Part shown: positions 1 to 64,000 of the stretch, piece after piece
Position numbering within the stretch: position 1 is the first letter of the stretch
Layout of the letters: every line of letters begins with the position of its first letter
Assembly: GCA_003223555.1 (NCBI GenBank)
Contig: QHVM01000023.1
Location: 1,912-65,911 of the forward strand
Length of the DNA: 64,000 nt
Reading direction: 5' to 3'
Source of the DNA: Acidobacteriota bacterium
Lineage (GTDB): Bacteria > Acidobacteriota > Vicinamibacteria > Fen-336
Position numbers and translations under genes: made by a program
Notes under the pieces: generated by a model
The model's input: the letters and a program-made list of their open reading frames with translations, nothing else
What the model was told of the DNA's origin: nothing
Databases searched by the model: none

Positions 1-750
1 GGAGACGCAGTCGGCGGTGATGCAGGACTCGTCCTTGAATGTGGCTTTGAGCGGCACAGGCGACAGGGTGAAGACGATGTCCCGGGCGCCGAGATGCTCG
101 TGGATGAGCCGGACGATCCTCGAGAGATTGTCGGCGTTCTCGTCGACGGACGTCGTCCGGTAGACGTGGCGCGAAGAGTCGAAGATGCCCTCGGGCACCC
201 CTCGCCAGAAGACTCCTCCTGTGTGCCGATCCGCCCAGACCTCGGCCAGGCCAAGGGTGAAGACGAAGCCGGCCGCCGTCTCGAAGGTACGGCGATAGCC
301 CTCGCGCTCCTCGCTGGGCGTCCACTTCACGGGCTTGCCGGACCCGGACTGGTCGTACCAGAAGGCGTCCTCGGATCGGTTCCCGGTCAGGCACCACTCG
401 ATGAACTGCCGCAGGGCGTAGGTGTTGTTCAGCCCGGAAGGCACCCAGATGTTCTGGGTGGCCGGCTGCTTCTCGGCGAGGAAGTCGCGGATCTCCTCCG
501 CGAAGCAGGAGCCGAGCGTCAGCAGCTTGGAGTTGCTGCGGAAGGGCCGGGGATGGGGCCGGTGGCCCGGGACTACGAACCTGTCGACGAGCGCCTTGAG
601 GTCCTGGAAGTCCTGGGTCCGGCGGGGAAACACGTTCACGGTCTCTCCCAGATGCCAGGAGACCGGTCCGCTGTCCTCCCGGAACCGAGCCAGGCTGCCC
701 GCTTCCTTGCCCGTCGTCGCCGCCACTCTGCCGAAGTCTACCAGCTTCAC
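1..750 (-). CDS. GSCFA-family protein (partial, 3' end lies beyond window start)
   Basis: Reverse-strand translation gives ...SNSKLLTLGSCFAEEIRDFLAEK... (the eponymous GSCFA motif) in an open frame running off position 1; start (GTG near 750 or further upstream) not resolved. Confidence 0.55.
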   Translation of the reverse strand, partial: MKLVDFGRVAATTGKEAGSLARFREDSGPVSWHLGETVNVFPRRTQDFQDLKALVDRFVVPGHRPHPRPFRSNSKLLTLGSCFAEEIRDFLAEKQPATQNIWVPSGLNNTYALRQFIEWCLTGNRSEDAFWYDQSGSGKPVKWTPSEEREGYRRTFETAAGFVFTLGLAEVWADRHTGGVFWRGVPEGIFDSSRHVYRTTSVDENADNLSRIVRLIHEHLGARDIVFTLSPVPLKATFKDESCITADCVS

Positions 751-1111
751 GCGGTCTTCTTGACAGCGAGCGGCGAGGATGCGTCTAATCGAGCCCGCGC
801 CGACATGAGCCGATTCCTCTTCTCCGTCGCCTGGCTGTCCTTCTGGGCGGTCCCGCTCCCCCCGGCGACGGTCTCACTCGTACCCCGCGCCTCAGCCCGA
901 GACGAGCCGGTCCTGGTGCGTCTCACGAGTGGCGAGTGCATCGCCGTGGGCTGCCCGGCCGCGGTGAAGGCGACGGCCGGCGCTCCGTTCCTGGGCAGCG
1001 TCGCGCGGCCCATCCTGAAGGGCGCGCAACAGGCCGGGCTCGGGACGAGCCTGCCCGACTGGGCACGACCGCCTGGAGGCCCCAGCCGATAGCCGGTCGC
1101 CGCGCTCGCCG

Positions 1112-2704
1112 ATGGTCCCAACCTCATCAGCGCTTGCCGGCCGGGCCGTCCCGGGAGTCACGGATCGCAAGCTTCTGCGCGCCGTCCAGGCCGCTCGGGC
1201 CCTGGGGGCCGTCCTGGAAGGCGGCCTCATCGCGCTGACCGCCTTCTCCGCCCTGGCCTTCGGCGCCGTCCATCCCTGGGCCTACGTGCCCCTCTGGCTC
1301 TCGTGCGGAGCCGTCGGGGCGCTCTTCGCCGTCCGGGCGAAGCTCATCCTGTTCCTGCGCCGACGCCTCGGCCCCTGCCGCGTCGCCGTCGATCACGACC
1401 GGCATGCACTGCTGCTCGATCCCGGACGGGCGATCTCCGGCGCGCTCGACCTCGACACCCCGCCGCTTCGAGCGGCGCCGCTGTTCCTCCCTGGACTGGT
1501 TTTCGCCGTCCTCGTCATCGTGCAGCTCCTGCCCCGGTGGCGGTCGGGGACGCCCCTCACCACGGACGGGGAGGACACGCTTCGCGGGCTGGCCTTCGTC
1601 GCGTCCTTGGGGTTGCTCCACGTGGCAGCGGCCGCGCTGTTCGTCCGCCGCGCGAGCCGCGACCGCTACCGCGGCGCGCTGGTCATCCTCGGAACGCTGC
1701 TCGCTCTCATCGCCCTCGTGCAGTCCGCCGCCGGAACCCGACGGATCTACGGCTTCTTCACCCCCGAGGACGGCGACAGCGGGATCTTCGGGCCCTTCGT
1801 CAACCGCAACAGCTTCGCCGGCTACATGCTGATGGTGGTCCCCATCTGTCTCCAGCGGCTCGTGCGGGCCGTCCGCTCCACGGCGGGCGCGGAGGTCGGG
1901 CTGAGGCGTCGCTTGTCGGCCCTCTCCGTAGCCAAGCCGAGTCCGGTCCTCGCCACCGTTCCCGTCCTGGTCACCGTGGCCAGCCTCGTCGCCACGCGAT
2001 CCCGGGGAGCGCTGGTCGCCCTCGTGGTGGCCTTCCTGCTCGGGGGGCTCGTCGGCGCCGGGTGGCGACGGCGCTGGTCGTGGGCCGTGCCGCTCCCCTT
2101 CCTGCTTGCCGCGCTGGCGTGGGCCGGACCCGAGCGGCTCCACGCCCGATTGGCGCGGACCGCGGCCGACAGCCCGGGCCGCGTCGCGATCTGGGCCGAT
2201 GCGCTTCGGCGGCTGGACGGCCGATGGCTCATGGGCACCGGCTTCAATACCTTTGCCGCTTCCATGAGCCGAGTGCCGGCCTGGTCCCTGCCCCGAGGGG
2301 CGAGCGCATGGCCGCCCGAGCTGGACACGCGCCCCGAAGCCCGCCCCGGCTTCCGGGCCCTGGCCGAGCTGCCGTGGCTGACGTGGTATCGGGAGGCGCA
2401 CAACGACTATCTCCAGCTCTTCGTGGAGACGGGCGTGGCCGGCCTGGCCATCGGGCTCTGGGCCGGCCTTCGCGTGCTCCGCCGGCTGCGGAGCCGGCGG
2501 TGGTTGTTCATGGCCGCCGCCGGCCTCCTCGGCCACGTGTTCGTGGACTTCGACATGCAGATCCCGGCGGTGGCCCTTCTCTTCGTCGCACTGTGCGCGA
2601 TGGCCCCGCGGGAGGCGTCCGCCGCGGGTGGGCGGCTCGCGCGGTGGACCGTGGCGATCAGCCGGCGGCTCGCCCGCCCGCCGTTGCCGGGTGGTAGCGG
2701 ATGA
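1112..2704 (+). CDS. O-antigen ligase/polymerase family membrane protein (Wzy_C domain)
   Basis: Polytopic hydrophobic protein with the HNDYLQLFVETGVAGL motif typical of the WaaL/Wzy_C family. Confidence 0.75.
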   Translation: MVPTSSALAGRAVPGVTDRKLLRAVQAARALGAVLEGGLIALTAFSALAFGAVHPWAYVPLWLSCGAVGALFAVRAKLILFLRRRLGPCRVAVDHDRHALLLDPGRAISGALDLDTPPLRAAPLFLPGLVFAVLVIVQLLPRWRSGTPLTTDGEDTLRGLAFVASLGLLHVAAAALFVRRASRDRYRGALVILGTLLALIALVQSAAGTRRIYGFFTPEDGDSGIFGPFVNRNSFAGYMLMVVPICLQRLVRAVRSTAGAEVGLRRRLSALSVAKPSPVLATVPVLVTVASLVATRSRGALVALVVAFLLGGLVGAGWRRRWSWAVPLPFLLAALAWAGPERLHARLARTAADSPGRVAIWADALRRLDGRWLMGTGFNTFAASMSRVPAWSLPRGASAWPPELDTRPEARPGFRALAELPWLTWYREAHNDYLQLFVETGVAGLAIGLWAGLRVLRRLRSRRWLFMAAAGLLGHVFVDFDMQIPAVALLFVALCAMAPREASAAGGRLARWTVAISRRLARPPLPGGSG

Positions 2705-3290
2705 TGTCGTCCTTCACGGACCAGGCATAGTCTGGACGTTCCGCGCGCAGCCGCCGTTCGAGCTCGGCCAGCGCCGGATAATCGTCCTCGCCCGTGAAGC
2801 ACCGCGCGTCGTCGATGAGGATGACGTGTCTCCGAACCGGATGCGCGAGTATGTGCCGCAGCTCCGCGGAGATCGGCGTCGACAGCGAGCCCCTCGCGGT
2901 GGGTCCGCCGGAATAGTGGCCGTCGAGCCAGAACAAGGCCGGCTCCTGGAGCGAGGCCAGGACGCCGGGCAGGACCTGCGCGCTGTCACCGTGGAGGAGG
3001 GTGACGCGCCGATCCCCCGCGAAGCGGCTCCGGGCGCGCCGCCACAAGGCGTCGTCGAGCTCGATCGTGTAGACGCGATCGAACGCGTGGCGCGTCCGCG
3101 CCACCATGTCGCCGAGCCACGTTCCCGTCTCGACCAGCACCCGCAGCCGAAAGCGGGCCGCGTATTCCCTCACCGCACGCTCCTTCACGGCATGGGGCGG
3201 AGGGAGGGGCGAGCCCCGGAGCCTCCACAGCCCGGCCACCACCGGGACGGCGTAGCCGTAAAGAGACGATTCCTTGAGAGCGCGCTTCAT
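2658..3290 (-). CDS. class I SAM-dependent methyltransferase (macrocin/CmcI-like fold)
   Basis: VETGTWLGDM ... LFWLDGHYSGG ... ILIDDA motifs; 3' end overlaps the convergent ligase gene by 47 nt. Confidence 0.65.
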   Translation of the reverse strand: MKRALKESSLYGYAVPVVAGLWRLRGSPLPPPHAVKERAVREYAARFRLRVLVETGTWLGDMVARTRHAFDRVYTIELDDALWRRARSRFAGDRRVTLLHGDSAQVLPGVLASLQEPALFWLDGHYSGGPTARGSLSTPISAELRHILAHPVRRHVILIDDARCFTGEDDYPALAELERRLRAERPDYAWSVKDDIIRYHPATAGGRAAG

Positions 3291-3393
3291 CGTCGACGGG
3301 CTCCGCGGGCCGCCTTCTGGACACTAACATGACCGCCCTCTTTGAGATGATGTGGCCGATGGTCGCCGCGTGCGACGCGCCGCCTCCGACGGC

Positions 3394-4320
3394 ATGAGAT
3401 ACGCGTACGCCAAGCTCAGCCCCTACGACCTCGGCCTGGTCCGGATCCTGGGCGCCGGCCTCGGGAACTTGCTGTTCCCGTGGGCGCGGTCGATCGTCTC
3501 GGCGCGCCGCCGCGGACTCCAGCCGATCTGGCCCACATGGTGCCAGCTCAGGCTCGGCCCCCTGCTGCGAAGGGAGCCGGACAAGAAGACCTACACCGGC
3601 CTGTTCCGGCCCACCGCCGAGTACGTCCGCGGCCTCGGCAAGCTGCGCCGGCTCCTGGCTCTGCCCCGCCTGACGGAGGCGGCCCTCGACGACGAGAAAG
3701 AGGGCCATGGCGCACGTCCGGCCGTCGTGGTGTTCGAGGGTATGGCGGACTACTTCGCGTCCGTCCGGGGCGACCATGCGCTCGTCCGCGAGAGCCTCTT
3801 GCGCATCTCCCGCCCGGAGCACACCGCCGGCCTGGCCACGGACTTTCGCCGCTCGATGTGCCTCCACGTCCGGCTGGGCGATTTCGCGGCCGGTGGCGGG
3901 ATGGTCCCCCCGGACGGCGGTCCGCTCAACCTTCGGACGCCGCTCTCCTGGTACCGCGGGCGAGTGAGCGAGATCCGTCTGGCCGTCGGGGCCGAATGGC
4001 CGGTCCACGTCTTCTCGGATGGGACCGACGCCGAGCTGGGCGAGCTGCTCGCCCTGCCGGGTGTCCGGCGGGCGCGCTTCGGCTCCAGCCTGGCCGACCT
4101 CTGGGCCTTGACGCACTCGAACGTCCTGGTGGCTTCGGGCTCGACCTTCAGCATGTGGGCGTCCTACCTCGGCCGGATGCCGGTTATCTGGCCGCCCGGC
4201 CAGCTCCGCCAGCGTCTCTATGATGAGCGGGGAACGATCGAGGTCGAGTGTGAGCGCGGCGGAACGATCCCGCGCGAAGCGCTCGATCGGTTGGCGCGTC
4301 TCGCCCGGCCGGAGGCGTGA
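3394..4320 (+). CDS. glycosyltransferase, family 11 (alpha-1,2-fucosyltransferase)-like
   Basis: N-terminal ...LGAGLGNLLFPWA... matches the GT11 G-G-L-G-N motif; start taken at the second in-frame ATG (MRYAYAKL...); ORF opens at 3352. Confidence 0.55.
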   Translation: MRYAYAKLSPYDLGLVRILGAGLGNLLFPWARSIVSARRRGLQPIWPTWCQLRLGPLLRREPDKKTYTGLFRPTAEYVRGLGKLRRLLALPRLTEAALDDEKEGHGARPAVVVFEGMADYFASVRGDHALVRESLLRISRPEHTAGLATDFRRSMCLHVRLGDFAAGGGMVPPDGGPLNLRTPLSWYRGRVSEIRLAVGAEWPVHVFSDGTDAELGELLALPGVRRARFGSSLADLWALTHSNVLVASGSTFSMWASYLGRMPVIWPPGQLRQRLYDERGTIEVECERGGTIPREALDRLARLARPEA

Positions 4321-4323
4321 GCC

Positions 4324-5805
4324 TCAGACGACCCTGCTCACCGGCGGTGCGGTTTCCCGCCGCGCGAGCATCAAGACTCCGGCCGCCCGGCGGTGGCTGA
4401 GGACGATCACCGCCGCCGTGACCCCCAGCACCAGATAGACGGTCTCCTCGATCCCCGATATCAGGAAGTAGGTGCTGAACAGCGCCGCGGCGAACAGGAG
4501 CAGGGGGGCGCCGACCTGCATCAGGTCGGCGTGCGCCACCGGGGAGAGCCGGCCCAGGGCCGTCCGGAGCCGGTGAAGCTGGGTGGCCACGCCGGCCACC
4601 CACAGGAGCAGACCGAACAGACCCAGCTCCGAGACGATCTTGAGCAGCCCCATCTTGGACCTGAAGGCGCGTCCCCCGGCGTAGTCCCAGGCCGAGGCCT
4701 GCAGGTATCGATCGGCGTACAGGTGCGCGTTGCCGAGGCCCACCCCGAGGGGCAGCCACCCGGGCTCGTGGATGAGGAACTGGCCGATGGCCTGATCGAA
4801 GTCCTCCAGCTCCAGCCGCTCCACCGTGCGACCCGCCACGAGATCGGTCAGGCTCAATCCCTGGCCGAGGTCCTTGGGGACGATGAAGTACACGGCCGCG
4901 AGGAACAGGGCCGCTCCCGTCATCCCCGGGAGCCCTCGACCCCGCCGGGACCGGCCCATCAGGCCCTGGACGAGCATCGGAAACATCAGCAGCTCGAGGG
5001 CCGTGCCCACCACCCACATGAAGATGGCGGCGGTCGAGAGCGTCGCCAGCATGGAGAGCAGGAGCACGATCCAGGCCTGCCTCAGTCGTCTGATCGTGGC
5101 CCGATCGCGGCCGATCCCCCAGATCGCCTGGACGAGGAGGAGTCCCACGCTGAGACCGATCCCGAGGTCCTTGGGCTCGCCGCCCAGGGAGTTCATCCGA
5201 TGGATCTGGGTGTCGCCGGCCATGATCGTCGCCTCGCGCCGGACACTGGCATCGACGCCGCTCAGGAGCCCGATGGGCATGGGGTTCCACCCTGTGCCGT
5301 ACCAGACTCCGAGCTGGAGCCACCCCAGAGCGGCCAGCACGAGGAGAGAGCCGAGGAACCACCGCCCCGCGGCTCGGACGTCCGCCAGGGTCTTGACGTA
5401 AAGGGGAGCCAGGAAGAGGCCGCTGCCGAAGACGACGAGGAAATAGACGCACTGCATCAGCGTGCGCATCAGGGGCGCCCGCAGCGCGCCGCCCCCCACG
5501 TCCACGTCAGGCAGGAAGGGGATGCGAACCAGCGACAGCCCCACCGCGTAGAGAGCGAGGGCCTTCAGGGGGCCGGCGATCGGGAACGTCTGGCCCGGGG
5601 CGCGACGGGCGGCCAGTCCAGCCAGGCTCGTCAGCAGGGCGAAGCCCAGCGCGATACGGGAAGCCGTGACCCTCAGGCCCAGGTCGAAGTCGAGTCCCTG
5701 CCAGGGCAGCAGCGCGAGGCCGGCGTAGAACAGCGCCCGCGGGTTCCGGATGCTCAGCCAGACGCTGAGGGCGATCACGCTACTGACCGTCAGCAGGCCG
5801 ATCAC
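4324..5805 (-). CDS. polysaccharide polymerase-like (Wzy/O-antigen-polymerase-like) membrane protein
   Basis: ~12 predicted TM segments; ...GVGLGNAHLYADRY...SKMGLLKIVSELGLFGLLLW resembles the Wzy_C periplasmic loop. Confidence 0.6.
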   Translation of the reverse strand: MIGLLTVSSVIALSVWLSIRNPRALFYAGLALLPWQGLDFDLGLRVTASRIALGFALLTSLAGLAARRAPGQTFPIAGPLKALALYAVGLSLVRIPFLPDVDVGGGALRAPLMRTLMQCVYFLVVFGSGLFLAPLYVKTLADVRAAGRWFLGSLLVLAALGWLQLGVWYGTGWNPMPIGLLSGVDASVRREATIMAGDTQIHRMNSLGGEPKDLGIGLSVGLLLVQAIWGIGRDRATIRRLRQAWIVLLLSMLATLSTAAIFMWVVGTALELLMFPMLVQGLMGRSRRGRGLPGMTGAALFLAAVYFIVPKDLGQGLSLTDLVAGRTVERLELEDFDQAIGQFLIHEPGWLPLGVGLGNAHLYADRYLQASAWDYAGGRAFRSKMGLLKIVSELGLFGLLLWVAGVATQLHRLRTALGRLSPVAHADLMQVGAPLLLFAAALFSTYFLISGIEETVYLVLGVTAAVIVLSHRRAAGVLMLARRETAPPVSRVV

Positions 5806-5851
5806 GGCGTCTCGTCCATCACCCGGCCCCCCACCTCGAGAGAGTCAGGCT

Positions 5852-7930
5852 ATGTCAGCCGGACCGCACCGGCAAGGGGAGCTTCACCGGGCGGCCCGGA
5901 CCCGATCTGATATTCTTCGCTGGCTTGCGCATCGCGAGGCCGCGGCGGACGCATCGGGAACGGTGAGGACCCTCCTCTGCGGACACCGCAGCTTCGCCGC
6001 CCGCGGGCTCGCCGAAGCGCTGGAGGGCGCCGGCCACCAGGTCGTCCGGTTCTCGCGCGGCGAGGTCGGGCGCGCGCAGCGCTCCGTGAGCGGCCCGGTC
6101 GACCTCCTCGACGTGAACCCCCATCTCCGGGAGCCCTTCGACGCCGTCATCAATTACATCGTCCTCAAGGACGAGCCGGCGGAGAGCAACGCCCGCTACG
6201 CCGCCGCCCTGCTGCGCCTGTGCGCCGAGCGCGCGGTGCCCCACCTCGTCCACGTCTCGTCGATCAGCGTGTACCGGAGGGACGTCGCCGTCGTCCGTGA
6301 GGACTCGCCGGTGGAGGCCGATCCGTCCCGGAAGGGGGCCTACGGGGCATTGAAGGTGGCCACCGAGCGCTTCCTGGTCGACCATCGGCCCGGCTCGCTC
6401 GCCCTCAGCCTGCTGCGGCCGGGCTTCGTCCTCGGCGAGGGCCTCGCGAGCCCGATCGTGGGCACGGGCTTCAAGCTCCCCTGGAACCGGCTGCTCGCGG
6501 TCGGAGACGGCGCGAGCGTGCTGCCCCTCGTCAGCCGCGCGGCCCTGACCGAGGCCGTCTTCCGCCTGCTGGCCAGCGCGCCCGCGCCGGGAGTCGAGGC
6601 CTACCTGCTGGCGCATCCGGCATCGCCCAGCCGGCGGGAGTACCTGCAGGCCTGCTGCGAACGGCTCGGCTGCGGCACCGGCGTCACGTGTCTGCCCACG
6701 CCGGTCTGGTGGCTGGGGGGGCTCGCCGCCGAGGCCGCGGCCCGGCTGACGGGGCGTGGCGGGGCCGGCATCTTCGCCAGGGTGCGATCGGCATGCCGCC
6801 GGCAGAGCTTCGATCCCGGTCGCACCGAGAGCCGCCTGGGCCTGTCGTTTGCGTTCGACTGGCGGCAGACGCTCCAGCACGCGCTGCCGGGGCAGGAGAC
6901 TGTGCGCCTTCCCTACGTACCCCCGCTGAAGCTGCCGCGTACGGCGGCCCGGCGGGTCACGTTCGTGGGGTACGGCCGCATCGTGCACGAGCGCCACCGG
7001 CCCGCGCTGCGCCGGCTCGGCTTCGAGGGGACGATCCTCGCCCACGACCTCCAGCCCCGGCGCGACGCGGACGGCACCGAGGTCACCGCCCTGCCGCAGG
7101 TCCTCGAGCCGGCCGACCTCGTGGTGGTGGCCTCTCCCGGCCCCGCCCACACAACCACCCTCGGCCTGCTCGCGGCTCACGAGGGCGGAGTCCTCGTCGA
7201 GAAGCCGCTCTGCTCGTCGAGCGAAGAGCTGGGGCGCTGGGTCGGCTTCGCCGAAGCGCGCCGCGCGCCCACCCTCGCCTGTCACAACTACCGGCTCAAG
7301 CCGAACGTCGGCCGGATGCTCGACTGCCTGCGGCGCTACCATGCGGGGGCGCTGCTCCACGTGCACCTCGATTTCGAGAGCCCCTCGGTGGCCGGCGATG
7401 CCGCGCCCTGGCGGCGACAGGAAAGGGCGGCGCGCACGCTGCTCGTCGACTACGCGCTCCACTTCCTCGACCTCGCATGCATGTTCGATCGCGAAGGATG
7501 GGAAGTGCACGCGGCGAGCCATCTTCTCGACGGCAACGGGGCCACGGCCCTCATCGAGGGCCGCCTCGGCGGACCCCGCTACCCCGTCTCGTTCGTCCTC
7601 CGTCAGGGTTTCGGCCGGCGCGCCGCCTGCCTCGATTTCACCTTCCAGAACTACTCGGTGCGCCTCGGCTTCTTTCCCGATACCTTCTCCCTGCGCATGG
7701 CGGATGACAACCCCATCCTGCAGTTGCGCGAGGCCGTTGCGTCGTTGCGGGCAACGGCCGCGAAGGGCCTCGACCGACTCCGCGGGCGCGAGTCGGATCC
7801 TTCACACGCGCTCGCCTTCGCCGCCGCCCTCGGCGAGGCGCCCGCCTTGCAGGGAGCCCTGGACGTGCGGGAGCTGCGGGGGTTCTACCAGGCCCTGTTC
7901 CGCCTGGGCGAACGCGTCTACGGAGCATGA
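5852..7930 (+). CDS. bifunctional NAD-dependent epimerase/dehydratase (N-terminal) - Gfo/Idh/MocA oxidoreductase (C-terminal) fusion
   Basis: N-terminal Rossmann VRTLLCGHRSFAARGLAEAL; C-terminal RVTFVGYGRIVHERH...VVVASPGPAHTTT...VLVEKPL (GFO_IDH_MocA); start moved to the ATG at 5852 to avoid overlap with the 4324-5805 gene. Confidence 0.7.
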   Translation: MSAGPHRQGELHRAARTRSDILRWLAHREAAADASGTVRTLLCGHRSFAARGLAEALEGAGHQVVRFSRGEVGRAQRSVSGPVDLLDVNPHLREPFDAVINYIVLKDEPAESNARYAAALLRLCAERAVPHLVHVSSISVYRRDVAVVREDSPVEADPSRKGAYGALKVATERFLVDHRPGSLALSLLRPGFVLGEGLASPIVGTGFKLPWNRLLAVGDGASVLPLVSRAALTEAVFRLLASAPAPGVEAYLLAHPASPSRREYLQACCERLGCGTGVTCLPTPVWWLGGLAAEAAARLTGRGGAGIFARVRSACRRQSFDPGRTESRLGLSFAFDWRQTLQHALPGQETVRLPYVPPLKLPRTAARRVTFVGYGRIVHERHRPALRRLGFEGTILAHDLQPRRDADGTEVTALPQVLEPADLVVVASPGPAHTTTLGLLAAHEGGVLVEKPLCSSSEELGRWVGFAEARRAPTLACHNYRLKPNVGRMLDCLRRYHAGALLHVHLDFESPSVAGDAAPWRRQERAARTLLVDYALHFLDLACMFDREGWEVHAASHLLDGNGATALIEGRLGGPRYPVSFVLRQGFGRRAACLDFTFQNYSVRLGFFPDTFSLRMADDNPILQLREAVASLRATAAKGLDRLRGRESDPSHALAFAAALGEAPALQGALDVRELRGFYQALFRLGERVYGA

Positions 7931-8802
7931 GCGACGCGACACGACGCCGGCTCGGCGACTACGTGGCCCTCGTCCTGCTGGAGCTGGCCAAGCTCGGCCG
8001 CCGGCCGCTCCGCTCGGCCTCGGGAGCGGATGTGAAGCGGTTCTACGAGGGCTTCTTCGAGGAGAAGGACCAGGAGGCCTACCGGCAGGACCCGCGCATG
8101 GTCCAGCGCCGGGAGACGATCGCCTCGGCCCTCGCCGGCCGCCTGCCTCCCGGGGCGCGACTGCTCGACGTGGGCTGTGGGCTGGGGGACGTGCTGGCCG
8201 GCTTACCCGGACCTGTCCGCCTCTACGGCACCGACCTCGCCGAGAGCAGCCTGCGCTCGGTGCGGAGCCGGCTCGGCGAACAGGCCCGAGTGGCTCGCGC
8301 CGCGGCGGATCGGATCCCCTTCGCCTCCGGCAGCCTCGACGCCTGCCTTTGCCTGGAGGTCCTGGAGCACCTCGAGGACGACGCTGCGGCGGCCCGAGAG
8401 CTGGCCCGCGTCCTCCGGCCCGGCGGGTGGCTGGTGGCCGCCGTTCCCTATACCTACTACTGGCCGCAGTACAAGCGGCTCATGGGCCACTTCCGCCACT
8501 ACACCCGGGAGTCCTTCGCCGCCCTGCTCGCGCGGGCCGGGTTCGCGGTGGAGGCCTACCTCCCCAACTACCCGCGCTGGCACCAGTCCTTCACCCGGCG
8601 CTACGCCGGCGTGCGCGTCCAGGCCTTCCTCTTCGGGCGGCTCTGGAGCACCACCTCGCCCTACGCCTACCGCTGGCCGTGGCGCCGCATCGGCGCCCTG
8701 CAGGCGGCCAGCCGCCGTTTGGAGGCGCTCCACGCCCGCGACCGCGCGCTCGACTACGCCGCGCTGCCGACCAGCACGTTCGTGCTCGCGCGGCGGACAT
8801 GA
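7927..8802 (+). CDS. class I SAM-dependent methyltransferase (Methyltransf_11-like)
   Basis: LLDVGCGLGD ... LRPGGWLV motifs; ATGA overlap with the upstream gene. Confidence 0.75.
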   Translation: MSDATRRRLGDYVALVLLELAKLGRRPLRSASGADVKRFYEGFFEEKDQEAYRQDPRMVQRRETIASALAGRLPPGARLLDVGCGLGDVLAGLPGPVRLYGTDLAESSLRSVRSRLGEQARVARAAADRIPFASGSLDACLCLEVLEHLEDDAAAARELARVLRPGGWLVAAVPYTYYWPQYKRLMGHFRHYTRESFAALLARAGFAVEAYLPNYPRWHQSFTRRYAGVRVQAFLFGRLWSTTSPYAYRWPWRRIGALQAASRRLEALHARDRALDYAALPTSTFVLARRT

Positions 8803-8841
8803 GGACGGAGGACGTCCGCACCGGAGGGCGGCGTCCGGGCT

Positions 8842-9858
8842 TCAGGAGGTCAGGAGCTTGATGGCCAGCCGCTTCCCGAGCCGGAAGGCGTCGGGGATCC
8901 GCGTCTCGATGAACATCACCACGCGGTTCACCCGCCGGTTCTGGTCCTTCGGGTGGTTCACGGGGATACCGTTGACCTCCCGCAGCCGAAGCGGCTTCTC
9001 GATCGTCTGATACTGGAGAAACGGCCGCGATGCCGGGATGAAGTGGGCGGTGAGGGAGCTGCGCGACGCGCGCGGCTGCACGGTCGGCAGGCTGCCGTGG
9101 ATGGTCCTGGAGTTCCAGAACATCACGTCGCCCCGGCGCAGGGCGGGAGCGTGGCACTCGAGGCCGTGACTCTGGATGAGGTCCAGGACCAGCCGCTTAT
9201 AGCGGTCGTGGTGGAAGGCGATGTCGAAGTCACCGCCGTTCCTGGCCATGTCGATGCGGTGGCTTCGCGGGTAGACGTAGAAGCGCCCCGCGCCCGGCTC
9301 GATGTCCTCCAGCGCGATCCAGGCCCCGACCATGCGTCCGATGTCGGCCGAATCGAGGTAGTAGGTGTCCTGGTGGGCCCAGGTGGACGGGTTGCCCTCG
9401 AAGTACATGCTCTGCACGAGCACGCCCCGCTCTCCGAGAAGACTCTCCACCGCGGCCTGGAGGCGGCGGTCGGTGATCACGGCCAGCGAGGCGGCGCGGA
9501 AGCTCGGGAAGCGGCTCGCGTCGAGGTCCTGGACGTTCAGGATGGAGTTGAGGACGTGGCCGCCCTCGGTCAGCACGTGGCGCTCGGGGTTCCCGCTCGC
9601 CTGCCGGTACAGGAAGCCGGAGTAGGGTTTCACCTCCCGGACGAAGGCGGCTTTCGCTTCTCCGCACCGCGCATCGTCGACGAGCCCGCGCCAGACGACA
9701 TAGCCGTGCTGCTCGTAGTACGCGCGGTGGCCGGCGGGGTCCAGGCGAAGGTAGGGATCCGAGCCGTCCTCGACCGCCACCGGGACCGCGATCGGCTTGC
9801 CTTCCGGGGCGGTGATCGTGAACAGCTTCTCGCAGGCCAGGCCGTCGAGGGCGGTCAT
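8842..9858 (-). CDS. phytanoyl-CoA dioxygenase (PhyH) family Fe(II)/2-oxoglutarate-dependent oxygenase
   Basis: HQDTYYLDS ... GRFYVYPRSHR (HxD...H facial triad context of PhyH family); start set to MTALDG to remove a Pro/Arg-rich N-terminal extension. Confidence 0.7.
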   Translation of the reverse strand: MTALDGLACEKLFTITAPEGKPIAVPVAVEDGSDPYLRLDPAGHRAYYEQHGYVVWRGLVDDARCGEAKAAFVREVKPYSGFLYRQASGNPERHVLTEGGHVLNSILNVQDLDASRFPSFRAASLAVITDRRLQAAVESLLGERGVLVQSMYFEGNPSTWAHQDTYYLDSADIGRMVGAWIALEDIEPGAGRFYVYPRSHRIDMARNGGDFDIAFHHDRYKRLVLDLIQSHGLECHAPALRRGDVMFWNSRTIHGSLPTVQPRASRSSLTAHFIPASRPFLQYQTIEKPLRLREVNGIPVNHPKDQNRRVNRVVMFIETRIPDAFRLGKRLAIKLLTS

Positions 9859-9901
9859 CGAGCCCAATACTGACACAGCGTCCGCGCGCGTCAACCGCGC
9901 C

Positions 9902-10846
9902 TCACCGCCGCTCCAGCCAAATCGAGGAGGGGAAATGATGGTGGGGATCGAAGCGCGCGTCGCGGAGGCCGTCGGTGAAGGAGGCCGGCACGTAATCCGG
10001 GAAGGCCTCCTTGAGCGCCTCGGGGCGCGCATGGTGGAGGTGGCTCAGGCAGAAGAGGATGCGCGTGCGGCGGTTCTCGATGAGGAACGCCTGGAGGAAG
10101 GCGGTCTCGTTCGAGTGGAAGAACGACTCGAGGGCGTTGGTCTGGTAGGTGTAGGGCATGTAGATGTCGTGGAAGTGGACGAGCACGCCGGGGCCCAGCC
10201 GGGGGAGCACCTCGAGGAGCAGGAACTCCGTGTCGCTCCCCGTCTTGACGACGTGGCTCGAATCGATGAACAAGATGTCCGCCGGCCCCAGGGTGGCGAA
10301 CTCGCCTGGGCCCACGCTCTGCACCGGAAGGTCCAACAGCTCCACCGCGGAGCCGCGGGCGGCCAGCTCCCGCAGCGGCCGGGACGGCGCAGGCTCGACG
10401 CAGGTGATGCGGCAGGCTCGTCCGCTCTCCCGCTGGTTCGCCTCCGCCGCCCGATGAGCGCAGAAGGTGGAGACACCGCTGCCGACCTCCAGGATCCGGG
10501 CCGGCTTGTAGTGACGGACCACCGCGTGCAGGGCCTGCGCCTCGACGAAGCCGAAGCCGGGGCCGTACCCGTCCCTGACGCCGCGCAGGTAGTTCCCGTT
10601 GTCCCGGTACTCCTCGCGCAAGGGCAGGCAGATGCGCCGCAGGTTCCGGACCTGCTCCTCGAGGTCGACCTCGATCCCGGCGAGCGCGGAAGGCCGCGCC
10701 CATCGCTCCCGGGTCCGGTCCAGCTCCAGGACGTCCGGCACGGGCGAGTAATAGTGGACGGGCAGGACGTGGACGCCGAGCCGCGCCGCCTGGCGGTGGA
10801 CGAGGAAGAACAGGCGCTTCAGCAGGTTCTTGACCGCTCGGCGCAT
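9902..10846 (-). CDS. class I SAM-dependent methyltransferase (TylF/MycF-like O-methyltransferase)
   Basis: ILEVGSGVSTFCA ... ILFIDSSHVV motifs; real protein begins at MRRAVKNLLKRL, preceded by ~250 aa of spurious Pro/Arg/Gly-rich ORF. Confidence 0.7.
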   Translation of the reverse strand: MRRAVKNLLKRLFFLVHRQAARLGVHVLPVHYYSPVPDVLELDRTRERWARPSALAGIEVDLEEQVRNLRRICLPLREEYRDNGNYLRGVRDGYGPGFGFVEAQALHAVVRHYKPARILEVGSGVSTFCAHRAAEANQRESGRACRITCVEPAPSRPLRELAARGSAVELLDLPVQSVGPGEFATLGPADILFIDSSHVVKTGSDTEFLLLEVLPRLGPGVLVHFHDIYMPYTYQTNALESFFHSNETAFLQAFLIENRRTRILFCLSHLHHARPEALKEAFPDYVPASFTDGLRDARFDPHHHFPSSIWLERR

Positions 10847-11682
10847 CAGATCGTGAGCCCCCGGGCCCGGCGGGCCGACTCCTTCATCTTGAGGGTGACC
10901 AGGTACTCGTATTGCGAGAGCAGGCGGCAGTAGGTCAGGCCCGGCCAGCCGTCGAGGAACCCGCGGCGCAGCACGTACATGTAGAGGAAGCGCAAGGTGG
11001 GGCGGCACGGCGCGCGCCAGGACAGCTCCTTCATCAGGCGCCGGCGCTTCACCGGGTCGCGGAACGCGAGGCCGTCGCGCCACGGGATGCCCCCCGTGGA
11101 GAGGGTCTTGAGGTTCTCCTCCGCCTCCATCTCGGCGTAACGGGCGTGCTTGTGCAGCCAGTCGCTCAGCCCCTTGTGGAAGCCATGGTGGGCCAGGTGG
11201 CCGCGCAGCTCGCCGGCCGGGCCCTCGAACTCGGGGTACTCGTGGACGGCGCGAGCGCCATAGCGGACCCGCTCGGGCCGGAAGAAGCGGAGGAACCAGG
11301 AGGGGTAGAGGCCCGCATGCCGGAGCCAGCGCCCCCAGAAGTACTCCTTCCGCCGCAGCCGGTAGACCCACGGCGGCCCCTCCCCCGCCCGGGCGATCGA
11401 CTCGATCTCGGGGACGAGGTCCGCCTCCACCGTCTCGTCGGCGTCCACCGCCAGCACCCAGCGGTGGCGGTACGCCACCCCGGTGCGCGCCGCCTCCCTT
11501 TGTTCGCCGTAACCCAGGAAGGCGTGCTGGTACACGCGGGCTCCCCCCGCGCGCGCCAGATCCACGGTGTGGTCTTTGCTGAAGGAGTCGAACACCACCA
11601 CGTCGTCGCTCCACCGCACCGACTCCAGGCAGCGCGGCAGGTTCTTCTCCTCGTCGCGGGTGAGGATGAGGACGGAGATCAC
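10846..11682 (-). CDS. family 2 glycosyltransferase (GT-A fold)
   Basis: VISVLILTRDEEKNLPRCLESV...DDVVVFDSFSKDHT; GTG start in a GTGA overlap with the upstream gene's stop. Confidence 0.65.
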   Translation of the reverse strand: MISVLILTRDEEKNLPRCLESVRWSDDVVVFDSFSKDHTVDLARAGGARVYQHAFLGYGEQREAARTGVAYRHRWVLAVDADETVEADLVPEIESIARAGEGPPWVYRLRRKEYFWGRWLRHAGLYPSWFLRFFRPERVRYGARAVHEYPEFEGPAGELRGHLAHHGFHKGLSDWLHKHARYAEMEAEENLKTLSTGGIPWRDGLAFRDPVKRRRLMKELSWRAPCRPTLRFLYMYVLRRGFLDGWPGLTYCRLLSQYEYLVTLKMKESARRARGLTI

Positions 11683-12221
11683 GAGCGGCGGATCTCCCGC
11701 TTCTTCAGGAAGCGGGCCGGGTTGCCCCCGACCACCGTCCACGGCTCGACGTCCTTCACCACGCAGGCGCGGGCGGCGACGACGGCGCCCTCCCCGACGA
11801 CCACCCCGGGGCCGACGAAGACGTCGGCCGCGATCCACGCGCTCGCCCCGATGGTGATGGGGGCCTTGACGAGGGGCAGGCTCGCCCGCCGGTGATCGTG
11901 GGAGGCGGCGCACAGCCAGGTGTACTGGCTCACCAGGGCATGGGACCCGAGCTTGATCCGGTCCGCGGAGTAACACTCCACGTCACGACCGAGGCAGGCG
12001 TACTCCCCCATCTCCAGGTTCCAGGGGGCCCAGATCCGCACCGAGGGGTAGACGTAGGCGCCCTTGGCGATGCGGGCCCCGAATAGCCGCAGCCACAGGC
12101 GACGCCAGCCCCACAGGGGCCGCGGACTGAAGCGGCAGAAGAGCCACCAGGCCACGCTCCAGAACAGACGGCCGGCGCGGTTGCCGAGGGTGTGCGGGCT
12201 CGGGCAGTCGGTGAGGTCCAT
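11679..12221 (-). CDS. WcaF-like hexapeptide-repeat sugar O-acetyltransferase
   Basis: MDLTDCPSP...RLFWSVAWWLF...WRRLWLRLFGARIAKGAYVYPSVRIWAPWNLEMG...LCAASHD matches the colanic-acid acetyltransferase WcaF family throughout. Confidence 0.75.
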   Translation of the reverse strand: MDLTDCPSPHTLGNRAGRLFWSVAWWLFCRFSPRPLWGWRRLWLRLFGARIAKGAYVYPSVRIWAPWNLEMGEYACLGRDVECYSADRIKLGSHALVSQYTWLCAASHDHRRASLPLVKAPITIGASAWIAADVFVGPGVVVGEGAVVAARACVVKDVEPWTVVGGNPARFLKKREIRRS

Positions 12222-12238
12222 CCCCTCCCGGGGCTCGG

Positions 12239-13090
12239 TCACGGTCGCACCCGGCAGTAGACCTCGAACTCCGTGCCCAGCCCCGCGAGATCCATGGCGC
12301 GTGCGGGAGCCCAGGCCAGCGGGGCGAAGACGCGCGCCGCCGCGCGCGCCCAGGAGGATTCCCCCGCGACGTACTTGCGGAAGCCGCGGGCGAGCTGCTC
12401 CATCCCCAGGCCGGAGAAGCTCGTCCACGCGGTCACGGGGAGGTCCGCCCGCCGGAGCAGGCTCCACAGGCCGGGCTTGCTGAAGAGGGTCAGGTGCTGG
12501 GGCGGGTTGATCATCGGGAAGCGCCGGCCCAGGACGCGGGCGGGCACGCCGCTGAGGCTGGGGGTCGAGAAGGCCACGACGCCCTGCGGCCGCACGAAGG
12601 CCTGCATGCGGACGAGCTCGGGTCCCGGCTCGGGAAGGTGCTCGAGCACTTCCCAGAGCACGACCGCATCGTAGCGAACCGGGGGAACAGGCATCTGCTG
12701 GATCCAGCACCGGTGGACCCGATGGCCCTTCGCCTCGGCGACCGCGGCCGCCGGGCCCGGTTCCACGCCCTCGGCCTCGAGCCCCTGCTCCCGGAGCGCG
12801 TCGAGGAACTCGCCGGCCCCGCAGCCCACCTCCAGGATCCGCCGCGCCCCCAGGCCGGCCAGCGTCCGGGCCCGATGGCGGGCCCGGCGGACGGGGAGCT
12901 CTCCGAGAAGCTCGTCCGGGCCGGCGTCCGGCTCGAGAGCATACATCCCGGCCAGCAGCGCTTCGTCGGGCTTCGGATCGACGAAGAGCGTCCGGCAGTC
13001 TGGGCAGCGGACCATCCAGAAGCCGTCGACGTCGAAGGCCCTCCGGCCGCGGCGGCCTTGGCAGGCCGGGCAGGCGCGGCACTCGGTCAC
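12239..13090 (-). CDS. class I SAM-dependent methyltransferase with N-terminal zinc ribbon
   Basis: CRACPAC...VRCPDCRTLF zinc ribbon, then ILEVGCGAGEF...VVLWEVLEHL; GTG start in a GTGA overlap. Confidence 0.7.
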   Translation of the reverse strand: MTECRACPACQGRRGRRAFDVDGFWMVRCPDCRTLFVDPKPDEALLAGMYALEPDAGPDELLGELPVRRARHRARTLAGLGARRILEVGCGAGEFLDALREQGLEAEGVEPGPAAAVAEAKGHRVHRCWIQQMPVPPVRYDAVVLWEVLEHLPEPGPELVRMQAFVRPQGVVAFSTPSLSGVPARVLGRRFPMINPPQHLTLFSKPGLWSLLRRADLPVTAWTSFSGLGMEQLARGFRKYVAGESSWARAAARVFAPLAWAPARAMDLAGLGTEFEVYCRVRP

Positions 13091-14262
13091 GGGGCTCCTC
13101 CCCCGACCAGCCCGCGGTAGGCGGCGGCCAGCTCGCCCGCCGCTCGCTCCCAGGAGAAACGGCTGGCCAGGCGCGCGCACCCGGCCGCATAGGCCTCCCG
13201 CGGGACGGCCAGGACCTCGCCGATCCGGGCGGCCACGGAGCGCGTGTCGAGCCCGGCCACCGCGCCGGCGCCGGCCGCCTCCACTTCGGAATGGAGCGCC
13301 ACGCCGCGGGAGACCACCACCGGCGTCCCCGCCGCCGCCGCCTCGAGCACGACGACGCCGAAGTTCTCATCGAAGGATGGAAGCGCGAGGCAGCGCGCCC
13401 CGGCGAGGAGGCGTCCCTTCGTTTCTCCCGTCACGAGCCCCGTGAAGTGCACCGCATCGGCGATGCCGAAGCGCCGGGCCGCTTCGACCAGCGGCTGCTG
13501 CATGCCTTCGTCGGGGCCCGCGAGGACAAGCTGCAGGCCGGGGCGGTCGCGCACGAGCTCGGCGAAGGCGGAGAGGAGCAGGTCGAGGCCCTTCTTGCGG
13601 TGCAGACGCCCGAGGAAGAGAACGTAGAGCCGGGGAGGCTCGAACCTCCGCGCCGGGGCATCGTCGACGTGGTTCGACCGCGCTCCGGAGGGCTCCTCCG
13701 CCTCGACGCCAAGCGGGATCACCCGCGTCCGGGCGCGCGGCTGGATGCGCCGGACGTCCTCGGCCTCGGCCTCCGAGGTGCAGTGGACGAAGGCGGCCGA
13801 GCGCAGCAGCCGCCTCACGATCAGGAGGAAGGGCCGCTTCAACGAGGATCCCTGGGCGAGACACCACGGGGCGAAGACGCCGCACGGCCGCATCACGTAG
13901 GGACGCTCGAGCACCAGACGCGCGGCATCGCTGGTGGCCGTGACGAAGGTGAAGATGCCGTGGCTGTGGACGACGTCGAACTCGTCACGCCGGCGCCACA
14001 CCGCGGCGGTCAGCTCGGGAGCGACCAGGCGGCGCCGGAGCGGCGCCAGGGCCGGCGCGCGGAAGTAGGTCACGCGCACTCCCGCCTCCTCGACCATGTG
14101 GGTCGGCCCGGAGCCGTCGGTCTCGGCGTCGCCGACGGTGAAGACCGACACCTCGAAGCCGGGCTGGCGGGCCAGGGCCCGGGCCAGGGGCAGCATGGAC
14201 ACCGAGGGCCCGCCGAACCGGTGCTGTAGCGAGGCCAGGACGTGGAGGATGCGGACCGTCAC
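13087..14262 (-). CDS. GT4 family glycosyltransferase
   Basis: VRILHVLASL... ; LFLGRLHRKKGLDLL...ALPSFDENFGVVVLEAAAAGTPVV (Glycos_transf_1); GTG start in a GTGA overlap with the asnB stop; ~490 aa of upstream ORF is Pro/Arg/Gly junk. Confidence 0.75.
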   Translation of the reverse strand: MTVRILHVLASLQHRFGGPSVSMLPLARALARQPGFEVSVFTVGDAETDGSGPTHMVEEAGVRVTYFRAPALAPLRRRLVAPELTAAVWRRRDEFDVVHSHGIFTFVTATSDAARLVLERPYVMRPCGVFAPWCLAQGSSLKRPFLLIVRRLLRSAAFVHCTSEAEAEDVRRIQPRARTRVIPLGVEAEEPSGARSNHVDDAPARRFEPPRLYVLFLGRLHRKKGLDLLLSAFAELVRDRPGLQLVLAGPDEGMQQPLVEAARRFGIADAVHFTGLVTGETKGRLLAGARCLALPSFDENFGVVVLEAAAAGTPVVVSRGVALHSEVEAAGAGAVAGLDTRSVAARIGEVLAVPREAYAAGCARLASRFSWERAAGELAAAYRGLVGGGAP

Positions 14263-16133
14263 CGCACGTCTCCCAGAAGCCGCTCCAGGACGATCAGCGA
14301 CCAGGCCCGCGACCAGTGCACCCGCCCCGAGGCGACGCCATCGAAGATGCGCGCGACCGCCGCGGTGGCGCCGGCCGAAAGCAGCCACCCCGGCAATTCG
14401 AGAGCGCGCCCGCGCTCGTGATCGCTCCCCACCCATCGCTGCAGCGGAAGAGTGAAGCCGGTCTTTCTCCGGTGGAGGAGGTGCGGCGGCAGCGCCGGGC
14501 GGGGCGCCCGGCCCAACGGGAGCTTGCCCAGTCGGCCGCGCCACGCCGCCAGCACGGGACCGAGGCTCTCGGTCAGGTGCGCGCTCACGAGAGGGACCCG
14601 GACCTCGAGCGAGTGCGCCATGGAGGCCCAGTCCGCGTCGCGCAGGAGCTGGTTGCGCATGTACAGGCTCTGCTCGGCGGTGGCCACCTCCGCCCACGGT
14701 CCGGCCGGACGCGGCTGGAGGGCTTCGGTCACCGGCCGGTCGATGACCGCCTCGACCCGTCCCGCCTGCCAGAGGTCGGGAGACAGTAACTGCCGGATCT
14801 CGCGGGGAGTGAACAGGCCGCGCAGCAGATGGTAAGTGGTCGCCGGCCGGGCGACGGCACGGCCCAGGTAGCGGATCTTCTCCCGCCGGCGCTTCATGAT
14901 CCGCCCCAGGCCCGCCAAGGCGAGGTCGGCCCCGGGCAGCCGGCCCAGGAAACCCACCCGTCGCAGCCGCGGGTAGGACCGGTAGGAGGGATAGGTGCCG
15001 AACAGCTCGTCGCCCCCCAGACCCGAGAGGGCGACCTTCAGCCCCGCCTGCTTCACCGCCCACGAGACCCAGTACACGTTGAGGCCGTCGACACTCGGCT
15101 GATCCATCGCCGACAGGAAGCAGTCCATGGCCGAGCGGACATCGTCCCAGGACACCGTCAGGGTGGTGTGGCGGGTTCCGAAATGACGCGCGACCTCCTC
15201 GGCGTCGGGCGCCTCGTCCTCCGCTCGGCCGCGGAACTCCCCGAAGCCCAGCGTCACCGTGCGGATCGGCTCGGGATGGGCCCGCGACGCGAGCCCGACG
15301 AGGACCGCCGAGTCGAGCCCTCCCGAGAGGAACGCTCCGACCGGCACGTCGGCCACAAGGTGCAGGCGCACGCTGTCGCGGACCTGGGCTTCCACCTGCC
15401 GGTCCACCTCGCTCGGCGGCAGCGGTTCCGCCCGGGTCGCGTAGACCTCGGCCACGGACCAATAGCGCCGGGGCGACCCGACCTCGCCCTCCTTCACCTG
15501 CAGCGTGCAGCCGGCGGGAAGGGATCGGACGCGCCGGAAGAGCGTGGCCGGCTCGGGGACGCTGCCCCAGGCGAGAAAGCCGAGCACCCCTTCCGGATCG
15601 ACGTCGCGCGACACCCGGCCCCCGCGCACGAGGGCCCGCACCGAGGAGGCGAAGCGAAAGGTCCCGCCCTCGTCGCAGTAGTAGAGAGGCTTGATGCCGT
15701 GAGGGTCCCGGGCCAGGGTGAGGACGCAGCTCTCGCGGTCCCACAGGGCGAAGGCGAACATTCCCCGGAGCCTTCGCATGCCGTCGACCCCTTCCGTCCG
15801 GTAGAGCTGGAGGAGAACCTCGGTGTCGCTCTCGGTGCGGAAGCCGGCATTCGGGCGCAGCTCCTCCCGCAACTGCCGATAGTTGTAGATCTCGCCGTTG
15901 AAGACGATCACGGCGTCTCCCCCCTCGCTCGTCATGGGCTGGGCGGCCGCCTCGCTCAGGTCGATGATCGACAAGCGGCGGTGGCCGAGGAGCAGCCGCC
16001 CTTCGGGATCACGGTAGAGGCCGTGACCATCGGGACCCCGGGCCGTCATGGCGTCGCGCACGGCGACGCACTCTTCCGGGTCGGGGAGCGGGGCCCCGGG
16101 AGCGAAGGCGTAGATGCCGTTGATGGCGCACAT
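14259..16133 (-). CDS. asnB: asparagine synthase (glutamine-hydrolysing) family amidotransferase
   Basis: MCAINGIYAF (N-terminal Cys nucleophile) ... SGGLDSAVLV (PP-loop) ... full-length AsnB architecture. Confidence 0.85.
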   Translation of the reverse strand: MCAINGIYAFAPGAPLPDPEECVAVRDAMTARGPDGHGLYRDPEGRLLLGHRRLSIIDLSEAAAQPMTSEGGDAVIVFNGEIYNYRQLREELRPNAGFRTESDTEVLLQLYRTEGVDGMRRLRGMFAFALWDRESCVLTLARDPHGIKPLYYCDEGGTFRFASSVRALVRGGRVSRDVDPEGVLGFLAWGSVPEPATLFRRVRSLPAGCTLQVKEGEVGSPRRYWSVAEVYATRAEPLPPSEVDRQVEAQVRDSVRLHLVADVPVGAFLSGGLDSAVLVGLASRAHPEPIRTVTLGFGEFRGRAEDEAPDAEEVARHFGTRHTTLTVSWDDVRSAMDCFLSAMDQPSVDGLNVYWVSWAVKQAGLKVALSGLGGDELFGTYPSYRSYPRLRRVGFLGRLPGADLALAGLGRIMKRRREKIRYLGRAVARPATTYHLLRGLFTPREIRQLLSPDLWQAGRVEAVIDRPVTEALQPRPAGPWAEVATAEQSLYMRNQLLRDADWASMAHSLEVRVPLVSAHLTESLGPVLAAWRGRLGKLPLGRAPRPALPPHLLHRRKTGFTLPLQRWVGSDHERGRALELPGWLLSAGATAAVARIFDGVASGRVHWSRAWSLIVLERLLGDVR

Positions 16134-16138
16134 CCGGA

Positions 16139-18118
16139 TCAGTTGGTTCTTCGCAAGCCGCGGGAGCCGTCGCGGCGGGCCGGGATGACGACGAGCTGGT
16201 CCCACGATTCCAGGGCCGCGGCCAGGGTCCAACCGCCCTCCTGTACGAGCCGCTGTCCGCGCCACCCCATCAGGGGAAGGTTGCGCTGCAGGGACAGGGT
16301 CCGCTCGAGCGCTTCGGCGACGGCTGGCGGCGACGCGTCCCGCAGCACGAACCCGGTGACGCCGTCCTGGACCAGGTCGGCGGCCGCTCCCACCCAGGCC
16401 GGAGCGATGACGGGACGCCGCGACGAGAGCGCCTCGTTGATCACCAGCCCCCATGGCTCCCGGCGCGACGGTACCGCCACGACGTCGGCGGCTGCGTAGA
16501 GCGCCGGGGTCTGGTCGCTGGGCCGCTCGCCGAGGAATCTCGTGCTCGAGCCGATGCCGAGCCTCGCCGCCCGCCGCTCCAGTCCAGGCCGGCCGGCGCC
16601 CTCTCCCACGATCAGGCAGCGCATGCGAGCCCGAAGGGGCGGAGCGAGCAGGGCCAGGCCCTCGAGGAGCAGGTCCACGCCTTTGGACTCCACGAGCCGA
16701 CCGACGTAGAGGACGACCAGATCGGCGTTGCCGGCCAGCTCCCGGCGCGCGGTCTCGCGCAGGCTCTCTGCCCGCCAGAAGGGCTCGGGGTCGTGGGGGT
16801 ACGGCAAGCGCAGCAGCGGCGGGAGGCTCTGCCGGCCGCAGCACCACTCGTAGAACCTCCGGTTCTGCGTTCCGACATAGAGCAGACGCGTCATGCCCCG
16901 CAGGTAGGGTCGCATCGTAGCCCGCACGAGCCAGCGCCGCAGCCTTCCCCCCCGCTGGACGTCCTCCATGTTCATGTCGGACCAGTAGCAGACGCTTCGG
17001 CCGGTGACCCGCGCCCACAGGCAGGCCACGAGAACCGGGCGAGGGAAGTGGCCGGCGGCGATCAGCGTCGCCGGGTCGGCCCGGCGCAGCGCGCGCAAGA
17101 GCTCCGTGGTCTGGCGCACGGCGCCGGCGGCGGAGAGGACGAGGCTGCGCCGCGGCAGGTCTCCCACCTCGTAACGGCGCGCGACACGCTCGACCGCGCT
17201 GGGGGGCGTATAGAAGAAGGCGACGGCGGGCCCGTGCTTCTGCTCGATCCGGCGGTGCAGCGCCTTCATGTAGTGTGACGGATGGCCGCCCACCCAGGCC
17301 GCCGCCACGGGCCCCGGCTGTCTCGCCTCCTCGTCGCGTCGCCGCCGACCAACGAGCCTCACGACCCGCCAGACCGGGAAGCGCACGAGGCGGTCGAAGG
17401 CCGAAGGCTCGCGCCCGACGATCTTCCGGAAGATCCGCCGCACGTCGCCCGGATAGATCTTCTCGAGCCGGCCGCTCCCCGAGATGGAGCCGGGATGGAG
17501 GCGGAAGGCCCCCAGGGCCTCGGGCAGATGGCGGAAGCGCGCTCCGGAGAGGGCCATCTCCGCGAGCAGCTCGCCGTCCCAGCAGGTCCGGTTCTCCTCG
17601 CGGAAGCCGCCCGCCCGCTCGAAGGCGGAGCGGCGGAAGAAGGTCGCCTGCTGGAACACGAGGCAGGCTCCGAAGGCGAAGCGGCGCAGGCTCCAGGGGT
17701 CGCTGAAGATCGGACGGATGACGCGCTCGGTGGCGTCGACGAGGATGCCGTCGCCGTAGACGACGTCGACGGCGGGATCGCCGGCGAAGACCTCCATCAC
17801 CCGGGCTACCGCCCCCGGGAGCAGGAAGTCGTCCGCGTTGACGTAGCCGCAGATCTCACCGCTCGTCCGGGCGAAGCCCTGGTTGAGGGCCGCCGCGGGG
17901 CCGCCGTCGGGACCGGAGGACCAGCGATGAAGGCGGCTTTCGTGCCTCCGGATGACGCCGAGGGTCTCGTCCGTCGAGCCGCCGTCCACGATGACGTACT
18001 CGATGCGCGGATAGTCCTGGTCGAGGACGCTGCGCAGCGCGCGCTCGAGGAAGGCGCCCTGGTTCAGGCAGGCGGTCACGATGGAGACGGTCGGTCGGGG
18101 CGGGCCGGGCACTGACAT
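16139..18118 (-). CDS. bifunctional GT2 (N-terminal) - GT4 (C-terminal) glycosyltransferase fusion
   Basis: VSIVTACLNQGAFLERALRSVLDQDYP...EYVIVDGGSTD (GT2), then LYVGRLVESKGVDLLLE...VPSRREPWGLVINEAL (GT4). Confidence 0.75.
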   Translation of the reverse strand: MSVPGPPRPTVSIVTACLNQGAFLERALRSVLDQDYPRIEYVIVDGGSTDETLGVIRRHESRLHRWSSGPDGGPAAALNQGFARTSGEICGYVNADDFLLPGAVARVMEVFAGDPAVDVVYGDGILVDATERVIRPIFSDPWSLRRFAFGACLVFQQATFFRRSAFERAGGFREENRTCWDGELLAEMALSGARFRHLPEALGAFRLHPGSISGSGRLEKIYPGDVRRIFRKIVGREPSAFDRLVRFPVWRVVRLVGRRRRDEEARQPGPVAAAWVGGHPSHYMKALHRRIEQKHGPAVAFFYTPPSAVERVARRYEVGDLPRRSLVLSAAGAVRQTTELLRALRRADPATLIAAGHFPRPVLVACLWARVTGRSVCYWSDMNMEDVQRGGRLRRWLVRATMRPYLRGMTRLLYVGTQNRRFYEWCCGRQSLPPLLRLPYPHDPEPFWRAESLRETARRELAGNADLVVLYVGRLVESKGVDLLLEGLALLAPPLRARMRCLIVGEGAGRPGLERRAARLGIGSSTRFLGERPSDQTPALYAAADVVAVPSRREPWGLVINEALSSRRPVIAPAWVGAAADLVQDGVTGFVLRDASPPAVAEALERTLSLQRNLPLMGWRGQRLVQEGGWTLAAALESWDQLVVIPARRDGSRGLRRTN

Positions 18119-18134
18119 CGCGGTCCTGCGTGCC

Positions 18135-19217
18135 TCAGCGATGGATGAAGCTCAGCGCGATCTTCACGACCGTGTCGCTGACGTTCTCGACCAGGTACTC
18201 GCGGGGGGGCGACCATGCTCCGCGCAGGGCCAGCGCCGTCTGCAGGCAGCGAAGCACCGTCTCGGGCTCGGCGCCGCTGAGGATGTTGCTGCCGCACTCG
18301 ATGGTCTCCGGCCGCTCCGTCACGTCGCGCAGGGTGACCGTCGGTATGCCGAAGATCGCGCACTCCTCCTGCACGGTGCCGCTGTCGGTGAGCACGGCCA
18401 GGGCGTTGCGCTCCAGGGTCACGAAGTCGAAGAACCCGAAGGGAGGCGCGTAGCGCACCGTGTCCGAGCCCGCGGCCAGCCCCAGGGCCGCCATCTGGTC
18501 GCGGGTGTGGGGATGGGTGCTGACGATGACGGGGGCCCCGAGCTCGCCGGGCAGCCGGCCGAGGACGTGGTGGAACGCGCGCAGGCGCTCCGGCACGTCC
18601 ACGTTCTCCGCCCGATGCAAGGTGACCAGGAAGTAACGGCCCTTCTCGAGCCCGAGCTGCGCGAGCGCGGTCGAGCCGTCGATGCGGGTCTGGTAGCGGC
18701 GGATCACCTCGAGGATGGGGTTCCCGGTCACGTAGACCCGCTCCCCGGCGAACCCCTCGCGCAGCAGGTTCTGGCGGCTTCGCTCCGTGTAGGGCATGAG
18801 CACGTCGCTGCACGAATCGATCATGCGCCGGTTGATCTCCTCCGGCACGCGGTCGTCGTAGCACCGGTTGCCCGCCTCCATGTGGAGCACCGGGATGCCC
18901 ATCCGCTTGGCCATGATCGCGGCCAGGCCGCTGTTGGTGTCGCCCAGCACCAGGAAGCGGTCCGGGCGCTCGGCCCGGAGGACCCGCTCCGCCTCGGGCA
19001 GGATGCGGCCGATCTGCTCTCCGAAGCTGCCCCGCGCTCCCAGGTGATGGTCGGGTGGGCGCAGCCCCAGGTCGCGGAAGAAGACGTCGCTCAGGCCGGG
19101 GTCGTAGTTCTGCCCCGTGTGGACGAGGACGTGCCGGCAACGGCCATCGAGCTTCCCGATGATGACGCTGAGGCGGATCAGCTCGGGCCGGGTGCCGAGG
19201 AGGGTCAGGACCTTCAA
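18135..19217 (-). CDS. wecB: UDP-N-acetylglucosamine 2-epimerase (non-hydrolysing) family (WecB/WbvD-like)
   Basis: KVLTLLGTRPELIRL...HTGQNYD...LVLGDTNS...HMEAGNR... full-length; TTG start in a TTGA overlap. Confidence 0.85.
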   Translation of the reverse strand: MKVLTLLGTRPELIRLSVIIGKLDGRCRHVLVHTGQNYDPGLSDVFFRDLGLRPPDHHLGARGSFGEQIGRILPEAERVLRAERPDRFLVLGDTNSGLAAIMAKRMGIPVLHMEAGNRCYDDRVPEEINRRMIDSCSDVLMPYTERSRQNLLREGFAGERVYVTGNPILEVIRRYQTRIDGSTALAQLGLEKGRYFLVTLHRAENVDVPERLRAFHHVLGRLPGELGAPVIVSTHPHTRDQMAALGLAAGSDTVRYAPPFGFFDFVTLERNALAVLTDSGTVQEECAIFGIPTVTLRDVTERPETIECGSNILSGAEPETVLRCLQTALALRGAWSPPREYLVENVSDTVVKIALSFIHR

Positions 19218-20293
19218 CGCAGGAACTCGCCCTCCTCCCGCGCGCCCTGCTCCGGCATGAGGGAATGGCGCTCGAGGAGGGTCCGGATCTCGTCCGGGGT
19301 CATCAGCGAATCGGCGGAGCTGTACTCCTTCTCGAGCCGCGGGCCGCTCACGCTCTCCGCCTGCAGCTCGGGTTGGATGGGCTGGATCGCGTAGTAGTCG
19401 CCGAGGTCCACCGTCCGCGCGGCCTCCTCCTCGGAGACGAGGATCTCGTGGATCTTCTCTCCGGGGCGGATCCCGGTGCGCACGATCTCGATCGTCCGGC
19501 GGCCGATGAGCGCATTCGCCACGTCCACGATCCGGGCGGCGGGGATCTTGGGGACGTAGGTCTCGCCGGCCCGGGCCCGGGCGATCGCGGCCGCGATCAG
19601 CTCCACCGCCGTGCCCAGGGACAGGAGGAACCGGGTCATCCCGTCGGTGGTGATGGTGACGGGGCCGCCGTTGCGGATCTGCTCGTGGAACAGCGGGATG
19701 ACCGACCCCCGGGAGGCGAGGACGTTCCCGTAGCGGACGCAGATGAAGCGGGTGGCGGGGACGGTCAAGTTGGCGCCGACGAAGATCCGCTCCTGCAGCG
19801 CCTTCGTCATCCCCATGACGTTCACCGCCTTGCACGCCTTGTCCGTCGACACGCCCACCACCGTCCCCACCTCGACCCGGCCGTCGCGCACCGCGCGGAC
19901 GATGTTCTCCGCTCCGACCACGTTGGTCTGCACCGCCTCGAACGGGAAGTACTCGCAGGAGGGGACCTGCTTCAGCGCGGCGGCGTTGACGACGATGTCG
20001 GCTCCGTCCATGGCCGAGCAGACCGCATGGTAGTCCCGCACGTCGCCGATCCTGAACTCCACCAGCCGCTCGAAGTCGTGATAGATGACCTCGTCGGTGG
20101 CCTTCGTCTTGTGCAGGTACTCCAGCCGCATGAAGTGCTGCTTGGCCTCGTCCCGCGAGAAGATCCGGATCTTGCCCGGGCGATCGTCCGGGCGGGCGAG
20201 CAGCCAGCGGGTGAGCACCTTGCCGAGCGACCCCGTCCCCCCGGTGATGAGGATCGTCTTTCCCTTCAGCGTCGCCGGTCCGCCCGCCGTCAT
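19214..20293 (-). CDS. UDP-GlcNAc 4,6-dehydratase (Polysacc_synt_2; CapD/PseB/FnlA/WbvB-like)
   Basis: KTILITGGTGSLGK...DVRDYHAV...VVNAAALKQVP...MGMTKAL...; ATGA overlaps at both ends. Confidence 0.85.
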   Translation of the reverse strand: MTAGGPATLKGKTILITGGTGSLGKVLTRWLLARPDDRPGKIRIFSRDEAKQHFMRLEYLHKTKATDEVIYHDFERLVEFRIGDVRDYHAVCSAMDGADIVVNAAALKQVPSCEYFPFEAVQTNVVGAENIVRAVRDGRVEVGTVVGVSTDKACKAVNVMGMTKALQERIFVGANLTVPATRFICVRYGNVLASRGSVIPLFHEQIRNGGPVTITTDGMTRFLLSLGTAVELIAAAIARARAGETYVPKIPAARIVDVANALIGRRTIEIVRTGIRPGEKIHEILVSEEEAARTVDLGDYYAIQPIQPELQAESVSGPRLEKEYSSADSLMTPDEIRTLLERHSLMPEQGAREEGEFLR

Positions 20294-21186
20294 CCCTGGA
20301 GCCCCCGTTCCCGGTAACAGGGCGAGGACTCGAAGTGGGCGTGCATGAGTCCGATCAGCTCCGCCCAGGCGGGGGGCTCGTAACCGGTCGCTTCACGAAA
20401 GCGCGACGAGTCGAGGGTCCGGTCGATGCGGCAGCCGTCATCCGGCACGATCTCGATCCCGTGGCCATATTGGCCGGCAATCAGCCGGAGCAGATCGCAC
20501 TTCGACACGGGGCTCGACGAGACGTGGTAGACGCCGCGCATGTCGATCCGCGCCAGGACGTGCTCGTCGATGATGCGCGCCAGCTCCACGCTGGGAAACC
20601 CCGAGAAGATCGCCCCGGTGAAGCCCCGGACCGGCCCGGGCTGGGAGAGGAACCACTCTACGAGGCCGTACCGGTCGCGCAGCTCGTGACCGATGAAAGA
20701 CGTCCGGAGCGTGATGCCGTCAGCGGCCGCGAGCTCACCCAGGACCTTCGTGCGTCCGTAGAGATCGACGGCATCGGGAATATCGTTCTCAGTATACTTC
20801 CCGGCCGCGCCGTCGAAGACGCAGTCGGTGCTGACGTGCACCAGGCGGCCCCCCACCGCCGCGCACAGGCGAGCCAGCTGGTGGGGAAACAGCGCATTGA
20901 GGCTGATCGCGGCCACCGGGTCGGCCGCCGAAGGCCTCTGCTTGACGAGGCCGATGCAGTTGACCACGACGTCGGGCCGGAAGGACTCGAGGACCGCGGC
21001 CACGGTCTGGATGCGCTCGGCATCGACTCCGGGGACGACCTGCTCGCGGAGAGCACGGGGAAGCAGACGGTCCAACCCGTCCTCGGCGCGGGCCGTCGCC
21101 CGGACGTCGTGACGTCCACCCTGGTGGAGGCGCTCGAGTAGGACGTGTCCGAGCATTCCGGTCGCGCCCAGGACGAGGACCCTCAT
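20290..21186 (-). CDS. RmlD-like SDR reductase (dTDP-4-dehydrorhamnose reductase family; WbvR-like)
   Basis: MRVLVLGATGMLGHVL...VVNCIGLVK...YGRTKVLGE; starts at the ATG at 21186 (ATGA overlap); upstream part of the ORF is junk. Confidence 0.75.
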   Translation of the reverse strand: MRVLVLGATGMLGHVLLERLHQGGRHDVRATARAEDGLDRLLPRALREQVVPGVDAERIQTVAAVLESFRPDVVVNCIGLVKQRPSAADPVAAISLNALFPHQLARLCAAVGGRLVHVSTDCVFDGAAGKYTENDIPDAVDLYGRTKVLGELAAADGITLRTSFIGHELRDRYGLVEWFLSQPGPVRGFTGAIFSGFPSVELARIIDEHVLARIDMRGVYHVSSSPVSKCDLLRLIAGQYGHGIEIVPDDGCRIDRTLDSSRFREATGYEPPAWAELIGLMHAHFESSPCYRERGLQG

Positions 21187-21863
21187 CCCCGGCGCCTTTC
21201 CGCGGCGGCATAGAGGCGGCCGACCACGCGCTGGAACTGCCGCAAGACGAAGGACGCCATCCGACCCGGACGGCCGGGATCCGCCACGGTCTTGATGGCC
21301 CAGAGGGCCCCGAAGGCCTCTTCGAGGGGACGCCCCATGTTGTCCGCGATATGGAAGGCCCGGGCGGCGTAGATCTGCCAGGACGAGTCGAAGTCTTCGG
21401 GTCCCCACCCCGACCGGTGCTCCTGCCAACGTCCTCCGTCGAGCCCCCAGGCGTCCTTGCCGTCCGGATGATGCTGGGGCAGGAAGCCGAGGGGCGTGAA
21501 GATCACGACCTGGCGTCTCACCAGCGGCTCGGTGGCCGCGAGCAGCCGGCGTGCCTCCTCCTTCTCCAGGTGCTCGATGACGTCCACCAGGAAAACCGTG
21601 TCCACGGACCGCGGAGGGAACAGCTCGAGGGCCTGGGCCCACGTCGCCTTCAGCACGACGAAGGTCCGGTCCTGGCGGCAGCGGACCTTGCCCTGGAGGA
21701 CCTCGACGTACTGCTCGAAGGGCTCGCAGCAGATGTGCACGAGCGGGCGCAGGTACGGCTGGGGCATGATCCCGCAGCCGATGTCCAGGACGACCGGCAC
21801 CGGCTCGAGGGCCTTGCGCAAGGCGGGCAGCATCTCCTCGGCGGTCAGCCAGGTCAGGCCCAC
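21183..21863 (-). CDS. class I SAM-dependent methyltransferase
   Basis: VLDIGCGIMP ... VDTVFLVDVIEHL; lies immediately downstream of wzt. Confidence 0.6.
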   Translation of the reverse strand: MGLTWLTAEEMLPALRKALEPVPVVLDIGCGIMPQPYLRPLVHICCEPFEQYVEVLQGKVRCRQDRTFVVLKATWAQALELFPPRSVDTVFLVDVIEHLEKEEARRLLAATEPLVRRQVVIFTPLGFLPQHHPDGKDAWGLDGGRWQEHRSGWGPEDFDSSWQIYAARAFHIADNMGRPLEEAFGALWAIKTVADPGRPGRMASFVLRQFQRVVGRLYAAAERRRG

Positions 21864-21897
21864 GCGGGTTCCCGACGGCGGCCGGGGCCGCGAGCCC

Positions 21898-23169
21898 TCA
21901 CCGGGACACCGTCCGCCACTCGAGCAGGGGCCTGACCACGCCGCCGAAGCGGCCGAAGTAGTCCTTCCGCACCGCGGGGCTGTCGAGCACCTCGATCCTC
22001 AGGACGTCGCGGGTCATGGTCCCGTCCACGAACCCCTTGCCGAAGAGGTTGACGGCCAGGCTGAACCAGCCGTCGTTCAGGAAGTTCGCGGGGACGCGGC
22101 AGGAGCTACGGTACTCCCCGGACGGCATCGGACGACCGTACCAGCACGATTCGTGGTTGTTGATGGAGGAGAACACGATGTTCTGCTCGTCGTCGAAGAG
22201 GATCGCCGTCAGTCCCACGTAGGTCCCGGGAGTCGTGACCCGGAAGTCGATGTCCACGTCGAAAGCGGTGTCGGTATGGACCTGGGACAGCGCTTCTCCG
22301 TCCACGCCGCGGAGGGTGATCCGGGAGAGGATCGCGGAGGCGTTCCGGGGGGCCGCCCGCTCATCCGGCCATTCGCGGGACAGGACGGCGGTGCCGGCCT
22401 CGCCCAAGTACCGGGAGACGACCTCGCTGGCCGACCCCGCGGCGACCAGCGAGCCGCCCCGGAGAAGCAGCGCCCGGTCGCACAGCGTCCGCACCGCGCT
22501 CATGTTGTGGCTCACGAACAGCACGGTCCGCCCTTCGCGCCCCACCGATTCCATCCGACCCAGGCACTTCCGCTGGAACGCCGCGTCCCCGACCGCCAGG
22601 ACCTCGTCCACCACCAGGATGTCCGGCTCCAGGTGCGCGGCCACCGCGAAGGCCAGCCGCACGTACATGCCCGAGGAGTACCTCTTGACCGGCGTGTCCA
22701 GGAAGCGCTCGACCTCCGCGAAGGCGACGATCTCGTCGAAGCGTCTCTTGATGTCCGCCCGCCGCATGCCCAGGATGGCGCCGTTCAAGAAGATGTTCTC
22801 CCGGCCCGTCAGCTCCGGATGAAAGCCGGTCCCCACCTCGAGCAGGCTGGCCAGGCGGCCGCGCAGGGTCAGCCGCCCTTCCGAGGGCTCCGTGATGCGG
22901 CTCATGAGCTTGAGCAGCGTGGACTTGCCGGCTCCGTTGGGCCCGATGATGCCGATGCGCTCGCCCGGCGCGACGTGGAACGAGACCTTCTCGAGGGCGT
23001 AGAACTCCTCGCGTCCCGCCATCCCCCGGTCGAGCCTCCGCCCCCGCAGCCTCGCCGCCAGCCGCCGCGCGCGCACGGCCAGATCGTCCCGCAGCGTGAG
23101 GTAGCGCTCGGGATGCTGGTGGCGCAGGACGTATTTCTTAGAGAGCTTCTCGGCGATGATCGCGGACAT
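21898..23169 (-). CDS. wzt: polysaccharide ABC transporter ATP-binding protein (Wzt-like) with C-terminal glycan-binding extension
   Basis: GIIGPNGAGKSTLLK (Walker A), YSSGMYVRLAFA (signature), ILVVDEVL (Walker B), plus a ~180-aa C-terminal beta-rich domain; start taken at MSAIIAEKL. Confidence 0.85.
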   Translation of the reverse strand: MSAIIAEKLSKKYVLRHQHPERYLTLRDDLAVRARRLAARLRGRRLDRGMAGREEFYALEKVSFHVAPGERIGIIGPNGAGKSTLLKLMSRITEPSEGRLTLRGRLASLLEVGTGFHPELTGRENIFLNGAILGMRRADIKRRFDEIVAFAEVERFLDTPVKRYSSGMYVRLAFAVAAHLEPDILVVDEVLAVGDAAFQRKCLGRMESVGREGRTVLFVSHNMSAVRTLCDRALLLRGGSLVAAGSASEVVSRYLGEAGTAVLSREWPDERAAPRNASAILSRITLRGVDGEALSQVHTDTAFDVDIDFRVTTPGTYVGLTAILFDDEQNIVFSSINNHESCWYGRPMPSGEYRSSCRVPANFLNDGWFSLAVNLFGKGFVDGTMTRDVLRIEVLDSPAVRKDYFGRFGGVVRPLLEWRTVSR

Positions 23170-23229
23170 GGAATCGGGGCGGGCACGGCAACGCCGAGCG
23201 GGGGGCATCTTGCGGTCGCCCGGCCGCGA

Positions 23230-24099
23230 TCAGATCACGTCCGCGAAGCTCCGCTCGGCCTTCCGGAAATACCATAGCCCGGAGATCACCAGGAGGGCCA
23301 CCACCGTCGCCGCCAGGAAGAGGCCGCTCCAGTATAGCGTAAACGCCCGGCCGAGGATCGCCCACCGGAAGCCGTCGATCACGCCCACCAGCGGGTTGAG
23401 CGAGTAGAGCAGGCGCCAGCGCGCCGGGACCACGTCGCTCGAGAACCCGACCGGCGAGACGTAGAGCCCGAACTGCACCACGAAGGGAACGATGTACGTG
23501 AAGTCGCGGTACTTCACCGTCAGGGCCGAGAACCAGAGTCCGCCGCCCACCGCGGTCGCCGCGGCCAGCAGCACGAAAAGGGGCAGGGCGGCCAGCCGCA
23601 CGGTCGGCAGCACTCCGTACCAGGCCATCAGGCCGGCGAGCAGCGCCAGCGACATCAGGAAGTCGACGAAGCTCACCACGACGGCGCCGATGGGTATCAC
23701 CATCCGGGGGAAGAACACCTTCGAGACCATGGACGCGTTGGCGAGCAGGCTGGCGCTGCTGCCGGCCAGGGCGCTGGCGAAGAACTGCCAGGGCAGTAGG
23801 GCGGCGAAGACGAGGACCGGGTACGGCACCCCGTTCGACGGCAGCCTGGCGATGCGGCCGAAGACGACGGTGAAGACGAGCATGGTGGCCAGCGGGCGCA
23901 CGAGGGCCCATGCCACGCCGATGGCGGCCTGCTTGTACTGGACCGTGACGTCCCGCCAGGCCAGGAAGTAGAACAGCTCCCGGTAGCGCCAGAGATCTCT
24001 CAGGTACTGGCCGGCCGGTCGACCGGCCTCGATCACGAGCAGCTCTGTGGGCGCCTCCGGCGAGGCGGTCCGGCCGGTCGCCTCGGCGGGCGCCGCCAC
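23230..24099 (-). CDS. wzm: ABC-2 type polysaccharide exporter permease (Wzm-like)
   Basis: ...YLRDLWRYRELFYFLAWRDVTVQYKQAAIGVAWALVRPL... plus 6 TM segments; GTG start at 24099 (an alternative GTG lies at 24036). Confidence 0.75.
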   Translation of the reverse strand: MAAPAEATGRTASPEAPTELLVIEAGRPAGQYLRDLWRYRELFYFLAWRDVTVQYKQAAIGVAWALVRPLATMLVFTVVFGRIARLPSNGVPYPVLVFAALLPWQFFASALAGSSASLLANASMVSKVFFPRMVIPIGAVVVSFVDFLMSLALLAGLMAWYGVLPTVRLAALPLFVLLAAATAVGGGLWFSALTVKYRDFTYIVPFVVQFGLYVSPVGFSSDVVPARWRLLYSLNPLVGVIDGFRWAILGRAFTLYWSGLFLAATVVALLVISGLWYFRKAERSFADVI

Positions 24100-24101
24100 G
24101 G

Positions 24102-25127
24102 CTAGCTCACCGAGGGCGGCGGAGGGGCCGGATCGCTCACGTCGATCGCCGAGGCTCGTCCGCCGGCGAGCCGGGCGAGCCGCTGCGCCACCCGCAACAG
24201 GCGGTCGAGGAGCGGCGAGTTGAGGCGGCGCGCCCGGACCTGGAGCGCTCGCGCCCATCCGGCATCCGGCACGGCGAGGGCGTTGCGAAAGGCCTCGTCG
24301 GCATAGGTGTGCGCGCCGAAGCTCCGGTAGAGGTCGCCCATCCAGATCCAGGCGTCGGCCGGCCCGGTTCCGCCGTCCGCCAGGCCCGGGAAGAAGCCCC
24401 GCACCGACAGGTGGTCGTGGACGACGTCCATGAGGAGGCGAATGTCCCGGCGGACCTGTCCGGCCTCGGTCTCCGTGCCGCGCGCCGGATGGACCCGCTT
24501 GAATGTGACCGCCCGCGGGCTCAGGAGGAAGGGGAATGCCGCCGACAGGCGCAGCGTCATCTCCACGTCCTGGGTCGTCCGGTTGGCCTCGTTGAACGGG
24601 CCCACGCGCGCGAAGCAGGACCGGTGGATGGTCATCGCGCACATGTCGACGCCCCCCAGACGCAGCGCGTCCCGCGGGTTCGTGACCCGGTCGACCGGGT
24701 AGACCGGCTCCCGGATGACGTTTCCCGCGCCGTCGATGACCTTGATCGGGCAGAACAACACGCGGGCCTCGGGCCGTTCCGCCGCGGCGATCATGTCCTG
24801 CTCGATGCGGTCGGCAGCGAACCGGTCGTCGTGGCTCAGCCAGGCGAACCACTCGCCGGTCATCTCCCGCAGCCCGTGGTTCAGCGCGGTGGACACGCCG
24901 CCGTTGGGCTTCCGGAAGCGGCGGACCCGGTCGCCGTACGACCGGATGATGGCGTCGGTCCGGCCTCCGTCGTCGGATCCGTCGTCGACGACGATGACCT
25001 CGGTGCGCCCGTAGGTCTGCTGCAGCGCGCTGTCGACCGCCTCGCGCAGGTAGTTCGAGCCGTTGTACACCGGGATCACGATCGACACGACCGGCGATCG
25101 CGACGAGGCGCGGGCGCCGCCCGTCAC
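24102..25127 (-). CDS. family 2 glycosyltransferase
   Basis: PVVSIVIPVYNGSNYLREAVDSALQQTY...EVIVVDDGSDDG; GTG start in a GTGA overlap. Confidence 0.75.
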   Translation of the reverse strand: MTGGARASSRSPVVSIVIPVYNGSNYLREAVDSALQQTYGRTEVIVVDDGSDDGGRTDAIIRSYGDRVRRFRKPNGGVSTALNHGLREMTGEWFAWLSHDDRFAADRIEQDMIAAAERPEARVLFCPIKVIDGAGNVIREPVYPVDRVTNPRDALRLGGVDMCAMTIHRSCFARVGPFNEANRTTQDVEMTLRLSAAFPFLLSPRAVTFKRVHPARGTETEAGQVRRDIRLLMDVVHDHLSVRGFFPGLADGGTGPADAWIWMGDLYRSFGAHTYADEAFRNALAVPDAGWARALQVRARRLNSPLLDRLLRVAQRLARLAGGRASAIDVSDPAPPPPSVS

Positions 25128-25780
25128 TTCACTCCCTGGGCGTAGAGTGACTCGTAGCGGCGCTCCGGCTGATCCAGGGCGGGGTCGAAGGGCCGCAGGC
25201 GCACCTCCCTGAGGCCGATCTGCCCGAGCAGGGCCAGGATGCTCTCCTCGTCGAACATGTGGCGGTGCTCGCCGTCCATGTAGAACATGTAGTTCACGTA
25301 GTCGATCGGCGTACGGAGCGACAGCCCCGTGTCGTAGGTGCAGTAGGTCCGGGCGTCGAACGTCTCCGGGTGGGCATAGGCCTCGAGGTAGATCCTCGCG
25401 TTGGGGACGGCCAGGCTGAAGACCCCGTTCGGCTTGAGCGTCCGGTAGCAATCCCGCAGGAGCGCCACGAGGTCGGGGTACCGGAAGTGCTCCAGGACGT
25501 GCTCGGAATAGATGAGGTCGAGCGACTCGTCGGGGAAGGGCAGGCCCAGGCGCAGATCATAGGGGAAGTCGGTGCGGAAGCTGAGGTCGGAGGTGATGAA
25601 GCCCTCCTTGGTCTTGACCCCTCCGGGGCCGATCTCCAGCCGGTTGACCCGGCGCTTGTCGAAGAAAAGCCGGGCCTTGACGAGCCCGACCAGGGAGCAG
25701 AGGTGGGTCCGGGCTTCCGCCCGAACGAGGGCGCAGCTCTCGCGAAGCCGGCCGGGATACCGGGAACGCATCTGGACCGT
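25124..25780 (-). CDS. class I SAM-dependent methyltransferase; first gene of the long operon
   Basis: ...LEIGPGG...LIYSEHVLEHF...LKPNGVFSLAVP; begins at MRSRYPGRL; the preceding ~525 aa of ORF is antisense junk of asnB2. Confidence 0.65.
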   Translation of the reverse strand, partial: TVQMRSRYPGRLRESCALVRAEARTHLCSLVGLVKARLFFDKRRVNRLEIGPGGVKTKEGFITSDLSFRTDFPYDLRLGLPFPDESLDLIYSEHVLEHFRYPDLVALLRDCYRTLKPNGVFSLAVPNARIYLEAYAHPETFDARTYCTYDTGLSLRTPIDYVNYMFYMDGEHRHMFDEESILALLGQIGLREVRLRPFDPALDQPERRYESLYAQGVK

Positions 25781-25879
25781 TCCTGCCGCCGCTGGCGCCG
25801 GCACGATTGTCCTAGAATAGCGTTTCGTCGTCCAACGCGGGAACGGCGCGGATGCCGTGCTCGCCCGGGGCCCCTGCGC

Positions 25880-27751
25880 ATGTGCGGCATCTTCGGCTTC
25901 GTCGGCCACCTCTCGGCGGACCTCGCCTCCGCGTGCGTCGACTCTCTCGCCCACCGCGGCCCCGACGGGCGCGGGCTCTGGCGGACACCGGAGGTCACGC
26001 TCGGCCATCGACGCCTGGCCATCCTCGATCCGTCGCCCCGGGGCGAGCAGCCCATGTCCTTCCTGGACGGGCGATACCGGATCACGCTGAACGGCGAGAT
26101 CTACAACTTCCTCGAGCTGCGCGAGGAGTTGCGGGACCGGTACTCGTTCCAGAGCGAGTCGGACACCGAGGTCCTCCTCGCCGCCTTCGCCCGGTGGGGG
26201 CCCGCCGGCCTGGACCGGTTGAACGGGATGTGGGCCTTCGCCGTCTGGGACGACGACGAGAAGCGCCTCTTCCTCGCCCGGGACCGGTTCGGCAAGAAGC
26301 CGCTCTTCCACGTCCGGGTGGCGGACGGGTTCGCGTTCGCCTCCGAGATGAAGGCGCTCTTCCCCCTGCTCGATCAGGTTCGGCCCAACGTTTCGCTGGT
26401 CCGGGACACGGCCCGCCTCATGCAGTACGAGTCCACCCGCGAGTGCGTCATCGAGGGGATCGAGCGCCTGCCCGCCGGCCACTACGCGTGGTTCGGCGAC
26501 GGCCGCCTGGAGACGCGGCGCTGGTGGTGCACGCTGGATCACCTGCCGCGGGTCCCCGGCCGCTTCGAGGAGCAGGGGGAGCAGCTCCGCGGCCTCCTCC
26601 TGGACGCCTGCCGGCTGCGGATGCGCAGCGACGTCCCCCTCGGGACGGCCCTCAGCGGAGGGCTGGACTCGAGCGCCGTCGCTTCCGGCATGAGCCACGC
26701 CGCCCGCCGCGCCGGCACGGAGCGGGTGCACCGGCGCTGCCAGCATGCCTTCGTGGCCTCGTTCCCCGGTACTTCCCTGGACGAGGTGCCCTACGCGCGC
26801 GCGGTGGCGGAGTACCTCGGCATCGAGCTGACGGTGGTCGAGGTGGATCCCCGGACCGCCCTCGACCGGCTGGACGACTTCCTCTACCGCTTCGAGGACC
26901 TCTACCTCACGAGCCCGATCCCGTTCATGCTGACCTACGAGGCGATCAAGGCCCGCGGCATCAGCGTCACCCTGGACGGCCACGGCGCCGACGAGCTCTT
27001 CGGCGGGTATCGCTTCGACTTCCTGAGGGCCCTCGGCGACGCGGGCTGGAACCTCGTGCAGGCGCGGCAGGTCCTGGACGCCTACTACGACAGCCAGCCC
27101 GCCGACAGCGTCCAATATGCCCGCCTCCCCGGGAAGCTTCCCTTCCTCGCCCGATGGCACGCCCGGAGGCTGGCCCGAAGGCTGCTGGGAGGCGCGGAGC
27201 AGGCGCGGGACCGCGACCATCCGGCCTGGCGGTCGCTCGACGAGCTGACGCGCGTGCTCTACGTCTCGGCTCACGAGACCGTGCTGCCGACCCTGCTCCG
27301 CAACTACGACCGTTACAGCATGGCGAGCGGGGTGGAGATCCGGATGCCCTTCCTCGACCACCGCATTGCGGCCTTCGCCTTTGCTCTGCCCTGGGACTCG
27401 AAGCTGCGCCGGGGGTACTCGAAGGCCGTGGTCCGGGAGGCGGTGGCGCCGATGCTGCCCCCGCTGATCGCCTATCGCAAGACGAAGATCGGGTTCAACT
27501 CGCCGACGGTGGACTGGATCAAGGGCCCGCTGCGCCAGTTCATGCTCGACACGCTGGCTGCCCGCTCATTCCGCTCGTGCCCGCTCATCGATCCGGAGGA
27601 GACGGCCCGGGAGATCATGGGCGTGATCACCGACCCGCAGGCGACCTTCCAGCGGGGCGAGCGCGCCTGGACGCTCCTCGCCCCCTATCTCTGGGAGCAA
27701 TCGGTCGTCAGGCGGGCCCGCGAAGCGCGATTGCAGTCGCTGCCCGCCTGA
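25880..27751 (+). CDS. asnB: asparagine synthase (glutamine-hydrolysing) family amidotransferase, second copy
   Basis: MCGIFGFVGH (Cys nucleophile) ... LSGGLDSSAVAS ... full-length; divergent from the 25780 operon. Confidence 0.85.
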   Translation: MCGIFGFVGHLSADLASACVDSLAHRGPDGRGLWRTPEVTLGHRRLAILDPSPRGEQPMSFLDGRYRITLNGEIYNFLELREELRDRYSFQSESDTEVLLAAFARWGPAGLDRLNGMWAFAVWDDDEKRLFLARDRFGKKPLFHVRVADGFAFASEMKALFPLLDQVRPNVSLVRDTARLMQYESTRECVIEGIERLPAGHYAWFGDGRLETRRWWCTLDHLPRVPGRFEEQGEQLRGLLLDACRLRMRSDVPLGTALSGGLDSSAVASGMSHAARRAGTERVHRRCQHAFVASFPGTSLDEVPYARAVAEYLGIELTVVEVDPRTALDRLDDFLYRFEDLYLTSPIPFMLTYEAIKARGISVTLDGHGADELFGGYRFDFLRALGDAGWNLVQARQVLDAYYDSQPADSVQYARLPGKLPFLARWHARRLARRLLGGAEQARDRDHPAWRSLDELTRVLYVSAHETVLPTLLRNYDRYSMASGVEIRMPFLDHRIAAFAFALPWDSKLRRGYSKAVVREAVAPMLPPLIAYRKTKIGFNSPTVDWIKGPLRQFMLDTLAARSFRSCPLIDPEETAREIMGVITDPQATFQRGERAWTLLAPYLWEQSVVRRAREARLQSLPA

Positions 27752-27761
27752 GGCCCGGCCT

Positions 27762-28208
27762 TCAGCCGGCGGAGCGGACCACCCGCGCCGGCACCCCGAC
27801 CACCGTGCAGCCGGGCGGAACGGACTCGAGCACGACCGCGTTGGCCCCCACGTCGGCCCGCGCCCCGATCTCGAGCCGGCCCGAGGCGATGATCTTGGCC
27901 CCCGCGCCGAGCTGCGCCCCCTCGCCGATCACGATCTCGTCCAGGTCCACCGGCTCGCGGTGGCGCACGTTCTGCCCGATGACCACCTGGGGATGGATCA
28001 TGACGTCGTCGCCGATGACGGTCCGGGGGTGCACGATCACCCCTGCGCCGTGGTGCTGGAAACGGACTCCCCGGCCGATGCGCACGCTGCCGGGGAGGTC
28101 GCATCCGGTGAGGAAGTAGTTCCAGCGCTGCAGTAGCCCCGGCAGCAGCCGGACCCGGCGCAGGTGCAGCCAGCGGGCCAGCCGGTGGATCTTCTGCGGG
28201 TCGATCAC
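27762..28208 (-). CDS. hexapeptide-repeat acetyltransferase (serine O-acetyltransferase / WcaB-like)
   Basis: ...IHPRTVIGDDVMIHPQVVIGQN...IGEGAQLGAGAKIIAS...GANAVVLESVPPGCTVVGVPARVV; GTG start in a GTGA overlap. Confidence 0.7.
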   Translation of the reverse strand: MIDPQKIHRLARWLHLRRVRLLPGLLQRWNYFLTGCDLPGSVRIGRGVRFQHHGAGVIVHPRTVIGDDVMIHPQVVIGQNVRHREPVDLDEIVIGEGAQLGAGAKIIASGRLEIGARADVGANAVVLESVPPGCTVVGVPARVVRSAG

Positions 28209-29356
28209 GTTCGCTTCGTGAGCCCGAGCCGGCCAGCCAGCCGCGCCCGCACCATCGCGAGGAGACGCCGGGACGACAGCTCCGGGTAGAACTGCGGGAG
28301 CTGGCCGTCGGCCGCCCCCACCACCTCCCCAACCGCGCTCAGCAGGATGTCCTGGCCCGGGACTCCCGCGATGACGTTCATCTCCGGCGGGCGCATCGTG
28401 CGGCCGAAGCTCCGGACGTGGCTCCGGCACCGACGCGAGGTCAGGACGTGCGCGGTCCCCAGCCGGCCCGGAGCCTTCGTGCCATAGAGATCGACGCTGT
28501 AGTCGTAGCCCTTCAGGGAGTCGGTCAGCCGATCCAGACGGGAAGGCAGCAGCTCGAACCAGGCGTCGTAGACGGCGGCCGAGTCGGCGAGGGGCTTGAA
28601 GCGGAAGCTGCTCTTGAAGAGCTGGAGGGGGACCTGGAACAGCGTGGTGCCGGACCGGTGATGGACCCCGCGATCGCCGCAGTTGGTGGAGAGCGATTCC
28701 CGCGGATAGACGAAGTAGTTCCCGGTCGCGACCATGTACTTCGTGTAGTACTTCAGCCAGGAGCTGTCGGGCCATCCCACCATGGCATCCGGCAGGTTGT
28801 CCTCGGCCGTGACCGGCCCGTCGTGCCCGCCGTACCAGTCCCGGAATCCCCGCCACTGCTCCCACGTCCAGGCCTGCCCCCACGAGGAGGCCATCTGGAG
28901 GAAGAACACGTCGCTCTCGTCGGGCAGGGGCTCGAAGCGCAGGCGGGCATGCACGTTCAGGTGGTGCGCGTAGAGGGAGATGCCGGCGATCTCGCTCCGC
29001 CCGCGGTAGAACGCCAGGGCCTGGCCGGCGTAGGCATAGAACTCGGGCGAAACGTAGAGGTCGTCTTCCAGCACGACGACCGACCCGTGCTCCCGGCTGA
29101 GGTCCCCGCAGCTCAAGACGTGCCGGCGCAGGCCGAGCCGCTCCGGACGCCGGATGACCTCCTTGTCGCCGAAGGCCCAGACGAACTCCTCCGCGACCCG
29201 GAGGACTTCAGGGTCGTCGCTCTTGTCCACGCTGACGACCAGCTTCACCGCCCCGGGGTATCGGCCCCGGGCCACCGAAGACAGGAGTCGCGCGAGGGAC
29301 CGGGGACGAGCGTGGGCGACGATGACGACGGCGGGCCGGTCCTGCGGAAGCGGCAA
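28205..29356 (-). CDS. putative GT-A fold glycosyltransferase (family 2-like) with extra C-terminal domain
   Basis: PAVVIVAHARPRSLARLLSSV ... SVVVLEDDLYVSPEFY (DXD-like); TTG start; assignment is weaker than for the other GTs. Confidence 0.5.
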   Translation of the reverse strand: MPLPQDRPAVVIVAHARPRSLARLLSSVARGRYPGAVKLVVSVDKSDDPEVLRVAEEFVWAFGDKEVIRRPERLGLRRHVLSCGDLSREHGSVVVLEDDLYVSPEFYAYAGQALAFYRGRSEIAGISLYAHHLNVHARLRFEPLPDESDVFFLQMASSWGQAWTWEQWRGFRDWYGGHDGPVTAEDNLPDAMVGWPDSSWLKYYTKYMVATGNYFVYPRESLSTNCGDRGVHHRSGTTLFQVPLQLFKSSFRFKPLADSAAVYDAWFELLPSRLDRLTDSLKGYDYSVDLYGTKAPGRLGTAHVLTSRRCRSHVRSFGRTMRPPEMNVIAGVPGQDILLSAVGEVVGAADGQLPQFYPELSSRRLLAMVRARLAGRLGLTKRT

Positions 29357-29459
29357 GGCAGCCGAATTATCACCCCGCCGCCGGCCGCCCGCCTCGCCTT
29401 CCCCGCGGCGCGGGCCCGTGATAGGGTTGCCGGATCACTGACAGCGTCCTTCCGAGGCC

Positions 29460-30633
29460 TTGACCGTGCTTCTCTACATCGTGGACTGGCTGCCGCCGGA
29501 TTATGGAGCGGTCGGCCAGTACGCCCTGCAGGAGAGCCGCGATCGCGCGGCTCGGGGCGACGACGTCGTATTGGTCGGGCTGTCGAGCTCGGCCGGCTCG
29601 TCGGACGTGCAGGACGTGGGCCGGGGGCACCTCACGCTCATCCGCATCCGTTGCCGTCCCGTCGACAAGGGCAACCTCCGTCGGCGCGCCTGGTGGACAC
29701 TCAAGACCGACCTCCGGCTGGTCTGGGCCGCCCGCCGCCACCTCCGCACCGCGGAGGAGGTCCTGTTCACGGGCAGCCCGCCCTTCCTGGAGCACCTGTT
29801 GACCCCCTTGAGCCTGCTGCTGGGAACGCGCCTGACGTTCCGCCTGTCCGATTTCCACCCGGAGTGCCTGATGGCGCATCTCGGCCGCATTCCCTGGTGG
29901 CTCCGCCTGTTCCACGCCCTGACCCTGCGCTGGCGCCGGACGGTCACCCGCATCGAGGTGCTGGGCGAGGACCAGCGCCGCCTGCTCGCCGCGCAGGGGG
30001 TCGCCGACGGCCGGATCGTCCTCCGGAGGTCACGCTCTCCGGTCGAAGTCGCCTCCCACACGCCACCGCTCCCGATCCCGACCGAGCTGGCCGGGCGTGC
30101 GGTCGTCCTCTATTCGGGGGCGGTGACGCACGCGCACGAATACGAGACCTTCGTCGAGGGCTACCGGCTCCACCATCATGAGGGCTCGGCGCGGGCGGCC
30201 CTGTGGCTGAACGCCACCGGCGTGCGCGCCGACGCATTCGAGCGAGCGGTGAGGGAGGCAGGCCTTCCCATCCACCGGACCTCCGCGGTGCCGATCGACC
30301 AGCTGGCGAGCCTCCTCATCACCCCCGACGCCCACCTCATCACGCTCCGGGAGGCGCGACGTCCTCTACGTCGGCAGCCGTCAATCGGAGGTGCATCTCC
30401 TGTGCGACCGCCACCTCGATCCCCGAGGCTACTTCCGCGTGGACATCGGGGACGGCCGTGGCGTCGCCCGCGCTCTCGAGGCGGTGGCGGACCGGGCCGC
30501 CGCCGGAGCCCTGGCCGGGCCAAGGGCGAGTGCAGCCCGGAGCGCGCCGAAGGCCGCTTCCCTGGGTCGAGCGGACGAGTTACTCCCGCTTCGGGCGACG
30601 ATCAGCTCTCCGGCGCGACGGGCAGAGGGCTGA
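29460..30633 (+). pseudogene. GT4 (WbuB-like) glycosyltransferase, apparently disrupted by a frameshift near 30345-30360
   Basis: Frame 0 reads ...VVLYSGAVTHAHEYETFVEGYRL...ITPDAHLITLRE and then becomes Arg/Pro junk that invades the convergent wecA gene; the +1 frame continues ...DVLYVGSRQSEVHLL...GYFRVDIGDGRGVARALEAVADRAAAG...* (typical GT4 C-terminus) and stops at 30633; the PSKLYG-like segment appears to be missing. Confidence 0.4.
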
Positions 30634-32164
30634 GGGATTCCACCACCGGCCGCCGGTCCGGAAGCGGCGACCCGTCCAGGAGCCGGATGAAGCTCGGCGC
30701 GAAACCCTCCATGAGGGCGCCCATGAGATGGGACAGTTCGAAGCCGTTCCGGGCCTGCACGGGCCGGCCCATCCGCAGCTCCGCCACGACGGTGCCCGCG
30801 TCCAGGATGGGTATCGTCCAGGACCAGCAGTCGCCGGCGCTCCTCGGCGAGCCGGGCGCCCGCCACTGCGGAAATCCCGGCGGCAAAGCCGGCGCTCCCC
30901 GATAGACCATCAACCGGTCGCGGGCCAACGGCGAGAGGACGATCTCGACCTGGCAGAAGTCGACGCGGGACGCCGTCGTCGTGAGGGTCCTCCACAGGGC
31001 GGCCAGGTCCAGCGCCTGTTCGAACTCCGACTTCAGCCCGGCCAGGTAGATGTTGTTCACCACGGCTCGGGGATCCTGGAACAGCCGCTGCCGCAGCAGC
31101 CGATGCAGCTCGCTGAACTCGGAGTAGCCGAGGCGCTGGATGCCGAACCAGGTGACCACGCTGAAGGCGATGATGACCAGCCCCACGATCTGGCTGCGGC
31201 CGGTCATGGTGAGGAGGGAGAAGGCGCCGAACAGCGCAGCGACCCCGTACAGGATGATCACCACTCGCGAGGGAGTGAAGCCCATGCGGACCATCCGGTG
31301 ATGGATGTGGTCGCGGTCGGCGTGGAAGATGCTCTGGCCGCGGAGCAGCCGGCGCATCATGGCGATCGAGGCGTCGACGATGGGGAGCGCTAGGGCGATG
31401 AGGGGGGCAGCCACCGCGATGGCGGCCGAGCTCTTCATGGAGCCGCGGATGGCGAAGGCGGCCAGCGCGAAGCCCACGAAGAGCGAGCCACAGTCGCCCA
31501 GGAAGATCGAGGCGGGATTGAAGTTGTAGCGGACGAAGCCGAGGAGCCCGCCGGCCAGGGCGGCGCACAGGAGGACCACCTCCCAGCGTTCGTTGATGAT
31601 GGCGGCGACGAACAGCGTGGTGGTCGCGAAGAAGCCGATCCCCGCGGCCAGGCCGTCGAGCCCGTCGATGAGGTTGAACGCGTTGCTCATGCCCACGAAC
31701 CACAGCAACGTGAGGGGCAGGGAAAGGGAGCCGAGGGCCACCGGGTCCCCGAACGGGTTCGTGACCGAGCTGATCCGGTACCCACTGAAGAACAGGTACA
31801 GTCCCGCCGCCGCCTGAACCACCAGCTTCGAGGCTGGCTTCACGCCCCGGATGTCGTCGGCGAGACCGATGAGCATCACCCCCGCGCAGGCCACGATCAA
31901 CGGGAAACCGTCGACCGAGGACTCGCCGGTGCCAGCATAGCGGTCGAGCAGGAGCAGGGCGAGGAAGGAGACGACGAACGAGAGGTAGATGGCGACGCCC
32001 CCCAGCTGCGGGACGGGCATGCGGTGCATCTTCCGCAGCCCGTCGGGCTGGTCGACCCAACCCCGGCGGAAGGCCAGGTTCCGGAGCAAGGGAGTCAGGA
32101 CGAGAGACGAGAGGCCGCTCAGGATCAGGACCAGGAACGTCAGCTTGACGATCACCACGGGCAT
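30602..32164 (-). CDS. wecA: polyprenyl-phosphate HexNAc-1-phosphate transferase (WecA/MraY GT4 family) with ~190-aa C-terminal cytoplasmic extension
   Basis: MPVVIVKLTFL...NAFNLIDGLDGLAAG...FLGDCGSLFVGF... then a non-repetitive soluble tail; the first 155 aa of the ORF are junk. Confidence 0.8.
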   Translation of the reverse strand: MPVVIVKLTFLVLILSGLSSLVLTPLLRNLAFRRGWVDQPDGLRKMHRMPVPQLGGVAIYLSFVVSFLALLLLDRYAGTGESSVDGFPLIVACAGVMLIGLADDIRGVKPASKLVVQAAAGLYLFFSGYRISSVTNPFGDPVALGSLSLPLTLLWFVGMSNAFNLIDGLDGLAAGIGFFATTTLFVAAIINERWEVVLLCAALAGGLLGFVRYNFNPASIFLGDCGSLFVGFALAAFAIRGSMKSSAAIAVAAPLIALALPIVDASIAMMRRLLRGQSIFHADRDHIHHRMVRMGFTPSRVVIILYGVAALFGAFSLLTMTGRSQIVGLVIIAFSVVTWFGIQRLGYSEFSELHRLLRQRLFQDPRAVVNNIYLAGLKSEFEQALDLAALWRTLTTTASRVDFCQVEIVLSPLARDRLMVYRGAPALPPGFPQWRAPGSPRSAGDCWSWTIPILDAGTVVAELRMGRPVQARNGFELSHLMGALMEGFAPSFIRLLDGSPLPDRRPVVESLSPLPVAPES

Positions 32165-32190
32165 GGCGCTCTGGACGCGGAGCCTTCCCG

Positions 32191-34368
32191 CTACCGCGTG
32201 GCCTGCTTGGTCATGGGGGCGGGCTCGTCCTGCCGCTTCGGGTGCTGATCGTCGTAGTAATGCCCATAGTAGTGGCTGTAATAGTGGCTGTAGTAGTAGG
32301 CGTTCTGCTCCATCGGCACGCGGTTCAGCACCACGCCGAGGATGCGCGCCCCGGTGTCCTTCACCCGCTCCAGCGTGTGGAGGACCGCCTTGCGGGGGAC
32401 GCGCTCGGCCTGGGCGACGATCAGCACGCCATCGCACGCCGAGGACAGGATGAGAGCGTCGGCCACCGCGCCGACTGGCGGGGTGTCGATGAGGACCCAG
32501 GAGTAGGCGGCCCGCAGGCCGTGGAGAAAGCCGCGGAGGAGCTGCGGGCTCATCAGCTCCGCGGGGCTGGGGGCATGGCTGCCGGAAGGGAGCAGGCTCA
32601 GGTTGGTGCCCTTGACGCGCTCCACGCACTCGGCGGTATCGGCCAGGCCCACCAGGATGTCCGACAGACCGGGGGACTTCTTGAGGCCGAGCAGCTCGTG
32701 GGCCTGGGGCTTGCGCAGGTCAGCGTCGAGGAGCAGCACCTGTCCGTCCATGGTGGCGAGCGTCAAGGCCAGGTTCACCGAGGTCAAGGTCTTGCCCTCG
32801 CCGGGGGCGGTCGAGGTCAGCACCAGCACGCGTGAGTCCTGGCCTGGCCACGAGTAGCTCAAGGCCATCCGCAAGACGCGGTAGCCCTCCATGAACGGGC
32901 CCTGCTGGTGCGAATTCGACAGCACCGGGCTTCCCGAGTCCTGGCCGTGCTCGGGGATAACGCCCAGGAGCGGCACCCCCAGGTGGAGCCGGACCTCCTC
33001 GGGAGTCTTGATGCTGTTGTCGAGGTACTCGAGGAAGAAGGCGGCCATCACGCCCAGCGCCAGCCCCAGGAAGAGGCCCATCGCGATGTCGCTGGGCCGG
33101 TTCGGGCGCACCGGGCTGCCGGGGACGGCGGCCGCGTCGACGATCCGGATGTTGGAGGCCTTCAGCTCCTGGGCGACGTCGGTCTGCTTGTGCCGCGCCA
33201 TCAGGCTGTTGAGCACCTCCTTGCTCGCGTCCAGCTCGCGCTTCAGGCTGTCGTACTGCACGCCGCGCCGGGACAGCTCGAGGGCCTCGCGCTTGGCCAT
33301 CTCGAGGGCGTCGGCCACCCCGTGCTCCTGGGCCACCGCCGCGCGGTAGTCGTTCTCGGCGGCCCGGATGACGCGCTGGGCCTCGCTGGCGATCTTCTCC
33401 CGTGTCTCCGTGATCTGGTTGCGGTTCTTGACGACCTCGGGGTGCTGGTCGAGGTAGCGCTCCTGGAGCTGGACGCTCTGGCGCTGGAGGCTGGCCAGCT
33501 CGACCCGCAGGGACCCGATGAGCGGGTTGCGCATCACCTCGGGCAGCTCCTCGGAGTTGGGCGCCTCCTTCATCTGCCGGTAGAGGGCCTCCTTCTCGAT
33601 CCGCTGCGTCTTGAGCGCGGTGAGGCTGGTGCCCAGCTCCCGCAGCCTCTGCTCGACCAGGGTCCGCCGCTCCTCGATGTTGACGATGCCGTCCTTCTCC
33701 TTCAGCTTCTGGAGGGCCAGCTCCGCCTGCTCGACCTTGTGGCGCTGTTCCTCGATCTGGCTGCCCAGCCACAGTCCCGCGTCGGCCGAGGTCTGGTAGC
33801 GGAACTCCATCGTCTGCTGGATGTAGAGCTGGGAGAGCTTGTTGGCGGCCTGGGCGGCCAGCTCCGGGCGGTAGGCCTCGAATCCCACCAGGACCAGCCG
33901 GCTGTTCCGGACCGGCTGCACCTTCACCCGGGACAGGAACTGATCGATGGCGGCCTCCATCACCCGGGAAGAGCCGGGCGCGCTGGCCTTCAGCGCCGCT
34001 CTCTGCTCGGCCGGCTGCGGCCCTCCGAACTCCGGGTCCTGGAAGAGGTCCATCTCCTCGATGACCTTGCGCACGAGCGCCCGGCTCTGCAGCAGCTTGT
34101 ACTGGGTCTGGTAGTAGTCGTCGCGCTCGGAGTCGACCCGGGCCACTTCCTTGAAGGTGAGGACGTTGGGGTTCTCGCGCTCGATGAGGATCTGCACGTC
34201 GGCTTCGTAGACGGGCCGGGTGAGCAGGGTGCGGACGGTCGCCGCGGCGGCCACGGTGAGGAAAACCGCCAGGACCAGCCGTCGCCGGCGCAGGACGACG
34301 TGCAGGTACTCCCAGAGATGGGTCTCTTCCGGGACGCCGGCCTGGCCTGCGGGAGCGGTTGTGGACAA
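32191..34368 (-). CDS. wzc: polysaccharide co-polymerase / tyrosine autokinase (Wzc / BY-kinase, GumC family)
   Basis: Two TM segments flanking a coiled-coil periplasmic domain; LTSTAPGEGKTLTSVNLA (Walker A); ILVAQAERVP; C-terminal Tyr cluster YYYSHYYSHYYGHYY; TTG start. Confidence 0.85.
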   Translation of the reverse strand: MSTTAPAGQAGVPEETHLWEYLHVVLRRRRLVLAVFLTVAAAATVRTLLTRPVYEADVQILIERENPNVLTFKEVARVDSERDDYYQTQYKLLQSRALVRKVIEEMDLFQDPEFGGPQPAEQRAALKASAPGSSRVMEAAIDQFLSRVKVQPVRNSRLVLVGFEAYRPELAAQAANKLSQLYIQQTMEFRYQTSADAGLWLGSQIEEQRHKVEQAELALQKLKEKDGIVNIEERRTLVEQRLRELGTSLTALKTQRIEKEALYRQMKEAPNSEELPEVMRNPLIGSLRVELASLQRQSVQLQERYLDQHPEVVKNRNQITETREKIASEAQRVIRAAENDYRAAVAQEHGVADALEMAKREALELSRRGVQYDSLKRELDASKEVLNSLMARHKQTDVAQELKASNIRIVDAAAVPGSPVRPNRPSDIAMGLFLGLALGVMAAFFLEYLDNSIKTPEEVRLHLGVPLLGVIPEHGQDSGSPVLSNSHQQGPFMEGYRVLRMALSYSWPGQDSRVLVLTSTAPGEGKTLTSVNLALTLATMDGQVLLLDADLRKPQAHELLGLKKSPGLSDILVGLADTAECVERVKGTNLSLLPSGSHAPSPAELMSPQLLRGFLHGLRAAYSWVLIDTPPVGAVADALILSSACDGVLIVAQAERVPRKAVLHTLERVKDTGARILGVVLNRVPMEQNAYYYSHYYSHYYGHYYDDQHPKRQDEPAPMTKQATR

Positions 34369-34391
34369 GCGAAAAGACCCCAGTCTCAGGT

Positions 34392-34450
34392 GTCGATCGA
34401 GGGAGTGTCGATTATACCCGAGCTCTCTATCCCCCGGAGGCCGTGCTCAT
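34392..34450 (-). promoter_or_regulatory. candidate promoter upstream of wzc: perfect -10 TATAAT overlapped by tandem ATCGACAC direct repeats
   Basis: minus strand reads gGTATAATCGACACtccctcgATCGACACctgag ~45 nt upstream of the wzc TTG start; a perfect TATAAT is conspicuous in a 70% GC context. Confidence 0.45.
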
Positions 34451-35781
34451 GCCTTCACGACGCGGCCGGAGGCGTGCGGCACCCGGCCGCACGCGTTCCG
34501 GGTGTCGACGACGAGCGAGATCGCGGACACCACCGCCGCATAGTCGATCTTCGAATGGTCGGTCACCACCACCGCCGCATCGTAGCGGGAAAGCCCGTCG
34601 TCGAGGGGAACCGACTTCAGCGCGAGCTGGTGATCTCGCATCCGCGGCAGGTGAGGGATGTACGGATCGTGGTAGTCGACCCGGGCCCCCGCCTGCTGCA
34701 GCATCTCGATGATCTCGACCGCGGGGCTCTCTCTCACGTCGGCCACGTCCTTCTTGTAGGCGACCCCCAGGATCAGGACGCGCGCGCCCAGCAGGCACTT
34801 GCCGGCCTCGTTGAGGGCGGCGGTCAGCCGCTGGACGACGTAGCGCGGCATGGCCGTGTTCACCTCGCCGGCCAGCTCGATGAAACGGGTGGACAGGCCG
34901 TACTCCCGGGCCTTCCACGTGAGGTAGAAGGGATCTATGGGAATGCAGTGGCCACCCAGGCCTGGCCCGGGATAGAACGCCGCAAAGCCGAACGGCTTGG
35001 TCTTGGCCGCTTCGATCACTTCCCAGATGTCGATTCCCATGGAGTCGAAGGTGACCTTCAGCTCGTTGACGAGGGCGATGTTCACGGCCCGGTAGGTGTT
35101 CTCGAGGATCTTGACCGCCTCGGCCACCCGGGCCGAAGACACCCGCACGACCTGGTCCAGGCCGCCCCGGTACAGGGCCTCCGCGAGCCGGGCCGAGTGC
35201 GGCCCCACTCCCCCCACCACCTTGGGGATGTTGCGCGCGGAGTAGCGAGGGTTCCCGGGGTCCTCGCGCTCGGGACTGAAGGCGAGGAAGAAGTCCTGCT
35301 CCACGCGCAGGCCGCTCGCCTCCAGCCGCGGGCGCACCACCTCGTCGGTGGTGCCGGGAAACGTGGTTGACTCCAGGACCACCAGCTGGCCCGGCCGTAT
35401 CGCGGCGGCGATGGCCTCGGCGGTCTTCTCGATGTAGGAAAGGTCGGGCTCCCTCTGGCGGGTGAGAGGAGTGGGCACGCAGATCAAGATCGCGTCGGCC
35501 TCGGCCAGCCGGGAGAAGTCGGCGGTCGCCTCAAAGCGGCCGCCGTCGAGCGCGGCCCGGATGCGCGCGGGATCGATGTGGAGGATGTAGGAGCCGCCCC
35601 CCTGCAGGGTGGCCACCTTCTCGCGGTCGACGTCGAAGCCCACCACCGGGAAGCCGGAACGGCTGAACTCCAGGAGCAGGGGCAGGCCGACATAGCCCAG
35701 TCCGATCACGCCTACCCTGGCCGTCTTGCCCTCGATGGCCCTCGCCAAGCCGTCGACGGCCGCGACCGCAAGCTCGGACAT
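34447..35781 (-). CDS. nucleotide-sugar 6-dehydrogenase (UDP-glucose / UDP-GlcNAc 6-dehydrogenase family; WbpA/TviB/Ugd-like)
   Basis: VGVIGLGYVGLPL...ICVPTP...GGHCIPIDP (catalytic Cys)...; start at MSELAV (an alternative ATG lies at 35802). Confidence 0.85.
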   Translation of the reverse strand: MSELAVAAVDGLARAIEGKTARVGVIGLGYVGLPLLLEFSRSGFPVVGFDVDREKVATLQGGGSYILHIDPARIRAALDGGRFEATADFSRLAEADAILICVPTPLTRQREPDLSYIEKTAEAIAAAIRPGQLVVLESTTFPGTTDEVVRPRLEASGLRVEQDFFLAFSPEREDPGNPRYSARNIPKVVGGVGPHSARLAEALYRGGLDQVVRVSSARVAEAVKILENTYRAVNIALVNELKVTFDSMGIDIWEVIEAAKTKPFGFAAFYPGPGLGGHCIPIDPFYLTWKAREYGLSTRFIELAGEVNTAMPRYVVQRLTAALNEAGKCLLGARVLILGVAYKKDVADVRESPAVEIIEMLQQAGARVDYHDPYIPHLPRMRDHQLALKSVPLDDGLSRYDAAVVVTDHSKIDYAAVVSAISLVVDTRNACGRVPHASGRVVKA

Positions 35782-35881
35782 AGACGCCGTATTGTGGCAC
35801 ATGCCGGCGGAGCACGGTCCGCCGGTTGGGTTTTGCCGGGTCCCGGATTAACCTTGGCGCGGAGGCCCTCCGGCGGGCACT

Positions 35882-36658
35882 ATGACGCTGGCCGTCTTCT
35901 ATTCCTTCGCCCGCTCGGGCGGCACGCTGGTGAACCGGTGCCTGGGCGCCATCCCCGGCAACCTCGTCCTCTCCGAGGTCAACCCCCACGGGGCGTTGGT
36001 GCCGGTCGAGGTGCAGGCCCGGGACTGGCTGGGCCTGGTCGGGCCCGGGGAGTTCGAGATCCTGGCCGGGAAGGGCTACGGGGCGAAGATCCGATGGCTC
36101 AGCGAGGCGGCCGCGAATCAGGGCCGCCACCTGGTGGTGCGCGACTGGCCGGCCCTGAACTTCCTGTCCGGGCTGTTCTCCGAATACTTCCAGCCCAGCC
36201 TGCTCCTGGAGCAGCAGCTGTACCTCACGCGCCACGGCCTGGCCCCTCCCTCGGCCGTGGTAGCGCGGCGCGGCGCCGCCGTCTACGAATCGGTGGTCCG
36301 CACGTTCGACCACCTGCGGGACCTGACGGCGGAGGCGTTCGGCGCCGCCTACCTCGCCTATGCGCGGGTCATGGACGGACGCCCGGTGATCCGCTTCGAG
36401 GAGTTCTGCCGCGAGCCGCAGCGGGAGCTGGCCAGGCTCTGCGGGTGGCTGGGCATCGCCTATTCCGATGGCTTCCTCGAGGGGTTCCCCGCCTTCGACC
36501 GGTGCACGGGGGACAACCGCGTCTCCGTGTCCTCCCGGGCCGGCAGCTCCGAGCGCATCGAGGTGCTCCCGGAGAATCGCGGCTCTCCGGCCTGGGTCGC
36601 GGCGGCCCGCGACCCGGCGTGCCGTGAGGCGGATCAGGTGTTCGGCTATGCCGACTGA
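35882..36658 (+). CDS. putative Stf0-type sulfotransferase
   Basis: N-terminal FYSFARSGGTLVNRCLG resembles the PAPS 5'-phosphosulfate-binding loop (xxRSGST) of Stf0-family sulfotransferases; RDWPALNFLS is a possible 3'-PB motif; coding-like composition. Confidence 0.5.
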   Translation: MTLAVFYSFARSGGTLVNRCLGAIPGNLVLSEVNPHGALVPVEVQARDWLGLVGPGEFEILAGKGYGAKIRWLSEAAANQGRHLVVRDWPALNFLSGLFSEYFQPSLLLEQQLYLTRHGLAPPSAVVARRGAAVYESVVRTFDHLRDLTAEAFGAAYLAYARVMDGRPVIRFEEFCREPQRELARLCGWLGIAYSDGFLEGFPAFDRCTGDNRVSVSSRAGSSERIEVLPENRGSPAWVAAARDPACREADQVFGYAD

Positions 36659-36998
36659 CCGGCCGGGGCAGGGGCAAGAGACGGGGTCGGCCTCCGACGA
36701 GGCCCTGTGGAGGGTGATCGAATCCCGTGATCGGGCCTTTGCCAAGGCCCACCGCACCGTCGTCGACAAGGAGGAGGAGATCCATCGGCTGAAGGCAGCC
36801 GCCACCGAGAAAGACCGTGAGATCACGCGACTGAAGCGGGAGGCCGACTGCAAGGACGATGAGATCCAGATGCTGACGCGGGCCGCCGCCGAGCGACTGG
36901 GCATCATCCAGCAACTGCAGGCTTCCCGCGAGTACAAGGCCGGCCTGACCCTCCTCCACCCGTGGCAGGCGCTGCGGAGGAAGCTCCATGCCGGGTGA
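36648..36998 (+). CDS. small coiled-coil protein, tandem paralog A
   Basis: MPTDRPG...ALWRVIESRDRAFAKAH...KDREITRLKREADCKDDEIQMLTRAAAE...EYKAGLTLLHPWQALRRKL; shares ~50% identity and its 11-nt overlap junction with paralog B. Confidence 0.5.
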   Translation: MPTDRPGQGQETGSASDEALWRVIESRDRAFAKAHRTVVDKEEEIHRLKAAATEKDREITRLKREADCKDDEIQMLTRAAAERLGIIQQLQASREYKAGLTLLHPWQALRRKLHAG

Positions 36999-37377
36999 CG
37001 CTGGCGCCGCCGGCCGTCCGAAGGGAGGACCACTCATGGCGACGGCTCCCGACGAGACCCTCTGGAGCCTCATTGAGTCGCGCGATCGCGCGTTCGCGAA
37101 GGCCCACGAGGCCTTTCAATCGTTGACGTGGCAGGCGGGCCAGAAGGACGAGGAGATCGCCCGGCTCAAGCAGGAGGCCGACCGCAAGGACGAGGAGATC
37201 CATATGCTGACCCGGTCGGCCGACGAGTGGCAGGTCCTCGTCCGGGAACTGGAGGCTTCCTGGGAATACAAGCTGGGCCTGATGCTCCTGCACCCGTGGG
37301 CCGTGGTGAGGCAGAAGGTCTCCGCGGACCCTCAGCGCACCCGCCACTTCCGCCCCACCCAGAACAGCCGCAGGTAG
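36988..37377 (+). CDS. small coiled-coil protein, tandem paralog B
   Basis: MPGDAG...TLWSLIESRDRAFAKAH...KDEEIARLKQEADRKDEEIHMLTRSADE...EYKLGLMLLHPWAVVRQKV; conserved relative to A. Confidence 0.5.
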   Translation: MPGDAGAAGRPKGGPLMATAPDETLWSLIESRDRAFAKAHEAFQSLTWQAGQKDEEIARLKQEADRKDEEIHMLTRSADEWQVLVRELEASWEYKLGLMLLHPWAVVRQKVSADPQRTRHFRPTQNSRR

Positions 37378-38108
37378 CCCGCGATGGTGCGCGCGATGCG
37401 CATCTTGCTCTGGCCGGCCCGCAGCGAGCCGTCGAGGGGCATGGCCACCTCGGAGATGGTGGCCCCGACCTGGATGAGCTTGGCCAGCAGCTCGACCATG
37501 CACTCGAAGCCGGGCGTCTCGAGGATCGCGGGGCCGTACCGTGTCTGGAGGCGCTTCAGGACGGGCGCGCTGTAGAGCCGGAAGAACGAGCTCATCGTGA
37601 GGATGCCGTGGATGCCCAGCAGCTCCTTGATCAGGCTGTTCGCCCCATGGCTCAGGAACACCCGCAGCGGCGTGTTGTTGGTCATGCCGCCCCCGTACAT
37701 GTAGGGGCTGGCCAGTACGACCTCGAAGCCCTCCCGGCGCCGCACGAGCATCTGCTGGAGCGTGTCGATGCGCGAGGTGTTGTCCCCCTCCATGGTGGCA
37801 ACCCAGTCGGCCTCGGCCAGGCGCGGCGCCAGGTGGGCGAAGCCGGTTCCGAAGGCGCGGCCCGGCCCCAGGTTCCTCTCGTGCCGGAGCACCTCGACGG
37901 CCAGGCTGCCCTTCTCCTCACGGATCTTCTCCCCCGTGCCGTCGGTGCTGCCGTCGTCGATGAAGACCGCCGCGCATTGCATCTGCCCGACCAGGCCCTC
38001 CTCCAGGCGGCGGAAGCCCGCGAGCAGCCGGGCGACGTTGGGCGACTCGTTGAGCAGAGGGACCAGGACGTAGAGGTGCGGCGGCTGGCCGCGACCCGCC
38101 TGGGTCAA
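37332..38108 (-). CDS. GT2 polyprenyl-phosphate glycosyltransferase (DPM1/ArnC-like, no TM tail)
   Basis: LYVLVPLLNESPNVARLLAG...AVFIDDGSTDGTGE...; TTG start in a TTGA overlap with the upstream decarboxylase gene. Confidence 0.7.
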   Translation of the reverse strand: MTQAGRGQPPHLYVLVPLLNESPNVARLLAGFRRLEEGLVGQMQCAAVFIDDGSTDGTGEKIREEKGSLAVEVLRHERNLGPGRAFGTGFAHLAPRLAEADWVATMEGDNTSRIDTLQQMLVRRREGFEVVLASPYMYGGGMTNNTPLRVFLSHGANSLIKELLGIHGILTMSSFFRLYSAPVLKRLQTRYGPAILETPGFECMVELLAKLIQVGATISEVAMPLDGSLRAGQSKMRIARTIAGYLRLFWVGRKWRVR

Positions 38109-39124
38109 CGCTCGTCCTCGAGGGTGAATCCCGGGTTGGCCTGCCGGATCTCCTCGAGGTGCTCGCGGAACCATTCCACCTGCCGGCGCATCCCCTCGCC
38201 GACGTCGATCCGCGGCCGCCAGCCGAGCAGGCATTCGGCCTTGCCGATGTCCACCGTGCGCTGGCGGGGGTCCTCGTAGCCGCGGGAGAAATCCGTATAA
38301 GGCACGAAGCGGAGCCGGGGCCTCGTGCGCGCGCCGGCCAGGCGCCAGACGAGATAGGCCAGGTTCACGATGCTGAGATGGTCGGCCGCCCCCACGTTGA
38401 CGACCTCGCCCTCCGCGTACGGAGCCTCGAGGACGCGGAGGGTGGCCTCCACCGCGTCCGAGACATGGGCGAAGGGGCGCGTCTGGGTGCCGTCGCCATG
38501 GATCGGCATCGGCTGGTCGGTCAGGGCCGCATGGATGAAGATGTCCTGGGGCCCGGACAGCCTGGAGAGCTGGTAGGTCGGTCCATAGATGCCGGAGTAG
38601 CGGACGATCGAGACGGGGACGCCGTGCGACTCGGCGTACGCGAAGCACAGGTGCTCGCCGTAGACCTTGGACACCGCGGAGGCCCAGCGGTTGATCTTCG
38701 AGTCACCCAGCACGAGCGTGCTCTCCTCGCTGAAGCGGGGATCCGGGTTCTTCCCGTACACGTCGTCGGTGGAGGCGAACAGCATGCGTGCCCCGTGGCG
38801 GCGCGCGCACTCCAGCACCACCTCGGTGCCCCTGCCGTTGACTTCCAGCGTGGCCAGGTACCCGGTGTAGCGCGGGATCTTCAGGGCAGCCAGGTGGACG
38901 AGGGTGGAGGCGCCGGCGGTGAGCCTCTCCATCGATCCGAGGTCCCGGACGTCGGCCTCGTGGAAGCGGAACGAGGGATGCTCGACGCACGACGCTAGGT
39001 TGACCCGGCGGCCCTGGGAGAGGTCGTCCACTCCCACGACCTCGTGCCCCTTCTCCAGCAGGGCGCGCGCGAGATGGGGCCCGATGAGGCCGGCGACGCC
39101 GGTGACCACGCCCCGCTCGCTCAG
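38105..39124 (-). CDS. SDR NAD-dependent epimerase/dehydratase, UDP-glucuronate decarboxylase (UXS / ArnA C-domain)-like, paralog 2
   Basis: VVTGVAGLIGPHL...HLAALKIPRY...KINRWASAVSKVYGEHLCFAYAE (cf. ArnA KRWIYSVSKQLLDRVIWAY); probable CTG start in a CTGA overlap (an alternative GTG lies 15 nt downstream). Confidence 0.75.
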   Translation of the reverse strand: MSERGVVTGVAGLIGPHLARALLEKGHEVVGVDDLSQGRRVNLASCVEHPSFRFHEADVRDLGSMERLTAGASTLVHLAALKIPRYTGYLATLEVNGRGTEVVLECARRHGARMLFASTDDVYGKNPDPRFSEESTLVLGDSKINRWASAVSKVYGEHLCFAYAESHGVPVSIVRYSGIYGPTYQLSRLSGPQDIFIHAALTDQPMPIHGDGTQTRPFAHVSDAVEATLRVLEAPYAEGEVVNVGAADHLSIVNLAYLVWRLAGARTRPRLRFVPYTDFSRGYEDPRQRTVDIGKAECLLGWRPRIDVGEGMRRQVEWFREHLEEIRQANPGFTLEDER

Positions 39125-40107
39125 GACGCCGTCCCTTCCCGCGCCGTCACCGCCCGCTGCCACTCCACGGTGCGGCGCAGGCCCTCGTCGAGGTCGACCC
39201 GGGGCGTGAAGCCGAGCCGATCCCGGGCCTTGGCGATGTCGGGCACCCGGTGCCGCACGTCTTCGTACCGGCCGAAGGTCTGATACGAGACCCGCTTGAC
39301 CTTCGGCTCGCCGCGTCCGGCCAGGCGCCATACCTTCTCGGCCAGGGCCTGGATCGTGACCGGCCGCGTGTCCCCGAGGTTGAAGATCTCCCCCACCGCC
39401 CGCTCCTCGAACATCGCCCGGACGATACCGTCCACGGTGTCGTCGACGTAGGTGAAGCTGCGCGTCTGCTGGCCGTCGCCGTGCACTTCCATCGGCTGGT
39501 CGCGCAGGGCGGCGTCGATGAACACCGCCTGCGGTCCCCCCCACCAGGTGCGGTTCTGGCCGGGCCCGTAGGACCCGAAAAGGCGGAGGACGATGACCGG
39601 CACGCCGCGCTCCTGCTGATAGGCGAAGCAGAGGTGCTCGTCGAAGATCTTGGACGTGGCGTAGGCCCAGCGCTTCACGCTGGTCTCGCCCAGGTAGAGG
39701 TCGTTCGTCTCCGCGAAGGGCAGGTGCGGGCTCTTGCCGTACACGTCGGAGGTGGAGGCGAGGACGAGCCTCGCCCCGACCCGGGCGGCCGCCTTCAGCA
39801 TCGACTCGGTGCCGTGGGTGTTGACGAGGAGGGTGTCGAGGGCGTTGCCGTAGCGGGGGATCTTGAAGGCGGCCAGGTGCACGACCACGGTGGCGCCGGC
39901 GGCCAGGCGCTGCATGGCCGCCCCGTCGCGAACGTCCTCGCGCACGAACCGGAAGCTCCGGTGCTCGACGAGCGGCTCCACGTTCAGCATGGTGCTCTGG
40001 GAGAGGTTGTCGATGCCGCAGACGGCATGGCCACGCTCGAGGAGCGCGCGGCTCAGGTTCGAGCCGATGAAGCCCGCCGCCCCGGTCACCACGATGCTCT
40101 CGGTCAT
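39121..40107 (-). CDS. SDR NAD-dependent epimerase/dehydratase, UDP-glucuronate decarboxylase (UXS / ArnA C-domain)-like, paralog 1
   Basis: MTESIVVTGAAGFIGSNL...HLAAFKIPRY...SVKRWAYATSKIFDEHLCFAYQQ. Confidence 0.8.
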   Translation of the reverse strand: MTESIVVTGAAGFIGSNLSRALLERGHAVCGIDNLSQSTMLNVEPLVEHRSFRFVREDVRDGAAMQRLAAGATVVVHLAAFKIPRYGNALDTLLVNTHGTESMLKAAARVGARLVLASTSDVYGKSPHLPFAETNDLYLGETSVKRWAYATSKIFDEHLCFAYQQERGVPVIVLRLFGSYGPGQNRTWWGGPQAVFIDAALRDQPMEVHGDGQQTRSFTYVDDTVDGIVRAMFEERAVGEIFNLGDTRPVTIQALAEKVWRLAGRGEPKVKRVSYQTFGRYEDVRHRVPDIAKARDRLGFTPRVDLDEGLRRTVEWQRAVTAREGTAS

Positions 40108-40131
40108 GCCGTCTCCGGGCGCGCCGCCGCC

Positions 40132-41343
40132 TCAGGCCAGCGACAGCTCCGCGAGCTGGAAGGTCAGGCGGCGGGGGTCCTCGCCGCCCGAGGCGGCGGG
40201 GACGAAGCAGCGGTTCATCCGCAGGGTGATCTCGAGCATGGGCGCCTCCGGCACGCCCGGCGGCAGGGGCACCTCGATCTCGAAGGGCCGGCTCCGGGTG
40301 AGGTCGAACCGGAGGAGGTACCTTCCGTTGAAGAGCACCTCGGCCCGGAGGGGCAGCACGCGCTCCGGTGAGCATTGCGCGGTGCCGGCGAAGCGCAGGC
40401 GCGTCTTGCCGCGCCAGTCCGGGAAGAGGAAGTATGCGCGGTCGGAGAGCCAGCGGTCCGGATAGGGGCTGGGCGGGAAGAGCCGGCTCAAGCGGCCGAA
40501 GATGAGGTTCGCCCCGAGGCTGCGCACGGACCGGCCCAGCCGCCGGAAGGCCGGGCGGTCCAGCCAGGGCAGGTCCCGCCGGATCCTCTCGCCCATCGCC
40601 GCCTGGTAGGCGTCCCACCCGTAATTGAAGTAGGCGGGAGGGAAACGGCGCCTCCCGTGGCGGCGCATCATCGACGCCAGCTCGGAGAAGCGATGCAGCC
40701 CGCCGGAGAAGGTCTTGGCGGCGGCATATTCCCTGAGGTTGCCCAGAAACTCGGGGATATATGCGATCTCGAAGCGCTTGGCAACCCGGATCCAGAAGTC
40801 CCAGTCCATCCCGTAGTGGAGCGATTCGTCGAGCATGCCCACCGCGTCGAAGACGCACCGGCGCCAGAACGCCGTCTGCTGCAGGATGTAATCGCTGAAG
40901 TAGACGAGCCGCCAGAGGCTGAAGGGCTCGGTGGACGGAAAGCGGCGGGTGACCCGGCCCGCCTCGTCGAGGAGGTATCCCTCCCCGTAGACCATCGCCA
41001 CATCGGGGCAGGCCCGCAGGTACGCGACGGCCTTGGTGACCGCTCCCGGCACGTAGGTGTCGTCGGAGTTGAGCCAGGAGACGATCTCGCCCCTGGCCAT
41101 CCGGAAGCCCTTGTTGATGGCCTCGGACTGGCCCCCGTCCGGCTCGGATATCCACCGCAGCCGTCCTTCGTGGCGGCGCAGGACCTCCAGCGTCTGGTCG
41201 GTCGATCCTCCGTCGACCACGATGTACTCGAGGTTCGGGTAGTCCTGGCCGAGCACGCTCTGGATGGTGTCCTCGATGAAGCGGCCCTGGTTGTAGGAAG
41301 GCGTGACGATGGAGACCAGCGGAAGGACCTCGGCCTGGGCCAT
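40132..41343 (-). CDS. family 2 glycosyltransferase
   Basis: LPLVSIVTPSYNQGRFIEDTIQSVLGQDYPNLEYIVVDGGSTD. Confidence 0.75.
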   Translation of the reverse strand: MAQAEVLPLVSIVTPSYNQGRFIEDTIQSVLGQDYPNLEYIVVDGGSTDQTLEVLRRHEGRLRWISEPDGGQSEAINKGFRMARGEIVSWLNSDDTYVPGAVTKAVAYLRACPDVAMVYGEGYLLDEAGRVTRRFPSTEPFSLWRLVYFSDYILQQTAFWRRCVFDAVGMLDESLHYGMDWDFWIRVAKRFEIAYIPEFLGNLREYAAAKTFSGGLHRFSELASMMRRHGRRRFPPAYFNYGWDAYQAAMGERIRRDLPWLDRPAFRRLGRSVRSLGANLIFGRLSRLFPPSPYPDRWLSDRAYFLFPDWRGKTRLRFAGTAQCSPERVLPLRAEVLFNGRYLLRFDLTRSRPFEIEVPLPPGVPEAPMLEITLRMNRCFVPAASGGEDPRRLTFQLAELSLA

Positions 41344-41373
41344 GGATTCAGGTGGGTGGGTCCGGCCAGGGGC

Positions 41374-42237
41374 TCAGGGCGCGCTTCCCGCCCCGAGGCC
41401 CCGCTGCGCACGGCGGCCGCGATGATACCACTTGTGGTGCAGGTAGCCGACCGCCTGGTAGAGCCGCCTCCAGCGGGCGGGAGGCCCGAGCCACCGCCCG
41501 GGCCCGGCCGCCATCCGGTCGTGCCACAGGCCGATGAAGTACGTCCGGCCCACCCGGCCGAGCTGCGTCTCGCAGACGGCGAAGATCTCGCGCAGCACGT
41601 CGCGCCGCTCGGCCAGGGTCTTGGCTCCCGGATGCAGGCGCGTGGCGGCGAGGATGCGCGGCAGGTGCTCCAGCCGGCCGCCGGCCCGGGCCAGCCGCAG
41701 CCAGTACTCGTAGTCCATCGCGTAGCGCAGCGCCTCGTTGAACGGCCCCACTCGCCCGGCGACGCGCGAGCGCCAGAAGGCCGCCGGCTGGCAGACGACG
41801 TTCTCCTCCGCCAGGCGCGAGAAGGAGTACTCGGCGGTGGGATAGGCGCCGATGACGCGGTCTTCCTCGTCGACGTAGTCGGCGTCCCCGTAGACGAGAT
41901 CGCATTCCGCGTTCCGGGCCAGGTGCTGCACCACGGCCTCCACCGCGCCCGGCCGTAGCAGGTCGTCCGAGTTGAGGTAGGCGAAGACCTCTCCGTGGGC
42001 CCCGGCAAAGCCGCGGTTCAGCGCGGCGCTCTGGCCGGCGTCGGGCTGCGAGTCCCACCGCAGGCGGTCGCCGTAGGAGCCGAGGATCTCCCGCGAGCCG
42101 TCGGTCGACCCCCCGTCGCAGACGATGTACTCGATGCGCGGATAACCCTGGCCGAGCACGCTCTCGATCGTCCGGCGCAGGAACCGGCCCTGGTTGAACG
42201 ACGGCGTCACGATGGAGACGAGAGGCAGGCCTTCCAT
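41374..42237 (-). CDS. family 2 glycosyltransferase (paralog of 40132-41343)
   Basis: MEGLPLVSIVTPSFNQGRFLRRTIESVLGQGYPRIEYIVCDGGSTD; ATG shares its A with the upstream TGA (TGATG). Confidence 0.75.
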   Translation of the reverse strand: MEGLPLVSIVTPSFNQGRFLRRTIESVLGQGYPRIEYIVCDGGSTDGSREILGSYGDRLRWDSQPDAGQSAALNRGFAGAHGEVFAYLNSDDLLRPGAVEAVVQHLARNAECDLVYGDADYVDEEDRVIGAYPTAEYSFSRLAEENVVCQPAAFWRSRVAGRVGPFNEALRYAMDYEYWLRLARAGGRLEHLPRILAATRLHPGAKTLAERRDVLREIFAVCETQLGRVGRTYFIGLWHDRMAAGPGRWLGPPARWRRLYQAVGYLHHKWYHRGRRAQRGLGAGSAP

Positions 42238-43454
42238 CAGCCCTCTCGCTGCGCCGTCCTCAGGAGCGTTCCCGGCGCGGCCCGCACCGACGCCAGTCGC
42301 GCGTAAGCGGCCAGGATGCGCGGGATCACGGCCGGCCAGCGAAAGCACTCCGCCCGTTGCGTTCCCCGGCCGGCCAGCTCGGCCCGGCGCGCGTCGCTGC
42401 TCCAGACCTCCGCCACCGCGCCGGCGATGTCTTCGGGCCGCCGGGGATCGAAGTAGCGCACCGCCTCCCCGCCCACCTCGGGCAGCGCCGCCGTCCGGGC
42501 GCAGGCCACCGGGCAGCCGCACGCCATCGCCTCCAGCACGGGCATGCCGAAGCCTTCGAAGAGCGACGGAAAGACGAGGACCCGGGCGGCGCGATACAGG
42601 GCCGGCATGTCTTCTTCGGCGACGAAGCCCAGGTCGCGGACCTGTTCGGGCCGCAGCCCGGCCTCCCTCGCCAGCGCGGCCACCGAGCGTCGTTCGCCTT
42701 CGAGCCGTCCCGTGCAGACGAGCGGCACGACCAGGGAGCGCTGCCGGGCAAGGCCGGCCAGGGCGGCCAGGAGCCGGGCGTGGTTCTTGTGGGGCCAGGG
42801 ATTCGCCGGATACAGCGCGAAGTCTCCGCCCGGCAGGCCGTACCGCGATTCGAGACGGCCGCGCTCCCCCGGCTCTTCGCGCGGCCGGAAGCGGCCGGAG
42901 ATCCCGACCGGCACGACGACGATCTTCTCCCCCGGCGTCCCGTAGCGGGAGGTCAGGCTGCGGGCGGTGAACTCCGAGGGCACGAGCACCAGGCGGGCCT
43001 GGCCGACGCCTCGCCGGTGGGCCACGGCGCGGCCGATCCGCTCCCGGAGGGGAAAGAAGCCGGGGTGGAACTCTTCCTGCATGTCGAAGAAGGTCAGCGC
43101 CACCGGCGTCTGCAGGTCGAGAGGCGGCAACCGCGTGGTCGCGAAATGAAGGAGGTCCAGGCCGAGGCCGTCGATCTCCGCCGCCCGCGGATGCGGGGCC
43201 GGCGGCCAGCCGAGGGCGAACCGCAGCAGCTCCGGCAGCGGGCGCCGCCGCGGAGCCGGAGCCTGGAGGCGGGCGGCCGAGAAGCGCGGCGAGGCGGGCA
43301 GGGGCGGGCTCTCTTCCGCCCGGGAGCAGAAGACGACGTACTCGTGGCCGGGGGCGTCGGCCTCCGCCAGGGCTCGCAGCAGCTCGCGGAGGTAGACCTG
43401 CAGCCCTCCCACCTGGCCGAGGCCGTAGCCGGACCCGCTGATCCCGATGCGCAT
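42237..43454 (-). CDS. GT4 family glycosyltransferase
   Basis: ...HKNHARLLAA...VLVFPSLFEGFGMPVLEAMACGCPV (Glycos_transf_1). Confidence 0.75.
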   Translation of the reverse strand: MRIGISGSGYGLGQVGGLQVYLRELLRALAEADAPGHEYVVFCSRAEESPPLPASPRFSAARLQAPAPRRRPLPELLRFALGWPPAPHPRAAEIDGLGLDLLHFATTRLPPLDLQTPVALTFFDMQEEFHPGFFPLRERIGRAVAHRRGVGQARLVLVPSEFTARSLTSRYGTPGEKIVVVPVGISGRFRPREEPGERGRLESRYGLPGGDFALYPANPWPHKNHARLLAALAGLARQRSLVVPLVCTGRLEGERRSVAALAREAGLRPEQVRDLGFVAEEDMPALYRAARVLVFPSLFEGFGMPVLEAMACGCPVACARTAALPEVGGEAVRYFDPRRPEDIAGAVAEVWSSDARRAELAGRGTQRAECFRWPAVIPRILAAYARLASVRAAPGTLLRTAQREG

Positions 43455-43479
43455 CAGCCTCGAGCCTGGAACGAGTGAC

Positions 43480-44061
43480 TCACTCCCGGGCGAAACTCAG
43501 CGCTCCCTCGTGCAGGCGGTAGGTCGTCCCGCACACGCTGCACCGGACGGTCTCCTCCGCGACGTCGAGCTTGACGCCGCACCGGCACATCCATCCCGTG
43601 AGGCGGGCCGGATTGCCCACCACCAGGGCGAAGTCGGGCACGTCGCGCGTCACCACCGCCCCCGCCCCCACGAAGGCGTAGACGCCGATGGTGACGCCGC
43701 AGACGACGGTGGCGTTGGCGCCGATCGAGGCTCCCCGGCGGACGAGCGTGCGCCGGTACTCGTCCCGCCGCACCACCTCCGCGCGGGGGTTCACCACGTT
43801 GGTGAAGACCATCGACGGGCCGCAGAAGACCGCGTCCTCCAGGATGACGCCGGCGTAGAGGCTGACGTTGTTCTGGATCTTGCAGTCGTCGCCCACCCGC
43901 ACGCCCGGCGAGACGAACACGTTCTGGCCGATGTTGCACCGCTTGCCGATCACGCTGTCGCCCATGACGTGGCAGAAGTGCCAGATCTTCGTCCCCTCCC
44001 CGATCTGGCACGGCTCGTCGACGAGGCTGGTCTCGTGGACGAAGTAGGGCTTGTCGCTCAC
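43480..44061 (-). CDS. left-handed beta-helix sugar N-acetyltransferase (WbpD/WlbB-like) with C-terminal Cys4 ribbon
   Basis: Hexapeptide repeats ...[32 protein letters not shown]... and C-terminal WMCRCGVKL...CSVCGTTY; GTG start in a GTGA overlap. Confidence 0.75.
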
Positions 44062-45050
44062 AGCCGCACCGGCCGGCCACCCTCCTCGACGGAGCGCTGG
44101 CAGGCCTCCAGCACCCGCAGCACCTTCAGGCCGTTCAGGCCGTCCGTGCGCGGGGTGCGCCGGGTGCGCACGCACTCCACGAAGTGGGCGAGCTCCTCCC
44201 GCAGCGGCTCCATCTCCGGGAAGAACAGGGTCGACTCCGCGGTCTGCCGGATGACCGGTTCCCCGTCCTTCCAATCGATCCCCTTGTCGAAGATCTTGAG
44301 CTTGCCCTCCTTGGCCACGTCGTCGAACACCCCCATCTTGCGGCTGCCGATCACCACCAGCTTCTGCTCCTTGAAGGGGTGGAGCCAGCTCACGAAGATG
44401 TGGGCCCGCAGCCGGCCCGGGAAGGCCAGGCAGGTCATCGTCACGTCGGCGATGTCGTGCTGGAGGTAGCTCTGACCGCTGGTGGAGGCCCACTCCGGCA
44501 TGGCGCCGGTCAGGAGGAGGATGACCGAGATGTCGTGGGGGGCGAAGCTCCAGAGGATGTTCTCCTCCTTCCGCACCTTGCCCAGGTTGAGGCGGTTCGA
44601 GTAGACGTAGTGGATCTCGCCCAGCTCGCCCGCGTCGACGAACTCCTTCAGCTTGCGCACCGCGGGGTGGTACTCGAGGACATGGCCGACCATCAGCACC
44701 CTCTTCTCGCGCTCGGCCAGGGCCACCAGCTCCTCGGCCTGGGGCACTTGCAGGGCCAGGGGCTTCTCCACGAAGGCGTCCTTGCCGGCCAGCATCACCT
44801 TCTTGGCCAGTGCGTAGTGCTGATCGGCCGGCACCGCCAGCGCCACCGCCTGCACCCGGGGATCGGCCAGGGCGCGGCCGATGTCGGAGAGGGCGTCGAC
44901 GCCCTTGTAGCTCGCCCGCACGCCGTCCAGCACCGCCGGGTTGGCGTCGACGACCGAGACGAGGTGCCCCATCTGGTGGAGGTTCCGGACGAGGTTCTTC
45001 CCCCAGTAACCGCACCCCGCGACCGCCACCCCTACCGCCGGCGACGCCAC
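44058..45050 (-). CDS. Gfo/Idh/MocA family oxidoreductase (WbpB-like UDP-sugar 3-dehydrogenase candidate)
   Basis: [19 protein letters not shown]...FVEKPLA...; full-length GFO_IDH_MocA N- and C-domains. Confidence 0.8.
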
Positions 45051-46010
45051 CTACTTGAGGCCCTTGTTGTGCTCCATGTCCATCCACATGGCGAAGAAGA
45101 GCATCTGCATCCCCATGATGAGGCAGAAGGCGTCGAAGATCGCCGCGTTGGGTGAGAGCGCCCCCACGCTCAGCCGCAGGAAGATGAGGTAGGCGCCGAA
45201 GAGCAACCCGCCCCCCACCAGGAACAGCCCGAAGGCGAGGAAGAACACCAGGGGGTGGAAGTCCCGGATGATGTACTTCTCCTTCATCCGCCAGAAATAG
45301 CACTTGACGAGAAGCCAGGACAGGCTGGGCACGACCCGCGGCAGTCTCATGCCCGACACCTCGCCGATGTTGTAGACGGGGCGGATCGGCACGTCGCGCA
45401 CCCGGAAGTCGTAGTTGTTCAGCTCCACCAGCAGGTGGTTCGGGAAGCCGTAGCGCTTGTAGAGCCGGTCCAGGTGCAGCACCCGTAGGGCCTCGATCGT
45501 GATCGCGGTGTAGCCGGACTGACTGTCGGCGACGTGCCAGTAGCCCGAGGCGACCTTGGTCAGGAACGACAGCCCCGCGTTGCCCAGGTAACGGTGCCGC
45601 GGGATGATCTGCCACGCCTCGCCGGTGAAGAGGCGGTTGCCCTTGGTGAAGTCCGCCTCGTTCCTGACCAGCGGGGCCAGGATCTTCGGCAGGTCCTCGG
45701 GGTCCATCTGCGCATCGCCCGCCATCACCGCCACCAACGCGTTCTCGGACGGCGCCTCCTCCATCACCGCCTTGTAGCCGGACACGATGGCGCCCCCCAC
45801 GCCCGCGTTCCGCTCGTGCCGGATGACCCTCAGGCGGCAGCCGATCCGGTCATGGCACGCGCCGAGGACCCGGCCGGTCTCGTCGCTCGATGCATCGTCG
45901 ACGACCACGATGCGGTCGACGAGGGAGGGCATCGTGTCGAGCACCCTCCCGATCAGCTTCGCCTCGTTGTACGCGGGGACCACCACGGCCACCCAACGGC
46001 CCTCGAGCAT
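45051..46010 (-). CDS. GT2 polyprenyl-phosphate glycosyltransferase with C-terminal TM anchor (GtrB/ArnC-like)
   Basis: [21 protein letters not shown]...[12 protein letters not shown]...; two C-terminal TM helices. Confidence 0.8.
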
Positions 46011-46146
46011 CAGATTCGAGCACGGCGCGCTTCGCGCGCCTGAACGCCGCGTCCGCGGTCGGGCGCTTCCATCAAGCTTCCGCCCTCGCGGGAATGAATC
46101 CCGCTCGGGCGGGCAGGTGGCCCGACCGCGGTCGCGACATGGGCGG

Positions 46147-47589
46147 CTATTCTAGCTCGTAGACCCGCAGTTCCGAGGAATCGCGATACCGGAGCCGGAA
46201 CCGCCCGCGCTTCTCGAGTTCCTCGGGACCGGCGATGCCGAAGGAAAGGAAGTCTCCCGGGGCGATGAAGACGTGGGTGAGGCCATAGAGCCCGCCCAGC
46301 TTGCCGAGCGCGCGGCCCCGCAGGACCTTGTCCTCGGCGCGGTCGCGGCGGTCATCGTCGTCGGCCACGAGGAGGGTCGGAGCCCTCAGCACCCGGCGGC
46401 CCCCGAGGACCGCGATCTCGGGCGCGTAATCGGGGCTGGCCAGGAAGACCGACGAAGAAGGGGTCTCTCGACGCACCCAGGCCATGGCGGTCCGCAGCCG
46501 TTCCGCGATCGGCTCGCGGCTCTCGTCCATCAGCCGGTCGGTCCGGGTGGGAGTCCACCAGGTGAGGAAGCACGTCGGCGCGCCGGCCAGGACGAGCAGA
46601 GCGGGACTGAGCGAGGCCGGGGCGAAGCCGGCCAGCGCGCGGCGCCGGCCGAGCACGGCCGCCGCCTGCCTCAGCAGCGACGACAGGGGCTGCGCCGAGG
46701 CCAGGAGCAGGCCGAAGCGGTAGAAGGACTCGCTCCCCCACCCGTCGATCCCCAGGGGAAGCGCGCTCAGCAGGACGAGCGCCGCGCCCCCGAGGATCAA
46801 GGCCCGGCCTGCGGGAGCGAGGCGCGGCCAGCCCCAGGCCGCGAGCAGGCACCAGGGCACCTGGTCCAGCGTCAGCAGCAGCGTGGCGTCGGCGAGTCCG
46901 AGGCCCTCGGAGGCGCCATGGACGACGAGCCACGACGCCATCGCCGCGGCGCCGAGGCCGGTCGCGACCACTTCCCGGACGGCCAGACGGCCGAGGACGA
47001 GCGTCGCGGCCATGATCAGCAGGAGGAGCAACGCCGAGCCGGGATGGGCCCACAGGCCGGGGACGAAGCCCACGCCGCGGGCGGCGTCGAGGTCTCCGGT
47101 CGAGAACAGCAGGCACAGCGTCGCCGCCACCGGCGCGTCCTCGCGCCGCGGCCACAGCGAATGCACGAGGACCCCGAGGACGGGAAGGACCAGCAGCGGC
47201 AGCAGCGTCGGCCACAGGAGCAGCCACGCTGCGGGTCTCAGCCACGTCGCGGCCGGGATCCAGGCCTCGGCCGCGGGCGGCACGTCCACGAGAAAGCCCT
47301 GGCCGGGTGGGGCGCCCGCCGCGGCCACCGACATGTCGGCCGCCCGGCGGGTGAGCGCGGCGTCGAGGAACAGCCCGTAGGGTCGTCCGAGGGCCAGCAC
47401 CCAGAAGCCTTCGGCGGCCAGCACGAAGGTCACCCCGGCCAGCAAGGAGAGACCCGGACGCGACCGCCCCGCGGCGAGCACCCACAGGAGGGCGAGCGCG
47501 AGCAGGAGGTAGCGGAGCAGGCCCGCATGCAGCGCGGGGTCAGGCACCCCCTGCGGCACGCCCAGCAGCTCCCCCGCCCGGAGAATCAA
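46147..47589 (-). CDS. large polytopic membrane protein with C-terminal extracytoplasmic domain (candidate GT-C-type glycosyltransferase)
   Basis: >=10 hydrophobic segments followed by a soluble ~120-aa tail (...VFIAPGDFLSFG...RVYELE); TTG start in a TTGA overlap; paralogous to 47586-49319. Confidence 0.55.
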   Translation of the reverse strand: MILRAGELLGVPQGVPDPALHAGLLRYLLLALALLWVLAAGRSRPGLSLLAGVTFVLAAEGFWVLALGRPYGLFLDAALTRRAADMSVAAAGAPPGQGFLVDVPPAAEAWIPAATWLRPAAWLLLWPTLLPLLVLPVLGVLVHSLWPRREDAPVAATLCLLFSTGDLDAARGVGFVPGLWAHPGSALLLLLIMAATLVLGRLAVREVVATGLGAAAMASWLVVHGASEGLGLADATLLLTLDQVPWCLLAAWGWPRLAPAGRALILGGAALVLLSALPLGIDGWGSESFYRFGLLLASAQPLSSLLRQAAAVLGRRRALAGFAPASLSPALLVLAGAPTCFLTWWTPTRTDRLMDESREPIAERLRTAMAWVRRETPSSSVFLASPDYAPEIAVLGGRRVLRAPTLLVADDDDRRDRAEDKVLRGRALGKLGGLYGLTHVFIAPGDFLSFGIAGPEELEKRGRFRLRYRDSSELRVYELE

Positions 47590-49319
47590 GACTCGCGCTT
47601 CTTCACTCGGTAGATGGCAACGTAGTCGCCGTCGGGGTCGCCGGTGAAGAAGACGCTCTGGAGATGCCGCTGCGCGCCGATGCGGCCGAGGTCGGTGCCG
47701 GAGTAGTACGTACTCAAGAGATAGGGGGTCACCACCAGGTAGCGCACTCCGTAACGGGCGGCGGCGGCCACGGCCGCCTCCGGATCCGGGCCGGCGACCA
47801 GCATCCCCTGCAGCCGCCACCTCTCGTCCCAGTCACGGGGCAGGGGCAGCGTGAGGCCGACGAGCGCCCGCCGGCCGGCGAGGGCCGCGACGTACCGCGC
47901 GAAGTCCGGGTCTCCGGCGATCACGTCCTGCGGCGCGGTCTGCCCGCGGATGAAGTCCGTGGCTTGCCGCAGCGGCGCCGCCAGCGGGGGGAGCGAGAGC
48001 GTGAAGTAGCCGTCCATCGATGCCGGGTTCCACCAGTAGGGCAGCGTGAAGGGCAGGAGCAGCGCTCCGAGCGCCGCGGCCCGGATCGCGGGCGCCACCG
48101 GCGGCCGGGCCAGCCATGCCGCCGCCCGTCCTCCGAGGTCCCAGCACCCGATGCCCGCGACCGCGGCCAGGAGGAAAGCGTTCCAGTAGTAGATCTCGTC
48201 GCGCTCGCGCGCGAGCTGAAGCGCGCTGAGGACGTAATAGGCCAGCCACAGCGCGAGGCCGCCCACCACCTGCGCCGCCCACAGCCGGCTGAGCCGGTCG
48301 CCGCGCCGCAGCAGGACGACGAGCCCCCACAGCCCGAGCCAGAAGACGAAGCCATGCCGGAAGGTCACCTCCATGAGGTGGGCGGAGGCCGGGTCGAGGG
48401 TCATGAGCGGGCTCCGGGTGAACGCCGGATAGCCGGCCACCAGCATGACGAGGTACGGGCTCACGACGAGGAGGTTGACCCCGATCACGACCGCGGAGTC
48501 CAGCGCGTCCCGCCGCGCCTCGCCCGGCCATCGCAGCATCGACAGGGCCGTGAACGCGGCCAGACCGACCACGAGGTAGAACATGTGGAGGACGAAGACC
48601 CAGCCCATCACGTGGAGGAGGAGACCGGTCACGAGCCGGCCGCGCCAGGTGCGGATGCTGGCGAAGGCCCTCAGCACGATCGGCAACATCACGAGTCCGA
48701 GAGCGTGGTTGGGCTTGAGGAGGAAGGTCATGGCCCACGGCACCCGGTATGGGCGGGTGGAGTCGAAGGGCATCGAGCACAGCAACGTCGCGAAGCCGGC
48801 GGCGAACACGGCTTCCCAGCGGCGGCCGCCCCTCTCCCCCGGGCCCGGCCGGAGCCCGAGAGAGATGGACACCGCGAGGGCCGCCATCATGATCAGCGAG
48901 AACCAGGGATACAGGCGAAGGACGCGCTCCACGTTCCAGCCCGAGACGGCCGCCACCAGCAGGCCCCAGAACGGCTCGAAGTGCATCTGGCCCACCTGCC
49001 AGGTCTGGAGGGGCGGGTTGCCGGCGGCCACGACCTGGCAGAGCGCGACGTTTCCCACCCGGTCACGGCTGGGGCCGAACGCGTAGATCCGCTGCAGGGG
49101 GTAGTTGGTCTCCAGCCATGCGAACGCGTTGGCGGCCACGATCCCGGCCAGCAGCCACCCGGCGCGGCGGATGCGAAGGAGAGCCCCGAGCCACAGCAGG
49201 CCCAGGAGCGGGTAGAGATGGCGGGCGGTGGCGAGGAACGCAGGCACGTCCAGGCCGTGGACGTCGATGCCCAGGAAGTTGGTGCCCGCGTCGCCCAATC
49301 GCCCGAGATCGTACTCCAT
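47586..49319 (-). CDS. large polytopic membrane protein with C-terminal extracytoplasmic domain, paralog (candidate GT-C-type glycosyltransferase)
   Basis: MEYDLGRLGDAGTNFLGIDVHG... many TM segments ...YLVVTPYLLSTYYSG...YVAIYRVKK; start at the ATG at 49319. Confidence 0.6.
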   Translation of the reverse strand: MEYDLGRLGDAGTNFLGIDVHGLDVPAFLATARHLYPLLGLLWLGALLRIRRAGWLLAGIVAANAFAWLETNYPLQRIYAFGPSRDRVGNVALCQVVAAGNPPLQTWQVGQMHFEPFWGLLVAAVSGWNVERVLRLYPWFSLIMMAALAVSISLGLRPGPGERGGRRWEAVFAAGFATLLCSMPFDSTRPYRVPWAMTFLLKPNHALGLVMLPIVLRAFASIRTWRGRLVTGLLLHVMGWVFVLHMFYLVVGLAAFTALSMLRWPGEARRDALDSAVVIGVNLLVVSPYLVMLVAGYPAFTRSPLMTLDPASAHLMEVTFRHGFVFWLGLWGLVVLLRRGDRLSRLWAAQVVGGLALWLAYYVLSALQLARERDEIYYWNAFLLAAVAGIGCWDLGGRAAAWLARPPVAPAIRAAALGALLLPFTLPYWWNPASMDGYFTLSLPPLAAPLRQATDFIRGQTAPQDVIAGDPDFARYVAALAGRRALVGLTLPLPRDWDERWRLQGMLVAGPDPEAAVAAAARYGVRYLVVTPYLLSTYYSGTDLGRIGAQRHLQSVFFTGDPDGDYVAIYRVKKRES

Positions 49320-49380
49320 GACCTGGCGCGGCGAGGGGGCTGCTAGAATGGCCGGCCGCTTCCATCGGGCGGCCGCCACC

Positions 49381-50211
49381 ATGATCCGCGCGGTTTGCGC
49401 CGCCGTCCTCGCGCTCGGCGCCGTCAGCGCCGACAGCGCGCCGGCCCTGCTGCCGGACGCCTCCGTGCGCCTTCAGGCCGCGCGATACGCGCCCGCCGAG
49501 ACCGACATGCACTGGCTCGGCTGGATCGGCGCCGGCGCCGGCCTGCTGGCGATCGACAAGGTGACCGCGTACCTCACGGCCGACGTCGAGACGATCATCG
49601 GCAACACGCGCCGGGCCTTCGACGCCACCCAGGCCAACTACCACCTCGAGCCCGGGCTGCGCGGAAGCCTGGGCGGAGGACGGGAGGCGACGCTGTTCTT
49701 CCATCACGTCTCGCGTCACCTGGTGGACCGGGCCAAGGCGGAGGCCGTGGACTGGAACATCCTCGGCCTGCGGTTCGCGGGACGCCGGCGGGGGCGGGTC
49801 CCCGTGGGCTTCGCGGCCAGCCTCGGTCACGCGACGCTCGCCTCGCTCGTCGGCTACCGGTGGGAAGCGACGGGGCACGTCGACGCGGCGATCGTTTCCG
49901 GCGAGAAGGCGGAGGCCTACGTGGCGGGCGACGCCCGTTTCGTCACCGTGGAGCGCTCGGCGGCGTTTCCCCGCGGTGATTTCCTGGACCGGTCGGCCGA
50001 GGCGGGCGCGCGCTGGCGCCGGGACGGGCGCACGCTGCAGACGTTCGTGGCCTGGGAGCGGCGCAACGACGTCTTCGTGGAGACCCCGGGCGCGCGCTCC
50101 CGGGCGCTCATCGGCTTCCGGATCCTATTCAATTCGGGGGGGTACAGAGCGGACGAAAGCACCCCCCCGCGCGCATTCGCGCTTTCCCCCCGGTCGCTCA
50201 CTCGGGAGTGA
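49381..50211 (+). CDS. secreted hypothetical protein, possibly an outer-membrane beta-barrel
   Basis: Signal peptide MIRAVCAAVLALGAVSA; alternating amphipathic beta-strand-like segments; last ~25 codons lie inside repeat copy 1. Confidence 0.5.
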   Translation: MIRAVCAAVLALGAVSADSAPALLPDASVRLQAARYAPAETDMHWLGWIGAGAGLLAIDKVTAYLTADVETIIGNTRRAFDATQANYHLEPGLRGSLGGGREATLFFHHVSRHLVDRAKAEAVDWNILGLRFAGRRRGRVPVGFAASLGHATLASLVGYRWEATGHVDAAIVSGEKAEAYVAGDARFVTVERSAAFPRGDFLDRSAEAGARWRRDGRTLQTFVAWERRNDVFVETPGARSRALIGFRILFNSGGYRADESTPPRAFALSPRSLTRE

Positions 50212-50220
50212 ATGCCTCGC
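50134..50220. repeat. REP-like palindromic repeat unit, copy 1 (G7...C7 hairpin plus TCACTCGGGAGTGA palindrome)
   Basis: cgggggggtac-N-gcacccccccg inverted repeat followed by a perfect 14-nt palindrome; ~75% identical to copy 2. Confidence 0.6.
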
Positions 50221-50235
50221 GTTTCTTCATCAATG

Positions 50236-50307
50236 TCGGGGGGTACCGACACAGAAGCACCCCCCAAACCCCCCAAGTCGCTCGCTCGGGATGAATCCCT
50301 CGCTCGC
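50236..50307. repeat. REP-like palindromic repeat unit, copy 2
   Basis: cggggggtaccgacacagaagcacccccc...ctcgggatgaatccctcg; same architecture as copy 1; between convergent genes. Confidence 0.6.
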
Positions 50308-50331
50308 TGCTTCTTGTCTCTCGCGGGCAGG

Positions 50332-50748
50332 CTACGAGCGCTTGTCGACGGCGCGGGCGAGCACGCTGCGCAGCTGGGCCTCGGCCGCCTTGCGCACCTC
50401 CATGTGGCGGCTCTCCACCACCAGCCGCTCGAGATACACGAGGTCCTCGGCCCGGTTCATGACCCGGACGAGGATCTGGCCGATGTGCCGGTCGCCGGAA
50501 TGGTCCTTGAGCAGCTCCGCGTCCCGGATCCGCTTGGCCGCCTCCTGGCGGATGAAGAAGTGCCGGTCGCTGCGCACGACCTCCATGAGCAGCGCGTCGG
50601 CGTCGTGCTCGGGACCCAGCGCCTCGATCCGGAAGAGCAGATCGTCGTCGCTCAGGGCCAGCCAGCCCGCAGCGCCTCCCCCGGTGCCCTCCGGCCCTTC
50701 CTTCCAGGGCCGCCGACGCGCCGAATCGTCCTCATCCACCGAAGTCAT
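50332..50748 (-). CDS. hypothetical protein (alpha-helical, possibly HEAT-like)
   Basis: Coding-like composition; last gene of the plsC-DUF4388-PilZ operon. Confidence 0.45.
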   Translation of the reverse strand: MTSVDEDDSARRRPWKEGPEGTGGGAAGWLALSDDDLLFRIEALGPEHDADALLMEVVRSDRHFFIRQEAAKRIRDAELLKDHSGDRHIGQILVRVMNRAEDLVYLERLVVESRHMEVRKAAEAQLRSVLARAVDKRS

Positions 50749-50793
50749 TTCCTCTGGAGGAGACCTGATTCTAGTCCACGGCCGACGGCGGGG

Positions 50794-51147
50794 CTACGAG
50801 AGCGCGGCGGCCAGCCGCCGGAACTCCTCCACCACCGACTCCAGCGTGCGCTGCAGCTCGGCGGTGATCCCGACGAAGGTGAGGCCGAAGTCGTGGCCCT
50901 TCCCGCGGGCCTTGACCCACTTGACCTGCCCGGGCAGCCGTGAGGGGGAGACGACCCGCCCGAGCCGGACCTCCACCACCACGCGGGCGTGGGCGTGCGG
51001 CGGCTCCTCCTCGCTGGACACGCGCGCTCCCCGGATGCTGAGATCGGTGAGATAGGCCGGCAGCCGGCGCGGGCCGTCCACGACCACGCAGGGGACGACG
51101 TAGGGCTGGATCCGCGGCGTCTTCCGCTTCTCGGGGGGTGCGCTCAC
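50794..51147 (-). CDS. PilZ domain protein (c-di-GMP receptor candidate)
   Basis: EKRKTPRIQPYVVPCVV (RxxxR-like) ... AYLTDLSIRGARV (D-x-S-x-x-G). Confidence 0.65.
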   Translation of the reverse strand: MSAPPEKRKTPRIQPYVVPCVVVDGPRRLPAYLTDLSIRGARVSSEEEPPHAHARVVVEVRLGRVVSPSRLPGQVKWVKARGKGHDFGLTFVGITAELQRTLESVVEEFRRLAAALS

Positions 51148-51148
51148 C

Positions 51149-51913
51149 CTACTCCTGGGGGAGCACCAGGCCCAGCCCCTCGTCCTCCTGGACGCGGGGC
51201 GCGGCGGCCGGGGCGTCGAGCCGGCGGACGACGCCGATGACCTTGTAGGCCCAGAGCACTCGGCAGACCTCGAAGTCCGAGAGAGTCGAGTCCTGGCACA
51301 GGGCCTCGAGCGTGGCGGGCCGGTTGAGCCCCGTGAGCAGGCTGAGCTTCTCCAGGGAGGGGCTCATCGAGCGCAGCACGTCTTCGTAGTCCGCCGAGCG
51401 CTCGTACCGCGCGTCGAGCCCGCCCACCGCCTGCTGGATCCGCTTCCAGGAGTCGATGCGCCGGATGCCCTCCACGATGATGTCCGGGGTGCTGATCTTG
51501 AGCGTGATGGACTCGGCCGGCACCGCGCCCTCCTGCATCCGGTACTGGCCTTCGGTCCATTGGAAGGCGCCGTAGATGATCTCCTGGGTGTGTTCCACCA
51601 CCGCCCGCACCAGCTCCTTCGGCGCGAGCACCCCCTGCTCGACGAGTATGGCTCCCAGCCGCTTGCCGGGGGCGACGACGCGCCCGGCGTCCGCGAACTG
51701 CCGCAGGCTGATCCGGCCCTGACGCAGGAGCAGCTCGCCCAGCCGGTCGTCGGGGCTGGTCGAGGCCGCGAAGACCATGCGGCCCTGCTGCACGGTGACG
51801 CTGCGGCCCACCCCCATCTGGGTGAGGGTGAGGACGCCCGTCCAGCGCCGCTCGGACAATCCATGGATGAGCTCGGGAAAGTCTCGCTCGACCAGGCTTC
51901 CCTGCAGCTTCAT
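51149..51913 (-). CDS. DUF4388 domain-containing protein
   Basis: GSLVERDFPELIHGLSERRWTGVLTLTQMGVGRSVTVQQGRMVFAASTSPDDRLGELLLRQGRISLRQFADA matches the DUF4388 consensus. Confidence 0.7.
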   Translation of the reverse strand: MKLQGSLVERDFPELIHGLSERRWTGVLTLTQMGVGRSVTVQQGRMVFAASTSPDDRLGELLLRQGRISLRQFADAGRVVAPGKRLGAILVEQGVLAPKELVRAVVEHTQEIIYGAFQWTEGQYRMQEGAVPAESITLKISTPDIIVEGIRRIDSWKRIQQAVGGLDARYERSADYEDVLRSMSPSLEKLSLLTGLNRPATLEALCQDSTLSDFEVCRVLWAYKVIGVVRRLDAPAAAPRVQEDEGLGLVLPQE

Positions 51914-52617
51914 GCGTTGTCCGCCAGGGCCTCGGCGATGCGGCCCCGTACCTCGGCGACGAGCCGCTCGCGGTCGTCGTAACTGTAACTCCCCGCCCGC
52001 ACCGGGTCCAGGAGGCGGATGCGCACCGTACCCGGCCGGATGCGGAGTCTCCCCCGCGGCATCAGCTCGCGCACCCCCTGGAGCGCCGCGGGCACGATCC
52101 GGCTGTCCGCCTCGATGGCCGCGACGAAGGCGCCCTTCTTGAAGGCACCCAGCTCTCCGGTGCGGGTGCGCGTGCCCTCCGGGAAGATGAGGAAGCAGTT
52201 TCCCTCCTGCAGCGAGCGCGCGGCGCGGTCGACGGCCTGGCGCGCCTGGAGGCGGTCGCCGCGGTCCACCTCGATGAAGCCGGCCACGCGCAGGACTTGG
52301 CCCAGGAAGGGGATCCTGAAAAGCTCCTTCTTGGCGATCGCCTTGAAGTCGAGCGCCAGGGCCTCGAAGAGGACCGGCGCGTCCAGGTGGCTCGCGTGGT
52401 TCGGCATCACCACCGTGTTGCGTCCGTCCCCGAGGTTCTCCCGGCCCTCGACGACGACCCGGGTGCCGCTCAGCAGGAGCGCGATCCCGATCCCGAAGCG
52501 GCCCAGCCGATAGAGGACCGCCGGCGAGCGCAGGAGGTGAGCCATCGGCAGCCCGACCAGGCTGGCCGCCGGCAGGTAGAGGCCCAGGAAGAGGAGGACG
52601 GCCGCGGTCCGGATCAT
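51910..52617 (-). CDS. plsC: 1-acyl-sn-glycerol-3-phosphate acyltransferase
   Basis: NHASHLD (HX4D) and FPEGTRTRTG motifs; N-terminal TM helix. Confidence 0.85.
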   Translation of the reverse strand: MIRTAAVLLFLGLYLPAASLVGLPMAHLLRSPAVLYRLGRFGIGIALLLSGTRVVVEGRENLGDGRNTVVMPNHASHLDAPVLFEALALDFKAIAKKELFRIPFLGQVLRVAGFIEVDRGDRLQARQAVDRAARSLQEGNCFLIFPEGTRTRTGELGAFKKGAFVAAIEADSRIVPAALQGVRELMPRGRLRIRPGTVRIRLLDPVRAGSYSYDDRERLVAEVRGRIAEALADNA

Positions 52618-52651
52618 GCCGCGGCGCTTCCGCTAATGGCGGCCGCGGTGT

Positions 52652-52972
52652 TCAGGACTCGGGATTGGGGTTCGGCGCCGCCAGCTCTTCGGACGGCTTG
52701 CCGTTCAGGAGGGCCTTCAACTCTTTGCCCATCTTGAAGTACGGGATCTTCTTCGGCGGCACATCGACCTTTTCTCCGGTCTTCGGGTTCCGTCCCTTGC
52801 GGGGGGCGCGGTTGCGGAAGCGGAAGCTGCCGAAGCCCCGGATCTCCACTTCCTGGCCGTTCTGCAGCGCGTTCACGATGCTGCGCAGCGCCGCCTCCAC
52901 GATGATTCCTGCCTGGACCTGCGTGATCTCGAGCTTGCGCGCGACGATGTTGATGAGGTCGGCCTTGGTCAT
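52652..52972 (-). CDS. HU/IHF family DNA-binding protein
   Basis: MTKADLINIVA...IRGFGSFRFRNRAPRKGRNPKTGEKVDVPPKKIPYFKMGKEL; start could alternatively be the in-frame ATGs at 52996 or 53062. Confidence 0.75.
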   Translation of the reverse strand: MTKADLINIVARKLEITQVQAGIIVEAALRSIVNALQNGQEVEIRGFGSFRFRNRAPRKGRNPKTGEKVDVPPKKIPYFKMGKELKALLNGKPSEELAAPNPNPES

Positions 52973-53143
52973 GGCGTTACGGGACGCATCATTCATCGCG
53001 ACGCTCCGCGCCAGGGGTGAAGGACGAAGCGGAAGTCTAGTCCGCTGATCCGCCGAAGTCAAGGAGCCATTGGAAGATCCGTCCCGACCGGGCCTCCCTG
53101 CGCGAGCGCTGGTGTCGCGTGAGCCGCGAAGGCCGGAGCCGTC

Positions 53144-53704
53144 CTACGCGTCGGAGGCGCGGCGGCCGGCCCCGACAGGCTTCTGGATCGGCTTCTTGCC
53201 CGCCTTGCCGTCGGCGCTGAAGGTCTTGGCCAGCGCGCGGTCGACCCGCTCCTCGACGACGGGGGCCGGCTTGCCTTCCACTTCGGCGATCTCGCTCACC
53301 AGGAGGAACTTCGCCCGGTCCAGCATGCGTTTCTCCCGGAACGAGAGCGCCTTCTTGCGGCTGAGGAAGGTCAGCCCCTTCAGCACGACGGCCACCTCGT
53401 AGAGGCTGCCGGTCCGCATCTTGTCGGAGTTCTCCTTGAAGCGGCCCTTCCAGTTGGGATGCTGGTCGATCGTCCCGTCGGCGAGCAGGTTGTAGATCCG
53501 CCGGACGTCGGCGGCCGTGATCACATGGCGCAGCCCGACCCCGTCGGCATTCTGCTGGGGCACCCACACGCGCGAGTCGTTGGAGAGGATCCGGAGCTGG
53601 TAGAGGCTGATCTTCCCTCCCGGGACGGGACGGGTCTGGATGCTCTCGACGATGCCGATGCCGTGGTTCGGGTAGATGACCTTCTCGCCGACCTGGAACT
53701 CCAC
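53144..53704 (-). CDS. cdnL: CarD/CdnL family RNA-polymerase-binding transcription factor
   Basis: MEFQVGEKVIYPNHGIGIVESIQTRPVPGGKISLYQLRIL (CarD_CdnL_TRCF domain); GTG start preceded by AGAGAGG. Confidence 0.8.
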   Translation of the reverse strand: MEFQVGEKVIYPNHGIGIVESIQTRPVPGGKISLYQLRILSNDSRVWVPQQNADGVGLRHVITAADVRRIYNLLADGTIDQHPNWKGRFKENSDKMRTGSLYEVAVVLKGLTFLSRKKALSFREKRMLDRAKFLLVSEIAEVEGKPAPVVEERVDRALAKTFSADGKAGKKPIQKPVGAGRRASDA

Positions 53705-53780
53705 ACTGACCTCTCTTTCCAAAGAGCGCGGGGGGGCTGGAAAGCCTGCAGGGAGCGCACGATTGTGATCCGAGGCCTTG

Positions 53781-53809
53781 ATTCTAACAGAGAGTCGCCG
53801 CAGGGGCAA
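53781..53809 (-). promoter_or_regulatory. candidate sigma70-type promoter for cdnL (TTGCCC-N17-TAGAAT on minus strand)
   Basis: minus-strand -35 TTGCCC (53809..53804), 17-nt spacer, -10 TAGAAT (53786..53781), ~75 nt upstream of the cdnL GTG. Confidence 0.45.
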
Positions 53810-53847
53810 ACGGCATGAACGCGAAGAATGGACTCTTCCGAAGCCGC

Positions 53848-54966
53848 CTAGTAGCGGGACGGCCCGGAGACGAGGGCTTCGACGCAGGCATCGACGTCGG
53901 CCTCGTCGTTGTAGAAGTGGGTGGCGATGCGCAGGCCCTCCGGCTTGCTGGTGACGTGGATGCCGCGCTCGCGGAGACGGGCCGCCGTCAGTCGGGGCTC
54001 GGCCACGGCGCACAGCGTCTCGCCCGAGCGGAACGGTCCGCCCGGCGAGAGTACCTCGATGCGCGCCTGCCGAAGACGGTCGGTCAGATACGTGTTGAGG
54101 GCCAGCACCCGCTCGGCGACGGCTTCCCTGCCGATGGCCGAGAGGTAATCGACCGCCGCGCCGAGGGCGAAGATGGCGGCGAATGGCGGGCAGCCGGCTT
54201 CTGTCCTGCGGGCCGCAGCGACGGTCTGGTAGCGCCGGTTGTCGAAGGCGAAGGGGTTCGCCACGCTCATCCAGCCGATCGCGCGGGGTGGGCGGCGGGC
54301 GAGCAGCGCGCGGCGCATGACCGCGAAGCCGGCTCCGTAGCCGGCGCACATCCATTTGTGCCCGGCGGTGGCGAAGGCGTCGATGCCGCTCCGATGCACG
54401 TCGACGGGAAAGGCGCCCGCCGACTGGCTGCCGCAGACGACCAGGTTCCGGCGGTCCTTGAGAGCACCGAGGGCGTCGAGGTCCAGCCGGCAGCCGTTGC
54501 TGAACTGGACGTGGCTCACCGCGATCGTGGCGGCGGCGGGGCTCCCCCGGGCCGCGAACATCGCGGCTGGCAGCGTGCCCTGCTCGGGAGCCAGGAAGCG
54601 CACCTCGACGCCGCGGTGGATCCACGGCAAGGTGACGGTCGGGAACTCGGGCTCGGCGGCGAGCACCGGTCCGTCCTCGGCCAGGAGGTCGACGATCAAG
54701 TTGATGCCGGTGGACGTGTTGGGGACGAACGCGACCTCATCGGCCTCCGCGCCCACGAAGCGGGCCACTCGGGCGCGAACGGCCTCCTTCTTCTCCATCC
54801 ACTCGTCCCACGCCGCGTCGCCTTCCTCCTCGAGCTGCCGGTAGAAGGCGTCGACCGCCGCCCGCACCGGCCGCGGCGTGGGGCTGCCCGCGGCGGCGTT
54901 GAGGTAGACGCAGCGGGCGAGGGCGGGGAAGTCGCGCCGGATCTCGGTCCACTGCGTGGTCATCAC
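53848..54966 (-). CDS. class V aminotransferase / cysteine desulfurase-like PLP enzyme
   Basis: ...DAFATAGHKWMCAGYGAGF (PLP-Lys context) ... full-length fold type I. Confidence 0.8.
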   Translation of the reverse strand: MMTTQWTEIRRDFPALARCVYLNAAAGSPTPRPVRAAVDAFYRQLEEEGDAAWDEWMEKKEAVRARVARFVGAEADEVAFVPNTSTGINLIVDLLAEDGPVLAAEPEFPTVTLPWIHRGVEVRFLAPEQGTLPAAMFAARGSPAAATIAVSHVQFSNGCRLDLDALGALKDRRNLVVCGSQSAGAFPVDVHRSGIDAFATAGHKWMCAGYGAGFAVMRRALLARRPPRAIGWMSVANPFAFDNRRYQTVAAARRTEAGCPPFAAIFALGAAVDYLSAIGREAVAERVLALNTYLTDRLRQARIEVLSPGGPFRSGETLCAVAEPRLTAARLRERGIHVTSKPEGLRIATHFYNDEADVDACVEALVSGPSRY

Positions 54967-55442
54967 GCGCGATTCTATCGCCGCGGTGACCTGCTTCGGC
55001 AGGGACGTCGGGCATGCTCTCGACGTTCGCCCGCAAGCGGAGTGGGACGCCGTTCACCGGCTGATCGCTTCCGGCTTGAACGACTGCGCCGTCGCGCGCC
55101 ACCGGCATCCCGCGCCCGACGGTCAGGGACTGGCGCCACCAAGGTTCGAATGGATCGGAAAGGGCTCGCCGGAGCAATTGCCCGCGGTGTGATCGCGTCG
55201 CATGGGATGAGACAGCATATGCCTACTTGCTGGGCCTCTGCCGCATCCTCAACCGCGTCAATGGCACGGGCTATCCTCGCTACCACTTCAGCAACAAGTC
55301 CAGCGGAATAAGGCAGGTCTTCCGTGCGGCATGCGTTGACTATGGTGTTCACTGCACAACACCGCGAAGAGACCTGCTGTCGGTCGCGTCGTGGGGCCCA
55401 AGAAATGAAACGTTCGCGTGCTTGCCGTAAACTAGAAGGCTG

Positions 55443-55526
55443 GCCGGGGTGGTGGAACTGGTTTACACGATAGACTCAAAATCTATTGGGCTTCGGCCCA
55501 TGCGGGTTCGAATCCCGCCCCCGGCA
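55443..55526 (+). tRNA. tRNA-Leu (anticodon CAA), class II with long variable arm
   Basis: Acceptor GCCGGGG/CCCCGGC, D-stem GTG/CAC, anticodon stem ATAGA/TCTAT with loop CTCAAAA (U33, CAA, A37), variable arm GGGCTTCGGCCC, T-arm GCGGGTTCGAATCCCGC, discriminator A; ends +-1. Confidence 0.8.
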
Positions 55527-56284
55527 TAGCGCCAATGCGCGCTACCAGCCGCAGGCGCACCTGGTCGGATGACCAACTCTGCCTGCGCTGCGGGTGCCGC
55601 GGAGTCCGACGTCATTCAGTCCAGAGGCGCAGATTGGTCTCCACTGGGCGGCGCCTCGACGCAGAGGCCACCCGCGCTCGCGCCTTCGTGGCACGCCCGC
55701 GCCCCTCCTTCAACGCGTAGAGCGCGCGCAAGGACTCCCGCTGTGCGAAGGTGAGCACCACGTCGCCCCCCGGGCGAGCTCGGCCTCGTACAGAGCGCCG
55801 TTGAGCCGCCGGAAGACGTCGCCCTGCTCTTCGCGCGTGTACGGCGAAGTCCGCATAGCCGATGGCGAATACGTTCGCAGGCAGGAAAGCGGGCGCCGCT
55901 CGCCAGGTGGCGCTGCGCGTCGTAGGTCCCGCCGCGGCAGTTGAGACAGATCTGGGGCAGCGGCCGGATCCCATGTCGTCGAGGGCCGCCGTGTCGGCGC
56001 GCCGCCCGGCGTCGTAGACCGCGAACTGGACGCCGTAGCCTTCGCCGTGGGCCTCAGCCAGGGACGGCTGGGAGGAGCAAAATCGCAATAGGAGCCCTCC
56101 GTCGCTTCGGGCAGACCTCCCGGACGCCCGGCAAGAACACCCGCCACACGCACCAGAGCGCATCGTATCAGCCTGGGCTATTACCAGTGTTTTCAGAGAG
56201 ATGAGGATTATTCCCTGCGTGGCATGAGAAGTGCTTTGGATGAAGGCGCCCACGGGAAGTCCGGGGGGCGAAACGGAGGATGAC

Positions 56285-56587
56285 ATGGCCACGACATTGG
56301 AGATCCGGCGAGTCGAGGGTCTGCGCTACGCGCCCGCCCGCGCCCGCTGGGCGACGGTGCGGATCGAAACCGAAGGCGCGGTCTACGTGGGCCGGATCTA
56401 CGTGCCGGAGACGAAGAAGCGGCTCTCCGACGTGATCTCGGACGAGCGCATGTTCCTCAGCCTCACCGATGTGAAGGTCAACGACGCCCAGACGGTGGAG
56501 TCGTTCGTGGCCCTCAACAAGCAATACGTGAAGACGATCCGGGTCCTGGACGAGGGCCAGCCCGAGGCGCCCAAGCGCCTGAACTGA
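56285..56587 (+). CDS. hypothetical small protein (100 aa)
   Basis: GGAGG 7 nt upstream of the ATG (MATTLEIRRVEGLRY...); lower-GC leader; no recognisable domain. Confidence 0.45.
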   Translation: MATTLEIRRVEGLRYAPARARWATVRIETEGAVYVGRIYVPETKKRLSDVISDERMFLSLTDVKVNDAQTVESFVALNKQYVKTIRVLDEGQPEAPKRLN

Positions 56588-56602
56588 GGCCGGCCCGACC
56601 CT

Positions 56603-57085
56603 CTACTCCCGCGCCCCGAGGTCCTTCTCCAGGAACCGCGTGCCCGCCACCGGGTTGTAGCGGTAGGGAGGGATCGGCTGGAAGCCGAGGGAGAGGTAGA
56701 GGGCGATTGCCTCCCTCATGCCGGGCAGCGTATCGAGTCGCATGCGCGCATAGCCCGCCGTCCGCGCCTCTTCGATCAGCGTCCGGGCCAGACGGCGCCC
56801 CAGGCCCGTCCCGCGGGCCCCAGGGCGAACGTACAGGCGCTTCGCCTCGCATACCCCGGCTTCCAGCGGCCGCAGCGCGGCGCAGCCGACCGCGCGCTTC
56901 CCGTCGAAGGCCAGGAGCAAGCGTCCCCGCGGTGGGGCGTACTCGCCGGGAAGCCCGGCCAGTTCCGACTCGAAGCCCTGGAAGCCCAGGTCGACATCCA
57001 GCGAGGCCGCGTACTCGCGGAAAAGCACGCGCGCTTCGGCCAGGCCGGCCTCGCCTCGAGCGGGCCGAATCTGGATGGGGGCCAT
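56603..57085 (-). CDS. GNAT family N-acetyltransferase
   Basis: ...[37 protein letters not shown] (acetyl-CoA-binding Q/RxxGxG/A motif); 160 aa. Confidence 0.75.
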
Positions 57086-57142
57086 CGACACGCACTCTAA
57101 CCCGCCTTGCCGCTCGCCGGCGATTCCTCTAGAGTCGCGGCC

Positions 57143-57952
57143 ATGAGCCAGGACCACGCCGGCACCGCTTTCGAGGCCTTCGTGGCCCTCATCGCGCGAT
57201 TGCGCGGGCCGGAGGGCTGCCCGTGGGACCGTGAGCAGACCCACCGGAGCCTGAAGCCCATGACGATCGAGGAGGCCTACGAGGTCCTGGAGGCGATCGA
57301 CCGCGGTGACGACGAGCACCTGGCGGGTGAGCTCGGGGATCTGCTCCTCCAGGTCGTCTTCCACGCGCAGATCGCCTCCGAGCAGGAGCGTTTCGACATT
57401 GCGGAGGTGGTGGAGCGGGTGGCGGACAAGATGGTGCGCCGCCATCCCCACGTCTTCGGAAGCGTGCCCGCCGCCACCAGTGGCGACGTTCTCCGGAACT
57501 GGGAGGCGCTGAAGCAAGCCGAGCGCGCGGAGAAGGCGGGCGAGGCCGGATCCCTGCTCGACAGCGTCTCGTCCGCCCTGCCCGCCGTGCTGGAGGCCTA
57601 CCAGATGACGACCAAGGCCTCGCGGGTGGGCTTCGACTGGCCGGGGGCGGAGCCGGTCCTCGAGAAGATCGACGAGGAGACGGCGGAGCTCAAGGCCGCC
57701 GTGCGCGCGGGCCAGGCCGCGGCAGCGGCGGAAGAGGTGGGGGACCTGCTCTTCGCGGCGGTCAACCTCGCGCGCCTGCTCGGTGAGGACCCGGAATCGA
57801 ACCTGAAGGCGGCCAACCGGAAGTTCCGCTCGCGCTTCCGTTACATCGAAGAGCGGCTCGAGCAGCGCGGGCTCTCTCCCGCCGATTCGAGCCTCGCCGA
57901 GATGGAAGCGCTCTGGCAGGAAGCAAAGGCCCGGGAACGGAGCGGACGCTGA
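57143..57952 (+). CDS. mazG: nucleoside triphosphate pyrophosphohydrolase MazG
   Basis: Tandem MazG domains: [36 protein letters not shown] and [10 protein letters not shown]...[17 protein letters not shown]. Confidence 0.85.
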
Positions 57953-59097
57953 GCCTGCCGACCGAGGACACCCGCCGCTGGGTCCGGGACCGGGATGGAC
58001 TTGCTCGACTCGGCGAGTCCCTCACCGGACGCGCGGCTCTCGCCCTGGACACGGAGTCCGACAGCCTCCACCACCATGTCGAGAAGGTCTGCCTCGTCCA
58101 GCTCGCCACCGACCGGGGCGAGGCGTGGCTCGTCGACCCTCTCGCGCTGCGCGACCTCTCGCCGCTGGGCCCGGTGATGGCCGACCCGGGCGTGCTCAAG
58201 GTGCTCCACGGCGCCGATTACGACGTCACGACGCTCAAGCGCGACTTCGGCTTCCGCTTCGCCGGCTTGTTCGACACCATGATCGCCGCGCGCTTCCTCG
58301 GCCGGCCCCAGATCGGCCTGCAGGCCCTGGCCCTCGCCGAGCTGGGGGTGTCCCTGTCGAAGGAGAGCCAGCGCGACGACTGGTCCCGGCGCCCACTGAC
58401 TCTCCTCCAGGAGGCGTACGCGCTGGCCGACGTCGCCCACCTGCTCCCGCTCCAGGCCCGCTTCGCCGGGGAGCTGCACGACCTGGGCCGGCTGGCGTGG
58501 GTGGAGGAGGAATCGGCCGCGGTGGGGGGCCTGGAAGCCGCCCGGCGCGGCCGCGACCCCGAGGCCTATCAGAAGGTAAAGGGCATGAGGCGGCTCTCTC
58601 GCCGGCAGCAGGCGGTGCTCCGCGAGGTCCACGCCTGGCGAGAGGCGCTGGCCGAAGCCACCGACGTGCCGGCCTTCAAGCTCGTCTCGGCCGAGGTCCT
58701 CCTGGAGCTGGCCGAGCGCGCGCCGCGCAGCCTGTCCGAGCTGTCCAGGTTCCGCGGACTGTCGCCGCGTGTCCGGGCCCGCGGCGCCGAGCTGCTGGCC
58801 GCCATCGACCGCGCCCTCTCGCTGCCCGACGCCGAGCTTCCCCGCCTCGGGCCGCCCCCGACCCGGCCGGTGCTGCCGGAGGCCGTCCACCGCCGCGTCG
58901 AGAGGCTGCGCGCATGGCGGGCGAAGGAGGCGGCCCGTCTCCGGGTCGACGTGTCGGTTGTGCTCCCCCAGCGGCTGCTGGAGCGGCTGGCCCAGGCCGG
59001 TCCGAGTGAGCCGTCCGCGCTGGGGCAAGTCGAGGGCCTCCGCCGCTGGCGGATCGAAGCCTTCGGCGAGGCGCTGCTGGACGCCGCGGCCTCCTAG
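57949..59097 (+). CDS. rnd: ribonuclease D (DEDDy 3'-5' exonuclease + HRDC)
   Basis: [26 protein letters not shown]...[20 protein letters not shown]...HRDC-like C-terminus; no ATG/GTG/TTG precedes the exonuclease motif I, so a CTG overlapping the mazG TGA is proposed (the first in-frame ATG is at 58174). Confidence 0.75.
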
Positions 59098-60266
59098 CCC
59101 CGTCCGGCCATCGTCGCCAGGAACCCGTTGGTCCGCTCCTCCACCACGTCCCAGTCGTACTCACGCCGGACGTAGGCCTTCCCGGCCGCGCCCAGCGCGG
59201 CGCGCAGCCGCTCGTCGCCGGAGAGCCGGCGCAGCGCGGCGGCGAACTCCGAGTAGCCGCGGTAGAAGAGGCCGCCCCCGCTGCGCACGCACTGGCCCTC
59301 CAGGACGCGGCAGGCCGAGTTGACGAGGACCGGCCGGCCCATCGCCCACGCCTCCAGGACGACGACGGACAGGCTCTCGTAGGCGCTGGGCATCACCAGG
59401 GCCTCGCAGCCGGCCAGGAGCGCGAACTTTTCCTCTTCGGTCACGAACCCGAGGTGGAGGATCTTCGGGTGGACCGGGATCTCGAGCGCCGGCCGGCCCA
59501 CCAGGACGAGGGGCGGCGCTTCGGGCCACTCGGCGCGGAGCTGTCGATAATACGAGAACAGGCGATCCGCTCCCTTGTTGCGGTCGATGCGGCCGACGTA
59601 GAGCAGATAGCGCGGCGGCACGCCGAAGCGCGCCTTCACGTCCACGGCCGGCCAGCCGGCGGGGACGTTGATGCCGCTGCCGACGACCGCGCCCGGCACG
59701 CCAACGTTGCCGCTCACGCCCTGGACCAGCGAGCGCTCCTCCGGCGTGAGGTAGAGGATGCCGCGCGGCGCGCGGAACAGGGACGCGAAGACCGGCAGCT
59801 CGATGGCCGGGTCCTCCTCGGCGGTGGGAACGAGCACGGCCCGGCCGGCGACGGGGGGCAGGCCGAAGAAGGTGTGGTAGTAGCGGTAGGAGTAGAAAAC
59901 GAACAGGTCGATGTCGCGCCGGCGCGGCAGCGACCGCACGAGGTCCGGACAGAAAGGGCCGTTCTCCACCACCCATTCCCGCTCGTCGGCCAGCGAGTGC
60001 TCTTCGTGGAAGACGAGGTCGGATACGAGCGCGAAGCGACGTCCGGAGCGCGGTCGGGCCACCGGGTAGCGGGTGACCGGGACGCCGTCGACCCGGTCCG
60101 GGCCAGGCGGGTAGTGGTCGAGCCACTCGAGGTAGTCGAGGGCGCAGGTGGTGGCGACCTCCACCTGGTGGCGCCGGGCGAGGCGGCCGGCCAGCCACCG
60201 GCAGTGCAGCTCGGAGCCCCCCGCCACCTCCAGGCCGTAGCGCTGGATGACGAAGCACAGGCGCAT
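59094..60266 (-). CDS. GT4 family glycosyltransferase (tandem paralog a)
   Basis: MRLCFVIQRYGLEVAGGSELHCRWLA...LLYVGRIDRNKGADRLF...VMPSAYESLSVVVLEAWAMGRPVLV. Confidence 0.8.
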   Translation of the reverse strand: MRLCFVIQRYGLEVAGGSELHCRWLAGRLARRHQVEVATTCALDYLEWLDHYPPGPDRVDGVPVTRYPVARPRSGRRFALVSDLVFHEEHSLADEREWVVENGPFCPDLVRSLPRRRDIDLFVFYSYRYYHTFFGLPPVAGRAVLVPTAEEDPAIELPVFASLFRAPRGILYLTPEERSLVQGVSGNVGVPGAVVGSGINVPAGWPAVDVKARFGVPPRYLLYVGRIDRNKGADRLFSYYRQLRAEWPEAPPLVLVGRPALEIPVHPKILHLGFVTEEEKFALLAGCEALVMPSAYESLSVVVLEAWAMGRPVLVNSACRVLEGQCVRSGGGLFYRGYSEFAAALRRLSGDERLRAALGAAGKAYVRREYDWDVVEERTNGFLATMAGRG

Positions 60267-60269
60267 GCT

Positions 60270-61457
60270 TCAGCCGCGGCCGGCCGGACCGCTCGTGGCC
60301 AGCGCGAGCAGCCGCTCGTACTTTTCCATGATCAGGGGCCACGAGTAGTGCCGCTCGAAGTACGCCCGGCCGGAGCGCCCGAGAGCGTCGGCCTCCGCCG
60401 GGCGCGAGAGCAGCCAGGTCAGGGCTTCCGCGAACTCCTCGTAGGCGCCGTAATAGAGGCCGCCCCCCGCCCGCTGCACCTGGCCGCGCAGCACCGTGCA
60501 GCGGCCGTTGACGAGGCCGGGCCGCCCCATCTTCCACGCCTCCAGCAGCGCCATGCAGAGGCTTTCGTAGGGGCTCGGGTGGACGAGCAGCCGGCTGGCC
60601 CCGATGACCGACAGCTTCTCCGCGTCGGAGAGCATGCCCAGGTGGGTGACGTTCACGTGCACCGGGACGGGCAGCACCGCCTTGCCGACCAGGACGAGGT
60701 TCAGGTGGGGCGCCTGCTCTCGCACGTAACGCGCGAACTCGTCGAACAGCCGCGCGCAGCCCTTCTCCCGCTCGATCCGCCCGACGTAGACGACGTAGTC
60801 GCCGAGGACGTCCAGCCGGCGGCGGATCTCGTCCGGCGGCACGACCGGCGCGTCCTCGATCCCCACCCCCACTACGTCCCCGGGCAGCCCCTCGGCCCCG
60901 CTCACCTCCAGCAGCAGCTCACGCTCCTCGGGAGAGTTGAAGGCCAGGGCGGCCGGAAGGCGGAACAGGTCGCGGAAGATCCGGAGGCGCACCGCGTTGT
61001 CCTGCTCTGCGGTGGGCACGAGGATGCTCTTCGCGGGGTGGACGCGGAGCCCGTGATAGGTGGTCCAATAGCGGTACGAGAAGAAGATCAACGCGTCGTA
61101 ATCGGAGCCGTGCGACTCCAGGTGCCGCAGCAGCCCCGGCGCGACCGGGCCGTGCTCCTCCATCCACCGCCGCTCCTCTTCGTCGCTGTGCTCGAAGAAG
61201 TGCACCTTGGAGGACAGCTCGTCGAAGCCCTCGGGAGTGCGCCGCCGGGAGACCGGGAAGCGGCGCACGGGCAGGCCACCCACCTTCGTCTCTCCCGGCT
61301 CGTAGGCGTTCTCCCACGTGAGGTAGTCGACCGCGCACGTGGTGAGCACCTCCATCGCGTGCCGCTCGGCCAGGTGCTGGGCGATCCAGCGCGCGTGCAG
61401 CTCGGCCCCGCCGATGACCTCCTCGCCGAAGCGCTGGACGACGAGGCCGATCCTCAT
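60270..61457 (-). CDS. GT4 family glycosyltransferase (tandem paralog b)
   Basis: MRIGLVVQRFGEEVIGGAELHARWIA...VVYVGRIEREKGCARLF...LVHPSPYESLCMALLEAWKMGRPGLV; ~55% identical to paralog a; upstream part of the ORF is junk. Confidence 0.8.
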   Translation of the reverse strand: MRIGLVVQRFGEEVIGGAELHARWIAQHLAERHAMEVLTTCAVDYLTWENAYEPGETKVGGLPVRRFPVSRRRTPEGFDELSSKVHFFEHSDEEERRWMEEHGPVAPGLLRHLESHGSDYDALIFFSYRYWTTYHGLRVHPAKSILVPTAEQDNAVRLRIFRDLFRLPAALAFNSPEERELLLEVSGAEGLPGDVVGVGIEDAPVVPPDEIRRRLDVLGDYVVYVGRIEREKGCARLFDEFARYVREQAPHLNLVLVGKAVLPVPVHVNVTHLGMLSDAEKLSVIGASRLLVHPSPYESLCMALLEAWKMGRPGLVNGRCTVLRGQVQRAGGGLYYGAYEEFAEALTWLLSRPAEADALGRSGRAYFERHYSWPLIMEKYERLLALATSGPAGRG

Positions 61458-61930
61458 CGGGGGGGGTGGGTCCCCCTCTCGCGCTCCAGCGCTTCGCAGC
61501 GGTGGCGCAGGGCCTGCAGCTCCACCTGCAGGCGAGCCGTCTCGCGCACGTTGTTGTGCAGCAGGTGGGCAAAGTAGAGGTTGACCTGCGCCTGGCGGTT
61601 GAGCACGTGATCGGTGTAGAGGCGCACGAAGGGACGCACGGCCTTCTTGGCCAGGATGACCGCGCGGCCGAACAGTCCGGGCCGGGTGGTGCGGATCAAG
61701 TAGTCCACGGAGATGTTCCAGTCGTGGGTCGGGCCCAGGAGGCGCTCGAGGAGCTTGCCGTCGATGCGCGCCTCCTCGCCGTAGGCTCGCAGGCGCAGGG
61801 CGGCCAGCGATTCGACCTCTTCGTCGGTATAGAGCCCCTGCTCCCGCTTCTTCTGGATCGACTCGCGGATCTCCTTCATGATCCGCACGACATCGACTGG
61901 CGGGCCGTCGGGACCGGACGGCTCTGTCAT
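61454..61930 (-). CDS. hypothetical protein (158 aa, coiled-coil C-terminus), first gene of the GT4-GT4 operon
   Basis: Coding-like codon usage; ATGA overlap with the downstream GT4; low-GC promoter-like region upstream. Confidence 0.5.
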   Translation of the reverse strand: MTEPSGPDGPPVDVVRIMKEIRESIQKKREQGLYTDEEVESLAALRLRAYGEEARIDGKLLERLLGPTHDWNISVDYLIRTTRPGLFGRAVILAKKAVRPFVRLYTDHVLNRQAQVNLYFAHLLHNNVRETARLQVELQALRHRCEALERERGTHPPR

Positions 61931-62065
61931 CGCGATTTCCTCCCTTGCGTCGGGTGATTCTACGCGGTCTTACAAAAGAGCCGGGATCGCTCGACAAAAC
62001 CAACACCGGATCAAGGACATAGGCGGCCAGCAACGTGGCATCCCGCTTGCTCGCTGCTAACCTCC

Positions 62066-62482
62066 ATGAAGTACATCATGGGCGCATCGCTCCTGTTCTC
62101 ATGTTTCCTTCCCGGACCCGCCGCACCCGCGCAGGCGGAGACGGCGACGTCGTTCGTCCAGGCGACGTTCCTCGGCCGCAACGCCGCTCAGGGCACGCTC
62201 ATGTTCCGCGACATGAGCGGACGCCAGCGGGCCGAACGAGCGAGCGCGGAGGCGGCGGCGGGCCTGGGGGGAATCCGTCCGGGGGACGAGGTGATCCTGG
62301 CCATCGCGGTCGCGGCCGGACGGCCGGTCGTGACGAAGGTCCGGCCCGTGCGCCGGGCCCAGCCGGCTCCGGCGGAGCCGGCGCGGGGGGCGGTTGTGCA
62401 TTCTGTCCCGCTCCGCCGCGCATGGCCCAATCCCTACGTCAAGGGCCGACCGGATGGCCGGCCGGGCGAGTCGGCTCCCTAG
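62066..62482 (+). CDS. small secreted hypothetical protein
   Basis: Signal peptide MKYIMGASLLFSCFLPGPAAPAQA; no SD sequence; Ala/Pro/Arg-rich mature part, so weak. Confidence 0.4.
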   Translation: MKYIMGASLLFSCFLPGPAAPAQAETATSFVQATFLGRNAAQGTLMFRDMSGRQRAERASAEAAAGLGGIRPGDEVILAIAVAAGRPVVTKVRPVRRAQPAPAEPARGAVVHSVPLRRAWPNPYVKGRPDGRPGESAP

Positions 62483-63501
62483 GCCGCGGCCAGGATGAGG
62501 CTCGCGTCCCCGAACTCGTGGCCGCGGTAGCCGGCGCTCTCGGCGTGGGTGTAGGCCGCGTCGAGCAGCGGTGGGGCCACGAAGGCGCGTAGCAGGTCCA
62601 GGTGGCTCGACCCCGGCTCGTGGAAGCCGGTGAGGAGCCCGTCCACGACCTGCGGGACGAACGGGGGGCGGACGACGAAGCTGGTGGTGCCCGGCCCGGC
62701 CACCAGGCGTCCATGGTCGTGCGCGCAGCCCTCGAGCGCGCGCACTACCGAGGTCCCCACCGCCACCACCCGACCACCGGCCGATCGCGTCCGGCTGACC
62801 GCGGCCACCGTCCGGGGGGGAATGTCGTAGCGCTCGGGCAGCGGCAACGACCGGTCGATCGCCGGCTCGCCGGTCGACGACAGGCCCGCCGCATGAGTGA
62901 CGGCGGCCAGTGCGACCCCGTGCGCCCGCAGGGCCAGGAGCAGCTCCCCGCTCAAGGGCCGGCCGGCCGAAGGCAGCTCCGCCGCCCATGGGCGCGAGGC
63001 ATAGACGGTCTGCACCTCGGAGAGGGCGAGCCCCGCCCCGAGGTGCGCATACTGGACGGGCCGGCCCAGGCGATAGAGAGCGGTCCAGAGCGCCGCATCT
63101 TCGGCATCGAACCGCAGGTCCACCAGCCGGGGCGAGAGGGGGTAGGCGCAGATGAGGGTGGCGGTCAGCCCGCCGAAGCAGACGACATCTCCAGACCGCA
63201 AGCGCGGCGGTGGCGGACGGTCCTCCGTCCGCGTGCGCCAGTCGCCCTCGCCGAAGAGCACCGCCCGCCATCGGCCGGGACTGACGTCCGCCAGCAGCCG
63301 CACCTCCACGCTCTGGCCGCTGGCCGTCCTGCCGGCCAGCGACGCCGGGATTGTGGCCGCGTCGTTGAGCACCATGAGGTCGTTCCGACGCAGCAGGCCG
63401 GGGAGGTCGGCCAGGCGCCCGTCACGGAAGCGGCCGCCACGCGGGTCGAGGTGCAGCAACCTCTCTTCCGCGCGGGGTCGCGGCCGGGTCGCCGCGATCA
63501 C
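62479..63501 (-). CDS. queA: S-adenosylmethionine:tRNA ribosyltransferase-isomerase
   Basis: N-terminal ...ERLLHLDPRGG...LPGLLRRNDLMVLNDAATIPA... and overall QueA length/architecture. Confidence 0.75.
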   Translation of the reverse strand: MIAATRPRPRAEERLLHLDPRGGRFRDGRLADLPGLLRRNDLMVLNDAATIPASLAGRTASGQSVEVRLLADVSPGRWRAVLFGEGDWRTRTEDRPPPPRLRSGDVVCFGGLTATLICAYPLSPRLVDLRFDAEDAALWTALYRLGRPVQYAHLGAGLALSEVQTVYASRPWAAELPSAGRPLSGELLLALRAHGVALAAVTHAAGLSSTGEPAIDRSLPLPERYDIPPRTVAAVSRTRSAGGRVVAVGTSVVRALEGCAHDHGRLVAGPGTTSFVVRPPFVPQVVDGLLTGFHEPGSSHLDLLRAFVAPPLLDAAYTHAESAGYRGHEFGDASLILAAA

Positions 63502-64000
63502 GACGCTTTTCCCTGCCCGGAGGCGGCGGCGGTGCCCGTCACCTCCAGCCGGGCTCCGTTCGGAATCGATTCGGCCCGCCGGAGGAGGCGCACGATGCGC
63601 TCGGCCACCACGGCCGGATCGCCCAGCGTCGTCCGGTCCGCCTCCGGCACCGCCTCGGCGTGCATGCGGGTGTCCATCTCACCCGGATCGACGCTCAGGA
63701 AGCGCACGCCGGTGCCGTCCAGCTCCGCGGCCCAGATCCGCGCCAGGTGGTCGAAAGCGGCCTTCGAGACGCCGTAGGCTCCCCACCGCGGGTAGGGCAC
63801 CAGCGAGGCATCGGAGGTGACGTGGAGCACCAGGCCCCGCCCACGCAGGACCATGCTCCCCGCGATCGCCCGGGTGAGGCGGAACGGCCCGGTCACGTTC
63901 ACGGCCAGCGCGCGCTCCATCTGGGCGTCTCCGGTGTCGAGCAGCAGGCGCAGCGGCACGGCGCCCAGCGTGCTCGCCGCGTGGACGAGCAGGTCGATGG
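63498..64000 (-). CDS. SDR family oxidoreductase (partial; N-terminus beyond window end)
   Basis: ...YGVSKAAFDHLARIWAAEL (YxxxK) ...; ATGA overlap with queA; frame stays open to position 64000. Confidence 0.6.
   Translation of the reverse strand, partial: IDLLVHAASTLGAVPLRLLLDTGDAQMERALAVNVTGPFRLTRAIAGSMVLRGRGLVLHVTSDASLVPYPRWGAYGVSKAAFDHLARIWAAELDGTGVRFLSVDPGEMDTRMHAEAVPEADRTTLGDPAVVAERIVRLLRRAESIPNGARLEVTGTAAASGQGKAS

What the first reader, a model, noticed from the sequence alone, without database searches (positions are those of the whole stretch)
8842..25780. 17-gene minus-strand glycan operon with near-universal 4-nt NTGA start/stop overlaps, including TTG and CTG starts
From the methyltransferase at 25780 down to the PhyH gene at 8842, most junctions are overlaps in which the start codon shares nucleotides with the upstream TGA. 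I count ATGA at 20293 and 21186, GTGA at 25127, 14262, 13090 and 11682, TTGA at 19217, and TGATG at 10846. The same pattern recurs elsewhere in the window: GTGA at 44061 and 28208; TTGA at 47589 and 38108; CTGA at 39124 and 57949; ATGA at 7927, 51913, 61457 and 63501. This implies tight translational coupling. It also implies genuine use of TTG, and probably CTG, as initiation codons at coupled junctions, which standard gene callers tend to mis-start. Several supplied ORFs in fact carry hundreds of codons of spurious Pro/Arg/Gly-rich N-terminal extension.
Basis: seen in the sequence. Interest (0 to 1): 0.6.

Follow-up and report, generated by a model that had tools for sequence, protein, structure and literature searches.

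The report
Stop-start overlaps in a glycan operon
The stop/start overlaps in this soil acidobacterium's sugar-polymer operon are the ordinary, well-known way bacteria couple translation of neighbouring genes. The TTG starts are real, but only one gene outside the operon (RNase D) has a well-supported case for the rare CTG start, and public annotation truncates that gene.

Summary
The overlaps exist, with corrections. The operon has 16 genes, not 17. It starts at ATG 25771, not 25780. Of its 15 junctions, 8 are -4 overlaps (GTGA 12242 was missed), 1 is a -1 overlap (TGATG 10846) and 6 are gaps of 2-60 nt. Position 63501 is GTGA, not ATGA. At the window's 18 -4 junctions the shared base is A5/G8/T3/C2, against a third-codon-position background of A 3.5%, C 49%, G 43%, T 4%. 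That bias shows selection for start-codon function.

All three TTG starts (19217, 38108, 47589) coincide with conserved homolog N-termini, and existing gene calls already use TTG at these junctions. No CTG inside the operon is a start: the AsnB homologue begins ATG-TGC at 16133.

Outside the operon, the RNase D gene has no in-frame ATG/GTG/TTG before its catalytic ExoI motif. CTG 57949 overlaps the mazG stop, and the same CTGA junction recurs in several related lineages. NCBI annotates this protein as a truncated 307-aa product. CTG 39124 aligns with relatives' GTG/ATG starts but has canonical alternatives nearby.

Overall this is known termination-reinitiation architecture. The recurrent CTGA junction at rnd is the only mildly novel element.

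The parts
25124..25771 (-). Gene P: SAM methyltransferase, 215 aa. First gene of the operon, starting at ATG 25771. A divergent AsnB-like gene begins at 25871 on the + strand.
   Evidence: Pfam Methyltransf_11/23. The only candidate starts are ATG 25771 and GTG 25804. Gene call of 215 aa.
24102..25127 (-). Gene O: GT2 glycosyltransferase, 341 aa. GTG start inside GTGA at 25127 (-4 overlap with P).
23230..24099 (-). Gene N: ABC-2 (Wzm-like) permease, 289 aa. GTG 24099, 2 nt after the TAG stop of O.
21898..23208 (-). Gene M: ABC ATPase (Wzt-like). Start ATG 23208, or ATG 23169 as in the gene call; gap of 21 or 60 nt.
21183..21863 (-). Gene L: weak methyltransferase-like, 226 aa. GTG 21863 after a 34-nt gap.
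20290..21186 (-). Gene K: RmlD-like reductase, 298 aa. ATGA at 21186.
   Evidence: Pfam RmlD_sub_bind profile position 1 aligns to residue 1, MRVLVLGATG.
19214..20293 (-). Gene J: FnlA/CapE-like 4,6-dehydratase (Polysacc_synt_2), 359 aa. ATGA at 20293. Its last codon, CGT, supplies the T of the next gene's TTG.
18135..19217 (-). Gene I: FnlC/WbvD-like UDP-GlcNAc 2-epimerase-family protein, 360 aa. TTG start inside TTGA at 19217.
   Evidence: There is no other ATG/GTG/TTG within -200/+260 nt. Homolog N-termini M/V/L-K-[VI]-[ML]-T-x-LGTRPE align to residue 1 in about 70 genomes. In 61 of 69 of these the start overlaps the FnlA-like stop by 4 nt. The gene call already uses TTG.
16139..18118 (-). 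Gene H: GT2-GT4 fusion glycosyltransferase, 659 aa. ATG 18118 after a 16-nt gap. The CTGA at 18138 is out of frame.
14259..16133 (-). Gene G: AsnB-type glutamine amidotransferase, 624 aa. Starts ATG-TGC (Met-Cys) at 16133, 5 nt after the stop of H. The in-frame CTG at 16142 is not the start.
   Evidence: Pfam GATase_7 + Asn_synthase. Sequence TGA TCCGG ATG TGC. Gene call of 624 aa. That class II amidotransferases need an N-terminal Cys is established knowledge.
13087..14262 (-). Gene F: GT4 glycosyltransferase, 391 aa. GTGA at 14262; N-terminus VTVRILHV.
12239..13090 (-). Gene E: methyltransferase with an N-terminal CxxC...CxxC motif, 283 aa. GTGA at 13090, with GGGGGAGGAG 5 nt upstream.
   Evidence: The first CxxC lies upstream of the alternative ATG 13015.
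11679..12242 (-). Gene D: hexapeptide acyltransferase. GTGA at 12242 (187 aa), or ATG 12221 (180 aa). Not resolved.
   Evidence: The two gene calls differ between near-identical strains.
10846..11682 (-). Gene C: GT2 glycosyltransferase, 278 aa. GTGA at 11682.
   Evidence: The Pfam GT2 profile starts at residue 3.
9902..10846 (-). Gene B: Methyltransf_24, 314 aa. ATG in TGATG (-1 overlap) at 10846.
8842..9894 (-). Gene A: PhyH-family dioxygenase, the last gene. Start TTG 9894 (350 aa) or ATG 9858 (338 aa). The ATG 10032 ORF is a spurious extension.
   Evidence: The PhyH profile starts at residue 106 of the 10032 ORF. The coding-potential boundary is at 9858. Gene calls of 350 and 338 aa.
37332..38108 (-). 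GT2 gene with a TTG start inside TTGA at 38108.
   Evidence: Relative L167 also has TTGA at this junction, with N-terminus L-S-Q-A against L-T-Q-A in the window, and is called from TTG. The only downstream canonical start, ATG 37982, lies after the VLVPLLNE motif.
38105..39124 (-). NAD-dependent sugar epimerase. CTG inside CTGA at 39124 is the position homologous to relatives' starts. Alternatives are GTG 39109 and GTG 39163.
   Evidence: Most of the closest relatives (75-83% identity) are 339 aa, starting [MV][TSK][AE]R..VTG. L167 and L168 have GTGA at the junction. The NCBI call starts at GTG 39163, 352 aa.
46147..47589 (-). Conserved membrane protein of unknown function, 480 aa. TTG start inside TTGA at 47589.
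   Evidence: Alignment A1: the N-terminus MILRxGELLxLPPGVPD is conserved from residue 1 down to 46% identity. Relatives start with ATG, TTG or GTG.
57143..57952 (+). mazG (NTP pyrophosphohydrolase). Its last codon CGC plus the TGA stop form the CTGA junction.
   Evidence: Pfam MazG. Sequence.
57949..59097 (+). rnd (RNase D: DEDDy exonuclease + HRDC). Most likely initiated at CTG 57949, or at CTG 57955.
   Evidence: There is no in-frame ATG/GTG/TTG from 57787 to 58174, which lies beyond the ExoI DxE motif. GGAG lies 6 nt upstream. The protein aligns to E. coli RNase D from chain residue 7. Relatives have N = A, G, T or C at the same junction.
7927..8802 (+). One of the other -4 and -1 overlap junctions in the window. 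-4 overlaps: ATGA 7927, GTGA 28208, GTGA 44061, ATGA 51913, ATGA 61457, GTGA 63501. -1 overlap: TGATG 42237.

Best explanation
What it is. The region is an ordinary ABC-transporter-dependent cell-surface glycan operon. It comes from an uncultured, roughly 70% G+C soil acidobacterium whose closest named relatives are Vicinamibacteria MAGs. It has 16 co-directional genes:
- a Wzm/Wzt-like exporter;
- four glycosyltransferases;
- four methyltransferases;
- an FnlA/RmlD-like/FnlC-type trio for a UDP-2-acetamido-2,6-dideoxy-L-hexose;
- an AsnB-type amidotransferase, an acyltransferase and a PhyH dioxygenase.

How it works. Its stop/start overlaps are the standard prokaryotic architecture for translational coupling by termination-reinitiation. 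A ribosome finishing the upstream gene at UGA restarts on the overlapping NUG. It is often helped by a Shine-Dalgarno-like stretch inside the upstream gene. That the overlapping NTGs are the starts is shown here by comparative evidence. That coupling actually occurs is inferred from published work on such pairs.

What sets the start codon. The shared base N is the third base of the upstream gene's last sense codon, so an upstream-synonymous change sets the downstream start codon. At the FnlA/FnlC junction, CGA gives ATG, CGG gives GTG and CGT gives TTG.

TTG and CTG starts. The three TTG starts (19217, 38108, 47589) are genuine. No CTG in the operon is a start. Outside the operon, rnd (RNase D) is most likely initiated at the CUG of the mazG-rnd CUGA junction at 57949. 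This is a weak start, made usable by coupling and an upstream GGAG. CTG 39124 is only possible.
For: Gene map and functions.

Junction strings and frames.

Selection on N: A5 G8 T3 C2 against a GC3 background. At the FnlA/FnlC junction, 61 of 69 diverse genomes keep the -4 overlap. Last-codon|start pairs are CGA/AGA|ATG 48, other NNA codons|ATG 7, CGG|GTG 5, GCT|TTG 1, and CTG 0. Of the 10 loci with at least 60% G+C, 8 use ATG and 2 use GTG.

TTG starts.

rnd:
- No canonical start lies before ExoI.
- Relatives of 371-393 aa carry the full N-terminus.
- The mazG-rnd junction is NTGA in most relatives, with all four bases.
- CTGA-only cases are the window/L087, L095, L137 and L170, in at least three different junction registers.
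- Codons 11-75 have dN/dS of 0.13-0.23, against 0.23-0.36 for the rest of the gene (comparisons with relatives at 70% identity or more), at dS of 0.6-1.0.
- The protein aligns to E. coli RNase D from chain residue 7, with the DxE motif at query residues 34-36.
- E. coli rnd itself is annotated with a TTG start.

Literature: -4 overlaps are the commonest configuration and are translationally coupled (PMC6728339, PMC10666635). An SD sequence enhances reinitiation (PMC2268962).
Against: There are no expression, ribosome-profiling or N-terminal protein data for this uncultured organism, so coupling and the CUG start are both inferred.

CUG is a very poor initiator in model bacteria. Ribo-RET in high-GC M. 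tuberculosis showed no CTG enrichment at initiation sites (PMC9094748).

At the rnd junction, C is about as frequent among relatives as the GC3 background predicts (14 of 29 loci, not independent). N may therefore be unconstrained there. Several CTGA relatives have a possible canonical alternative: GTG at +3 after the conserved W, GTG at -45, or GTG at -159.

Six of the 15 operon junctions are not overlaps. The starts of genes D, M and A remain ambiguous. Apart from the J/I junction, no operon junction could be tested by synteny, because the nearest genomes found are only 60-71% identical on gene J and taxonomically scattered.
Confidence: 0.8

Rival explanations
1. The NTGA overlaps are coincidental strings. 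The real starts are internal ATG/GTG codons downstream, so there is no special coupling architecture.
For: This is true for some CTGA strings: 16142 (real start ATG 16133), and 18138 and 23233 (out of frame). D (ATG 12221) and the epimerase (GTG 39109) have plausible downstream alternatives. An MK or MR N-terminus creates ATGA automatically.
Against: Homolog N-termini begin at the junction for I, K, C, F, the 47589 gene, the 38108 gene and the 39124 gene. The upstream FnlA-like stop really is that TGA in 61 of 69 genomes. N is strongly biased towards A and T and away from C relative to GC3. For several genes the next canonical start would delete conserved motifs.
Confidence: 0.05
2. The window's rnd is a decaying or N-terminally truncated gene, translated from GTG 58174 as annotated by NCBI. 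It makes an ExoI-less protein or none, and CTG is not used.
For: NCBI and Prodigal-type calls give 307 aa. CUG is a very weak initiator in model bacteria.
Against: The 75 codons upstream of GTG 58174 are an intact ORF encoding the catalytic DxE motif and the first strands of the DEDD domain. They show stronger purifying selection than the rest of the gene. The same situation recurs in several diverged lineages and independent assemblies, so it is not a one-off lesion or an assembly error. L087 is a 99.7% identical independent contig with the same CTGA.
Confidence: 0.1
3. rnd is expressed by another route. One is a MazG-RNase D fusion through -1 frameshifting at the last mazG codon. Another is initiation at a far-upstream or non-NTG codon, such as GTG at -159 in relatives or ATC 57796 in the window.
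For: The rnd frame is -1 relative to mazG and stays open for 160 nt or more upstream. GTG at -159 is conserved in many relatives.
Against: There is no slippery X XXY YYZ motif, and the codons before the stop vary (GGA CGC, GAG CGC, GGC CGC, GGG AGC). The window has no GTG at -159. The open upstream frame is expected by chance at 70% G+C. Relatives with ATGA, GTGA or TTGA show that the junction codon is the ancestral start.
Confidence: 0.07
4. At 39124 the CTG is a dead ancestral start, and the epimerase now starts at GTG 39109 (334 aa) or GTG 39163 (352 aa).
For: Both are canonical and in frame. Relatives carry an ATG at the position of 39109, and gene callers sometimes choose it (334-aa calls). 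NCBI chose 39163.
Against: Starting at 39109 removes the conserved basic/hydrophobic residues before VTG that are present in all homologs down to 60% identity. The 39163 extension is not conserved, and in L168 an in-frame stop 12 nt upstream of the junction blocks any such extension.
Confidence: 0.6

Closest known systems
Termination-reinitiation (TeRe) translational coupling at -4 (ATGA/GTGA) and -1 (TGATG/TAATG) stop-start overlaps (Huber et al. 2019, PMC6728339; PMC10666635)
   Same: Co-directional operon genes whose start codon shares bases with the upstream UGA. The -4 class dominates and the -1 class is second. Remaining gaps are mostly short. SD-like stretches lie inside the upstream gene.
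   Different: Nothing essential differs for the operon. The literature usually lists only ATGA and GTGA. Here TTGA is used three times in 64 kb, and CTGA is the only available start for one gene.
UDP-2-acetamido-2,6-dideoxy-L-hexose pathways: FnlA/FnlB/FnlC (L-FucNAc), WbvB/WbvR/WbvD (L-QuiNAc), CapE/F/G. Named from the analyst's own knowledge.
   Same: A Polysacc_synt_2 dehydratase, an RmlD-like reductase and a non-hydrolysing 2-epimerase lie adjacent. The dehydratase-epimerase -4 overlap is conserved in 61 of 69 genomes across bacteria and archaea.
   Different: The reductase precedes the dehydratase and is the short RmlD type (298 aa), so it resembles WbvR more than FnlB. The sugar produced was not determined. 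The start codon is TTG rather than the usual ATG.
E. coli rnd (RNase D), translated from a UUG start
   Same: Same enzyme family (1yt3, E = 1e-33) and a weak non-AUG start codon. RefSeq annotates TTG for E. coli K-12 rnd.
   Different: E. coli rnd is not overlapped with mazG and uses UUG. Here the start is CUG (UUG, GUG or AUG in relatives), embedded in the mazG stop.
Rare non-canonical bacterial start codons (AUU of infC; CUG allowed in translation table 11)
   Same: A near-cognate codon would be read by the initiator tRNA, giving low expression.
   Different: For infC the weak codon is a proven regulatory device. Here neither use of the codon nor regulation is demonstrated.

Membership tests
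-4/-1 stop-start overlap gene pairs (TeRe coupling) | Co-directional genes in which the downstream start codon NTG is in frame and shares TG(A) with the upstream stop | tested here: met
   There are 8 -4 and 1 -1 junctions in the operon, and 18 -4 and 2 -1 in the window.
-4/-1 stop-start overlap gene pairs (TeRe coupling) | The junction codon is the true start: the conserved N-terminus of homologs coincides with it | tested here: met
   Shown for 19217, 21186, 14262, 11682, 38108, 47589 and 39124 (position only). Not resolved for 12242. The remaining junctions rest only on start-candidate geometry and coding potential.
-4/-1 stop-start overlap gene pairs (TeRe coupling) | Downstream translation depends on upstream translation reaching the overlap | not testable with these tools
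   This needs reporter fusions with a premature stop in the upstream gene.
ABC-transporter-dependent glycan (O-antigen-type) cluster | Adjacent ABC-2 permease and ABC ATPase, with glycosyltransferases and sugar-nucleotide genes in one operon | tested here: met
   Pfam ABC2_membrane, ABC_tran, GT2 x3 and GT4 x2 domains, Polysacc_synt_2, RmlD_sub_bind, Epimerase_2.
ABC-transporter-dependent glycan (O-antigen-type) cluster | The product is exported and attached to a defined acceptor (lipid A-core or other) | not testable with these tools
   No ligase or acceptor could be assigned. The organism is uncultured.
RNase D (DEDDy 3'-5' exonuclease + HRDC) | All Exo motifs, including ExoI DxE, plus HRDC domain(s) | tested here: met
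   Met only if translation starts upstream of 58045. Pfam DNA_pol_A_exo1 + HRDC are precomputed for homologs. Alignment to 1yt3 places DxE at residues 34-36 of the CTG-initiated product. The 307-aa annotated product lacks it.
CTG-initiated bacterial gene | No canonical in-frame start is compatible with the conserved protein, and the CTG sits at the position of orthologs' canonical starts with an SD at proper spacing | tested here: met
   Met for rnd 57949. For 39124 the position matches, but canonical alternatives exist, so the result there is inconclusive.
CTG-initiated bacterial gene | Experimentally determined N-terminus (fMet or Met at the CTG) | not testable with these tools
   No proteomic or Ribo-seq data exist for this organism.

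The most novel reading that the evidence does not exclude
CUG is a persistent, functional initiation codon at -4 (CUGA) junctions in Vicinamibacteria-type Acidobacteriota. At the mazG-rnd junction it is the only possible start in several diverged lineages (window/L087, L095, L137, L170), in at least three junction registers. The N-terminal coding region stays under strong purifying selection. This implies that termination-reinitiation relaxes start-codon stringency to any NUG. In GC-rich genomes, mutation pressure on the upstream gene's last codon (CGC) can then set a very weak downstream start. That may be tolerated or favoured for a low-abundance enzyme, paralleling the UUG start of E. coli rnd. 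Gene callers that ignore CTG, such as Prodigal, then systematically truncate or mis-extend such genes.
Probability: 0.5. Interest if true: 0.55.

Novelty: new member of a known kind. Interest (0 to 1): 0.33.

Why it matters
For the operon the practical value is a corrected gene map and the confirmation that TTG starts at -4 overlaps are reliable.

The useful by-product concerns annotation. At CTGA junctions in GC-rich genomes, current pipelines give wrong N-termini. RNase D is annotated without its catalytic ExoI motif, and the epimerase is annotated with a non-conserved extension.

If CUG reinitiation is real and recurrent, it offers a natural test bed for how far termination-reinitiation relaxes start-codon selection. 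It would also illustrate how upstream-synonymous mutation pressure tunes downstream expression.

Tried and rejected
- Near-identical metagenome contigs (L001-L006, 99.8-99.99% identical) were fetched in the hope of comparative signal. They are too similar to be informative, apart from showing existing gene calls.
- The genome-collection scan with gene J found only 60-71% identical, taxonomically scattered loci. These were excellent for the J/I junction, but the other operon junctions could not be tested by synteny.
- I first favoured GTG 47559 over TTG 47589 because of a strong GGGGGAG 7 nt upstream. Alignment A1 refuted this: residues 1-10 are conserved.
- CTG 16142 was rejected because the AsnB homologue must start Met-Cys, at ATG 16133. 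The CTGA strings at 18138 and 23233 and the GTGA at 21901 were rejected as out of frame.
- An automated survey of NTGA junctions in 359 kb of related high-GC loci gave a contaminated background, because truncated loci leave downstream genes unrecognised. Most of its 'CTGA' hits were really TGATG. Only its third-position composition and the CTG-only cases were used.
- Frameshift fusion was considered and rejected, because no slippery site is conserved.
- A literature search did not retrieve a paper documenting the E. coli rnd UUG start. I checked the RefSeq annotation directly instead.
- DNA for P0084 and P0141 could not be fetched.

Full report
**Source and gene map.**
The window is about 70% G+C throughout, so the longest ORFs are unreliable. 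I mapped genes three ways: third-position G+C, a codon log-odds model trained on the operon, and Pfam.

Between 8842 and 25771 there are 16 minus-strand genes, labelled P to A:
- P, methyltransferase;
- O, GT2 glycosyltransferase;
- N and M, Wzm/Wzt-like ABC-2 permease and ATPase;
- L, methyltransferase-like;
- K, RmlD-like reductase;
- J, FnlA/CapE-like dehydratase;
- I, FnlC-like 2-epimerase;
- H, GT2-GT4 fusion;
- G, AsnB-type amidotransferase;
- F, GT4 glycosyltransferase;
- E, methyltransferase;
- D, hexapeptide acyltransferase;
- C, GT2 glycosyltransferase;
- B, Methyltransf_24;
- A, PhyH dioxygenase.

A divergent AsnB-like gene starts at 25871 on the + strand, so P is the first gene of the operon. 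Exact-protein look-up shows the same locus, 99.8-99.99% identical, in several soil metagenome assemblies. NCBI holds it as an 'Acidobacteria bacterium' MAG, and the nearest named relatives are Vicinamibacteria MAGs.

**Checking the observation.**
A further GTGA at 12242 was missed.

The 15 operon junctions break down as follows:
- 8 are -4 overlaps: 25127, 21186, 20293, 19217, 14262, 13090, 12242, 11682.
- 1 is a -1 overlap: TGATG at 10846.
- 6 are gaps of 2, 5, 16, 21 or 60, 34, and 7 or 43 nt.

'Most junctions overlap' is therefore correct, but 'near-universal' and '17 genes' are not. The first gene starts at ATG 25771, and nothing at 25780 is a start codon. The PhyH ORF beginning at 10032 is a spurious extension.

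Elsewhere in the window all quoted strings exist, except that 63501 is GTGA rather than ATGA.

It is a plain consequence of the scarcity of stop codons at 70% G+C.

**More than chance?**
The shared base N is the third base of the upstream gene's last sense codon. Third positions in these genes are A 3.5%, C 48.9%, G 43.2% and T 4.4%. At the window's 18 -4 junctions N is A5, G8, T3, C2. A+T enrichment has p = 3e-5 and C depletion has p = 9e-4. The junction base is therefore selected to make a usable start codon.

The same signal shows across phyla at the J/I junction. In 61 of 69 genomes carrying both genes, the epimerase start overlaps the FnlA-like stop by 4 nt. The last-codon|start pairs are:
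- CGA|ATG 32
- AGA|ATG 16
- CGG|GTG 5
- GCA, AAA, CCA or TCA|ATG 7
- GCT|TTG 1
- no CTG at all

ATG predominates even in loci with at least 60% G+C (8 ATG, 2 GTG of 10).

**TTG starts.**
- 19217: this is the only ATG/GTG/TTG within -200/+260 nt. It gives MKVLTLLGTRPE, which aligns from residue 1 with about 70 homologs.
- 38108: a relative about 80% identical (L167) has TTGA at the same junction and a conserved [L/M]-[S/T]-Q-A N-terminus. The next canonical start would delete the first GT2 motif.
- 47589: homologs down to 46% identity conserve MILRxGELLxLPPGVPD from residue 1, and they start with ATG, TTG or GTG. This overturned my own SD-based preference for GTG 47559.

Existing annotations already use TTG at these junctions (for 19217; P0241, for 47589; the relative L167's call, for the 38108 junction). 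The claim that gene callers mis-start them is therefore not supported.

**CTG inside the operon.**
None is a start. The in-frame CTG at 16142 is followed 9 nt later by ATG-TGC. An AsnB-type class II amidotransferase needs the Met-Cys N-terminus (established knowledge), and the gene call is 624 aa. The CTGA strings at 18138 and 23233 are out of frame.

**CTG at 57949 (mazG-rnd).**
This is the one finding of interest.
- In the rnd frame there is no ATG, GTG or TTG from the preceding in-frame stop (57784-57786) to GTG 58174. That codon lies beyond the ExoI motif ALDTESD. The only NTG codons are CTG 57913, 57949 and 57955.
- CTG 57949 overlaps the mazG TGA and has GGAG 6 nt upstream.
- The NCBI protein for this locus is a 307-aa product starting at 58174 and lacking ExoI. 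Relatives 75-80% identical are 371-393 aa.
- The CTG-initiated product aligns with E. coli RNase D (1yt3) from chain residue 7, with DxE at residues 34-36.
- In 80 related metagenome loci, the mazG-rnd junction is usually a -4 overlap and uses all four bases:
  - ATGA: L113, L157.
  - GTGA: L096/097, L102, L125, L127, L128.
  - TTGA: L101, L103, L104/153, L136/140.
  - CTGA: window/L087 in one register, and L090-L095, L100, L108, L109, L126, L134, L150 in another.
- L095, L137 and L170, like the window, have no reasonable canonical alternative.
- Codons 11-75, upstream of any canonical start in the window, have dN/dS of 0.13-0.23 against relatives. The rest of the gene has 0.23-0.36 for relatives at least 70% identical. 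dS is 0.6-1.0.

Caveats:
- Some CTGA relatives have GTG at +3, -45 or -159.
- C at this junction is about as common as GC3 predicts.
- CUG is a very poor initiator in model systems.
- Ribo-RET in M. tuberculosis saw no CTG enrichment.

Prodigal never considers CTG, which explains the scattered N-termini called for close relatives. E. coli rnd is itself annotated with a TTG start, so weak starts on rnd are not unprecedented.

**CTG at 39124.**
Most of the closest homologs are 339 aa and begin [M/V][T/S/K][A/E]R..VTG, exactly aligned with the CTG. Two relatives have GTGA at this junction.

The window also has GTG 39109, 5 codons downstream and aligned with an ATG in relatives. It has GTG 39163 as well, which is NCBI's choice. 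That extension is not conserved, and in L168 an in-frame stop upstream of the junction blocks it. The start is unresolved.

**Mechanism.**
Shown here:
- The junction NTGs are the evolutionarily conserved start positions.
- N is under selection.
- An upstream-synonymous third base sets the downstream start codon.

Inferred from the literature:
- Ribosomes terminating at the overlapping UGA reinitiate on the NUG, helped by an intragenic SD (PMC6728339, PMC10666635, PMC2268962, PMC3592434).

Inferred with moderate confidence:
- The same route lets a CUG serve at the mazG-rnd junction.

**Comparison and verdict.**
The operon is a routine member of the ABC-transporter-dependent glycan clusters. Its overlaps are a routine instance of -4/-1 coupling, the commonest arrangement of unidirectional gene pairs in prokaryotes. 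The TTG usage is correct but already handled by gene callers. The only element beyond the known is the recurrent CTGA junction at rnd, together with the resulting mis-annotation. It is worth a small follow-up, and it is not a new kind of system.

Noticed in passing
window 57949-59097 (+): NCBI's annotation of this exact RNase D (P0001, 'MAG: 3'-5' exonuclease') is truncated to 307 aa from GTG 58174 and lacks the catalytic ExoI DxE motif. Calls for close relatives scatter between 306 and 393 aa for the same reason.
   Followed up: yes
L007-L086 (FnlA/FnlC-type loci in bacteria and archaea): The -4 overlap between the FnlA-like dehydratase and the FnlC-like 2-epimerase is conserved in 61 of 69 genomes from many phyla, including methanogens. 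The dehydratase's last codon is nearly always NNA (CGA or AGA), even in GC-rich genomes, which preserves an ATG start for the epimerase.
   Followed up: yes
L169 7990-7992 (E. coli K-12 rnd, NC_000913.3): E. coli rnd is annotated with a TTG start codon, so a weak start on RNase D is shared between E. coli and this acidobacterial clade.
   Followed up: partly
window 55443-55526 (+): A single tRNA gene, tRNA-Leu(CAA), lies about 1.6 kb upstream of mazG.
   Followed up: no
window 37332-49328 (-): A second glycan cluster with its own -4/-1 overlaps at 38108, 39124, 42237, 44061 and 47589. It holds several GT2 and one GT4 glycosyltransferases, two NAD-dependent epimerases/dehydratases, a hexapeptide acetyltransferase and a GFO/IDH/MocA oxidoreductase. 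It also holds a conserved 480-aa membrane protein with no Pfam hit on record (46147-47589) and a 580-aa protein with no Pfam match (47586-49328).
   Followed up: partly
window 25871-27751 (+) and 14259-16133 (-): There are two AsnB-type glutamine amidotransferase genes: one inside the operon and one divergently transcribed from its promoter region.
   Followed up: no
window 11679-12242 (-); L001 and L003: Gene calls for the hexapeptide acyltransferase differ between near-identical strains: 187 aa from GTG 12242 against 180 aa from ATG 12221. The ATG is directly preceded by GGGAGGGG. The start is unresolved.
   Followed up: partly
window 51149-51913 (-): The gene starting at the ATGA junction 51913 has the N-terminus MKLQGSLVERDFPELIH. 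From memory this resembles the DUF4388/PatA-type N-terminus. It was not checked against Pfam.
   Followed up: no
window 9214-30289; L001-L006: The same locus occurs at 99.8-99.99% identity in at least five different soil or critical-zone metagenome assemblies (ENA ERZ27315255, ERZ28573528/30/40; JGI 3300009137). This points to a widespread, nearly clonal population.
   Followed up: partly

What the first reader, a model, noticed from the sequence alone, without database searches (positions are those of the whole stretch)
21183..23169. Wzt with C-terminal glycan-binding domain next to a methyltransferase: candidate terminal-methylation chain-length control; six SAM-MTs in the locus
The Wzt-like ATPase has a ~180-aa C-terminal beta-rich extension, as in Wzt proteins that recognise a non-reducing-end cap. 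A SAM methyltransferase (21183-21863) lies immediately downstream, and five more SAM MTs are present (2658-3290, 7927-8802, 9902-10846, 12239-13090, 25124-25780). This is the architecture of ABC-dependent O-polysaccharide systems in which a terminal methyl (or phosphomethyl) cap made by a WbdD-like enzyme is read by the Wzt C-domain. It also predicts a heavily O-methylated glycan.
Basis: partly seen in the sequence, partly recalled or inferred. Interest (0 to 1): 0.55.

Follow-up and report, generated by a model that had tools for sequence, protein, structure and literature searches.

The report
Polysaccharide exporter with cap-reader and methyltransferase
An Acidobacteria sugar-polymer export pump has a chain-end-reading domain and sits next to a small uncharacterised methyltransferase, and this pairing recurs across many phyla, pointing to a widespread methyl-cap export checkpoint that lacks the usual length-measuring ruler.

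Summary
On the minus strand, Wzt (21898-23208) is an ABC ATPase with a ~170-aa C-terminal domain. Its AlphaFold model (pLDDT 83.7) matches only Wzt carbohydrate-binding domains at the top of a PDB fold search. A 226-aa class I SAM methyltransferase (21183-21863) starts 34 nt downstream. Four of the five other claimed methyltransferases are supported; 2658-3290 is not.

The methyltransferase belongs to an unnamed, highly conserved family (334 clusters at E<=1e-30).
- In 79 genomes, 36 carry it directly downstream of wzt, and all 36 Wzt have a C-terminal extension.
- Of 11 metagenome loci with a close relative of this binding domain, 10 have this methyltransferase next to wzt. The eleventh has a different methyltransferase there.
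- Five loci with distant relatives have none.
- 57 of 79 loci also carry WbvB/WbvR/WbvD-like genes, and some genomes fuse the methyltransferase to a GT2 like 24102-25127.

The enzyme is not WbdD-like: it has no kinase and no coiled-coil ruler. My best model is a ruler-less cap-and-export cassette, possibly capping with an O-methylated 6-deoxy-L-HexNAc. The cap chemistry and any chain-length effect are untested. I rate it a new variant of a known kind.

The parts
21898..23208 (-). wzt: ABC-transporter ATPase, 436 aa (alternative start at 23169 gives 423 aa). The nucleotide-binding domain is about residues 1-265 (nt 22414-23208).
   Evidence: Pfam ABC_tran E 1e-21. Best PDB match is full-length A. 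aeolicus Wzt, E 1e-62. Walker A, signature and Walker B motifs are readable in the translation.
21901..22413 (-). C-terminal carbohydrate-binding domain of Wzt (residues ~266-436), a beta sandwich. Conserved motifs are SSINNHE..WYG..P..G.Y.S.C.(I/V)P.N and a terminal GVVRPxLxW strand.
   Evidence: AlphaFold2 model pLDDT 83.7. The top 17 Foldseek PDB hits are all Wzt carbohydrate-binding domains. Pfam Wzt_C is weak, E 0.018. Subfamily alignments are A1, A3 and A4.
21183..21863 (-). Small class I SAM methyltransferase (226 aa) of an unnamed conserved family. The core is residues 1-195, followed by a lone C-terminal helix at 201-225. This is the candidate cap-forming enzyme.
   Evidence: 605 homologues at 50-81% identity, mostly with no Pfam domain. 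334 clusters at E<=1e-30. AlphaFold2 pLDDT 93.4 with a class I methyltransferase fold. No NCBIfam model. Synteny with wzt is shown. NCBI names it 'hypothetical protein' (PYQ16777.1).
23230..24099 (-). wzm: ABC-2 permease partner of Wzt.
   Evidence: Pfam ABC2_membrane E 1e-16. Conserved upstream of wzt in related loci.
24102..25127 (-). GT2 glycosyltransferase (341 aa). Its subfamily travels with the methyltransferase and is fused directly after it in several genomes. This is the candidate transferase of the capped residue.
   Evidence: Pfam Glycos_transf_2 E 5e-29. Relatives at E<1e-35 occur in 43 of 79 methyltransferase loci. It is the module right after the methyltransferase in fusions in L028, L029, L050, L051, L054 and L057.
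20290..21186 (-). RmlD-like 4-reductase (298 aa; WbvR-like, single domain). Its ATG overlaps the methyltransferase stop codon (ATGA).
   Evidence: Pfam RmlD_sub_bind. PDB hits are RmlD proteins only, with no CapF. The overlap is read.
19214..20293 (-). UDP-GlcNAc 4,6-dehydratase/5-epimerase (359 aa; CapE/FnlA/WbvB/PseB-like). It overlaps the reductase gene by 4 nt.
   Evidence: Pfam Polysacc_synt_2 E 3e-87. Best PDB matches are 4j2o and CapE. NCBIfam PseB and FnlA both score below their cutoffs.
18135..19217 (-). Non-hydrolysing UDP-HexNAc 2-epimerase (360 aa; WbvD/FnlC/CapG-like). It overlaps the dehydratase gene by 4 nt.
   Evidence: Pfam Epimerase_2 E 2e-89. NCBIfam wecB scores above its cutoff.
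16139..18118 (-). Bifunctional GT2+GT4 glycosyltransferase (659 aa). It is a candidate polymerase or adaptor enzyme of the same operon.
   Evidence: Pfam Glycos_transf_2 at 12-131 and Glycos_transf_1 at 463-611. GT2-GT4 proteins follow the methyltransferase in L002 and are fused to it in L028 and L029.
25124..25804 (-). Second SAM methyltransferase, of a different family. It overlaps the start of the GT2 gene at 24102-25127 by 4 nt.
   Evidence: Pfam Methyltransf_11/23, E ~2e-10, C-terminal half only. It has no relatives in the comparison loci.
12239..13180 (-). SAM methyltransferase (Methyltransf_23) in the same minus-strand gene run.
9902..10846 (-). SAM methyltransferase (Methyltransf_24) in the same minus-strand gene run.
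   Evidence: Relatives are present in 6 comparison loci.
7927..8802 (+). SAM methyltransferase (Methyltransf_11) on the opposite strand.

Best explanation
This is an ABC-transporter-dependent polysaccharide locus in an Acidobacteriota genome. It is probably an O-antigen locus.

Shown:
- Wzm/Wzt is the exporter.
- Wzt carries a C-terminal carbohydrate-binding domain of the kind that reads a non-reducing-end cap.
- The next gene encodes a SAM methyltransferase of a conserved, unnamed family.
- That family is genetically linked to this binding-domain subfamily across many phyla.

Inferred mechanism:
1. The WbvB/WbvR/WbvD-like enzymes (18135-21186) make a UDP-2-acetamido-2,6-dideoxy-L-hexose, of the L-RhaNAc/L-QuiNAc type.
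2. The GT2 at 24102-25127 adds that sugar to the growing end of the lipid-linked chain.
3. The methyltransferase methylates it, which blocks further elongation.
4. The Wzt binding domain binds the methylated end and licenses export.

No coiled-coil ruler is present. Chain length would therefore be set by competition between capping and polymerisation, not by a molecular ruler.
For: - The binding-domain fold is confirmed. Its nearest solved relative binds 3-O-methyl sugars (8dky; PMC9445017).
- The methyltransferase fold and SAM motif are confirmed.
- Of 79 species genomes with the methyltransferase, 36 have it directly downstream of wzt on the same strand. All 36 of those Wzt have a 168-231 aa C-terminal extension. 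The three Wzt without an extension are all non-adjacent.
- In the reciprocal test, 10 of 11 metagenome loci with a binding domain >=41% identical have this methyltransferase right after wzt.
- The exception, L083, has another methyltransferase in that position. That enzyme is homologous to the partner domain fused in tandem with this family in P0152, P0162 and P0283.
- None of 5 loci with binding domains only 29-35% identical has the methyltransferase.
- 57 of 79 loci carry at least 2 of the 3 WbvB/R/D-like genes within 10 kb.
- In the window, ATGA overlaps chain the methyltransferase, reductase, dehydratase and epimerase genes.
- A GT2 like 24102-25127 is present in 43 of 79 loci. It is fused immediately after the methyltransferase in six multi-GT proteins. 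GT2-methyltransferase fusions also exist.
- The reductase is a single-domain RmlD type, not the two-domain CapF type. This matches the WbvB/R/D route to UDP-L-QuiNAc (PMC6765297).
Against: - No biochemical data exist for any family member. I found no paper describing a methylated RhaNAc, QuiNAc or FucNAc cap.
- 35 of 79 methyltransferase loci have no Wzt within 10 kb, and 3 have a Wzt without a binding domain. The enzyme therefore does not strictly depend on cap reading.
- Its link to the sugar genes (72%) is stronger than its link to wzt (56% within the locus, 46% adjacent). This fits methylation of an internal residue or of a nucleotide sugar equally well.
- The window has four other methyltransferases that could make the cap.
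- All characterised terminators carry a coiled coil, and this one does not.
- Whether the methyl acceptor is O, N or another atom is unknown.
- I could not compare the binding-domain pocket residues with those of 8dky.
Confidence: 0.55

Rival explanations
1. The methyltransferase is a decoration or precursor enzyme. It methylates the 6-deoxy-L-HexNAc wherever that sugar occurs, in internal repeat-unit residues or at the nucleotide-sugar level. Its position next to wzt only reflects operon packing. The Wzt binding domain then reads something else.
For: - The methyltransferase co-occurs with the WbvB/R/D-like genes more often (57 of 79) than with wzt (44 of 79).
- In the window it is translationally coupled to the reductase by an ATGA overlap, but separated from wzt by 34 nt.
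- It occurs with Wzt proteins that lack a binding domain (L039, L045, L082) and in loci with no Wzt within 10 kb.
- It is fused directly to a GT2 with no spacer.
Against: - All 36 adjacent Wzt have a C-terminal extension.
- 10 of 11 close relatives of the binding domain keep this methyltransferase in the position after wzt. The eleventh replaces it with another methyltransferase, not with an unrelated gene.
- Distant relatives of the binding domain lack it, 0 of 5.
- This subfamily-specific co-inheritance is hard to explain by operon packing alone.
Confidence: 0.25
2. The cap read by the binding domain is the rare sugar itself, in the way beta-Kdo serves in Klebsiella O12 and O4. Alternatively it is a group made by another enzyme in the locus, such as one of the other four methyltransferases, an acetyltransferase or an AsnB-type amidotransferase. 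In this reading the methyltransferase at 21183-21863 is accessory.
For: - L096 has a related binding domain plus the three sugar genes but no methyltransferase of this family.
- The window operon also encodes methyltransferases at 25124-25804, 12239-13180 and 9902-10846, a hexapeptide acetyltransferase and an asparagine-synthase-like enzyme; a second hexapeptide acetyltransferase and a second asparagine-synthase-like gene lie just outside it.
- Sugar-type caps are established for other systems (PMC11231755).
Against: - None of the other window methyltransferases has relatives in the comparison loci at a comparable frequency (0 to 6 loci).
- The 21183-21863 family is the constant partner of this binding-domain subfamily.
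- L096's binding domain is only 29% identical, so it may read a different ligand.
Confidence: 0.15
3. This is a WbdD-type system in the strict sense. A membrane-anchored terminator with a coiled-coil ruler sets a narrow modal chain length by methyl or methyl-phosphate capping.
For: - The gene order wzm-wzt-methyltransferase resembles wzm-wzt-wbdD (from my own knowledge).
- The methyltransferase domain of WbdD appears among the fold hits (4azt and 4uw0, ranks 21 and 38).
- A C-terminal amphipathic helix is possible (hydrophobic moment 0.76).
Against: - The protein is 226 aa with no kinase domain and no coiled coil.
- WbdD is no closer in fold than dozens of unrelated methyltransferases (TM ~0.5).
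- No protein in the window combines a methyltransferase domain with a long coiled coil.
- A crude heptad scan finds no coiled coil in the giant fusion proteins.
- In homologues, the amphipathic tail signal is no stronger than in the core helices.
Confidence: 0.05

Closest known systems
Aquifex aeolicus WzmWzt with its carbohydrate-binding domain that reads a 3-O-methyl-mannose/rhamnose cap (PDB 7k2t, 8dku, 8dky, 6o14; PMC9445017)
   Same: - It is the best sequence match for the full-length Wzt (E 1e-62) and the best fold match for the C-terminal domain.
- It is the same two-gene transporter, with a binding domain fused to the nucleotide-binding domain.
- The cap it reads is a methyl group.
   Different: - The binding domain here is only ~16% identical and fails the Pfam Wzt_C cutoff.
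- It belongs to its own subfamily, with conserved SSINNHE/WYG and GVVRPxLxW motifs.
- The likely capped sugar is a 6-deoxy-L-HexNAc rather than D-Man or D-Rha.
- Conservation of the pocket residues was not tested.
E. coli O9a/O8 and Klebsiella O3/O7 terminators (WbdD, ORF6-O7) and the E. coli O101 methyltransferase (PMC3482155, PMC11231755, PMC13168486)
   Same: - A SAM methyltransferase is encoded next to wzm-wzt.
- Non-reducing-end methylation is coupled to export by a Wzt that carries a binding domain.
   Different: - Those enzymes are large and carry a coiled-coil ruler. WbdD of O9a and ORF6-O7 also carry a kinase.
- The protein here is a ~195-aa bare methyltransferase core plus a short tail.
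- It has no sequence-level relation to them and no closer fold relation than to any other class I methyltransferase.
Vibrio cholerae O37 WbvB/WbvR/WbvD pathway to UDP-L-RhaNAc/UDP-L-QuiNAc, and the related FnlABC/CapEFG pathway to UDP-L-FucNAc
   Same: It uses the same three enzyme types in one block: a CapE/FnlA-like dehydratase, a reductase and a non-hydrolysing 2-epimerase.
   Different: - The reductase is a single-domain RmlD type (WbvR-like), not the two-domain CapF/FnlB type.
- The dehydratase scores below the NCBIfam cutoffs for both PseB and FnlA.
- The exact sugar product therefore remains unassigned.
Multi-module terminator-polymerase proteins (Klebsiella O12 WbbB; Geobacillus WsaE methyl-rhamnosyltransferase, the latter recalled from memory)
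   Same: In relatives (L011, L028, L029, L050, L051, L054, L057) the methyltransferase is the N-terminal module of 1,470-2,090-aa proteins. It is followed by GT2 and GT4 modules.
   Different: - In the window the modules are separate genes.
- I detected no coiled-coil spacer between the methyltransferase and the GT modules.

Membership tests
Wzt ABC ATPase with C-terminal carbohydrate-binding domain (cap-dependent O-polysaccharide exporters) | An ABC nucleotide-binding domain of the Wzt/TagH type, paired with an adjacent ABC-2 permease (Wzm). | tested here: met
   ABC_tran and ABC2_membrane hits. Best PDB match is A. aeolicus Wzt, E 1e-62.
Wzt ABC ATPase with C-terminal carbohydrate-binding domain (cap-dependent O-polysaccharide exporters) | A C-terminal beta-sandwich (jelly-roll) domain with the same fold as solved Wzt binding domains. 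| tested here: met
   Model pLDDT 83.7. The top 17 Foldseek hits are Wzt binding domains, with TM up to 0.74.
Wzt ABC ATPase with C-terminal carbohydrate-binding domain (cap-dependent O-polysaccharide exporters) | A Pfam PF14524 (Wzt_C) match above the gathering score. | tested here: not met
   15.4 bits against a cutoff of 30.4, E 0.018. Some close homologues do carry PF14524. This is a divergent subfamily, not a different fold.
Wzt ABC ATPase with C-terminal carbohydrate-binding domain (cap-dependent O-polysaccharide exporters) | The domain binds the non-reducing-end cap and is required for export. | not testable with these tools
   This needs binding assays or genetics.
WbdD-like chain terminators | A SAM-dependent methyltransferase domain. 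| tested here: met
   LDIGCG motif and a class I fold at pLDDT 93.4.
WbdD-like chain terminators | A coiled-coil molecular ruler. | tested here: not met
   The protein is 226 aa with a single C-terminal helix at 201-225. A crude heptad scan finds no coiled coil in fused relatives.
WbdD-like chain terminators | A kinase domain (O9a/O3/O7 type, making a methyl-phosphate cap). | tested here: not met
   No kinase domain appears in Pfam or NCBIfam, and the protein is too short to hold one.
WbdD-like chain terminators | Membrane association through a C-terminal amphipathic helix. | tested here: inconclusive
   The window tail has a hydrophobic moment of 0.76. Across homologues the tail signal (0.54) does not exceed that of the core helices (0.55).
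WbvB/WbvR/WbvD (UDP-L-RhaNAc/L-QuiNAc) pathway | A CapE/FnlA/WbvB-type UDP-GlcNAc 4,6-dehydratase/5-epimerase. | tested here: met
   Polysacc_synt_2 E 3e-87. PDB matches to 4j2o and CapE at E ~1e-65.
WbvB/WbvR/WbvD (UDP-L-RhaNAc/L-QuiNAc) pathway | A single-domain RmlD-like 4-reductase, rather than a CapF/FnlB with a cupin domain. | tested here: met
   298 aa with RmlD_sub_bind. PDB hits are RmlD proteins only. The WbvR architecture itself is recalled from memory.
WbvB/WbvR/WbvD (UDP-L-RhaNAc/L-QuiNAc) pathway | The product is UDP-L-RhaNAc or UDP-L-QuiNAc. | not testable with these tools
   This needs an enzyme assay. NCBIfam PseB and FnlA both score below their cutoffs.

The most novel reading that the evidence does not exclude
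The window carries one copy of a horizontally spread cap-and-export cassette that lacks a molecular ruler. The cassette comprises a GT2, a small unnamed methyltransferase, a Wzt with a matching binding-domain subfamily, and often WbvB/R/D-like sugar genes. It installs and reads a cap chemistry not yet described: an O-methylated 2-acetamido-2,6-dideoxy-L-hexose. It is present in Gram-negative bacteria, Gram-positive bacteria, candidate-phyla-radiation bacteria and at least one Methanobacterium contig. If true, export licensing by cap recognition would be far more widespread than the enterobacterial models suggest and would not need a coiled-coil terminator.
Probability: 0.35. Interest if true: 0.65.

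Novelty: new variant of a known kind. Interest (0 to 1): 0.5.

Why it matters
Cap-dependent export by Wzm/Wzt has been worked out in only a handful of systems: E. coli O8/O9a, Klebsiella O3/O4/O7/O12 and Aquifex. In every one of them the terminator carries a coiled-coil ruler.

This locus points to a conserved ~195-aa methyltransferase family that databases label 'hypothetical protein'. It is the constant neighbour of one Wzt binding-domain subfamily across many phyla. If it is the cap-forming enzyme, three things follow:
- It defines a simple two- or three-gene termination module without a ruler.
- It suggests a new cap sugar.
- It gives a genomic marker (this methyltransferase next to wzt) for predicting capped glycans in uncultured bacteria.

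Several cultured carriers make the idea directly testable: Geobacter argillaceus, Pseudomonas atacamensis, Vibrio makurazakiensis and Enterovibrio nigricans.

Tried and rejected
- Pfam on the whole Wzt missed the binding domain. Scanning the C-terminal part alone gave only E 0.018. The fold search settled the question.
- A word-indexed homologue search with the binding domain found only 12 proteins.
- An 18-sequence alignment of the binding domain (A3) was too diverse for the locus scan. A 7-sequence alignment (A4) worked.
- A PDB sequence search with the methyltransferase profile found nothing useful. The fold search gave only generic class I methyltransferases at TM ~0.5, so no substrate could be inferred from structure.
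- NCBIfam has no model for the methyltransferase. The nearest is a weak partial hit to MftM.
- The C-terminal amphipathic helix as a membrane anchor looks good in the window protein but is not distinctive across the family. I dropped it as evidence.
- My coiled-coil scan of the giant fusion proteins is a home-made heuristic. Its negative result is weak.
- Literature searches for methylated RhaNAc, QuiNAc or FucNAc caps found nothing. The 2019 Glycobiology survey of chain terminators and Wzt binding modules is not in the library. Prior mention of this family there cannot be excluded.
- 2658-3290 as a methyltransferase is not supported.
- I rejected the strict WbdD-like reading because there is no kinase and no coiled coil.


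Full report
**What is in the sequence**

The window is 70% G+C. Exact protein matches place it in an Acidobacteriota metagenome-assembled genome, where the methyltransferase is PYQ16777.1, 'hypothetical protein DMF80_03380'.

Codon-position G+C gene calling and Pfam show a long run of minus-strand genes from about 25804 down to 8842, in this order:
- methyltransferase, 25124-25804
- GT2, 24102-25127
- Wzm, 23230-24099
- Wzt, 21898-23208
- methyltransferase, 21183-21863
- RmlD-like reductase, 20290-21186
- CapE/FnlA-like dehydratase, 19214-20293
- non-hydrolysing 2-epimerase, 18135-19217
- GT2+GT4 bifunctional transferase, 16139-18118
- asparagine-synthase-like enzyme
- GT4
- methyltransferase, 12239-13180
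- hexapeptide acetyltransferase
- GT2
- methyltransferase, 9902-10846
- PhyH-type dioxygenase

The methyltransferase at 21183-21863 starts with GTG 34 nt after the wzt stop codon. Its own stop codon overlaps the reductase ATG as ATGA. The next two gene junctions also overlap by 4 nt.

**Checking the observation**

Wzt has the ABC motifs, and its best PDB sequence match is full-length A. aeolicus Wzt (E 1e-62). About 170 residues follow the nucleotide-binding domain.

Pfam Wzt_C scores only 15.4 bits against a cutoff of 30.4. However, an AlphaFold2 model built on 13 sequences has pLDDT 83.7 and eight beta strands. Its 17 best Foldseek matches in the PDB are all Wzt carbohydrate-binding domains:
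- A. aeolicus 6o14 and 8dky, the latter bound to 3-O-methyl-mannose
- E. coli O9a 2r5o
- Raoultella O12 5hno

That criterion is not met.

The methyltransferase scores below the Pfam cutoffs. It does have the LDIGCG SAM motif. Its model is very confident (pLDDT 93.4) and has a class I methyltransferase fold.

Of the five other claimed methyltransferases, four are supported. The ORF at 2658-3290 has no Pfam or PDB support.

**The methyltransferase family**

The word-indexed search found 605 homologues at 50-81% identity, nearly all without a Pfam domain or a name. An exhaustive profile search found 334 clusters (at 50% identity) with E<=1e-30, and 1,100 with E<=1e-10.

The ~195-residue core is strikingly conserved, with 33 invariant columns across 61 sequences. 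NCBIfam has no model for it, and no solved structure is related by sequence.

**Synteny, starting from the methyltransferase**

A scan of one genome per species returned 80 loci. By their record titles they come from Bacillota, Bacteroidota, several proteobacterial classes, Planctomycetota, Verrucomicrobiota, Chloroflexota, Actinomycetota, Acidobacteriota, Elusimicrobia, four candidate-phyla-radiation lineages and one Methanobacterium contig.

I annotated their open reading frames with phmmer, using the window proteins as queries. Among the 79 loci with a detectable methyltransferase ORF:

| Feature | Loci |
|---|---|
| Wzt within the fetched ~10 kb flanks | 44 |
| Wzt directly upstream on the same strand | 36 |
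| At least 2 of the 3 sugar-nucleotide genes | 57 |
| Both Wzt and the sugar genes | 30 |
| Neither (several are on short contigs) | 8 |

All 36 adjacent Wzt have a C-terminal extension of 168-231 aa. The only three Wzt without an extension (L039, L045, L082) are non-adjacent.

**Synteny, starting from the binding domain (reciprocal test)**

A scan of metagenome contigs with an alignment of close binding-domain relatives returned 14 loci.

Eleven have a binding domain at least 41% identical to the window's:
- Ten of them have this methyltransferase immediately downstream of wzt. In L090 only the first 42 residues are visible before the contig ends.
- The eleventh, L083, has a different SAM methyltransferase in that position. 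That enzyme is homologous (E 1e-17 to 1e-22) to the N-terminal domain fused in tandem with this family in P0152, P0162 and P0283.

Five loci have binding domains only 29-35% identical (L094-L098). None has the methyltransferase.

The association is therefore specific to this binding-domain subfamily. This is the strongest argument that the domain reads what the methyltransferase makes.

**Other linked genes**

Relatives of the GT2 at 24102-25127 (E<1e-35) occur in 43 of the 79 loci, often right after the 2-epimerase gene or right after the methyltransferase.

In seven genomes the methyltransferase is the N-terminal module of a 1,470-2,090-aa protein. In six of them the very next module, starting around residue 196-230, is most similar to this GT2. 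GT2-methyltransferase and GT4-methyltransferase fusions also exist.

These fusions tie the methyltransferase to glycan assembly on the lipid carrier. They suggest that this GT2 adds the residue that then gets methylated.

**Which sugar**

The dehydratase is closest to an A. baumannii UDP-GlcNAc 4,6-dehydratase/5-epimerase (4j2o) and to CapE. The reductase is a single-domain RmlD-type protein with no CapF-like match. The third enzyme is a non-hydrolysing 2-epimerase.

This matches the architecture of V. cholerae WbvB/WbvR/WbvD, which make UDP-L-QuiNAc (PMC6765297); from memory, this proceeds via UDP-L-RhaNAc. The architecture of WbvR itself is also from memory. The exact product here is not established.

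**Comparison with known systems**

The logic (cap, then reading by the binding domain, then export) is the known paradigm (PMC9445017, PMC3482155). The difference lies in the terminator.

Every characterised terminator carries a coiled-coil ruler: WbdD, Klebsiella O4 and O7, O12 WbbB, and the E. coli O101 methyltransferase (PMC11231755, PMC13168486). The protein here is a bare methyltransferase core plus a short helix. It has no kinase and no coiled coil. My crude heptad scan found no coiled coil in the fused relatives either.

WbdD's methyltransferase domain is no closer in fold than dozens of unrelated methyltransferases. The window enzyme therefore works like a terminator but is not a member of the WbdD family. 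Ruler-type modal length control is not predicted.

**Limits**

- The methyltransferase is linked more often to the sugar genes than to wzt, and it occurs in loci with no nearby Wzt. A role as a general decorating enzyme for 6-deoxy-L-HexNAc remains a serious rival (I give it about 0.25).
- The acceptor atom, the sugar identity, cap recognition and any chain-length effect are all inferences.
- I found no paper describing a methylated RhaNAc or QuiNAc cap. The main published survey of terminators and Wzt binding modules is not in the searchable library.

**Verdict**

The system is best described as a new variant of the cap-dependent ABC export system that lacks a ruler and is widely distributed. 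It is built around an uncharacterised methyltransferase family. I score interest at 0.5.

Noticed in passing
window 2658-3290 (-): This 210-aa ORF, claimed as a SAM methyltransferase, has coding-like codon usage but no Pfam, NCBIfam or PDB support. The only hit is E~2e-3 to the N-terminal SAM-binding part of KsgA/Erm. It has a motif-like stretch, 'VLVETGTWLGD'. Its function is unassigned.
   Followed up: partly
window 1112-2704 (+), 30602-32164 (-), 32191-34368 (-): The window also encodes a Wzy_C/O-antigen-ligase-like membrane protein, a WecA/WbpL-type GT4 initiating transferase, and a Wzz/GNVR tyrosine-kinase-type co-polymerase. Parts of a Wzy-dependent or capsule-type pathway therefore sit beside the ABC-dependent operon. 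Which glycan each system serves is unknown.
   Followed up: no
window 25880-27751 (+) and L040 15111-16985: The asparagine-synthase-like gene next to the operon has a hit at E=5e-242 in a Candidatus Magasanikiibacteriota genome, close to that genome's wzt-methyltransferase cassette. The similarity is unusually high between an Acidobacteriota and a candidate-phyla-radiation genome. It suggests horizontal transfer of a larger block.
   Followed up: no
L011, L028, L029, L050, L051, L054, L057 (methyltransferase at the N-terminus of 1,470-2,090-aa ORFs): In Pirellulales, Geobacter argillaceus, a Deltaproteobacteria genome and several Ignavibacteria-type genomes, the methyltransferase is fused to GT2, GT4 and in one case GT9 modules in a single giant protein. 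These loci have the sugar-nucleotide genes but no Wzt within 10 kb.
   Followed up: partly
P0152, P0162, P0283, P0199; L083 6497-7216: Tandem fusions exist in which a Methyltransf_25/11-type domain precedes this methyltransferase family (three methyltransferase domains in P0199). The partner family occupies the position after wzt in L083. This hints at doubly methylated caps.
   Followed up: partly
L037 (Methanobacterium sp. contig CAZDTW010000067.1): An archaeal contig carries Wzm, a Wzt with a 227-aa C-terminal extension, and the methyltransferase, in the bacterial order. This is either horizontal transfer into an archaeon or a binning error.
   Followed up: no
L002/L006 9114-9971 (Deltaproteobacteria bacterium IMCC39146): A sulfotransferase gene sits between wzt and the methyltransferase in this genome. 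The terminal modification there might include sulfate.
   Followed up: no
window 25124-25127 and 24099-24104: The methyltransferase at 25124-25804 overlaps the start of the GT2 at 24102-25127 by 4 nt (GTGA). That GT2 in turn abuts wzm. Two unrelated methyltransferases therefore flank the GT2-wzm-wzt block.
   Followed up: partly
window 36949-50211: Downstream lies a second large block of glycan genes on the minus strand. It includes several GT2 and GT4 genes, two SDR epimerase/dehydratases, and a GFO/IDH/MocA oxidoreductase with a hexapeptide acetyltransferase, a pair typical of 2,3-diacetamido-uronic acid synthesis.
   Followed up: no
L025 and L029 (Geobacter argillaceus ATCC BAA-1139, two scaffolds): This cultured strain has two copies of the methyltransferase. 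One sits in wzm-wzt-methyltransferase-GT2 without the sugar genes. The other is fused to GT2-GT4-GT9 next to the three sugar genes. It would be a convenient organism for testing the model.
   Followed up: no

What the first reader, a model, noticed from the sequence alone, without database searches (positions are those of the whole stretch)
35882..37377. Plus-strand islet inside the glycan locus: Stf0-like sulfotransferase followed by tandemly duplicated small coiled-coil proteins with duplicated 11-nt overlap junctions
Between two long minus-strand operons sits a 3-gene plus-strand unit. The first product has an N-terminal FYSFARSGGTLV P-loop-like motif resembling the PAPS-binding loop of Stf0 carbohydrate sulfotransferases. 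It is followed by two ~117-129-aa paralogs (~50% identical) sharing RDRAFAKAH, KDEEI-RLK-EAD-KD-EI-MLTR and EYK-GL-LLHPW blocks. The ATGCCGxxTGA-type overlap with the preceding gene is itself duplicated (36648/36658 and 36988/36998), so the duplication unit included the junction. Conservation of both copies argues that they are real genes. Sulfotransferases are unusual in such loci, and the partner proteins have no assignable function.
Basis: partly seen in the sequence, partly recalled or inferred. Interest (0 to 1): 0.65.

Follow-up and report, generated by a model that had tools for sequence, protein, structure and literature searches.

The report
Split sulfotransferase with coiled-coil stalk subunits
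The three genes encode a real but divergent sugar sulfotransferase and two copies of its detached coiled-coil stalk, an arrangement that resembles the enzymes that cap bacterial surface polysaccharides and set their length, and so suggests sulfate may be a new kind of chain-ending cap.

Summary
A plus-strand unit of three genes lies between minus-strand glycan genes in an Acidobacteria MAG, where all three are annotated "hypothetical".

ORF1 (35882-36658) is a PAPS-type sulfotransferase by fold and motifs. Its nearest relatives are the TPST and CurM/OLS enzymes (Sulfotransfer_3 clade), not Stf0.

ORF2 (36648-36998) and ORF3 (most likely 37036-37377) are real genes under purifying selection. 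They are the detached form of a C-terminal module made of an N-motif, a coiled coil and a C-motif. In cyanobacteria this module is fused to the same sulfotransferase. In other phyla it is fused to unrelated sulfotransferase families, or it continues into a GT2 glycosyltransferase. A near-identical strain carries a 52-nt deletion that re-fuses ORF1 and ORF2 in frame.

Stalk length varies from 55 to 148 residues, in exact multiples of seven within two clades and in 8 of 10 cyanobacterial members.

In 24 of 49 species loci the sulfotransferase lies on the same strand as, and usually just downstream of, wzm-wzt. In 23 of them that Wzt has a long C-terminal extension, confirmed as the cap-reading Wzt_C domain in 9 of 10 tested.

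Best reading, inferred: a split, WbdD-like chain-terminating sulfotransferase. The rival reading is in-chain sulfation by a tethered enzyme.

The duplicated junction is real, but it is a relic. ORF3 probably starts at its own Shine-Dalgarno/ATG.

The parts
35882..36658 (+). ORF1: a 258-aa PAPS-type sulfotransferase in the TPST/CurM-ST-like clade. NCBI annotates it as hypothetical protein DMF80_03435.
   Evidence: GC3 is 0.93. There are 195 homologues. R11-S12-G13-G14-T15, E32, R129 and S137 are invariant across them. The AF2 model has pLDDT 91.5. Every Foldseek PDB match below E = 0.001 is a sulfotransferase. PF13469 scores 21.5 bits against a cut-off of 27.
36648..36998 (+). ORF2: coiled-coil stalk subunit 1, 116 aa. 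N-motif LWRVIESRDRAFAKAH, 72 residues from that W to the C-motif serine, C-motif SREYKAGLTLLHPWQALRRKL.
   Evidence: GC3 is 0.85. Homologues are P0121-P0125. dN/dS is 0.23 against the L054 orthologue. It is called as a gene in L051/L052 and in NCBI (PYQ16788). Strain L056 has it fused in frame to the sulfotransferase.
37036..37377 (+). ORF3: coiled-coil stalk subunit 2, 113 aa from the likely start (129 aa from the alternative in-frame ATG at 36988). The stalk is 65 residues, one heptad shorter than ORF2. The last 17 aa form an unconserved tail.
   Evidence: GC3 is 0.91. It is 52% identical to ORF2. dN/dS is 0.20 against L054. Gene calls from 37036 are. The heptad phase is conserved.
36648..36658 (+). 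Junction 1: the ORF2 start codon lies inside the Tyr256-Ala257 codons of ORF1, giving an 11-nt overlap (ATGCCGACTGA). This probably couples translation of the two genes.
   Evidence: Read from the sequence. L002 and L005 show the same kind of overlap, and cyanobacteria show an 8-nt version (TATGAATGA, inferred from the coordinates).
36988..37029 (+). Junction 2: a relic copy of the sulfotransferase 3' end (CATGCCGGGTGA), which now supplies the last codons and stop of ORF2. A spacer and the Shine-Dalgarno sequence GGGAGGA (37023-37029) follow and serve ATG 37036.
   Evidence: Compared with the single-copy L054 junction, TATGCCCATTGA-GAGGGAGGG-ATG. The motif occurs only twice in the window.
21898..24042 (-). 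Context: the wzm (23230-24042) and wzt (21898-23208) ABC exporter genes. Wzt is 436 aa with a 161-aa C-terminal extension. They lie 12.7 kb from ORF1 in the same glycan supercluster.
   Evidence: PF01061 and PF00005 hit, with a weak Wzt_C hit at E = 0.012.
40132..42237 (-). Context: two tandem GT2 genes of the same subfamily that is fused behind the coiled coil in L022, L024 and L025. They are candidate polymerase partners.
   Evidence: PF00535 hits. tblastn gives 42-50% identity to the CC-GT2 proteins.

Best explanation
ORF1 is a cytoplasmic, PAPS-dependent glycan sulfotransferase. ORF2 and ORF3 are two copies of its detached stalk module. Each has a short N-terminal motif ((L/I)W-x2-(I/L)-x2-R-D) that always comes directly after the enzyme, a continuous coiled coil, and a basic-aromatic C-terminal motif (S-x-E-Y-K-x-G-x2-L-L-x-P-W).

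The module is inferred to hold the enzyme at a fixed distance from the membrane-bound glycan assembly machinery. The most likely mode of action resembles the WbdD, WbbB and O7-ORF6 chain terminators of ABC-transporter-dependent pathways. In that reading the growing undecaprenol-linked chain is sulfated at its non-reducing end once it is long enough to reach the enzyme on top of the stalk, and the cap is then read by the Wzt_C domain of Wzm/Wzt for export.

Shown here:
- the sulfotransferase fold and motifs;
- that the small proteins are real genes under selection;
- that enzyme and stalk form one functional unit (fusions, and a re-fusion allele);
- heptad-quantised stalk length;
- family-wide linkage to wzm-wzt carrying Wzt_C.

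Inferred, not shown:
- physical docking of ORF1 on ORF2 and ORF3;
- membrane anchoring by the C-motif;
- capping rather than in-chain sulfation;
- a ruler function;
- which of the window's glycans is the substrate.

My sub-confidences are 0.9 for the sulfotransferase assignment, 0.8 for the detached stalk or anchor subunits, and about 0.4 for the terminator/ruler role.
For: **Enzyme**
- The AF2 model has pLDDT 91.5. The top Foldseek PDB hits are the OLS ST domain 4gox (E = 2e-6), TPST2 and the CurM ST domain, and every match below E = 0.001 is a sulfotransferase.
- RSGGT, E32 (21 residues after R11) and R129-x7-S137 are invariant.
- A bifunctional ATP-sulfurylase/APS-kinase gene lies next to the 71%-identical homologue in L001. 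PAPS-synthesis genes occur in 11 related loci.

**Enzyme and stalk as one unit**
- Cyanobacterial homologues are single ST-CC polypeptides: P0033, P0043, P0057, P0058, P0063, and loci L004, L008, L011.
- AF2 of P0058 gives the ST domain at 1-255, one 72-residue helix at 263-334, a kink, and a helix at 337-356, with pLDDT 90.
- The split form with one stalk gene occurs in L001, L054 and seven cyanobacterial loci. The split form with two stalk genes occurs in the window, L002, L003 and L005.
- In L022, L024 and L025 the gene after the sulfotransferase encodes N-motif, coiled coil and a GT2 domain.
- The same coiled coil plus C-motif is fused to PF00685-type sulfotransferases (P0128, P0245) and to a weakly PF13469-like one (P0196, 22.8 bits against a cut-off of 27).
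- The L056 allele fuses ORF1 and ORF2 in frame through a 52-nt deletion.

**Stalk**
- The distance from the N-motif W to the C-motif S is 65-121 residues and equals 2 mod 7 in 13 of 13 acidobacterial-type proteins. It is 55-132 and equals 6 mod 7 in 4 of 4 proteins of the L003/L005 clade. It is 64-148 and equals 1 mod 7 in 8 of 10 cyanobacterial proteins.

**Selection**
- dN/dS is 0.23 for ORF2 and 0.20 for ORF3, against 0.30 for the enzyme gene.

**Pathway**
- In 24 of 49 species-representative loci the sulfotransferase is on the same strand as a wzt gene, which lies upstream in all but L005. In 23 of these the Wzt has a C-terminal extension of at least 150 aa. In 12 the gap from wzt to the sulfotransferase gene is 135 nt or less.
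- Nine of ten such Wzt proteins tested hit Pfam Wzt_C, seven above the cut-off.
- PMC11231755 states that terminators sit at the distal end of a coiled-coil ruler, which ends either in an amphipathic helix (WbdD) or in GT modules (WbbB, ORF6-O7).
- The window itself holds wzm, wzt and three GT2 genes of the CC-fused subfamily.
Against: - In the window and its closest relatives (L001, L002, L054) the unit is not next to wzm-wzt. It sits beside a Wzc-like PCP/tyrosine kinase and a nucleotide-sugar dehydrogenase, which fits a Wzy-type EPS. In the window wzt is 12.7 kb away on the other strand and has its own adjacent methyltransferase-like gene.
- No PAPS-synthesis gene lies in the 64 kb.
- The C-motif does not stand out as an amphipathic helix by hydrophobic moment (0.40), and it contains a proline.
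- The stalks are short, about 10 nm, compared with the roughly 20 nm I recall for WbdD.
- More distant homologues lack a coiled coil altogether and carry only a short basic tail, so a ruler cannot be general to the family.
- No sulfate-capped bacterial glycan turned up in the literature searches.
- Docking of ORF1 on ORF2 or ORF3 could not be modelled, because no multimer tool was available.
Confidence: 0.55

Rival explanations
1. The enzyme decorates rather than terminates. ORF1 sulfates internal residues of a Wzy-type or ABC-type exopolysaccharide, as the Xss sulfotransferases do for cyanobacterial synechan. ORF2 and ORF3 only tether or oligomerise it at the membrane assembly complex, with no role in setting chain length.
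For: - The neighbours in the window, L002 and L054 are a Wzc-like PCP kinase, a nucleotide-sugar dehydrogenase and GT2 genes. L001 has a Wzy_C protein.
- Distant homologues have a short basic tail and no stalk.
Against: - A simple tether does not need a length quantised in heptads with a conserved phase between its two end motifs.
- Nor does it explain the tight wzt(Wzt_C)-sulfotransferase gene order across at least eight phyla.
- Nor does it explain the terminator-CC-GT2 layout in L022, L024 and L025, which matches K. pneumoniae O7 ORF6.
Confidence: 0.3
2. This is the first reader's reading: a Stf0-like carbohydrate sulfotransferase followed by two small coiled-coil proteins of unrelated or unknown function that merely share its operon.
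For: - The P-loop-like RSGGT motif resembles the Stf0 PAPS loop.
- Stf0 does appear in the fold search, at rank 41.
- The small proteins match no curated family.
Against: - PF09037 does not hit at E <= 1. The closest structures and profiles are OLS/CurM ST, TPST and PF13469.
- Natural fusions, a re-fusion allele and conserved adjacency across phyla show that the small proteins belong to the enzyme.
Confidence: 0.07
3. The split is damage. ORF1 and ORF2 are a frameshifted, decaying or mis-assembled version of a single ST-CC gene, and ORF3 is a degenerating duplicate.
For: - Fused forms exist, and one near-identical strain is fused.
- ORF3 has lost its ancestral stop codon and runs into the neighbouring gene.
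Against: - Independent contigs carry the same split arrangement: L051 is 99.9% identical, L052 has the same gene layout, and a second NCBI MAG (DMF81) encodes near-identical ORF2 and ORF3 proteins.
- The split is conserved, with different junction designs, in L001, L002, L003, L005, L054 and many cyanobacteria.
- Both small genes have dN/dS of about 0.2, high GC3 and an intact heptad phase.
Confidence: 0.03

Closest known systems
WbdD, the chain-terminating kinase/methyltransferase of E. coli O9a and K. pneumoniae O3/O5
   Same: The capping enzyme sits at the N-terminal end, followed by an extended coiled coil and a C-terminal membrane-proximal region. The gene is linked to wzm-wzt whose Wzt carries the cap-binding Wzt_C domain. 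Coiled-coil length is the variable parameter (PMC11231755 and PMC3482155).
   Different: - The catalytic domain is an unrelated sulfotransferase, so the predicted cap is sulfate rather than methyl or methyl-phosphate.
- Here the stalk is a separate polypeptide and is duplicated.
- The stalk is shorter, 65-72 residues.
- No activity, membrane binding or ruler effect has been shown.
K. pneumoniae O12 WbbB and O7 ORF6 (terminator, coiled coil, then GT modules in one protein)
   Same: In L022, L024 and L025 the coiled coil after the sulfotransferase runs straight into a GT2 domain. That domain is 42-50% identical to stand-alone GT2 genes in the window (PMC11231755).
   Different: The terminator candidate is split off as its own gene. 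In the window the GT2 genes are also separate, so every module is a separate polypeptide. The nearest precedent for such dispersal is serotype O4 in the same paper.
TPST and the CurM/OLS sulfotransferase domains (Pfam PF13469, Sulfotransfer_3)
   Same: These are the best structural and profile matches. They share the R-S-G-x-T 5'-phosphosulfate loop, the R-x7-S 3'-phosphate motif and a Glu about 21 residues after the loop Arg. The TPST2 and CurM residue numbering behind this comparison is from memory.
   Different: Sequence identity is 17-21%. The window protein scores below the Pfam gathering threshold. The predicted substrate is a glycan, not a protein tyrosine or a polyketide intermediate.
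   Same: Same superfamily fold, and an Arg-type PAPS loop.
   Different: There is no PF09037 match at E <= 1. The Foldseek rank is 41 (E = 7e-3, TM about 0.40). Stf0 has no coiled-coil partner.
XssA and XssE, the sulfotransferases of the synechan cluster in Synechocystis 6803
   Same: They are bacterial polysaccharide sulfotransferases located in EPS gene clusters (PMC8205485).
   Different: The synechan system is Wzx/Wzy-dependent and carries about two sulfates per eight-sugar repeat unit. The paper mentions no coiled coil (zero occurrences of "coiled"). Sequence relationship to ORF1 was not tested.

Membership tests
PAPS-dependent sulfotransferase superfamily | Sulfotransferase alpha/beta fold | tested here: met
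   The AF2 model has pLDDT 91.5. All 19 Foldseek PDB hits with E <= 0.001 are sulfotransferases.
PAPS-dependent sulfotransferase superfamily | 5'-phosphosulfate-binding loop and 3'-phosphate-binding R-x7-S motif | tested here: met
   R11-S12-G13-G14-T15, R129 and S137 are invariant in 32 homologues. The loop aligns with PRSGST of the CurM and OLS ST domains.
PAPS-dependent sulfotransferase superfamily | PAPS-dependent sulfuryl transfer activity | not testable with these tools
   The support is indirect only: PAPS synthase, APS kinase or CysD genes lie next to homologues in 11 loci.
Pfam PF13469 Sulfotransfer_3 | Score above the gathering threshold (27 bits) | tested here: inconclusive
   The window protein scores 21.5 bits (E = 3e-4), and only over its C-terminal part. 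Several homologues carry a precomputed PF13469 hit.
Pfam PF09037 Stf0 sulfotransferase | Match to the Stf0 profile, or closest structural similarity to Stf0 | tested here: not met
   There is no PF09037 hit at E <= 1. Stf0 (1tex) ranks 41st with E = 7e-3.
WbdD-type coiled-coil chain terminators (ABC-transporter-dependent glycan assembly) | Modifying enzyme at the distal (N-terminal) end of an extended coiled coil | tested here: met
   Fused homologues have the sulfotransferase N-terminal to one long helix. The length is quantised in heptads. In the window the two parts are separate polypeptides.
WbdD-type coiled-coil chain terminators (ABC-transporter-dependent glycan assembly) | Membrane-proximal C-terminal amphipathic helix, or GT modules, after the coiled coil | tested here: inconclusive
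   A conserved basic-aromatic C-motif is present, and a GT2 domain follows the coiled coil in L022, L024 and L025.
WbdD-type coiled-coil chain terminators (ABC-transporter-dependent glycan assembly) | Genetic linkage to wzm-wzt whose Wzt carries the Wzt_C cap-binding domain | tested here: met
   Met at family level: 24 of 49 loci, 12 of them immediately adjacent, and Wzt_C in 9 of 10 tested. In the window wzt is 12.7 kb away and its Wzt_C hit is weak (E = 0.012).
WbdD-type coiled-coil chain terminators (ABC-transporter-dependent glycan assembly) | Caps the non-reducing end and thereby sets chain length | not testable with these tools
   This needs glycan structure determination and stalk-length mutagenesis.
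WbdD-type coiled-coil chain terminators (ABC-transporter-dependent glycan assembly) | Homology to the WbdD kinase or methyltransferase domains | tested here: not met
   ORF1 matches only sulfotransferases. The resemblance is in architecture, not in descent.

The most novel reading that the evidence does not exclude
Sulfate is a previously unrecognised chain-terminating cap for ABC-transporter-dependent bacterial polysaccharides. It would be installed by a widespread sulfotransferase family found in Cyanobacteria, Acidobacteriota, Verrucomicrobiota, Planctomycetota, Desulfobacterota, Patescibacteria and other phyla, and read by Wzt_C. The enzyme's coiled-coil ruler can exist as a detachable subunit, and lineages that carry two ruler paralogues of different length (65/72 residues here, 62/132 in L005) would produce two preferred chain lengths from one enzyme.
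Probability: 0.3. Interest if true: 0.8.

Novelty: new variant of a known kind. Interest (0 to 1): 0.6.

Why it matters
Known terminators of ABC-transporter-dependent glycans add methyl, methyl-phosphate or Kdo caps, and they carry their coiled-coil ruler in the same polypeptide. This locus points to three new things:

- a new cap chemistry, sulfate, with a widely distributed and so far largely unannotated enzyme family behind it;
- a ruler that is a separable, duplicable subunit whose length evolves in heptad steps;
- sulfated surface glycans well outside the cyanobacteria, the only bacteria for which they have been claimed (PMC8205485).

Each point can be tested directly, with PAPS assays, glycan mass spectrometry or NMR, Wzt_C binding assays and heptad insertions. 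The family would also help annotate many "hypothetical" genes that lie next to wzt.

Tried and rejected
- **Curated profiles on ORF2 and ORF3.** Pfam and NCBIfam gave only sub-threshold generic coiled-coil noise (BRE1, CEP85, Cbp1 and others), which I discarded.
- **PAPS synthesis genes in the window.** tblastn with the L001 PAPS synthase found nothing. PAPS supply must be encoded elsewhere in the genome.
- **Profile search of PDB sequences.** This gave only weak sulfotransferase hits (best E = 0.015). The structure search was needed to settle the fold.
- **HMM of the small-protein family against 1.8 billion representatives.** About 20 hits are true members. Most of the other 150 listed hits are unrelated repetitive coiled-coil proteins matching only the KDEEI-RLK repeats. 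I ignored them unless they also covered the C-motif.
- **Orthology of the two copies across genomes.** Pairwise identities do not resolve whether the window and L002 duplications are shared. ORF2 and ORF3 are both closest to single-copy P0121, which favours a lineage-specific duplication.
- **Hydrophobic-moment scan.** It was meant to support a C-terminal membrane helix and was not discriminating.
- **Tyr codon choice at the junction.** TAT supplies the ATG, but ORF1 uses TAT for 4 of its 9 Tyr codons, so this is not a strong argument.
- **+1 programmed frameshifting to fuse ORF1 and ORF2.** I considered this and found no slippery context at GAC-TGA-C. Rejected as unsupported.
- **Promoter and terminator scan.** It found only one hairpin with a T-run, at 35803-35826.
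- **Literature.** Searches found no report of sulfate caps or of sulfotransferase/coiled-coil terminators. The only related item is an unexplained sulfotransferase-domain ORF next to wzt in Aeromonas salmonicida (PMC4483657).
Full report
**1. What is there**

The window has 70.6% G+C. It corresponds to a 71.9-kb contig of an NCBI MAG named "Acidobacteria bacterium". There the three genes carry locus tags DMF80_03435, 03440 and 03445, and all are "hypothetical protein".

The three plus-strand ORFs sit between two minus-strand blocks. On one side are a nucleotide-sugar dehydrogenase (34447-35802) and a Wzc-like PCP/tyrosine kinase (32191-34368). On the other are a GT2 gene (37332-38066), two epimerase genes and further GT2 and GT4 genes.

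Third-position GC is 0.93, 0.85 and 0.88-0.91 for the three ORFs. It is 0.60-0.71 for the long antisense ORFs, so the plus strand is coding. ORF2 and ORF3 are 52% identical (E = 2e-36). The 11-nt string ATGCCGNNTGA occurs only twice in the 64 kb, at the two junctions.

**2. ORF1 is a sulfotransferase, but not a Stf0**

Curated profiles barely detect it: PF13469 scores 21.5 bits against a cut-off of 27, PF09037 does not hit, and NCBIfam finds nothing. It nevertheless has 195 homologues. Across 32 of them these residues are invariant: R11-S12-G13-G14-T15, E32, R129, S137 and C208-T209-G210.

An AlphaFold model built on that alignment has pLDDT 91.5. All of its PDB matches below E = 0.001 are PAPS sulfotransferases. 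The olefin-synthase and CurM ST domains and the tyrosylprotein sulfotransferases lead the list, and Stf0 ranks 41st. The PDB profile search agrees, though weakly.

The R-S-G-x-T loop, the Glu 21 residues downstream of it and the R-x7-S motif match the TPST/CurM layout. The TPST and CurM residue numbering is from my own knowledge.

Genomic context supports PAPS use. The 71%-identical homologue in L001 is flanked by a bifunctional ATP-sulfurylase/APS-kinase gene. APS kinase, PAPS synthase or CysD genes lie within 10 kb in 11 related loci. No such gene is in the window.

**3. ORF2 and ORF3 are the enzyme's detached stalk**

The word-indexed search found only five small homologues of ORF2. All begin M-x4-8-LW-x-(I/L)-E-(S/A)-RDRAF and end SREYKxGxxLLHPWxxLRxK. 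Between those ends they carry a variable number of 14-residue KDEEIxRLKAAxTE repeats.

The key result is that longer homologues of ORF1 in cyanobacteria are fusions. They read sulfotransferase, LGY, a short linker, (I/L)WK(L/I)VxSRD, a coiled coil, then SSKFWKLRxxWFKFK. AlphaFold models fused protein P0058 as the enzyme domain (1-255), one 72-residue helix (263-334), a kink, and a terminal helix (337-356), with pLDDT 90.

In 49 species-representative genomes plus metagenome contigs, every form occurs:
- fused: L004, L008, L011;
- split with one stalk gene: L001, L054, L009, L012, L013, L014, L016, L017, L020;
- split with two tandem stalk genes: the window, L002, L003, L005;
- split with the stalk continuing into a GT2 domain: L022, L024, L025.

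That GT2 domain is 42-50% identical to three GT2 genes of the window.

An HMM of the small family, searched against 1.8 billion representative proteins, also recovers the coiled coil plus C-motif fused to other sulfotransferase types. P0128 and P0245 are PF00685-type, and P0196 is weakly PF13469-like.

Finally, a near-identical strain (L056) carries a clean 52-nt deletion. It lies between CGG microrepeats and spans window positions 36630-36681. It joins ORF1 and ORF2 in frame into a 354-aa protein, and ORF3 follows unchanged. Enzyme and stalk are therefore one functional unit whose covalent link is optional.

**4. Properties of the stalk**

I measured the distance from the W of the N-motif to the S of the C-motif.

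| Clade | Range (residues) | Phase | Proteins in phase |
|---|---|---|---|
| Acidobacterial type | 65-121 | 2 mod 7 | 13 of 13 |
| L003/L005 clade | 55-132 | 6 mod 7 | 4 of 4 |
| Cyanobacterial | 64-148 | 1 mod 7 | 8 of 10 |

In the acidobacterial-type and L003/L005 clades length changes only by whole heptads, and it does so in most cyanobacterial members. The two end motifs therefore keep a fixed angular relation. This is expected of a continuous coiled coil whose two ends each make oriented contacts. ORF2 has 72 residues and ORF3 has 65, a difference of exactly one heptad.

Part of this regularity comes from slippage of 14-residue repeats, so the counts are not independent events.

Both window genes are under purifying selection against the single-copy orthologue in L054. 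dN/dS is 0.23 for ORF2 and 0.20 for ORF3, compared with 0.30 for the enzyme gene.

**5. The junctions and the duplication**

In split genomes the stalk gene's start usually overlaps the enzyme's last codons:
- an ATG inside the conserved G-Y-A/E codons, giving an 11-nt overlap in the window, L002 and L005;
- an 8-nt overlap in cyanobacteria, inferred from the coordinates;
- probably a TTG start in L003;
- in L001 and L054, instead, a start 19-21 nt downstream behind a GAGGGAGG Shine-Dalgarno sequence.

L054 has the same synteny as the window (enzyme, one stalk gene, convergent GT2) but a single stalk gene, P0121. P0121 is the closest relative of both ORF2 (71%) and ORF3 (67%). ORF2's last codons, CAT-GCC-GGG-TGA, copy the enzyme's TAT-GCC-GAC-TGA. 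They are followed by a Shine-Dalgarno sequence (GGGAGGA) and ATG 37036, just as at the L054 enzyme/stalk junction.

So the duplicated unit comprised the last roughly 12 nt of the enzyme gene, the ribosome-binding site and the stalk gene.
- The relic now provides ORF2's three extra residues (HAG) and its stop codon.
- ORF3 most likely starts at 37036. Independent gene calls agree on this.
- ORF2 has lost the ancestral ATG and uses the overlapping one.

dS between ORF2 and ORF3 is 0.72, similar to the dS of each against L054. The duplication is therefore about as old as that split.

Two-copy arrangements in L002, L003 and L005 have stalk pairs of 86/72, 55/90 and 62/132 residues. Pairs this unequal argue against an obligatory full-length heterodimer. 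They leave open the possibility of alternative stalks of different length.

**6. What it most likely does**

Across the 49 loci, 24 have the sulfotransferase on the same strand as a wzt gene, usually just downstream and preceded by wzm. In 23 of them the Wzt is 409-511 aa with a 150-220-residue C-terminal extension. In 12 the gap between wzt and the sulfotransferase gene is 135 nt or less. Nine of ten such Wzt proteins hit Pfam Wzt_C, seven above the cut-off.

Wzt_C is the carbohydrate-binding domain that recognises the terminal cap in terminator-dependent O-antigen export (PMC9445017 abstract; PMC11231755).

PMC11231755 describes the rule for these pathways. The terminating enzyme sits at the distal end of a coiled-coil molecular ruler. 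The other end of the ruler carries either an amphipathic membrane helix with a polymerase-recruitment site (WbdD) or the polymerising GT modules (WbbB, ORF6-O7). An extended coiled coil is called "a characteristic marker" of the strategy.

The sulfotransferase/stalk family reproduces both layouts, with a sulfotransferase in the terminator position. The window holds the following:
- wzm (23230-24042);
- a 436-aa Wzt (21898-23208) with a weak Wzt_C hit;
- a WecA-type initiating transferase;
- GT2 genes of the stalk-fused subfamily.

I therefore read the unit as a split, WbdD-like terminator that would cap chains with sulfate. This step is inferred.

Several points cut against it:
- In the window and its nearest relatives the unit sits next to a Wzc-like kinase rather than wzt.
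- wzt in the window has its own adjacent methyltransferase-like gene.
- The C-motif is not clearly amphipathic.
- More distant homologues lack a stalk.
- No sulfate cap is on record.

The main rival is in-chain sulfation by a tethered enzyme, which I give a confidence of 0.3.

**7. Comparison and novelty**

The enzyme is a new, poorly annotated subfamily of a known superfamily. The architecture is a new variant of the coiled-coil terminator theme, in three respects: a different chemistry, a ruler that can be a separate and duplicated subunit, and natural alleles that switch between split and fused forms.

The only near-precedent found in the literature is an unexplained sulfotransferase-domain ORF directly after wzt and before a WbbB homologue in Aeromonas salmonicida. 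Its O-antigen was reported to lack sulfate (PMC4483657).

PMC8205485 states that sulfated polysaccharides are known only from cyanobacteria among bacteria. This family, with adjacent PAPS-synthesis genes in many other phyla, suggests otherwise.

**8. Verdict**

The unit is a sulfotransferase (confidence 0.9) with two detached coiled-coil stalk subunits (0.8). It plausibly acts as a sulfate-capping chain terminator (about 0.4). Interest is 0.6.

Noticed in passing
L056:1403-1520 (corresponds to window 36630-36681): A metagenome scaffold from a near-identical strain has a clean 52-nt deletion between CGG microrepeats. It fuses ORF1 and ORF2 in frame into a 354-aa protein (P0291), and ORF3 follows as in the window. 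This looks like a natural split/fused polymorphism, although it rests on one scaffold and could be an assembly artefact.
   Followed up: yes
window 1-750 (-); L001 4656-5906; L003 7985-9067; L005 9266-9676; L024 8454-9539; L026 304-1500: Genes of the uncharacterised GSCFA family (PF08885) repeatedly travel with this sulfotransferase family, often between wzt and the sulfotransferase gene. A partial copy lies at the edge of the window next to a Wzy_C (O-antigen-ligase-like) gene at 1112-2704.
   Followed up: partly
window 35803-35826 (+): A G+C-rich hairpin of nine pairs followed by a T-run lies in the 79-nt divergent intergenic region just upstream of ORF1. It could be a 5'-UTR structure or a terminator-like element. 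Shuffles give 0.5 such sites on average, so it may be chance.
   Followed up: no
window 37332-37377: ORF3 has lost the ancestral stop codon seen in its homologues (...LRQKF*). It carries a 17-aa unconserved tail that overlaps the 3' end of the convergent GT2 gene by 46 nt. In single-copy L054 the two genes are 53 nt apart.
   Followed up: partly
window 21183-21863 (-): A 226-aa SAM-methyltransferase-like gene lies directly downstream of wzt. It has only weak Methyltransf_11/12/25 hits and ends in a basic tail (FVLRQFQRVVGRLYAAAERRRG). It could be a second terminator candidate for the same exporter.
   Followed up: no
P0128, P0245, P0196 (metagenome proteins): The same coiled coil plus S-x-E/K-Y-K/R...P-W C-motif is fused to sulfotransferases of other types: PF00685 in P0128 and P0245, and a weakly PF13469-like domain in P0196. 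The stalk therefore behaves as a portable module shared among sulfotransferases.
   Followed up: partly
window 38105-40107 (-) and 40132-42237 (-): The locus contains further tandem paralogue pairs, two NAD-dependent epimerase/dehydratase genes and two GT2 genes. Tandem duplication is thus a general habit of this cluster and not special to the stalk genes.
   Followed up: no
L024 and L025, downstream CC-GT2 genes: In the CC-GT2 fusions, the segment between the coiled coil and GT2 (for example AYRLAYGAVPVFRPLARIVRRI and SRHRRWRYIIVPTERLVKAL) resembles the stand-alone C-motif SREYKAGLTLLHPWQALRRKL. The motif may therefore be a membrane-proximal hinge rather than just a terminal anchor. This was judged by eye only.
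   Followed up: no
window 25259-27751 (+): An asparagine-synthase-like amidotransferase gene (GATase_6/7 plus Asn_synthase) is embedded in the glycan cluster on the plus strand. It forms another isolated plus-strand islet.
   Followed up: no
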